A DNA stretch of 35,610 nucleotides, from NCBI GenBank assembly GCA_038496445.1, contig JALMLS010000338.1:1-35610 (forward strand), in the 5' to 3' direction. The notes beneath the pieces were generated by a model, which searched no databases, was not told the DNA's origin, and was given only the letters and a program-made list of their open reading frames with translations. The position numbers were made by a program, and so were the translations under genes. The stretch's first letter is position 1. Every line of letters begins with the position of its first letter. Shown here in pieces: positions 1 through 35,610 of this stretch. This stretch comes from Trichosphaerium sp. ATCC 40318. Taxonomy: Eukaryota > Protista > Tubulinea.

Positions 1-2220
1 AACGAAGGACCAACCACGCTTATTCTCAATTCTACCGGATTAACTTTTCATACAAATGGCGTTAACCAACTTAATACTAGTATAAATATCTACGGTAAGT
101 TTGACAATGCTGTTGAGAATGTTGCTAAATGTTTTGTTTAGGATTGTCTATCAATACAGAAGTATCATGCGCATCTATTAGTACACAGGTGAAAGGTTAT
201 CAAAACATAAGTATCTCGCTATCAGTATTCACAAACCGTGGTTGTAGATTCATCTTGATGGACTTTGCAAATGTTACTATTGAGTGCGTACCTTACACGT
301 GTTTGTACTTTCAATTTACGATTTCTTAGAAGCATAACAGTTACAGGCAATAGAGTGTCTCTGAACGTAATTGAAAGGTAACGTGTTGTATTTCTATATT
401 CCTTCTAAACATGAAAATAGTCGCAATGTTGCTGTACACAATTCAGTTTTTCAAGAGATGGAAGACTTTTCAAGATTTGGAGAGCCTTTGGGATTATGGA
501 TTGAAACAGCCGATACAGTATCTGTCAATGGCTGTGGCTTTGCAGTTAATAACAGAAGAGGATCTCGTCTGTCATCGTTGCAAGGGAAAGGTAATACTCG
601 GCAAACATTGTAATTTGTGATCACATAATTGTTGAACATAGGAATGGTTGCTACGTTCATCAGTGTTGACAAGGTGCGCATGTGAACTTAGGTTTCTATA
701 ATCTGATCTTATTTTAAGGTTATAATTGCTTCTTGCTTCTTTGCAACCAATTCAGTTGTTGCAACAGATTGTACTCCTCAATACTGAAACTTATTCCGAA
801 CTAATTTGTTTGCAGCAACAAATATACAACCCACATCAGTAGTATACATAAATTCAACTGATGTACAGCTATTCAGCACATCATTTATTGGGAATAGTGT
901 GCAAGAAAGCAACGCAACAGAGGACAGATGTTTCGGTACACGTGCACTAGCCAAGCGTCATATTAATCTCCTGTAGCTGGAGCTTTGGTTTTTGTCGGTG
1001 GATCTGCAGTGATAGATTCTTGTGTATTTGAGAATAATACATGCGTGTAACGTTCTCCTTAATTTTACTAGCAGACATCTGATTCCTGCTTAGCAAAATA
1101 CAAAATGATACAAGAACTATAAACTCTCCTGCATTGATTGGGTCTTCTATGAACATTACAATTCGGTAAACTACTTCTACGCATCAAGCATACTAAATTT
1201 CGTGTTTAGAAATACAACAACGTTTGAAAAAACCATCAACGATGGTATTGTAATTGTACACGGAATTGTATTGTACTAATTTATCAAATAGATACTGGAA
1301 GCGTTTTTGACTGTCCTTCAACACCAACCAATTTCACATGTGGCTACTCTGATATCACCACGTATTTTGTAGATTGCCAAACTAATGGTACACAGTATTT
1401 TGTATTTGCTCTTACAGTGTTGAATAGTTACTTGCGAAGGCAAAACTTTCATTCCTACAACAATGCCACCAACTGCTCCTACATTAACACCAACTGTTGA
1501 ACCGACAACCACACCAACATTCGAACCAACAACTGTATCACCTACAGCCGCACCAACAGTGGGTAGTCTACCACCTGAAATAGTGTTGTCTAGTCGTTTA
1601 ATAATAAATGGTGACTTTGTTAACTCAGAGATAGCAACAATTACTCCAGGAGGCTTTCTTCAAGTTGAAGGTATGTCTTGTATCACAAGTTATTTAGAAC
1701 ACGTTTATTGGATAATCCAATGTTTAGGATGTATTGTAATACCATCGAATACAACGTTCATCATTGACCTCACACGTGATAACACAACAGGTGTTGGTGA
1801 GACAAGAAGAGAAGTAATACGAAGCAATAGCAACTGTATCAATGGTACTTTTACATTAGTATCACCAGAATGTGTATTGGCGAGAATTGAGCAGACTCTC
1901 TCATCGTATGCTTCATTAACCTTTACATACCAAACTCCTTACTTTTGCATCTAGCATATTTGTAATTACATCAATGTCTGATAGTTGTGATGCTGCATCC
2001 GGAACAGCCTATATTGGTATTGTTTTAGGGGTTATATTTGGTATTCTTTTTCTGGTATGTCTCCTTATTGCTTTATCGCAGTATTTTTCGCACAACTTAA
2101 TTTCTATGGTAGATTGCTGCAGCTCTGATTATTGCTTTCTTTGTACCTAAGTCGAGGCATGCTATTTTCCCTTATACTTTACGAACCAAGGAACTAGAAG
2201 TCTCTTCTGCTCCAAGCTAA
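1..2220 (+). CDS. Surface glycoprotein family copy 1 (5' end outside window; exons 2-16, apparently intact)
   Basis: Manual splicing at GT-AG introns gives a continuous frame from NEGPTTLILNSTGL through LGLWIETADTVSV, a PT-rich stalk (1463-1560), GCIVIPSNTTFIIDL and the TM GIVLGVIFGILFLIAAALIIAFFV to PKSRHAIFPYTLRTKELEVSSAPS*, TAA at 2218-2220. Confidence 0.85.
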
Positions 2221-2744
2221 TACTGTAACAACATACTGTCATATCTGAGAATAAGTTTGTTACTCACAGTGCAATTTATTTGTTTAGCCTTGTCAAGAGA
2301 AGGCTGAGGTCAAGCCTCAAAATTTCAGCAACATAATTACGAAAGCGTAACCCACGTGATTAAAAAACCCAATGATCGTTTTGTTTATTTAAGTACAAGC
2401 ATGCTTGTGCATGACTACAGTTTTCTATATGTGGAATTTTTTCTTGTAACCATTAAAGGCTAGGACTGTCCAAATAGCTGTAACATAAAGAATAGGGTTT
2501 AAATATGCGTGGTAGAATATAATTGAGGGAGTTTAGGGAGTTTTACCTTTTTATTGCCGTTTTGTTTTAAACAGCGTTTTGTAGAAACCTACACACTCTC
2601 TACGCGTAAGCAGCGGCGTCTAGAGTATTGTTGCTTGATTTTAGATAGCAATCTACATTTTCAGCCTAAAACTGTTGTACAGTGTATGTAACTTCTGTTC
2701 CCATATAAACGGAGCTTGTTATACGATTGGCGAGACTGAGGCAT

Positions 2745-3150
2745 CATGAGCAAGTGCTCAAGGAGCACAAGCTGATAAAAACCAACAATACACAGTTAGC
2801 GTACATATTTATGATACCAAATATGATACAGGATATCGTATTTCTCAAACTCAGCAACAAGCTTTTGTATGTGTGATTCTTTACCCTGACGCCAAGATAG
2901 AACAAACGAATCTAGAAAAAAATGTTACAAAAAAAGAATATTGTGAGATTAAAATAACTAACATTGACGTAATAAGTTTGCTATGGTATGCAGTGACCAA
3001 TCGTGATATCAGCATCTGTACTCTTCAGCTTTTTTGCCATAATATCGACGACTAACAGTACATTAACAATAAAAGAAAATCTAGAAAACCCAAAATGGGT
3101 TTCTTCAAGTAGTTCAACATGGCAAGTTTCCATAATACTTTCCGGTAAAG
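2745..3150 (+). pseudogene. Possible degraded intron-containing gene fragment, product unknown
   Basis: Short coding-like segments (QQYTVSVHIYDTKYDTGYRISQ; KKEYCEIKITNID; TLTIKENLENPKWVSSSSSTWQVSII) are separated by GT..AG-like spacers. No intact frame or recognisable motif. Confidence 0.2.
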
Positions 3151-3254
3151 CCCACATTTTAATGTGAGTGATCTGTAATTTCAACCAGTGACGTTCTTTT
3201 GACGTGCGGATTGTTCACGTTCAAATACTTTACTTTTGGTACACAAAAGAGTGT

Positions 3255-3448
3255 TATAATTTATCCGCTAAATGTCGTGATAAAGCCTCTGGGCAGTTAA
3301 AAGCAAATGAGAGGTGACAAAAACATATTGCACATTTTAATTTTATTTTGATAATAGTTTTGGAAAGCATCACGTGCGTTTCAAAAAGAAATTTACCGTA
3401 TAAAAAACGCTTCATTACGCCAAATAATGCTTATTCCTGCTGTAGTAA
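3255..3448 (+). promoter_or_regulatory. Conserved upstream region of the surface protein family (CACGTG at 3371-3376)
   Basis: TGGAAAGCATCACGTGCGTTT and TTACGCCAAATAATGCTTATTCCT are shared with 23840-24050 and 29030-29232, each directly upstream of a signal-peptide ATG. Confidence 0.6.
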
Positions 3449-3555
3449 ATGATTTTGCGTTATTTCTGTACTTTCTTTTTCTTTTTTGTCCTTGCCGCAC
3501 TACACCTTAAAAAAACCCTTTTACGCGCCAATAATACTTATGCTTGCTGTAGGTA

Positions 3556-5969
3556 ATGAGTTTGTATTTCTGTGCTGCCTTTTTGTTTTTAACTCTTGCC
3601 GCACGTACCCACGGTAACACAAGTACGAATATTATTCATCGCGATAGTGCGATTGCGATATGACGCGACAAGGTTTGTTAATTTTTATGTCTTAGTTGTA
3701 ACTTCAAGTGACCACGTTTGTGGCACTGATATGGAGTGCTACTTGAACGAAGGGCCAACCACGCTTATTCTCAATTCTACTGGATTAAATTTTCCTAGCA
3801 GCATGTTTCAAGCCCAACTTTCCGAAAGTATAGATATTTATGGTATGTTGGCGCTGTTGAAAGGTTCTGTAACAAATTATTTAGCGTTAAGTAAAGGCAT
3901 AACTGTTTCGTGCGCAATTCAAACACTTGAACAGGAGCAGGCGGTGAACGGGAATAACAACATTTGCATCTCGTTATCAGGCTTTACGTTTGATGATTGT
4001 AAAATCCGATTGAGCGAGTTCACAAATGTAACTGTAGAGTACATTCATTACAAGTCTAGTTTATCGATCAATTGACTATTGCGTAGGAATATGGTAGTTA
4101 CAGGCAATGAGAGTTCTATTCAAATATTTGACAGGTACACGTGATTTGTTTCGATTTTGTCACAATTAATGAGAAATATAGCCAAAATGTTGCTGTTCGC
4201 AATTCACTTTTCCATGAACTGTTCGATGAGACAGGATTTGCCCATCCTTTGGGATTATGGATTGAAACAGTCGAAACAGTTTCTGTGAATAATTGTCATT
4301 TTCAACATAATTTTAGGGGAGGGCTTTTTGTCGATAGAATGACAGGGAGAGGTAATATTCGATTCCCTTATTTTGTTTGATCGTAACTATTTACACATAG
4401 GAATTGTTGCTACATTCAGAGCTGTTGATAGAGTAATTTGTGACTTTGTACAACAGGCTAAATATTTACACATGCATTTATTTAGGTTACAATCAACTCT
4501 TGTTTGTTCAAAAACAATTACGTACTTGCAAACCGTTCTGGTATGCAGATCGTAGTCCTCATATATTCTCATTTGTATATAGCAAACTCTGATTACTATA
4601 TTTCAGTACTATACGCAAATTCAATTGATGTACAGATATTGAACTCAACTTTCATTGATAATACTGTGGAAGAAGAAATACCAAGAATCGAGGACAGATG
4701 TACTGGTACACATGTTCTAGCCAAGTATCATATTAATTGCTGGTTATAGTTAGCTCATTGGTCTTGCGTGGTCTATCAAACAGTGGATCAGCAGTGATAG
4801 ATTCTTGTGTATTCGAGAATATTACATGCGTGTAACGTTCTGCCTAAATATAATAGTAAATACCTGATTCAACTTCTAGAAAAAATAATTCAATAACTAT
4901 AACATCCCCTGCATTGATCGGGTCTTCCATGGACATTACAATCAGGTACACTAACTAATATGTTATTTCCAACACAGTAAAAATACTAAATGTCATGTTT
5001 AGAAATACAACAACATTCGAAAACAGCCTCAACATTAGTAATGCACAAGCAATTGTATTGTACTAATTTATCAAATAGATACTGGAAGCGTTTTTGATTG
5101 TCCTTCAACACCAACAAATCTTACATGTGGCTACTCTGATATCACCACATATTTTGTAGATTGTCAAACTAATGGTACACAGTATTATGTATTTACTCAC
5201 TTACAGTGTTGAATAGTTACTTGTGAAGGCAAAACTTTCATTCCTCCAACAATACCACCAACCACAATATCGCCTACAACTGCACCAACAGTTGAACCAA
5301 CAACTGTATCACCTACAGTTGGTAGTCTACCACCTGAAATAGTGTTGTCTAGTCCTTTGACAATAAATGGTGACTTTGTAAACTCAGAGATAGCAACAAT
5401 TGTTCCAGGAGGCTTTCTTCAAGTTGAAGGTATGTCTTTTATCACAAGGTATTTAGAACACGTTTATTGGATAATCCAATGTTTAGGATGTATTGTGATA
5501 CCATCAAATACAACGTTCATCATTGACTTCACAAGTGATAATAACAACAAGTGTTGGCGAGACAAGAAGAGAAGTAATACGAAGCAACAGCAACTGTATC
5601 AATGGTACTTTTACATTAGTATCACCAGAATGTGTATTGGCGAGAATTGAGCAGACTCTTTCATCGTATGCTTTTTATCTTTGCACTGATATCTAACTTG
5701 TGTTAGTGTAATTGTGATCACATCAAGATCTGATAGTTGTGATGATGGAGCATCAGCATCAGTAAATATTGGTTTGGTGTTAGGTGTCACATTAGGCATT
5801 CTTGTGTTTGTATGATTTCTTTTTCCTTGTTTTCATTTATTTTTTCCAAACTAAATTTGTATGGTAGATTGCTGTTGGTCTGATTATTGCTTTCTTTGTA
5901 CCTAAGTTGAGACAAGCCATTTTCCCTTATACTTTAACAACCAAGGAAGTACGAATATCTTCTGTTTGA
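3556..5969 (+). pseudogene. Surface glycoprotein family copy 2, full length with one +1 frameshift near 5545
   Basis: Signal peptide MSLYFCAAFLFLTLAARTHG from ATG 3556; 16 exons collinear with copy 5; canonical stop TGA 5967-5969. GATAATAACAACAAGTGTT, versus GATAATAACACAAGTGTT in copies 3 and 4, shifts the frame to ...ITRMCIGEN* (5650) before the TM exons. Confidence 0.8.
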
Positions 5970-6589
5970 ACCTAACAGTAAATACTTACCATCAATCATT
6001 CAAGTTAACTTAAAGTGACTTTTTGCAAGTTTTTGTCAATCCTAGATCAATGTGTTTGTAAATTAATGGGTTTTTGTGTTGTCTATACAGACAAGCTTAC
6101 AGAACTTGCAAATATCACATTTGCACTGTCACGTGGTAATTTGTTGCGAATCCAACCGTTTTTTCAAACCCACGTAACAAATAAACTAACAATGGAATTT
6201 ATGCGAAAGTTTGGTAAGTGGCGAAGAGCTCGGCTGTATATAGCTATCTTGTGGAAACTCCGTTTTAACTGCTCACAGTCTTTAACTATTGTAGAGCGTC
6301 CAAAACCATTCAGAAGAGAGGAAAACCAGTAGCCTCATTTTCATCCAAAAATAAGGCAAAAAACATAGTCCTATAGCTCTAAGAACAAAATCACTTGTAA
6401 ATGAAGTTATGTCCTTGCACTAAATATTTAGAAACAACCAAACATGTCCAGTTATATTGATTTTACCATGTATCGCAAAACAGTTGACCACGTTAAGGAT
6501 GCTCATGAACAGAGGTGTTACCACATATGTTAGAAATGTGTTCCTTGACACAGAAACGTTAGAAATTTTGTACCGTCAACAACAACAAT

Positions 6590-7510
6590 CAGAGGTCAAG
6601 CCCAGTGGCAGCTTTCAATTTTATTAACCCAATCAATCACTTAATCACCACCTTAGTGTACAAGACGCACAAACACCCAAACCCAAATCACACAACCCCA
6701 TAGCTGCATCCATTCTACAAAACCTCAATCTCCAAATAACATATCAACAATAACAATGTCAAAAACGATGAACACATACGATATAAGATTAACAAAATAA
6801 CCTTCGAAAACTAATGCCACCAAGCCATAGGTTTTAACCTCATTGCCAGACGGCTCAGTAACAAACAAAAGAGCTATTTCGGAATAGTTCTCAACCAATC
6901 TTCAAGTTTAACAACACAGTTCTCTTCAACCACTCCTACATCAGCCATCCCATCCTTGGAATTGAAAACTGGCCGCCCTACCCCTAAAACAAAAACTCAA
7001 AGTTGAGCGTGCACATACCCTAAATCGCAAACACCAACAACTCCAATCAGCGCTAACCAAATTTTAATGGATTCTGGTAGGCTTGAAGAGGTCCTTTGGA
7101 TATGCTATTAGTCAACCAACCCAAATACCCAGCCGCCCTCTGTACCTTATGCAAAGAACAACATATCTATTATAGAAGGCTTCGAGCACATATGCAGTTG
7201 CCAACATAACACTAAAAATTGATGCCAAATTACACAAACCGCATCATACGCAAACTCTTAACAAAATAGAGGATATAGAGCAATTTAGTACTCACAGGTG
7301 GTTTCAATCTACAATGACAAATGGCATCTAAAAGGAAAACCAAACCAACTAACAACCTCGTCGAACTAACAAAATAGGTAATGCAGATATCCAAACATAA
7401 AGACTACACATATAACACCATGGTACCTCACACAAAAATAAAAAATCCAACCTACCTTCCGTGGCTCCAAGGATTTGTCACCTCTGAACTTTTACAACAA
7501 CTCCGAAAAC
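6590..7510 (+). mobile_element. Degenerate non-LTR retrotransposon ORF2 fragment (RNase H-like and C-terminal region)
   Basis: Strong C/A-rich sense-strand skew. Broken motifs PDGSVTNK..SYFGIV (~6846-6890, RNase H TDGS-like), LKVERAHT (~6996-7020, KV-x-AH-like) and LPWLQGFV (~7455-7478), with many stops and frameshifts. Confidence 0.45.
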
Positions 7511-7803
7511 TACACTGAAAATAAAGTGTGATGTGTTCTGAGTGATTGTGGTGAACACTTTTGTTGGTAACCGCCTACTGCGTTATCTTGAGCGTATTGC
7601 CTGTCTCATTCAAGCTTTACTTTTATTAGAAAGTGAGTTTTTAGAACTTTAGCATATCCATGACTTTTGTCAAATTCAATGTTCAATAGACCACGGCATG
7701 ATTGCAGTATTTTACCTATGTACTGTACACGGTATGATCAAACCAACAAGTGTTCAATGAGCTGAAAGCGAATTAAAAAGCAATGATAACCTTCAAAGGT
7801 ATC

Positions 7804-7831
7804 ACATTACCGCCAAACATTACCGCCAAAC
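7804..7831. repeat. 13-bp tandem duplication ACATTACCGCCAA x2
   Basis: Directly visible as acattaccgccaa acattaccgccaa ac. Confidence 0.85.
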
Positions 7832-8562
7832 ACTGTTTGCTCTATGTTTGCTTCAAAAATCAATGTACGTTTATATAACTTACTAGCGCTACACTAACGC
7901 CTACTCCATGCTAACGAAAGCCATCTCGCAGCATACAAACAGAAGCCAGCTTAGTATAATATTAAAACCTCCCAAAACACTACCAACGTTGCTGTAGCTT
8001 TGTAAACGCAGCTGGGTCAACTATGTAAATAAAATTGTGCTGCGTGTTTGTTAAATCACGTGGGGCGAAACGGTTGGATTCGCTAGACCGGCATGAGAGC
8101 AGATCACAGTTAAAACGTGAGATTTGCAAGAATTATCAGATGTGTCAGATCTGACTATCGAAAACTTGAATGAGAACGACAATAGATCAGTCAAATCTCA
8201 AAGTGTACCTGCAGATTTGCGCAGTTTGTTTTTGCTTGCGGCGCACTGCAACCAACCAACTGTTGCTCATACTCGACACATAAACTTCTTGTAGACTTAC
8301 TATCACGTTCTAAAAATGACGAAAAAGCATTTCAAGTGGCATAATAACGCTTTTTAGGAGCATTATCTAGTATATAGAATTGTATATAGCAGATGCTTAT
8401 GGTTTGACAACTTGAAGAACACATTCTACAGCACAGTAGAGATGTAAACAAGTTGCTACAGGTTTTCTGTTGCTTCATTCCATATGCAACGTTGTGGTAT
8501 CAAGCTTTCATTGCAAGTCCTCTTAGCCCAATAAAAATAAAACCAATTTTAAATGGACTCTG

Positions 8563-10432
8563 TTATGTTTTATAGATTCTTGTACATGTTAGTTTGGGAA
8601 TAGAAGCAATTTTTACTTCCTTCGTTGTATTTTCATAGGGGTAAATGGCTTCTCTCAACTTAGGCACAAAGCAAGTGACAATCACAGCTGCAACAATCTA
8701 CAATAGAAATTAACATGAATAATACACAAGAAAGAAATATCATGCGTCATTCGTACCAATACAAGAATACCTAATGTGACACCTAAAACCATACCAATAT
8801 TTGTTGATTCTGTTCCATCATCACAACTATCAGATCGTAATAACAACTATGCTAGCGAAAAAGTAAACATTTGTGCAAAGATAAAAAGCATACGATGAAA
8901 GAGTCTGCTCAATTCTCGCCAATACACATTCTGGTGATACTACCATTGATACAGTTGCTGTTACTTTGTATTACTTCTCTTCTTGTCTCGCCAACACTTG
9001 TGTTATTATCACTTGTGAAGTCAATGATGAACGTTGTATTTGATGGTATCACAATACATCCTAAACATTGGGTTATCCAATAAACGTGTTCTAAATACCT
9101 TGTAATACAAGACATACCTTCAACTTGAAGAAAGCCTCCTGGAGTAATTGTTGCTATCTCTGAGTTAACAAAGTCACCATTTATTATCAAACGACTAGAC
9201 AACACTATTTCAGGTGGTAGACTACCCACTGTTGGTGCAGTTGGTGCAGTCGTAGGCGATATTGTCGGAGCAGTAGTCGGTGATGGTGTTGGAGGAATGA
9301 CTTCACATGTAACTATTTCACAGCTGTCAGCAAGCAAATACAAATAGTGTACCATTAGTTTGACAATCTACAAAATATGTGGTGATAGAAGAGTAGCCGC
9401 ATGTGAAATTTGTTGGTGTTGAAGGACAATCAAAAATGCTTCCAGCGTCTATTCCAGATATCAGTACAATTACTTACCATGACTACATCATACCATTGTT
9501 TTCAAATATTGTGTTTCTAAACACGAAATTTAGTATTCTTGATGCGTAGACAATAATAGTAGTGTACCTTATTGTAATGCTCACAGAAGACCCAATCAAT
9601 ACAGGGGATTGTATTATTGTTGTTAGTTTTCTAAACAAGAATTCAGTTATTGGCTATTACAATTAGGTGGAACGTTACACGCATGTAATATTCTCAAATA
9701 CACAAGAATCTATCACTGCAGATCCGCTGCTTGATACACCGTCCAACACCAATGCTCCAGCTATTACACAATTAATATGTCGCTCGGATAGACCACGTGT
9801 ACCAGTACATCTGTCCTCAAATGGATCAGCTTCTTCCACACTGTTCCCAATAAAAGTAGAGTTTAATACTTTAATATCAACTGAATTTATGTGTACAACT
9901 GAGGTGAAGTATTCGAGTTGTGCTGTTTACCAATAAGTATATATGTGAGACTGGTACATACAGATAGTTCTTGCAACTACATGATTGTCCTCAAACGAAC
10001 AAGAATCGATTACAACCTTAATGATCTTAGCATTTACAAACCAAGTCATAAACGTACTCTATCAACATTGATAAATGTAGCTACAAATCCTATGCTCAAA
10101 GAGTTATAACAGAAACAAGTGATGGCCAAATATTACCTCTACCTGCCATTCTGTTCAGGAGTATTACTCCGTTAAAATTATGATGAAAATGACAATTATT
10201 GACAGAAACTGTTTCGGCTGTTTCAATCCATAATCCCAAAGGCTCACCAAATCCTCTGTCATAGAACAGTTCATGGAAAAGTGAATTGCTTACAGCAACA
10301 TTTCGACTATTTTTCTTATTAAGGGAGCGCCCTTAAATAGAACTAAAACACTTGTACCTTGCAACTACTTGAATAGATCCGTTGTAGCCTGTAACTACCA
10401 TATTCCTAAGCGATCATGTGTAAGTGTCGTAC
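8563..10432 (-). pseudogene. Surface glycoprotein family copy 3, inverted, lacking exons 1-3, with an 11-bp frameshifting deletion at 8940/8941
   Basis: Homologous exons 4-16 on the minus strand (NMVVTG..., GLWIETAETVSV, PT stalk, TM, PKLREAIYPY...; stop at 8563-8565). AATGGTAGTATCACC replaces AATGGTACTTTTACATTAGTATCACC of copies 1, 2 and 5. Confidence 0.8.
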
Positions 10433-11350
10433 ATGATTCATAAACGCTATTTTATTATCCTGTGATTCCCAAAAGTCCAATGGTACAGCGTCTAACGTAA
10501 ATTGTTAGCTGTTATGCTTTTTTAACTAACACGTCGTTTTAAGCGTTGGTTAATCATTAAATAGTCTACGGAGCTGTACACAGGCGTATTTAATCAAACG
10601 TACTGAAAAGCCACTTGTTCCATTTAACATTTGGGTATACATGGGTTAATAGCGTGCGAAAACATCCTTCGTACGTGAATGTAAGTGCCATTTGTAATAT
10701 TTTACAATAAACGTCGTAAAACGATCTAATTTACCTATTTAAAGCACCCCCGCCTAGTTTTACGATATCTTGCCATGAAACGCTATACCAATCGTTGTGT
10801 TTTGTTATACTTAGCCGCTCCTCTACCTGTAGTACGTTAAAACACTATCACCATAAAAAAAAAGCTTGATTACATGTCTAACGAACGCTTTTCGTTCAAC
10901 CTAAACGACAATGCGCGCATTGTAGGTGTTTCATATTCTTGTTTTAGAGTTGTGTCAAGTATTCCAGAATAAGCTGTCTGTTAGAGTAAGAGTAAAAAAA
11001 CGTCATAAAGAATGGAATGGCATGCGAGAAAAAAAAAAAAGCCTGTCGACTTTTTTTTGGTCCATTTTATACCGTCTAAACATCTTAATGGTGGCTTTTG
11101 ACCGCTTGTATTAGTGCATAAACTATGTGTGAACCTCTTTAGAATATGTAGAACTTCAGACATGCAAGTGGTGCTGAACAAGCCAACATTTTTTTGTGAA
11201 ACAATTGTAGAGCTAATTAGCCGGTTTAATTCCGACTTGTTTTCAGGTCTACAGTCACTTATAGCTGAGCCGTTAATTGAACCACTAGTTCTCCGTTTTG
11301 TTAGCCAAACAGATTTGCTTTGAATTGATGTATTTCAACGCAATACAAGC

Positions 11351-13274
11351 ATGGCAGAACCTCGCACTTCGTCAGTTAATTTACAATATGTTAACCGCTT
11401 GGCCACTGGTTTACACCATTCAATGGTAATCGCAGACGATGGCTTTGTTTACACGTGGGGACTAAACGATGAGCGTCAATTGGGTAATACAGACGAATTC
11501 TCGAGTTCTATCGCAAGACCAATAAAATCAGTCATAAATATCGTCTGTATTGCTGCTGGCTGGCTTCATAGCCTTGCAGTTGATTCAAACGGTATTGTGT
11601 ATGCATGGGGCTGGAATTCAAACGGGTCATTGGGTCTGGGTGACTTTGCGTCACCTGTTTCGTCACCAACACGTGTTCCAAATCTCAACAATATCACGAA
11701 AGTCTCTGCCTATTATGTGAGTATGGCGTTATCACATTCAGGTCATGTCTACTCTTGGGGAAACAACTCATATCAAGGATTGGGTCATTCATTCGACAAG
11801 TGGACAGTTTCATCACCAGCGGTTATTCCAAATCTTCGAAATGTTCAAAAAATTCAAACTAATTCGTGTGTAAGTGGAGCAATTACATCAACAGGTCATG
11901 TCTTTCTTTGGGGAACAACAGAAGATGTGTTTCAAACAACAAGAGATGAAGCAGATGATAAATCATTATTCTTGAATCTAAAGACAATTTCATGTGTTCC
12001 AAGTATTGATGATGCCACTGATATTGCCATTGGTGATAGTCATGTACTTGTTCTCCTCAAGTCAGGACAAGTATTTTCTTTTGGATACAACTTGTATGGG
12101 CGTCTTGGGTTGGGTATTGATGATGAGTATGGCCAGGGTATCATCAAAGGACTCAATAACATCAAATCTGTACATGCTGGTGTGTATACATCATTTGCGA
12201 TTGATGATGAAGGTTGTTTGTTTGGTTGGGGTAAAGGGAAATGGATTGATTCGTTTGAATCAAACAAACCATTAAAATTACCTGGAAAATATCTTGAGTT
12301 TGCCAATAAACAATTTTATTACTTGGCAATATCTCATGACTTTCAGTTGGTCACAGGTGGAGGTAATTATTATGGTGAATCAACACAACAAAAGTTAACA
12401 TTCACCAATTATGAAAAGGTACTTTGAAATCTTATTTGTCTTTCTTTTTGTCTGACAATCTACAAGCACTTTAAACCAGCCAATAAAGTAATCACAAAAG
12501 ATAAAAACGATGATGCTGTGAAAGCAATGAATGCAGAGTTAAAAGAAGACAAAAAAGATAAGTACTTGTCAAAAGCTTTGGTTGATCCCAATCGTGATTA
12601 CACCAAGTTTGGAGATGCTCCTGAACACCTTGATATCATTCAAGATGCACTTGAAGCCTTTAAAATACACCAAAATCAAGACAACAACTTCCTCAACATA
12701 AGTCAAAGCCATACAGACTACAATAAGGTATGTTCTAATCAAGTAGTGTAGCTAATAGTGATAAAGAAGTATGACCAACCAAATGATGATAATCGTTCTG
12801 ACAACATACAAAATGATCCAAGAGCAGTAATACCTCAAAATTCATGGATAAATAAACCAAATGTTTCCGTAATTGACAACAAGGTACATCAATATAAAAA
12901 ATGTTTATTTTGTATTAATTAACTGGTTTTTAGAATACCATCAACTTATCTAGTACACCATTTGTTACAACTCATTCAGATGTTGCTAAAGTAAATGTAC
13001 AAGCTACCGTTTTTTTTTTGATTGTACTCACTTCTGTTAGAAGCCGAAACCGTCTGAAAGAACCGTACAATCAAGTGAAAAAATTGAGTGGGTGAGTACT
13101 TTGATATCAGCAGGGTTTGACAAATCAAGAGCACAAAAATTTGGATCCAAACTGAATCGTATGTGCGTTGACTTGAATGATGTCACAGGAAAGGTTATGA
13201 AAAGGCTTGGATTCACTGTACTTGAGCGTCTTGACTTTATTGAGTACCAAGACAAACAATTGAACGTTCAATAA
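11351..13274 (+). CDS. RCC1/BLIP-II repeat beta-propeller protein with low-complexity linker and SAM-like C-terminus (~578 aa, 5 exons)
   Basis: Repeated RCC1 motifs (G-x-V-Y-x-W-G-x-N-x-x-G-x-L-G; IAAGWLHSLA; IAIGDSHVL). Exons 11351-12418, 12467-12727, 12767-12883, 12934-12990 and 13041-13274 are joined by phase-0 GT-AG introns and keep an open frame to TAA 13274. The SAM-like call is an inference from EWVSTLISAGF...MKRLGFTVLER. Confidence 0.85.
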
Positions 13275-13627
13275 ACTTTCCTTTAGTTAGTATCAAATGT
13301 GTAGCGACATTATTGTGGCGTTTAATTAACATCAAAATTTGTAATACATGACATGGAAGAGTTTAAATACATTAAATCACGTAGATAAGGCATGATAACA
13401 AATGACATTAGAACGTGGGAAGGATGGTACAACAACAACAAAAGCGAAGGTGAGTTTTAGGAGAAAGAAAAGGAGAGACTCTATTTGTGAATAACTATAA
13501 GAACGAGTCTTGATGGTAAATACACGATACATAGAGATATTTGGACATACAGCGAGGAAGAAGTCCTTCAAGGTCAGTACAAGCAAGACATTTTAGTATT
13601 CAAGCAATAGTATTGCTGTAAAGTTGA

Positions 13628-14786
13628 ATGTTGTGGTTTGGTTGCGTGTAACGTTCTGCCTAAATTTAATAGTAAATACCTGATTCCTACTTCTAGAAAA
13701 CAAGTACAAAATAATTCAACAACTACAATATCCCCTGCATTGATCGGCTCTTCCATGGACATTACAATCAGGTACACTAACTAACAACACAGTAAGAATA
13801 CTAAATGTCATGTTTAGAAATACAACAACATTCGAAAACAACCTCAACAATAGTACTGCACAAGCAATTGTATTGTACTAATTTATGAAATAGATACTGG
13901 AAGCGTTTTTGACTGTCCTTCAACACCAACAAATCTTACATGTGGCTGCAGCTACTCTGATATCACCATATATTTTGTAGATTGCCAAACTAATGGTACA
14001 CAGTATTATGTATTTACTCGCTTACAGTGTTGAATAGTTACTTGTGAAGGCAAAACTTTCATTCCTCCAACAATACCACCAACCACAATACCGCCTACAA
14101 CTGTACCAACTTTATCACCTACAACTGCACCAACAGTGGGTAGTCTACCACCTGAAATAGTGCTGTCTAGTCGTTTGATAATAAATGGTGACTTTGTAAA
14201 CTCAGAGATAGCAACAATCGTTCCAGGAGGCTTTCTTCAAGTTGAAGGTATGTCTTGTATCACAAGTTATTTAGAACACGTTTATTGGATAATCCAATGT
14301 TTAGGATGTATTGTGATACCATCAAATACAACGTTCATCATTGACTTCACAAGTGATAATAACACAAGTGTTGGCGAGACAAGAAGAGAAGTAATACGAA
14401 GCAACAGCAACTGTATCAATGGCACTTTTACAGTTCTTTCACCAGAATGTGTATTGGCGAGAATTGAGCAGACTCTTTCATCGTATGCTTTTATCTTTGC
14501 ACTGAATCTCTAACTTTTGCTAGTGTAATTGTGATCACATCAAGATCTGATAGTTGTGATGATGGAGCATCAGCATCAGTAAATGTTGGTTTGGTGTTAG
14601 GTGTCACATTTGGCATTCTTGTGTTCGTATGTGAAAACATTTCTTGTTTTCATTTATTTTTCTCAAACTAAATTTGTATGGTAGATTGCTGTTGGTCTGA
14701 TTATTGCTTTCTTTGTACCTAAGTTGAGACAAGCCATCTTCCCTTATACTTTAACTACCAAGGAAGTACGAATATCTTCTGTTTGA
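13628..14786 (+). pseudogene. Surface glycoprotein family copy 4, 5'-truncated (exons 10-16 intact; possible in-frame ATG at 13628)
   Basis: Homology starts abruptly at ~13643 (TGCGT|gtaacg). The downstream exons are in frame to TGA 14784-14786 and are closest to copy 2. Confidence 0.75.
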
Positions 14787-15100
14787 ACCTAACAGTAAAA
14801 TACTTATCATCAATCATTCAAGTTAACTTAAAGTGGCTTTTTTTGCAAGTTTTTGTCAATTCTAGATCAACGTATTTGTAAATTAATGGGTTTTTGTGTT
14901 GTCTATTTAGACAATCTGACGGACATGGCACTGCTGACAGAACTTGCAAATCTCACATTTGCACTGTCACGTGGTAATTTGTTGCGCATACAACCGTTTT
15001 TTCAAACCTCATAATAAACTAACAATAGAATTAATGCTAAAATTTGGTAAGTGGCGAAGAGCTCAGCTGTGGATAGAGCGATCCCGTGGAAACTCAGTTA
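13643..15100 (+). repeat. Segmental duplication of ~4825-6265 (copy 2 3' half plus its 3' flank)
   Basis: Exons, introns and ~300 bp of downstream non-coding sequence align. Weaker homology continues at 15285-15420 versus 6375-6490. Confidence 0.85.
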
Positions 15101-15165
15101 GAACCTCCGGAAGTGAGGTCTCAAAAGTACTTCAAGGAATCATTTCTGCCATAACCATAATTCTA

Positions 15166-15250
15166 GCTTGCCGTATCATTGAAAATGCTGAAGCAAACAA
15201 CAAAGATATCTTTGCAATTTACATAGATTTCTCTAAGGCATGACTCTGTC
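15166..15250 (+). mobile_element. Non-LTR retrotransposon reverse transcriptase remnant
   Basis: ACRIIENAEANNKDIFAIYIDFSKA, then a frameshift into DSV, matches the LINE RT motif D-F-x-K-A-(F/Y)-D-S-V. Confidence 0.7.
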
Positions 15251-15876
15251 TTCAACTGGGAACAATTGTTAGGGGTCTAATACTGAGCTCTTAATCACGC
15301 CCTAAACACAATTTTTTGACACAGATTTTAAGGAAAATAAGCTACTTGCACAAAATAAATCAAGAAATTACCAACATTTCCAGTTAATTGATTTTACAAT
15401 GTATCACAAAATAGTTGCACTTTATGGATCGTAAAAATTGTTTTAGATTAAGCAGTAAAGATAATATAACCTAGCAACAAAAATAACGATCGTAGGATGC
15501 TTTGCAGCACCTAGTCAAAGTTTATATAGAGCTTTTCCCTAACGGCAGAACTCACCTCTGTATCGGACCTTATAATTTTCTTGGCCCAGACCGAGTTCCT
15601 AAGTTAATTACGTGCTACTTACGAGGACATGCTGGCTAATGTAACGATTCAAGCTTTCACACTACGTCGGATTAAGATGGAACTTTGACAATTCCACCTC
15701 GCAATGCATACACCCACTAAGCTAGACGGAGGACTCCCTTAAATATTTTCGACCAAATGGCTAGGAAGCCCCACGCGTGGTGCACACACTGCAACTACTA
15801 CAATTTACCAACTATTTTCGTTTCATTTTATACCCATAAAAACAGCTGAGAAATAAATTGTGGGATACAGAGTGCA

Positions 15877-16210
15877 CTTCACTGAAAATTCTATTGTAAT
15901 TACTCAAATATGGATAATGCACATATCAAAACGCTATTAAAGGCTTGCGCACGCTATTGGAACACTTGGAAACCATTGCAGCAAAGTTTTGGTTCAAAAA
16001 ACATGTTAGTAACCGAGAACTTCTTTTTTGGGTTGTTGCATTGTTCCTCTTCACTGAAATTCTATTGTAATTACTCAAAAAGAGATAATGCACATCTTAA
16101 AACGCTCACAAACGCTGTTGATAGCTATTTACACATAGGAACCTTATCTACAATGTTTTGGTTCGCAAAACGTGCAACTAAACAATAAATTCTTTTTCTG
16201 GTGTTTTGCC
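15877..16210. repeat. Imperfect tandem repeat, period ~172 bp, ~2 units
   Basis: CTTCACTGAAA(A)TTCTATTGTAATTACTCAAA..GATAATGCACAT occurs at 15877 and 16049; both units end with GTTTTGGTTC..AAAAC..TTCTTTTT. Confidence 0.8.
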
Positions 16211-16864
16211 TAATATAAATCAACGAAAACCAATTCTCCACCGAATTCCTTCACCAAAGTACCAAGTCCTCAGTGGTAGCGTCTATATAAAGTAAGTTAT
16301 TTAAAAAAGGCGACAATCTGTGAGTAAGTTGCTATGACGTACGACTAAACAGCCAAGGAATGGTAAACTAGGGCAACTGAATGCAAGAGCAAGTAAGGAT
16401 TGATTCCCAAGTTTCTTGCAACCTTTGAGGTTAATGTACATCAATCTCGTTTTAAAGGCTCTGCAAGATACTTTACGCCCTGTAATGTAATGTGTTATTT
16501 CACATGCCTTATCAGTAGTATTTGTGTTTGCAAGATCAAGGCTTGAAAAGTTACGAAAATCAAGTGCAAGCTTCTCAAGACGTTGTCAGTCAATTCAGAG
16601 GCATTCTTTAACTAAGATTTCTCCTACTGGTTATCTTTGTTATAAATATTGTATACATTACCAAAGTAAGCATGTTCTTAGAAGAAAGAAGGAAGAAGGG
16701 AAAGTATTAAATATAAAAATGATAAAAAAAAAAAGAGTAAAAAAAAGATGCTAGGCCGTCAGCAAACTGGTCAAGGATGGAATGTACGCAGAGTATTGCT
16801 CGATAAATAGATTGAAGTTAAGCCTTACTGAGTTTGCGTTCCCTTAAGTTAACGTGGTAAGTCA

Positions 16865-17176
16865 TTAAACATCATCGAGTCTTGTGGTACCTTTTTGATC
16901 AAGCAAAAAAGCCATAATATTGTTTAGGACCTTGGAACGACTACGTATAGATACAAGTGAAGCTAAATCTCTACGACTGCACCAGTGAAAGCATTTACCA
17001 AATATATGGATTTTATTTGATGCATCATCAGGTAATAAATAACTTGGTAGCTTTCTAAAATTTGTCATTCCCAAGTCAAAAAAGATGAAAAAAATTCTGC
17101 TATCGAGTGCCACATAGATGATGTCTTTACACCTTAACACGCCATCATGTATTTATTTTATTTACTGTCGCATAGA
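16865..17176 (-). pseudogene. Degenerate casein kinase 1-like kinase, 3' part (interrupted by the LTR element)
   Basis: IHDGVLRCKDI..IFFDLGM..HIFGK..SRRDLASL resembles CK1 subdomains VIb-IX (IH..HRDIK, IDFGL, SRRDDLESL), but the catalytic motifs are degraded. Confidence 0.4.
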
Positions 17177-17300
17177 TGTAAGAATGGTTTAGGTAGTTAA
17201 TCGAGGAGCGGCCGGTGGCTCTCCTACTTCTTTATTCCGTGCTTAAGGCACGATAGTCATGAGTGACTTAGTACAAGATTGGTGATATATGTATCTTACA
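17177..17300 (-). repeat. 3' LTR (124 bp)
   Basis: TGTAAGA...TCTTACA terminal inverted repeat; one mismatch to 23179-23302. Confidence 0.97.
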
Positions 17301-17303
17301 CAA

Positions 17304-17318
17304 CTCCCTCCTTTCTTT
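17304..17318 (-). other. Polypurine tract
   Basis: Minus strand AAAGAAAGGAGGGAG lies 3 nt before the 3' LTR. Confidence 0.9.
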
Positions 17319-17441
17319 AGACAACGTCTCGGTGTTGTTTCCTTCGTCTTTGTCGTCTTCTTGCTATTCTGACTAGCACTCAGAAACCTTCATAACCGTA
17401 GACCAACTCTTGGCTGGAGGTAGATTTAGTGCTGTCCCAAT

Positions 17442-20400
17442 CTAGTGATTGCCAGAGAGTGCCAGTGCTATATCCAGCGCGAATCTATCTTCAAATTGTT
17501 CTATCAGTTCATCTATCCAGTCTTCGTGTTTGTCATATTGTACATCTTCGTCGTCTGGTCGTAAGAATGAATCGATGAAAGGTTTTAATCTTTCAACGTT
17601 GAACACTCTACTCATTTGGCTCTCTTCGGGTAATTCGATTAAACATGTTGTGGGTCCCGATCTGCTGAGTATTTTGTATGGTCCTCTCCACTTGCATGTG
17701 AATTTACCCTCTTCTTCTTTCCTGTATGGTACATTGATCCATACTAGTTGTCCTGCTTTGTAATCTACGAATCTCCTTCTCTTATTGTAGTATCTAGCTT
17801 GGTCTTTCTTGGCTCTAAGTATTGCTTTCTTGGCTATCTGATATGCGTATCTTAGCCGGTGTGCCAGTACATCTGCCCAGTGTGACATCTTGTATTTATC
17901 TGGAATTTGTACTTTCTCTTCTGAGAGCATGTCTATCGGTATCCTGGGTTCTCTTCCAAACATCATCAGGAATGGCGAATACTTGGTGGAGTGATGGACT
18001 GCGGTTCGGTATGCGTATAATGCATATGGTATCCAATAGTCCCAGTCATTTTGCTGTGCATTTACTAATGATTTTAGGATTTCAACTATTGTGTGGTTGA
18101 ATCTCTCTGTTTGGCCGTCCGTTTGGGGATGGAATGCTGTTGTCTTCTTTGGATGAATATACAGCATGTTCATCACCTTTGTTAAGAAACGGCCAGTGAA
18201 GTCTCTGCCTTGATCCGTTAATACCTGTTTTGGCAGGCCGTATCGGAAGCAGAAATCTTTCACAAACACTGGAGCCACATCCGTAGCATGGTGGCTAGTC
18301 AGAGGGTACGCGTCTGACCATTTGGTGAAGTGATCTGTAATCACTAACAGGTACTTGTAGCCCCTAGCCGTTTGAGGTAGTGGACCGACGATGTCCATTG
18401 CCACTACCTGCATTGGCTCCAAAATAGGGAAGTTGACTGCGAACCCACCCTTTGGTAATCGAGGCGTCTTAGCCTTCTGACATCGCCTGCATGAGTCGCA
18501 CCATTCTCGCACATCTGAATACATGTTTGGCCAGTAGAATCTCCTGATTAGCCGCTGGTATGTTTTGATGAAACCAAAGTGTCCTGCGAATGGTGCGTTG
18601 TGGCATTGTCGTAATATGAAGTTTTGTAATGATTTCGGTACGTAAATCTGTAGTGTGTTCTCTCCTCGCGTGTTTTTGTTTCTTCTGTCCACATGATATA
18701 GGATATGTTTATCTTCTTCGTAGCCCAGTTGTTTTGCCTTCATGATAAATAATGTTTTCCTGAATCCGTGCTTCCATCTGACCCAGTCCGGTATAGTTCC
18801 TTCTGTCAGGTACTGTATGTATGCTCTGACTTCTGGGTCAGCTCTTTGGCAGTTGCTCCAGTCAATCGGTTCCATTTCCTCCAATCCCTGTCTGAAACTC
18901 GTTTTGTTTTTCTTAGGTCTTTCTTCTGTTTGCATGACCGTGTCCGCTTGTTGTTCCCATTCGTTTTCCTGGTGTGTTAGTCTTGGTGCATCTCTAGTGT
19001 TATTCGGGTCCAGTTGCATGTATGTGAGGTTGACGGTGGGTGCCAGTGGTGGTCTGGTGAGTGCATCGGCGTCTAAGTGTCTACTGCCTTTTTTGTATTT
19101 GAGCTTATAGTCATAGCTCTGTAGCTCCAATAGCCATCTCGCCACCATTGCTCGCGGGTTTTTTAGTCCTTGTATGTATTCTAGGGGTTTGTGGTCTGTG
19201 TATACTACTAGCGTGAATTGTGTCAGCGATATGTAGCCGGCGAATTCTTTCATTGCGGAGATTACCCCTAGAGTTTCTCGTTCAATTGTAGAGTACTTTT
19301 GTTGGGTTTTAGTGAATGCCTTGCTGTAGTATGCGATCACATGTTCCCGACCTTGTATCTTCTGTACCAGGGTAGCTCCCATTGCTACTTGTGATGCGTC
19401 CACGTGTATTTCAAATGGTACTGTGAAGTCGGGATGTAGTAGTATCGGCGGCGATATTAATAGGTTTTTTAATTTATCGAACGATCTTTGTTGTGCTTCA
19501 TTCCATTGCCATTCGTAGTTCTTTTGTTTTAGTTTGTTGAGAGGATTGGCCCAGTGTGCGTATTTTGGTACGAACCACTGGTAGTATCCTGTTATGCCCA
19601 AAAAGCGTTCCACTTCGGTTATGTTCTTTGGTGGTGGAGCGTTCTTTATCACATTTATGATCCTTGGGTTTGTGGCTATGCCGTTGGGAGTGACAACGTG
19701 ACCCAGGAATTCTACCTCATCCTTGAAGAGTACTGCTTTGGATGCCTTGAGTTTCACGTTATGCTCTCGTAGTCTGGAGAACATCAGTTTCAGATGTACT
19801 AGGTGTTCCTCGAATGTGCCGCTGAATACAATGATATCATCTACATAGCATAGGCAGATTTGCCAGAGTAGTCCTGACAGCATCAGGTTCATGTGTCTCT
19901 GGAATGTGGCTTGTGCATTCTTCAACCCGAATGGCATCCCTAGCCATTCATATAGGCCCCACGGTGTGGCGAACGCTGTCTTGGGTCTATCTCTGTTGGC
20001 CATCTTTATTTGCCAGTATCCAGATATTGCATCGAAGAGTGAAAACAGCTTAGCTCTGGATAGTGCTTCCAGTAGTTCTGTTATTCTTGGTAATGGGTGT
20101 ACGTCTTTCTTTGTGACCTTGTTCAGCTCTCTGTAGTCAATACAGAATCGCCATGTGCCATCCTTTTTCTTGACGAGCACTACCGGTGCGGACCATTGAG
20201 ACTTGGATTCTTGGATGACGCCCATCTTGAGCATCTTCTCTACCTCTTCTCGTACTATCTCTCGTTTTTGTGGCGGTAGAGGCCTGTATGGTATGTGTAC
20301 TGGCCTCGCGTTGTCTTCTACATCGATGTAATGTTCGGTTCCTTTGGCCTCTGCTGGTGTTTCTAGCTCTGATGTGAATACATCCAAATTAGAGGCCATG

Positions 20401-23147
20401 AATGTGTATGCAATCTCTTTTTGATCGTTTGTTATGTTATTACCCTCCATTTTGAAGATCTTTTTAGCTTTAAGTACGTCCTCTTCTGTGACTTTCATTC
20501 CTTCTTTCTTGATCTTGTCCATTTCGCCTCTATAGTCGATATCCAGTGCAGCGACAGTGTCTCCGTCTTCCAGTATTTTGAATTTTGCGATGTTGCATCC
20601 TCTTTTCAGTATTTTTGTTCTGTTCGTAGAATTCATCACGTGTACTGGCACCATGTATCGGTCGATTACATAGCAACACGACTTTGCCAGCTGTATGCCG
20701 AGTTTGTCGAATATGACATTGTTACCGTTGCTTTCGTCCGCATCGTGTGCTTCGACGATTCCAGCTTTCTTTGTCACTGGCGTGGATAATCGTGCCCAGA
20801 ATTGACATTGTGAATATCTGGGTATTTTTACTCTGCCACTGGTGATCACGTGTGCTTCTTCGGTGCGGCTTGCTGCTTCTCTGATCCGATTGAGCTGTAT
20901 CGTTTCCTGTTTTGCGTTGGTGATGGCTTCTTTGTCGAAGTTTATGTTAAGCTTGAATTCCTTTATCATATTTAATCCCAGTAGCACGTTATATCGGAAT
21001 TTCTTGACCACGTAGAACATGACATTCCTTTTGTCAGACCCCATGCCGATCGGTATTGTGGCTGTGCCAATAATGGGAAGTGGTTTGTTGTTTGCAGCAA
21101 ATACTTTAGGTTGAGCCATTCTGTGTACGATGTTACGCTTACTGATCCGTTTAATCATCTTATGGCTGATGATGCTGCACGTTGCGCCCGAATCTATCAC
21201 CGCTTGTACGTCTTTGATGTTATTTACCGTAATTCCAGCGGTCGTGATATTGTAGGAGTATTTTCTACGCGTAGGGCCGTCTGCTATAGTGTTTACGCTG
21301 TCATCGGTGTGTAACCGCGTGTACTCTATGCAATGGTTCTGCCTTTTGCCCTCTGATGGCGCTGGAGCCTGTCTTGATGGTTTAACGGCGTGTTTTATGT
21401 CGTCCAGTGTGAGCACTCGTTTTATGCATTCCGTTTTTCTATCTGTCGCCATGCGCTCTTTGGTGGCGTAACTATCGAAACTACAGTGCGCTCCTGTGGA
21501 TCTACTAACAACATTGTAATGCCAAATTCTTTTATTTATGTCAACACTATTAACGTTGTTGTCGAAGCGTCTAGGGCATTTCATTGCCGAGTGGTCTGCT
21601 TTACCACATATCTGACATGCCTCTCTTCTATCCCTGTTGCTATCTTCGCGCCTATCGTTAATCCTTCTTCTCTTTCTATCTTCGCTATCACGCCTATCCT
21701 CTTCGGCCGCTCTACGCCGTTTGTCGTACGCAGTCGGTCTTCTATCTCTGTTTGTGGGTCTCCTATCGTAGGTGTCTCTTCTGTCACGCCCTCTATAGCG
21801 ATCGTCGCGTATTGTATCTGCTCTTCGATAATCTCTGTCTCTCTGTTTCGGTGGTTCACGATCTAGCCTGTCACGCCTATCTCTTGCATCTCTGTCCCGC
21901 CGGTCAATCGGTTGTTTCGGTGGTGGCCGCGGTTTTCTGATCACATTGACGTCTTCTGTGATCGTTCCAGAGCTCTTGAGTTGTCGCTGCTTCATCTTCT
22001 CTTGCATTTTGCGTTTGTCGTTGAGCTTTCTCTCGGCAATGGTGGCTAATCTGATCAGTTCCTCATAGTCCATCTGGTTGGTATCGTAGTGGCCATAGTG
22101 TTCTTTGAGCTTCAGTTGTATCGTGGGTAGCGTGCCCAAGAAGAAGAGTCTCGTCTTTTCTGAGACCGATTGTCTTGCCATGTTTGCCCAGCGATCTATG
22201 TACGCTCTAAACTCCTCTACGGACTGACCGATTCGCTGTTGTGAGGACTGTAGCTTTTGGTAGGCTTCGTCGGTACCCCTTATGTATTGGAAGCGTTGGA
22301 TCAGTGCCAATATGATTTCGGCTGGTTCTCGTATGTCCATGTTGCTGAGCATGGTGAAGGCTTCGTTCTTTGCGAACTTGGATAGCAAGTATTTGTACCC
22401 CTTCTTGTCAATGTTGTACGTGTCTACTGTTTGTCGTATCCTCGTGAGGTAGACGTACATAGCTCTGACAGACTTGTTCACGCCAAACATGTCCAAGTTC
22501 TCCGGTATCTTTCCAGCCTTGTTGATCGATATCGATTTGCTCCAATCGTTGCCAATGATTACGCCATGGTTGTTCTTGATTGCGTGCGGTAAGAATTGTA
22601 GGACGTGTTTCAACTCTTCTTTAGTGCATTCCAATCCATGTAGCGTCTCTATGTATGCTGTAGCGTTGTAATCGGATACACTGGAGTGGCTTTTGGGTGC
22701 GCTATTCGGCGTTTTGCGTACTTCTTGCCGCATTCGTTTGTAGCTAGATGCTTCGCCATCTGAGTCTTCGCCAAGGTCAATCGGGCTCAGTCGTTCCTTG
22801 TTTTGTATAGTTGGCATCATGGGTTGTGGCGGTGCTGTTTTGCGCTTCTTCTTGCCCTTATCTTTGCCCACGCCATTGTTGCTGCGTTTACGTACCTTTC
22901 GAGGGGTGCTAGTATCTACTGGCGTCGTTTTGCCCAATTTCTTTTTCGGCTTCGTGTTTGCAACTAGAGGTTTAGGTCGCTTCTCAACCCTTTCTTTCTC
23001 ATCTTCCGAGCTATCTGGTATGTGCACTTCCTCTGCGCTATCGGCTTTCTCCCCATCCTCAGATGTAGGTGGAGTCTCTTTCTGGTCTTGTTGCACTATT
23101 TCGTCGGCTAATTCGGGAATGGTCTGATCTACGTCGCCGTCGCTCAT
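17442..23147 (-). CDS. gag-pol: Gag-Pol polyprotein (~1901 aa from first ATG)
   Basis: CCHC knuckle CQICGKADHSAMKC; protease VIDSGAT; RT MPFGLKNA/YVDD; RNase H DAS..E..TDHKPL..DALTR; integrase HHCC (HNAPFAGH..CRRC), D-D-E (MDIVGP, TDQG, QTERFN) and GPY. The ORF-track start at 23177 is a TTG overlapping the PBS. Confidence 0.97.
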   Translation of the reverse strand: MSDGDVDQTIPELADEIVQQDQKETPPTSEDGEKADSAEEVHIPDSSEDEKERVEKRPKPLVANTKPKKKLGKTTPVDTSTPRKVRKRSNNGVGKDKGKKKRKTAPPQPMMPTIQNKERLSPIDLGEDSDGEASSYKRMRQEVRKTPNSAPKSHSSVSDYNATAYIETLHGLECTKEELKHVLQFLPHAIKNNHGVIIGNDWSKSISINKAGKIPENLDMFGVNKSVRAMYVYLTRIRQTVDTYNIDKKGYKYLLSKFAKNEAFTMLSNMDIREPAEIILALIQRFQYIRGTDEAYQKLQSSQQRIGQSVEEFRAYIDRWANMARQSVSEKTRLFFLGTLPTIQLKLKEHYGHYDTNQMDYEELIRLATIAERKLNDKRKMQEKMKQRQLKSSGTITEDVNVIRKPRPPPKQPIDRRDRDARDRRDRLDREPPKQRDRDYRRADTIRDDRYRGRDRRDTYDRRPTNRDRRPTAYDKRRRAAEEDRRDSEDRKRRRINDRREDSNRDRREACQICGKADHSAMKCPRRFDNNVNSVDINKRIWHYNVVSRSTGAHCSFDSYATKERMATDRKTECIKRVLTLDDIKHAVKPSRQAPAPSEGKRQNHCIEYTRLHTDDSVNTIADGPTRRKYSYNITTAGITVNNIKDVQAVIDSGATCSIISHKMIKRISKRNIVHRMAQPKVFAANNKPLPIIGTATIPIGMGSDKRNVMFYVVKKFRYNVLLGLNMIKEFKLNINFDKEAITNAKQETIQLNRIREAASRTEEAHVITSGRVKIPRYSQCQFWARLSTPVTKKAGIVEAHDADESNGNNVIFDKLGIQLAKSCCYVIDRYMVPVHVMNSTNRTKILKRGCNIAKFKILEDGDTVAALDIDYRGEMDKIKKEGMKVTEEDVLKAKKIFKMEGNNITNDQKEIAYTFMASNLDVFTSELETPAEAKGTEHYIDVEDNARPVHIPYRPLPPQKREIVREEVEKMLKMGVIQESKSQWSAPVVLVKKKDGTWRFCIDYRELNKVTKKDVHPLPRITELLEALSRAKLFSLFDAISGYWQIKMANRDRPKTAFATPWGLYEWLGMPFGLKNAQATFQRHMNLMLSGLLWQICLCYVDDIIVFSGTFEEHLVHLKLMFSRLREHNVKLKASKAVLFKDEVEFLGHVVTPNGIATNPRIINVIKNAPPPKNITEVERFLGITGYYQWFVPKYAHWANPLNKLKQKNYEWQWNEAQQRSFDKLKNLLISPPILLHPDFTVPFEIHVDASQVAMGATLVQKIQGREHVIAYYSKAFTKTQQKYSTIERETLGVISAMKEFAGYISLTQFTLVVYTDHKPLEYIQGLKNPRAMVARWLLELQSYDYKLKYKKGSRHLDADALTRPPLAPTVNLTYMQLDPNNTRDAPRLTHQENEWEQQADTVMQTEERPKKNKTSFRQGLEEMEPIDWSNCQRADPEVRAYIQYLTEGTIPDWVRWKHGFRKTLFIMKAKQLGYEEDKHILYHVDRRNKNTRGENTLQIYVPKSLQNFILRQCHNAPFAGHFGFIKTYQRLIRRFYWPNMYSDVREWCDSCRRCQKAKTPRLPKGGFAVNFPILEPMQVVAMDIVGPLPQTARGYKYLLVITDHFTKWSDAYPLTSHHATDVAPVFVKDFCFRYGLPKQVLTDQGRDFTGRFLTKVMNMLYIHPKKTTAFHPQTDGQTERFNHTIVEILKSLVNAQQNDWDYWIPYALYAYRTAVHHSTKYSPFLMMFGREPRIPIDMLSEEKVQIPDKYKMSHWADVLAHRLRYAYQIAKKAILRAKKDQARYYNKRRRFVDYKAGQLVWINVPYRKEEEGKFTCKWRGPYKILSRSGPTTCLIELPEESQMSRVFNVERLKPFIDSFLRPDDEDVQYDKHEDWIDELIEQFEDRFALDIALALSGNH

Positions 23148-23158
23148 TGCAAGTAAAA

Positions 23159-23176
23159 ATCGTACTCGTGTCGCCA
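23159..23176 (-). other. tRNA primer-binding site
   Basis: Minus strand TGGCGACACGAGTACGAT begins 2 nt after the 5' LTR. It is complementary to a tRNA ending ...GTCG-CCA (G discriminator, Arg or Ser type; identity not determined). Confidence 0.8.
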
Positions 23177-23178
23177 AA

Positions 23179-23302
23179 TGTAAGAGTGGTTTAGGTAGTT
23201 AATCGAGGAGCGGCCGGTGGCTCTCCTACTTCTTTATTCCGTGCTTAAGGCACGATAGTCATGAGTGACTTAGTACAAGATTGGTGATATATGTATCTTA
23301 CA
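23179..23302 (-). repeat. 5' LTR (124 bp)
   Basis: Near-identical to 17177-17300; contains AATAAA on the element strand. Confidence 0.97.
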
Positions 23303-23306
23303 TAGA

Positions 23307-23815
23307 ATAAACATAAGTACACCATCAGCAGTATTCTTTTGAGCTAATTCAGAATAAACTTCAGCTTCATACAATTAAAATTGTCCAAAGTCAAACTCTA
23401 AAAACATCCTTCTGTTTATACGTACTAAAGTACAAACTGTTCCCATTAAACATATTCAAAGGAACATTTTGAGATGTGGGATTATGATCAGTTGAGTTTT
23501 TGATTGTAGGTTAAAATACGGTCTTGAGAAACCTTGGAAATAGTCAAAAAAAGGAAAATGACAACAGCAAATCAAAAGTCTAATTGAAAAACTAGCTTCA
23601 CTTTGTGAAGAAAACGGACTACACGTCTCAACTCAATACGTTCGTTGGGAATCACCAAATTCACTCTGATTACATACGCCATAATGATAATGGTATAACA
23701 TAACCTTCACTATCGCAGGAGAACCGACCTTGCTTATAGATGACTCTTTAGGTAGCCAACATGGGTCTCCCGGGTAAATATCAACTCCTTCTTCTTCTCT
23801 CGTGTATCCTCGGCA
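23307..23815 (-). pseudogene. Degenerate CK1-like kinase, 5' part
   Basis: Minus-strand segments EEGVDIYPG..PAIVK|SEF.., ELRRVVRFL and GFSRPYF..LIIIPHL occur in the order of CK1 subdomains I-V, with putative short introns, stops and frameshifts. Confidence 0.35.
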
Positions 23816-24050
23816 TGTTCTTGTTTCACTTTGTTTACATAGCGTGATATAATTTGTGAACTCAAGATATCGTGATCAAGGTTCTTTGGGCAGTTAAAAG
23901 CAATGAGAGGCCCAACCAAAACTAATGAGAACATATCACTTTTTATTTTGATAATAGTTTTGGAAAGCATCACGTGCGTTTTTAAAAAACAGCTCAACTT
24001 ATAAAAAAACGCTTTATTACGCCAAATAATGCTTATTCCTTGTATAGTAA

Positions 24051-26428
24051 ATGACTTTGCGTTATTTCTGTACTTTCTTTTTCTTTTTTGCTCTTGCCGC
24101 ACCTACCCACAGTAGCACAAGTACGAATACCTATTCAGCGCAATATGACGTTTCATTAATTTTTACCAAATACCTTAGTCGTAACTTCAAGTGACCACGA
24201 TTGTGGCACTGACATGGATTGCTACTTGAACGAAGGACCAACCACGCTTATTCTCAATTCTACCGGATTAACTTTTTCTGCCGGCCTGTTTCAAGCACAA
24301 CTCAACGAAAGTATAGACATTTATGGTATGGACGCTTTTGGAAGGTTCTGTAACAAATTATTTAGCGTTAAATAAAGGCATAAATGTTTCATGCGCACTT
24401 CAAAGGCAAACGGTGATAGGGAATCAAAACATAAGTATCTCATTATCAGGGTTTACGTTTGATGGTTGTAAAATCAGATTGAGCGAGTTCACAAATGTCA
24501 CTGTAGAGTACGTTCATTACAAGTCTAGTTTATTGATCAATTGACATGTAGGGATATGGTAGTTACAGGCACAGAGAGTTCTATTCAAATATTTGACAGG
24601 TACACGTGATTTATTCGATTTTGTCACAATTAATGAGAAAAATAGTCGAAATGCTGCTGTTCGCAATTCACTTTTCCAAGAACTGTACGATGACAGAGGA
24701 AGATTTGCCGAAGCTTTGGGACTATGGATAGAAACAGTCGAAACAGTTTCTGTGAATAATTGTCATTTTCAACATAATTATAAAGGAGGAAGTCTTCTGC
24801 ACAGAATGACAGGAAGAGGTAATATTTGATTCCCGTTATTTTGTTTGATCGTAACTATTTAAGCATAGGAATTGTTGCTACATTCAGAACTGTTGATAGA
24901 GTACTTTGTGACTTTGTATAACAGGCTAAATATTCATACGCATTTATTTAGGTTACAATCAATTCTTGTTTGTTCAAGGACAATTATGTACTTGCAAGAG
25001 GTGGTATGTGAATCTTAGTCCTCATATATTCTCATTTATATATAGCACAATTTGAATACTATGTTTCAGTACTATACGCAAATTCAACTGATGTACAGAT
25101 AATAAACTCAACTTTCATTGATAATACTGTGGAAGAAGAAAAACCAATCAATGACAGATGTACTGGTACGCACGCCTAGCCAAGTATCATGTTAATTGCC
25201 TATTAGTTGGCTCATTGGTTTTGAGTGGTCTATCAAACGGTGGATCAGCAGTGATAGATTCTTGTGTATTTGAGAATATTACATGCGTGTAACGTCCTAC
25301 TTATTTAATAGCCAATAACTGATGACTGATCCAACGTAGAAAACAAGTACAAAATAATCCAATAACTACAAGATCCCCAGCATTGATAGGCTCTGATATG
25401 AACTTTATGATAAGGTACTCTATTGTTACACGTCAAGCATACTTAATTTCGTATTTAGAAATACAACAACATTCGAAAACAGCCTCAACAATAGTAATGC
25501 ACAAGCAATTGTATTGTACTAATTTATCAAATAGATACTGGAAGCGTTTTTGATTGTCCTTCAACACCAACAAATCTTACATGTGGCTACTCTGATATCA
25601 CCACGTATTTTGTAGATTGTCAAGCTAATGGTATAAATTATTTATATTTGCTCGCTTACAATGTTGAATAGTTACTTGCGAAGGCAAAACTTTCATTACC
25701 ACTCCTATAATATCGCCTACAACAGCACCAACAGTTGAACCGACAACTGTATCACCTACAGCTGCACCAACAGTTGGTAGTCTACCACCTGAAATAGTGC
25801 TGTCTAGTCCTTTGATAATAAATGGTGACTTTGTAAACTCAGAGATAGCAACAATTACTCCAGGAGGCTTTCTTCAAGTTGAAGGTATGTCTTGTATCAC
25901 AAGTTATTTAGCACACGTTTATTGGTTAATCTGATGTTTAGGATGTATTGTGATACCATCAAATACAACGTTCATCATTGACTTCACAAGTGATAATGAC
26001 ACAACAAGTGTTGGTGAGACAAGAAGAGAAGTAATACGAAGCAACAGTAACTGTATCAATGGTACTTTTACATTAGTATCACCAGAATGTGTATTGGCAA
26101 GAATTGAGCGGACTCTTTCATCGTATGCTTTTTAGTTTTGCACTGATCTCTAACTTTTGTTAGCATAATTGTTATCACATCTAGAGCTGATAGTTGTGAT
26201 AGCGGAGCATCAGTAAATGTTGGTTTGGTATTAGGTGTCATAGCCGGGATTTTTGTGTTCGTATGTGAATGATCATTTCTTTTTCTTGTTGTCATTTATT
26301 TTTCTCAAACTAAATTTGTATGGTAGATTGCTGTAGGCCTGATTATTGCTTTCTTTGTACCTAAGTTGAGACGAGCCATTTTCCCTTATACTTTAACAAC
26401 CAAGGAAGTAGAAATATCTTCTGTTTGA
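24051..26428 (+). CDS. Surface glycoprotein family copy 5, intact, 16 exons, ~550 aa type I membrane protein
   Basis: Signal peptide MTLRYFCTFFFFFALAAPTH; 15 GT-AG introns give an uninterrupted frame. Beta-helix-like repeats (VSVNNCHFQHN, VTINSCLFKDN, VQIINSTFIDN, AVIDSCVFENI), many N-x-S/T sequons, a PT stalk, TM VGLVLGVIAGIFVFIAVGLIIAFFV and tail PKLRRAIFPYTLTTKEVEISSV* (TGA 26426-26428). Confidence 0.88.
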
Positions 26429-27444
26429 ACCTAACAGTAAAATACTTATCGACCCAATCCATCTTCTGTCATTCAAATTAAAGTGACTTTTTTCCGCAAT
26501 GTAAAATGTCAAAAAATTTTGTCAAATGTCAAAGCTATGTCAAAACTTGGTGTATTCTTTCGCTCTGTGGTCAGATACCCCATTTTTTATCTTTTGTACA
26601 ACAGAAATTTAGATTTTGTCCACTACCCATGAAAGAAGCGTAACTGTATCAATTTTGCCACAACAAAACTTATCACATAGCATGGAAGAGTGACACAAGT
26701 GGGGTCAGTTTTAATGTAGAATGGACGCGTGCACTCTAATGTAATGAAAGAGTTAACACGGAAAATGAAGTTCAGGCTAACATTATAGCATGAGCATACC
26801 TTGTAGAGTAAAATCCAATCACCAGCGAACCACAAAAAGAAACTTGACCACGTGTTTTGTCTCTTTAGATACAACGCTAATGGTACCTAGCCATACCAGC
26901 AATCAAATATAGTCTACCTGCCATCTGTTGGACGCTTTACTTTTTAGTACAATGACATTTACTAAACACTGTCGATGCCACGTAAGTAGTACATTGCGGG
27001 TGATGACAATAATTGAACATCACATGTAGTATTTTAGTTGTACTTGTTGCAACTTCTATCCAGAGTATGTATGCTACGCTGTACGCGTATTAGTACGCGT
27101 CATGAACAGATTCAAGCGATATAAGTGTAAAGGTGGCAAAATGAAGACGAAAAGCTTTAAACAATTCTTAAACTCCTTGACACGCACTTTAATGACGTAT
27201 TTTACCAAAAGCAACGAATAATAAGCCACCTAAATGTGTTTTAACATGGTGTCTACTTACAAACCAATAAACTGTTGTTCATACTGCTTACGCAGGCTGT
27301 GTTAATTTTTAAGCGAAGAACTTTCTTAACGATTTTCGTGTATTGTAAATTTACTTTTATTTGGCAAGTACAAGACGCTCTAGGCGTAAGCGTATTTATT
27401 AAGTGGATAAAGCGATCTCGTGGAAACTCCGTTTGAACTTCCGG

Positions 27445-28919
27445 CCCATCGAGTCGTCATCAAAAAAGTCAACTTTTGTAAACCCAAAAATTGTGGATTT
27501 CACAATAAAGAATACGTAACTCCCCAATGTTGCAACAACGCCGTGGCTTTTCCAAGTACTATGACAAACGCCCAAAGGAGCGCGTGTTGAAACGGTCAAA
27601 CAGAGAATCCATACAGTATGTACTTCATAACATCTGCGATACTGGCAACTAATATTTCTTTGGGCTCCGATTTTGACAGCAGCATTGAAGCCTTAAGGAT
27701 TTACCTATGTTGACTATCCCGTGTTAGACGTTTAGACTAAACTTAAAAAGCAACGTAACATTTTTGGTATTGGAAAAGCCAAGACACCAATGGCATTTTT
27801 CACCTTCAAGTGGGAAAATAAGATTTTTGAAAACTTGTTATTCACAAGCACATATGAACACCATCACACTGACCTAAAAAATGGGATCACTACCCATATG
27901 ACGAACTTCTCTGGCATAGTGATATGGCATGGGATTATTGGAATACAGAATATTCGCACATTGTGGAGCACAGGTGAAGCACAAATTTTATTTACTGGGA
28001 AAACAGGTTTGTATCAACTTAATCACTACTTCAACATCTCTGCCAATATGAAATTTGATGCTAACATGGTACATTCATTTCTAGTGATTGTCTTTAAGCG
28101 CCACATGGTACCAGGTTATTTCACTTGTGCTGATGAAATCTGTATTCCATCATAATATTTCAAGTGCCATATAAAAACTCACAACACTAAGAAACCATAC
28201 GCATGGGCCATAGAATTGAAGTGTCTTGATGATTCGAACTAGGTATCTGATTGACTTTATCAATGCTTTGATATAGCCTCATCTCACACCAAATGAATCC
28301 TTCCTTCATGTGCAAAATGGTCGAAAACAATTGGAAGGTGCCATTTTTTTTACATGTGACTCTAATTTTTGTTCAGCCATGGATCTCAACAAGCTGGGGG
28401 AATTTAACTTAGACGCTACTTCATCATGTAATGCCAACCACTATCGGTGGCCTTGAAGCAATCACTTGCAAAAAAAGTGCCTGTGGGATACACAAGATTG
28501 GCACCATTGGACAAAACTGTTGCCGTTGCAACAAATAACAATGAAATCGTAAAGTTGGCCACCACTCTCTACTGTGTGCATGATGACAAAAGTTCATTTG
28601 ACAGTAGCAATAAAAGGTATGTTCAAAAATAAAAATGATGACACCAAGGGAAATAGTGATCAATTTGGCCAGCTGGTCAAGTCCTATTGTACAGATAGGC
28701 GGTTCAAAAAAAGGAACATGACACTTCTTGTTGGTTGGTTTTACTACACCCTCACAACTGCTTTTATTCTGTATAAGTGTCAAGACGGAATCCTTACTCC
28801 CAAAGGTTTTTTACAAGAAATTGCAACGGAATTGCTTCTCACAGGGACAGGAAAATAACCTCCTAATAAATTTGTGACAGTTTTTTTTTTCTTGTGATTT
28901 TTCATGACGACTCCTTTGG
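27445..28919 (+). mobile_element. piggyBac-like DNA transposon (decayed), ~1.5 kb, imperfect TIRs
   Basis: Left end CCCATCGAGTCGTCATCAAAAA versus reverse complement of right end CCAAAGGAGTCGTCATGAAAAA (18/22 match); CCGG on both sides; contains a transposase pseudogene. Confidence 0.8.
27790..28858 (+). pseudogene. piggyBac-type DDD transposase pseudogene
   Basis: FSGIVIWHG..RTLWS; PGYFTCADEICIP; KKPYAWAIELKCLDDS; CDSNFCS; HDDK; KGNSDQFGQLVKSY; AFILYK..FLQEIATELL. These are piggyBac (DDE_Tnp_1_7) motifs interrupted by stops and frameshifts. Confidence 0.85.
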
Positions 28920-29232
28920 CCGGAGGTGAGGTCTCAAAAGTACCTCAAGGAGTCATCTCTGCCATAAACATAATTCTAGCTTGAAGTCTCATGTCCTCAG
29001 CCTGCCACGCTCTTGTTTCCACTTTTTTGTACACAAAGCGTGATAGTATCGTGATCGAGGTTCTTTGGGCAGGTAAAAACAATGAGAGGTCCAACCAAAC
29101 TAATGAGAACGTATCACACCTTTTTTATTTTGGTAATAGTATTGGAAAGCATCACGTGCGTTTTAAAAAAAAAGATTACCTTTTTAAAAACAGCTTTATT
29201 ACGCCAAATAATGCTTATTCCTGCTATAGTAA

Positions 29233-29460
29233 ATGACTTCGCGTCATTTCTGTACTTTCTTTTTCTTTTTTGCTCTTGCTGCACTTACCAATGGTAACAC
29301 AAGTACGAATACCTATTCAGCGTGATATGACGTTTTATTAATTTGCCAAACATCTTAGTCGTAACTTCAAGTGACCACGTTTGTGGCACTGATATGGCGT
29401 GCTACGTGAGGCAAAGACCATCGGCGCTTATTCTCAATTCTACTGGGTTAAATTTCCCAT
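29233..29460 (+). pseudogene. Surface glycoprotein family copy 6: exon 1 and part of exon 2 (with its upstream region), cut at the inversion junction
   Basis: MTSRHFCTFFFFFALAALTNG.. then VTSSDHVCGTDMACYVRQRPSALILNSTGLNFP, followed by a switch to inverted transposase sequence. Confidence 0.8.
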
Positions 29461-30408
29461 CTTGTTTGAGATCCATGGCTGAACAAAAAATTAGAGTCAC
29501 ATGTAAAAAAAATGGCACCTTCCAATTGTTTTCGACCATTTTGCACATGAAGGAAGGATCATTTGGTGTGAGATGAGGCTATATCAAAGCATTGATAAAG
29601 TCAATCAATACCTAGTCGAATCATCAAGACACTTCAATTCTATGGCCCATGCGTATGGTTTCTTAGTGTTGTGAGTTTTTATATGGCACTTGAAATATTA
29701 TGATGGAATACAGATTTCATCAGCACAAGTGAAATAACCTGGTACCATGTGGCGCTTAAAGACAATCACTAGAAATGAATGTACCATGTTAGCATCAAAT
29801 TTCATATTGGCAGAGATGTTGAAGTAGTGATTAAGTTGATACAAACCTGTTTTCCCAGTAAATAAAATTTGTGCTTCACCTGTGCTCCACAATGTGCGAA
29901 TATTCTGTATTCCAATAATCCCATGCCATATCACTATGCCAGAGAAGTTCGTCATATGGGTAGTGATCCCATTTTTTAGGTCAGTGTGATGGTGTTCATA
30001 TGTGCTTGTGAATAACAAGTTTTCAAAAATCTTATTTTCCCACTTGAAGGTGAAAAATGCCATTGGTGTCTTGGCTTTTCCAATACCAAAAATGTTACGT
30101 TGCTTTTTAAGTTTAGTCTAAACGTCTAACACGGGATAGTCAACATAGGTAAATCCTTAAGGCTTCAATGCTGCTGTCAAAATCGGAGCCCAAAGAAATA
30201 TTAGTTGCCAGTATCGCAGATGTTATGAAGTACATACTGTATGGATTCTCTGTTTGACCGTTTCAACACGCGCTCCTTTGGGCGTTTGTCATAGTACTTG
30301 GAAAAGCCACGGCGTTGTTGCAACATTGGGGAGTTACGTATTCTTTATTGTGAAATCCACAATTTTTGGGTTTACAAAAGTTGACTTTTTTGATGACGAC
30401 TCGATGGG
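29461..30408 (-). mobile_element. Mirror copy of the left part of the piggyBac-like element
   Basis: Identical 121-aa ORF at 29698-30063 (-); left TIR at 30387-30408. Confidence 0.85.
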
Positions 30409-31425
30409 CCGGAAGTTCAAACGGAGTTTCCACGAGATCGCTTTATCCACTTAATAAATACGCTTACGCCTAGAGCGTCTTGTACTTGCCAAATAAAAGT
30501 AAATTTACAATACACGAAAATCGTTAAGAAAGTTCTTCGCTTAAAAATTAACACAGCCTGCGTAAGCAGTATGAACAACAGTTTATTGGTTTGTAAGTAG
30601 ACACCATGTTAAAACACATTTAGGTGGCTTATTATTCGTTGCTTTTGGTAAAATACGTCATTAAAGTGCGTGTCAAGGAGTTTAAGAATTGTTTAAAAGC
30701 TTTTCGTCTTCATTTTGCCACCTTTACACTTATATCGCTTGAATCTGTTCATGACGCGTACTAATACGCGTACAGCGTAGCATACATACTCTGGATAGAA
30801 GTTGCAACAAGTACAACTAAAATACTACATGTGATGTTCAATTATTGTCATCACCCGCAATGTACTACTTACGTGGCATCGACAGTGTTTAGTAAATGTC
30901 ATTGTACTAAAAAGTAAAGCGTCCAACAGATGGCAGGTAGACTATATTTGATTGCTGGTATGGCTAGGTACCATTAGCGTTGTATCTAAAGAGACAAAAC
31001 ACGTGGTCAAGTTTCTTTTTGTGGTTCGCTGGTGATTGGATTTTACTCTACAAGGTATGCTCATGCTATAATGTTAGCCTGAACTTCATTTTCCGTGTTA
31101 ACTCTTTCATTACATTAGAGTGCACGCGTCCATTCTACATTAAAACTGACCCCACTTGTGTCACTCTTCCATGCTATGTGATAAGTTTTGTTGTGGCAAA
31201 ATTGATACAGTTACGCTTCTTTCATGGGTAGTGGACAAAATCTAAATTTCTGTTGTACAAAAGATAAAAAATGGGGTATCTGACCACAGAGCGAAAGAAT
31301 ACACCAAGTTTTGACATAGCTTTGACATTTGACAAAATTTTTTGACATTTTACATTGCGGAAAAAAGTCACTTTAATTTGAATGACAGAAGATGGATTGG
31401 GTCGATAAGTATTTTACTGTTAGGT

Positions 31426-33803
31426 TCAAACAGAAGATATTTCTACTTCCTTGGTTGTTAAAGTATAAGGGAAAATGGCTCGTCTCAACTTAGGTACAAA
31501 GAAAGCAATAATCAGGCCTACAGCAATCTACCATACAAATTTAGTTTGAGAAAAATAAATGACAACAAGAAAAAGAAATGATCATTCACATACGAACACA
31601 AAAATCCCGGCTATGACACCTAATACCAAACCAACATTTACTGATGCTCCGCTATCACAACTATCAGCTCTAGATGTGATAACAATTATGCTAACAAAAG
31701 TTAGAGATCAGTGCAAAACTAAAAAGCATACGATGAAAGAGTCCGCTCAATTCTTGCCAATACACATTCTGGTGATACTAATGTAAAAGTACCATTGATA
31801 CAGTTACTGTTGCTTCGTATTACTTCTCTTCTTGTCTCACCAACACTTGTTGTGTCATTATCACTTGTGAAGTCAATGATGAACGTTGTATTTGATGGTA
31901 TCACAATACATCCTAAACATCAGATTAACCAATAAACGTGTGCTAAATAACTTGTGATACAAGACATACCTTCAACTTGAAGAAAGCCTCCTGGAGTAAT
32001 TGTTGCTATCTCTGAGTTTACAAAGTCACCATTTATTATCAAAGGACTAGACAGCACTATTTCAGGTGGTAGACTACCAACTGTTGGTGCAGCTGTAGGT
32101 GATACAGTTGTCGGTTCAACTGTTGGTGCTGTTGTAGGCGATATTATAGGAGTGGTAATGAAAGTTTTGCCTTCGCAAGTAACTATTCAACATTGTAAGC
32201 GAGCAAATATAAATAATTTATACCATTAGCTTGACAATCTACAAAATACGTGGTGATATCAGAGTAGCCACATGTAAGATTTGTTGGTGTTGAAGGACAA
32301 TCAAAAACGCTTCCAGTATCTATTTGATAAATTAGTACAATACAATTGCTTGTGCATTACTATTGTTGAGGCTGTTTTCGAATGTTGTTGTATTTCTAAA
32401 TACGAAATTAAGTATGCTTGACGTGTAACAATAGAGTACCTTATCATAAAGTTCATATCAGAGCCTATCAATGCTGGGGATCTTGTAGTTATTGGATTAT
32501 TTTGTACTTGTTTTCTACGTTGGATCAGTCATCAGTTATTGGCTATTAAATAAGTAGGACGTTACACGCATGTAATATTCTCAAATACACAAGAATCTAT
32601 CACTGCTGATCCACCGTTTGATAGACCACTCAAAACCAATGAGCCAACTAATAGGCAATTAACATGATACTTGGCTAGGCGTGCGTACCAGTACATCTGT
32701 CATTGATTGGTTTTTCTTCTTCCACAGTATTATCAATGAAAGTTGAGTTTATTATCTGTACATCAGTTGAATTTGCGTATAGTACTGAAACATAGTATTC
32801 AAATTGTGCTATATATAAATGAGAATATATGAGGACTAAGATTCACATACCACCTCTTGCAAGTACATAATTGTCCTTGAACAAACAAGAATTGATTGTA
32901 ACCTAAATAAATGCGTATGAATATTTAGCCTGTTATACAAAGTCACAAAGTACTCTATCAACAGTTCTGAATGTAGCAACAATTCCTATGCTTAAATAGT
33001 TACGATCAAACAAAATAACGGGAATCAAATATTACCTCTTCCTGTCATTCTGTGCAGAAGACTTCCTCCTTTATAATTATGTTGAAAATGACAATTATTC
33101 ACAGAAACTGTTTCGACTGTTTCTATCCATAGTCCCAAAGCTTCGGCAAATCTTCCTCTGTCATCGTACAGTTCTTGGAAAAGTGAATTGCGAACAGCAG
33201 CATTTCGACTATTTTTCTCATTAATTGTGACAAAATCGAATAAATCACGTGTACCTGTCAAATATTTGAATAGAACTCTCTGTGCCTGTAACTACCATAT
33301 CCCTACATGTCAATTGATCAATAAACTAGACTTGTAATGAACGTACTCTACAGTGACATTTGTGAACTCGCTCAATCTGATTTTACAACCATCAAACGTA
33401 AACCCTGATAATGAGATACTTATGTTTTGATTCCCTATCACCGTTTGCCTTTGAAGTGCGCATGAAACATTTATGCCTTTATTTAACGCTAAATAATTTG
33501 TTACAGAACCTTCCAAAAGCGTCCATACCATAAATGTCTATACTTTCGTTGAGTTGTGCTTGAAACAGGCCGGCAGAAAAAGTTAATCCGGTAGAATTGA
33601 GAATAAGCGTGGTTGGTCCTTCGTTCAAGTAGCAATCCATGTCAGTGCCACAATCGTGGTCACTTGAAGTTACGACTAAGGTATTTGGTAAAAATTAATG
33701 AAACGTCATATTGCGCTGAATAGGTATTCGTACTTGTGCTACTGTGGGTAGGTGCGGCAAGAGCAAAAAAGAAAAAGAAAGTACAGAAATAACGCAAAGT
33801 CAT
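31426..33803 (-). CDS. Surface glycoprotein family copy 7 (mirror of copy 5)
   Basis: Reverse complement of 24051-26428. Whether it exists in vivo depends on the inversion being real. Confidence 0.6.
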
Positions 33804-34551
33804 TTACTATACAAGGAATAAGCATTATTTGGCGTAATAAAGCGTTTTTTTATAAGTTGAGCTGTTTTTTAAAAACGCACGTGATGCTTTCCAAAACTAT
33901 TATCAAAATAAAAAGTGATATGTTCTCATTAGTTTTGGTTGGGCCTCTCATTGCTTTTAACTGCCCAAAGAACCTTGATCACGATATCTTGAGTTCACAA
34001 ATTATATCACGCTATGTAAACAAAGTGAAACAAGAACATGCCGAGGATACACGAGAGAAGAAGAAGGAGTTGATATTTACCCGGGAGACCCATGTTGGCT
34101 ACCTAAAGAGTCATCTATAAGCAAGGTCGGTTCTCCTGCGATAGTGAAGGTTATGTTATACCATTATCATTATGGCGTATGTAATCAGAGTGAATTTGGT
34201 GATTCCCAACGAACGTATTGAGTTGAGACGTGTAGTCCGTTTTCTTCACAAAGTGAAGCTAGTTTTTCAATTAGACTTTTGATTTGCTGTTGTCATTTTC
34301 CTTTTTTTGACTATTTCCAAGGTTTCTCAAGACCGTATTTTAACCTACAATCAAAAACTCAACTGATCATAATCCCACATCTCAAAATGTTCCTTTGAAT
34401 ATGTTTAATGGGAACAGTTTGTACTTTAGTACGTATAAACAGAAGGATGTTTTTAGAGTTTGACTTTGGACAATTTTAATTGTATGAAGCTGAAGTTTAT
34501 TCTGAATTAGCTCAAAAGAATACTGCTGATGGTGTACTTATGTTTATTCTA

Positions 34552-35610
34552 TGTAAGATACATATATCACCAATCTTGTACTAAGTCACTCATGACTATC
34601 GTGCCTTAAGCACGGAATAAAGAAGTAGGAGAGCCACCGGCCGCTCCTCGATTAACTACCTAAACCACTCTTACATTTGGCGACACGAGTACGATTTTTA
34701 CTTGCAATGAGCGACGGCGACGTAGATCAGACCATTCCCGAATTAGCCGACGAAATAGTGCAACAAGACCAGAAAGAGACTCCACCTACATCTGAGGATG
34801 GGGAGAAAGCCGATAGCGCAGAGGAAGTGCACATACCAGATAGCTCGGAAGATGAGAAAGAAAGGGTTGAGAAGCGACCTAAACCTCTAGTTGCAAACAC
34901 GAAGCCGAAAAAGAAATTGGGCAAAACGACGCCAGTAGATACTAGCACCCCTCGAAAGGTACGTAAACGCAGCAACAATGGCGTGGGCAAAGATAAGGGC
35001 AAGAAGAAGCGCAAAACAGCACCGCCACAACCCATGATGCCAACTATACAAAACAAGGAACGACTGAGCCCGATTGACCTTGGCGAAGACTCAGATGGCG
35101 AAGCATCTAGCTACAAACGAATGCGGCAAGAAGTACGCAAAACGCCGAATAGCGCACCCAAAAGCCACTCCAGTGTATCCGATTACAACGCTACAGCATA
35201 CATAGAGACGCTACATGGATTGGAATGCACTAAAGAAGAGTTGAAACACGTCCTACAATTCTTACCGCACGCAATCAAGAACAACCATGGCGTAATCATT
35301 GGCAACGATTGGAGCAAATCGATATCGATCAACAAGGCTGGAAAGATACCGGAGAACTTGGACATGTTTGGCGTGAACAAGTCTGTCAGAGCTATGTACG
35401 TCTACCTCACGAGGATACGACAAACAGTAGACACGTACAACATTGACAAGAAGGGGTACAAATACTTGCTATCCAAGTTCGCAAAGAACGAAGCCTTCAC
35501 CATGCTCAGCAACATGGACATACGAGAACCAGCCGAAATCATATTGGCACTGATCCAACGCTTCCAATACATAAGGGGTACCGACGAAGCCTACCAAAAG
35601 CTACAGTCCT
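34552..35610 (+). mobile_element. Mirror copy of the Gypsy element: 5' LTR 34552-34675, PBS, gag from ATG 34707, running off the window
   Basis: Reverse complement of 22244-23302 with the same flanking sequence, so not an independent insertion. Confidence 0.9.

Follow-up and report, generated by a model that had tools for sequence, protein, structure and literature searches.

The VSG genes of trypanosomes and the vls genes of Borrelia change by segmental gene conversion among related copies, and their membrane-proximal part is the more conserved one. Both systems use a single expression site, their donors are promoterless and often defective, and switching takes place in somatic time.

In Dictyostelium, the tgr family is made up of intermingled paralogues that undergo recombination or interlocus conversion, a behavior termed birth-and-death evolution (PMC13648343). 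The large surface family DGF-1 of Trypanosoma cruzi carries right-handed parallel beta-helix modules in its extracellular part and has been shaped by duplication, recombination and gene conversion, with many pseudogenes; each of its seven modules is about 390 aa long, and the protein also has a 'hat' domain and 7-9 TM helices (bioRxiv 10.64898/2026.07.27.741050). The subunits of the Entamoeba Gal/GalNAc lectin, an amoeba surface adhesin, are encoded by small multigene families for which gene conversion is reported (PMC3125142).

The gene family of Trichosphaerium described here resembles the Dictyostelium tgr genes in forming clusters that encode putative type I surface glycoproteins in an amoeba, with pseudogenes interspersed. 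In contrast, the Tgr ectodomains are built of IPT/TIG Ig-like repeats, whereas the Trichosphaerium ectodomain is predicted to be beta-helix-like and no sequence relation between the two was found; moreover, the Trichosphaerium cluster shows no head-to-head ligand-receptor pair. Unlike DGF-1, to which no homology was detected, the amoeba protein is about 555 aa long and combines one coil region with a Pro/Thr stalk and only one TM helix, and its fold is here a lead. The Entamoeba lectin subunits are unrelated proteins from a host-associated parasite. The likeness to VSG and vls lies in segmental conversion and in the more conserved membrane-proximal part, but the amoeba copies are mostly intact and promoter-bearing, and exchange among them is known from evolutionary history alone.

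The gene cluster and its versions

The window, i.e., the whole stretch of DNA analyzed, is the entire 35.6-kb contig JALMLS010000338.1. An earlier note on this DNA listed six copies of a 16-exon membrane gene, which are borne out by blastn with copy c5 as query, by the c5 splice model and by a paralogue transcript; it missed a seventh copy, the mirror of c5. The features are as follows:

1..2220, plus strand: c1, which diverges most among the copies; the contig start cuts off its 5' end, so that it begins within exon 2, and it runs to the stop codon
3341..6024, plus strand: c2, with a promoter motif at 3369 and a usable ATG at 3556
8599..10416, minus strand: c3, a pseudogene with exons 1-3 missing and frameshifts in exons 14-16
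10417..13642, plus strand: segment of an RCC1-repeat gene family (ORF 11351-12427; Pfam WD40_RLD/RCC1)
13643..14843, plus strand: c4, reduced to the end of exon 9 plus exons 10-16
17176..23302, minus strand: Ty3/gypsy LTR retrotransposon with an intact 1911-aa polyprotein ORF (17442-23177)
23901..26428, plus strand: c5, the sole intact copy of the window (mirror aside), with a promoter motif at 23969 and a CDS at 24051-26428 (554 aa)
27445..28919, plus strand: non-autonomous dispersed DNA element of 1475 bp, flanked by a CCGG target duplication, its terminal inverted repeats imperfect
28920..29455, plus strand: c6, comprising the promoter (its motif at 29151), exon 1 and a portion of exon 2
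29447..35610, minus strand: right inverted-repeat arm mirroring 22244-28408, containing c5' (CDS 31426-33803) and stopping at the contig end inside a gypsy copy

The mixture of intact, frameshifted and truncated copies described in the earlier note is real for c5 (intact), c2 (+1 frameshift) and c3 (decayed), but not for c1 and c6, as the former is cut at its 5' end by the contig end and the latter by the fold-back junction. In c1, which is 74% identical to c5 in blastn, no disabling lesion was seen within the part present (the frame of exons 9-12 was read by hand), and its full-length version on contig C273 gives an intact model of 557 aa. The frameshift of c2 lies in exon 14, at about 5537-5553, and is absent from its versions on C210 and C273, which give intact 554-aa models; the promoter/exon-1 region of c2 also carries a tandem duplication of 104 nt (3402-3604). 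On C210, the version of c3 is full-length yet also broken, and that of c4 is full-length and intact (558 aa). The fragment c6 is the counterpart of the 5' end of locus p716 on C210 (95% identity to C210:74577-74210).

The window contig is an alternative version of a larger cluster (C210/C273/C81), and the locus occurs in three versions within the assembly, differing from each other by 1-3%. Genome-wide collection of paralogues, as the earlier note had proposed, retrieved 13 distinct near-full-length loci, besides more distant members. Seven copies are located at C210:68965-95007 and others on C81, C61, C70 and C4. With splice borders searched within ±18 nt of the projected c5 exon borders, the 16-exon model is intact in 11 of the 13, the broken loci being c3 and pC70.

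Protein architecture and predicted fold

The model of c5 was built by hand and checked against the paralogue alignment and the transcript. Its exons, all on the plus strand, are:

E1-E6: 24051-24120, 24179-24325, 24366-24507, 24552-24599, 24646-24818, 24869-24900
E7-E11: 24952-25003, 25046-25165, 25207-25288, 25340-25414, 25459-25493
E12-E16: 25535-25630, 25672-25884, 25942-26122, 26164-26260, 26327-26428

Every splice site is GT/AG and the 554-aa frame is open. The MMETSP transcript protein P0002 matches a paralogue of the same organism (G000:C81:28196-30611) exactly in 16 blocks, and the identical exon pattern of this transcript confirms the 16-exon layout. Every copy starts from an ATG of its own and encodes a signal peptide, and an upstream ATCACGTGCGTT/CACGTG motif is found at about -61 to -86 in every full-length locus but c1, as well as upstream of the sole member with a transcript.

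The encoded protein begins with a signal peptide and an ectodomain, followed by a Cys-rich segment and a mucin-like Pro/Thr stalk. Next to the membrane lies a conserved, beta-rich domain (about 100 aa), after which come a single TM helix and a tail, about 25 aa long, in which PKLR....PY.L is conserved. The ectodomain comprises about 300 aa of coils, predicted to be right-handed and beta-helix-like, with many N-glycosylation sites and a recurring motif, V-x-V/I-x-N/D-C/S-x-F-x-x-N, of which six to seven occurrences are visible in the c5 translation. The proteins probably form a family of type I membrane glycoproteins that is restricted to one lineage and presumably located at the cell surface.

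Database searches returned few relatives. The Pfam scan of protein P0001 gave only NosD, below significance (E=0.82; 9.5 bits, with the cut-off at 23.6), and that of the window ORFs gave nothing significant for the membrane-gene family. The PDB sequence search found nothing relevant, and neither P0001 nor the exon 13-14 ORF retrieved any relatives beyond P0001 itself in a word-index protein search. Among 1.84 billion representative proteins, the sole relative was the transcript of the same-organism paralogue, and the protein databases hold no transcript-derived protein of the core group. Being essentially orphan, the family appears to be an undescribed surface-protein family of a little-studied amoeba.

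As for the fold, when residues 20-345 were compared with the ESM-Atlas, each of the 30 best-scoring named clusters was a beta-helix family (scores 0.91-0.94), and single-sequence AlphaFold2 of P0001 gave a mean pLDDT of 36.7. The language-model features of this region and the coil motif recall the bacterial and archaeal Chlam_PMP, Beta_helix, NosD and DUF1565 families; nevertheless, there is no HMM-level match, and the amoeba protein relies for its anchoring on a eukaryotic signal peptide and one TM helix, not on an autotransporter or S-layer context. The beta-helix fold of the ectodomain is therefore best treated as a lead, not as proven. The proteins may act in adhesion or recognition, through binding to prey, substrate or other cells.

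Mosaic ancestry and its interpretation

The near-identity of exons 13-14 and their intervening intron in c1-c5, pointed out in the earlier note, is confirmed, with 83-95% identity in exon 13, 91-98% in exon 14 and 87-100% in intron 13. Since conservation of intron 13 does not extend to the distant paralogue (58% only), the near-identity of this intron in c1-c5 indicates recent shared ancestry. The contrast between a variable N-terminus and a conserved anchor is seen mainly in c1, whose exons 2-8 are 57-75% identical to those of the other copies, and in c3; the core paralogues show 86-93% identity in exons 2-8 and 90-97% in exons 11-14. Protein-level selection alone was rejected as the source of the exon 13-14 identity because the intron and synonymous divergence of c1 drop together there; constraint at the nucleotide level only was also rejected, as the dispersed C4 copy drops much less.

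The copies are mosaics, as shown by PHI, region trees and AU tests. PHI gave p<=0.001 whether all 13 loci, the 9 core loci or exons 2-9 alone were analyzed. The region trees conflict, and clades well supported in one region, which were picked for the AU tests after the trees had been seen, are rejected in others. The pair p716 and p689 is supported by 90/89 in E11-E14 and rejected by E4-E8 (p=0.002) and by the 3' data (p=0.001), the pair g81 and p81b by 100/98 in E11-E14 and rejected in E4-E8 (p=0.0008), and the grouping of c4 with c5 is rejected with p=0.003 and p=6e-5. Neutral divergence follows the same blocks: in c1, p689 and c3, intron and synonymous divergence collapse around exons 9-14. 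Between c1 and c2, intron mismatches amount to 100/234 (43%) in I2-8, drop to 11/112 (10%) in I11-13 and rise again to 28/78 in I14-15 (Fisher 1e-10 and 2e-5), and the dS of c1 falls from 0.67 to 0.15-0.24 in the low-divergence block; between p689 and p716, only 4/71 positions mismatch in I9-10. In addition, ten consecutive c5-private variants in E13-E14 all match c1 (permutation p=0.0008), and 77-79% of the differences between locus versions fall at paralogue-polymorphic sites, compared with 35% under a null that takes no account of rate variation among sites (p 1e-10 to 1e-13).

Part of this picture could originate in the assembly of near-identical paralogues or haplotypes, through chimeric reads and mixed consensus. 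The two arms of the window's inverted repeat (22244-28408 and 29447-35610; 6.2 kb) are 99.6-100% identical, and the repeat carrying the c5 mirror is probably a chimera. Inverted repeats of 5.0-6.2 kb whose outer end is the contig end occur on the window contig (C322) and on C439, while the larger C210, C273 and C81 are not palindromic. The assembly also contains three versions of one locus, and the frameshift of c2 and the lesions of c5 on C273 are each confined to one version. C322, C273 and C439 are small contigs, in which consensus errors or chimeric joins may mimic exchange; this concern is countered by the presence of the c1 block in all three versions and by the conflicting trees of loci from larger contigs. 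Indeed, the loci behind the trees and PHI come mostly from the large contigs C210, C81, C61, C70 and C4, the blocks of c1 and p689 span hundreds of bases and recur in independent versions, and the transposon insertions show clean target duplications and empty sites. It is therefore very unlikely that assembly artefacts are the main source of the mosaicism and of the truncated or mirrored copies.

Regarding selection, dN/dS calculated per exon region, as the earlier note had also suggested, is 0.44-1.05 (mean about 0.7) in E2-E9, i.e., not well below 1 in the ectodomain, and 0.13-0.31 (about 0.2) in E13-E14. Judged by the refuting conditions set in the earlier note, these values, together with PHI and the conflicting trees, reject a plain birth-and-death family with a single tree. 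Windows of 15 codons in the ectodomain reach 2-4 and some pairs reach 1, which could reflect a polymorphic self/kin or mating recognition system comparable to tgrB1/tgrC1, in which paralogue conversion supplies alleles kept by balancing or diversifying selection. The 1-3% divergence between locus versions, mostly drawn from paralogue variation, is consistent with this idea, as are the clusters, pseudogenes and interlocus conversion likewise found in the tgr family (PMC13648343). However, a mean of about 0.7 fits relaxed constraint equally, window-based dN/dS is inflated by recombination, and no paired ligand-receptor gene arrangement was seen. Homology to Tgr is also missing, as neither a shared Pfam domain nor database relatives were found and IPT/TIG (Ig-like E-set) repeats are absent even at Pfam E<=10. 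Such a recognition system thus seems quite unlikely.

The segmental exchange, which is real, and the broken copies also recall a programmed system of the VSG/vls type, in which one expressed copy would be rewritten somatically by segmental conversion from silent, partly broken donors. The more variable part lies between a conserved 5' promoter block and a conserved E11-E14 block, which might serve as homology anchors; moreover, the databases hold a transcriptome of the same organism, yet only one divergent member has a transcript-derived protein. Nevertheless, 11 of the 13 loci are intact, each starts from an ATG of its own and encodes a signal peptide, the promoter motif is shared by all full-length loci but c1, the broken copies are a minority and partly specific to one version, and neither promoterless cassettes nor telomere-type tandem repeats were seen in the window. 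The exchange tracts are old, as the c1 block is common to all three locus versions, and a free-living amoeba would lack obvious adaptive-immune pressure. Neither silent promoterless donors with a single expression site nor somatic switching is indicated anywhere, and the mosaic-making conversion is seen only as evolutionary history. Therefore, the analogy with VSG and vls drawn in the earlier note is not supported, and a programmed system is highly improbable. The reading given in that note is supported in part, as regards mosaic exchange and ectodomain dN/dS.

The cluster is probably better explained as a birth-and-death family with interlocus gene conversion, encoding beta-helix-like surface proteins expressed gene by gene, with change that is evolutionary rather than programmed. 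Its tandem clusters with decayed copies, the segment-wise conflict of trees and the lower neutral divergence in exchanged tracts all agree with this. Tandem duplication, decay of some copies and transposon insertion would drive change over evolutionary time, while segmental gene conversion or unequal exchange among neighboring paralogues would turn every gene into a patchwork and feed differences among locus versions. The membrane-proximal domain is probably kept by purifying selection, together with conversion in the diverged copies, and the coil region is probably under weak or mixed constraint, with amino-acid changes clustering in short patches after each conserved coil motif. Every gene would act as its own expression unit. 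In the clearest conversion blocks, exchange made the membrane-proximal parts more alike and did not diversify the distal part; as it stands, this evolutionary behavior is ordinary for clustered surface gene families.

We consider it unlikely that the family is a true variable recognition repertoire, with conversion as the main source of alleles kept by selection, i.e., a beta-helix counterpart of tgr- or MHC-type systems in a second amoeba lineage. If it were, the fold-back copies on C322 and C439 might be real somatic rearrangements. Should the proteins prove to be binding receptors, the beta-helix scaffold would join the short list of folds used for expanded recognition repertoires among protists. 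The three cluster versions in a single assembly offer a rare direct view of paralogue exchange feeding variation at a locus.

Mobile elements and the inserted segment

The Rfam scan of the window gave no match. The 5' halves of c3 and c4 were lost to the single RCC1-family segment (3.2 kb; 92-93% identical to arrays on C104, C446 and C168), and these head-to-head halves are retained on C210 (85008..82065). The gypsy element has LTRs of about 125 nt (99% identity) and a TAGA target duplication; it is missing from the C273 version and, within the part that aligns, from C210. Similarly, the 1475-bp element, present in at least 18 full-length copies with 91-98% identity, is absent from the C210 and C273 versions, and its empty site is visible on C210.

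Gene copies, exon layout and predicted fold

The window is contig C322 in its full length (35,610 bp), one of the 642 contigs that make up a 70-Mb assembly, and its G+C content is about 36% apart from one richer 6-kb stretch. The borders of the gene copies, obtained by blastn with the most complete copy as query together with two alignments, bear out the earlier note's count of six distinct copies of a 16-exon type I membrane protein gene, in both orientations.

Copies of the gene in the contig (borders from blastn)
1-2220, +: c1, begins within exon 2 at the contig end
3341-6024, +: c2
8599-10416, -: c3, without exons 1-3 and with several frameshifts
13643-14843, +: c4, exons 10-16 only
23901-26428, +: c5, intact
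28920-29455, +: c6, promoter, exon 1 and part of exon 2 only
31354-33953, -: c5', mirror of c5

No lesion was seen in the portion of c1 present in the window. In c2, the promoter and exon 1 are duplicated over 104 nt, with a usable ATG at 3556, and the frame is shifted by one additional base in exon 14, at 5537-5553. The c5 model, built by three-frame reading with borders then set against the paralogue alignment, has 16 exons, GT/AG at all borders, introns of 40-66 nt and a 554-aa open frame.

The exon 13-14 ORF, used as a query against 1.84 billion representative proteins, retrieved a single match (P0001, E 5.6e-24), which is 85-100% identical, exon by exon, to a distant paralogue on another contig of the same assembly (G000:C81:28196-30505; hereafter T81). 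Its cluster mate P0002, an MMETSP transcript ORF, is residue-exact at this locus (28196 through 30611) in 16 blocks, whose sizes match the exon pattern of c5. Therefore, the transcript belongs to the same organism and the 16-exon layout is confirmed, including the 57-nt in-frame intron separating exons 13 and 14. This intron reads through as an ORF in c1, c3 and c4, and contains a stop in c5. Database searches were performed with single exons or with the natural proteins P0001/P0002, the joined coding sequence being used for translation and codon counts only.

The c5 translation starts with a hydrophobic signal peptide, followed by a region of ~300 aa (the coil region) with six to seven V-x-V/I-x-N/D-C/S-x-F-x-x-N repeats, 15 N-x-S/T sites and 18 Cys. 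Next come a Cys-rich segment, a Pro/Thr stalk, a conserved domain of ~100 aa encoded by exons 13-14 (the anchor), and a 27-aa hydrophobic helix, split across exons 15 and 16, that precedes a ~23-aa tail with the pattern PKLR....PY.L common to c5 and the distant paralogue. Pfam returned no significant match (best NosD, E=0.82), the best 30 named ESM-Atlas clusters for residues 20-345 were all right-handed beta-helix families (scores 0.91-0.94; 0.77-0.81 for the whole protein), and single-sequence AlphaFold2 gave a low pLDDT of 36.7. Given these three outcomes, a right-handed beta-helix ectodomain is a supported lead, not a result.

Mosaic ancestry of the copies

The divergence of c1 from the other copies differs strongly between blocks of the gene, in agreement with the earlier description of near-identical exons 13-14, intron included, in c1-c5 and of divergent N-terminal exons in c1.

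Identity of c1 with the other copies, by block (E, exon; I, intron; numbering of the c5 model)
Exons 2-8: 57-75%
E11-E14 with introns I11-I13: ~90-96%
I14-E16: 68-84%

Intron mismatches between c1 and c2 amount to 100/234 in I2-8, 11/112 in I11-13 and 28/78 in I14-15 (Fisher 1.4e-10 and 1.8e-5), and those between the paralogue p689 and its neighbour p716 to 114/230 in I2-8 and 4/71 in I9-10. The dS of c1 falls from 0.67 in E2-E8 to 0.15-0.24 in E13-E14, and that of p689 from 0.7 to 0.07 in E11-E12; for the dispersed C4 copy, the drop in divergence is weak. In addition, intron 13 of T81 is 58% identical to that of c5, no closer than the other T81 introns. Because intron and dS divergence fall in the E13-E14 block and intron 13 is unconserved in T81, the near-identity of these exons and their intron across c1-c5 is due to recent shared ancestry, and constraint alone does not account for it.

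The trees of the different regions conflict, and AU tests in one region reject clades well supported elsewhere, the tested clades having been picked after the trees had been seen.

Clades in conflict between regions (AU tests; g81 and p81b are paralogues)
(p716,p689): support 90/89 in E11-E14; rejected by E4-E8 (p=0.002) and the 3' end (p=0.001)
(g81,p81b): support 100/98 in E11-E14; rejected by E4-E8 (p=0.0008)
(c4,c5): supported in the 5' region (up-E3); rejected by E4-E8 (p=0.003) and the 3' end (p=6e-5)

In the PHI test (own implementation, 1000 permutations), 0/1000 permutations were as low as observed for all 13 loci of the family, for the nine core loci and for exons 2-9 alone, and p=0.008 was obtained on E11-E16. 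A single consistent tree is thus refuted by PHI, the conflicting region trees, the AU tests and the block-wise drop in intron and dS divergence, and the copies are mosaics, as had been proposed.

Two further contigs are colinear with C322, namely C210 over 95007->75215 at 95-96% identity and C273 over 12870->329 at 96-97%, and therefore three versions of the locus are present in the assembly. Exchange between paralogues is taken as a source of the differences between these versions. At the sites differing among them, both states were found in other paralogues at 55/71 sites in c5 (p 5e-13) and 37/47 in c2 (p 7e-10), under a null of 35% that takes no account of sites evolving at different rates. 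Across E13-E14, the C322 version of c5 has a run of ten successive variants of its own, all of which carry the c1 state (permutation p=0.0008, before correction for 12 donors).

Selection, family extent and known systems

For six intact paralogues of the core group, dN/dS is 0.44-1.05 in E2-E9, and the ectodomain is thus not strongly constrained; in E13-E14 the ratio is 0.13-0.31, at a similar dS. The conserved anchor of the core group is therefore explained by purifying selection on the protein. The amino-acid variation of the coil region is patchy and placed after each conserved motif, and a few 15-codon windows have dN/dS >1; because recombination is present, no positive selection is claimed.

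From 28 extracted copies and identity matrices, the family comprises 13 distinct near-full-length loci, seven of them within C210:68965-95007 and the rest on C81, C61, C70 and C4. Additional members are T81, for which there is a transcript, and some weaker matches spread over ~10 more contigs. With every splice border free to shift by up to 18 nt, an intact 16-exon model was found in 11/13 loci, c3 and pC70 (the C70 paralogue) being broken. CACGTG precedes the ATG by 61-86 nt in every full-length locus but c1. The E-box-like promoter motif in the window is ATCACGTGCGTT, at 3369, 23969, 29151 and 33885(-), and T81 has the same upstream element; ATCACGTGCGTT is a candidate common regulatory site. 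T81 is the sole member with a transcript protein in databases. No core-type protein came up when the representative proteins were searched exhaustively with the exon 13-14 ORF, nor among candidates of 303-964 aa or of 69-219 aa, which is weak evidence of low expression in that culture or of assembly loss.

The earlier interpretation of a diversifying surface array holds in a weak form: the genes for these surface proteins are clustered, exchange between paralogues has made each of them a patchwork, and the ectodomain is not strongly constrained. The strong form, in which pseudogenes would serve as donors in the manner of VSG/vls, is not supported, because most loci are intact and promoter-bearing and the membrane-proximal part is made more uniform by the clearest tracts. 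Among described systems, the Dictyostelium tgr family (PMC13648343) comes closest, together with T. cruzi DGF-1 (10.64898/2026.07.27.741050) as regards the scaffold.

Locus versions, palindromes and mobile elements

The counterparts of c3 and c4 on C210 are full-length and head to head. C210:85008..82065 is swapped in C322 for 3.2 kb (10417-13642), which occupy exactly the place that the c3 and c4 5' halves have on C210 and share 92-93% identity with arrays of RCC1-repeat genes on C104, C446 and C168. Either this segment is a patch inserted ectopically from a different gene family, or the join is chimeric. c6 corresponds to the 5' end of p716, the next gene on C210 (95% identity). At C341/C61, C428/C528/C61 and C439/C273/C81, too, a locus is present in two or three versions that are 96-100% identical. 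The best match of C322 at c1 is C210 and that of C210 at c5 is C273; such shifting best matches point to haplotypes that have recombined, to a genome present in more than two copies or to a culture that is mixed.

At 29447-29458 the sequence folds back and repeats 28408->22244 in inverted orientation, up to the contig end within the gypsy element, and a similar structure is found on C439.

Inverted repeats
C322, 22244-28408 / 29447-35610: 6.2-kb arms around a family member
C439, 1-5044 / 5241-10270: 5.0-kb arms, 98.6% identical, around another family member

In both, the spacer is 0.2-1 kb and one arm stops at the contig end, and the larger contigs matching them (C81 for C439) are non-palindromic. 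They are probably fold-back chimeras of the library or assembly, although they may be real recent fold-back rearrangements. As the palindrome is taken as a probable chimera, c5' was not counted as an independent gene.

The "transposon debris" previously noticed among the copies is a fair description.

Mobile elements and dispersed repeats
17176-23302, -: Ty3/gypsy element; gag-pol ORF of 1911 aa intact, LTRs of ~125 nt 99% identical, TAGA target duplication
27445-28919: non-autonomous DNA element of 1475 bp; terminal inverted repeats (CC.A..GAGTCGTCAT) imperfect, CCGG target duplication
~7682-8155 and ~15476-16208: dispersed repeats between gene copies

The two short dispersed repeats are of ~490 bp (>40 copies, 77-80% identity) and ~730 bp (at least 25 copies, 84-92%), respectively. 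Full-length copies of the 1475-bp element number at least 18, with 91-98% identity. The Ty3/gypsy element is young. Both this element and the 1475-bp element are missing from the other locus versions, with empty sites on C273 (gypsy) and C210 (1475-bp).
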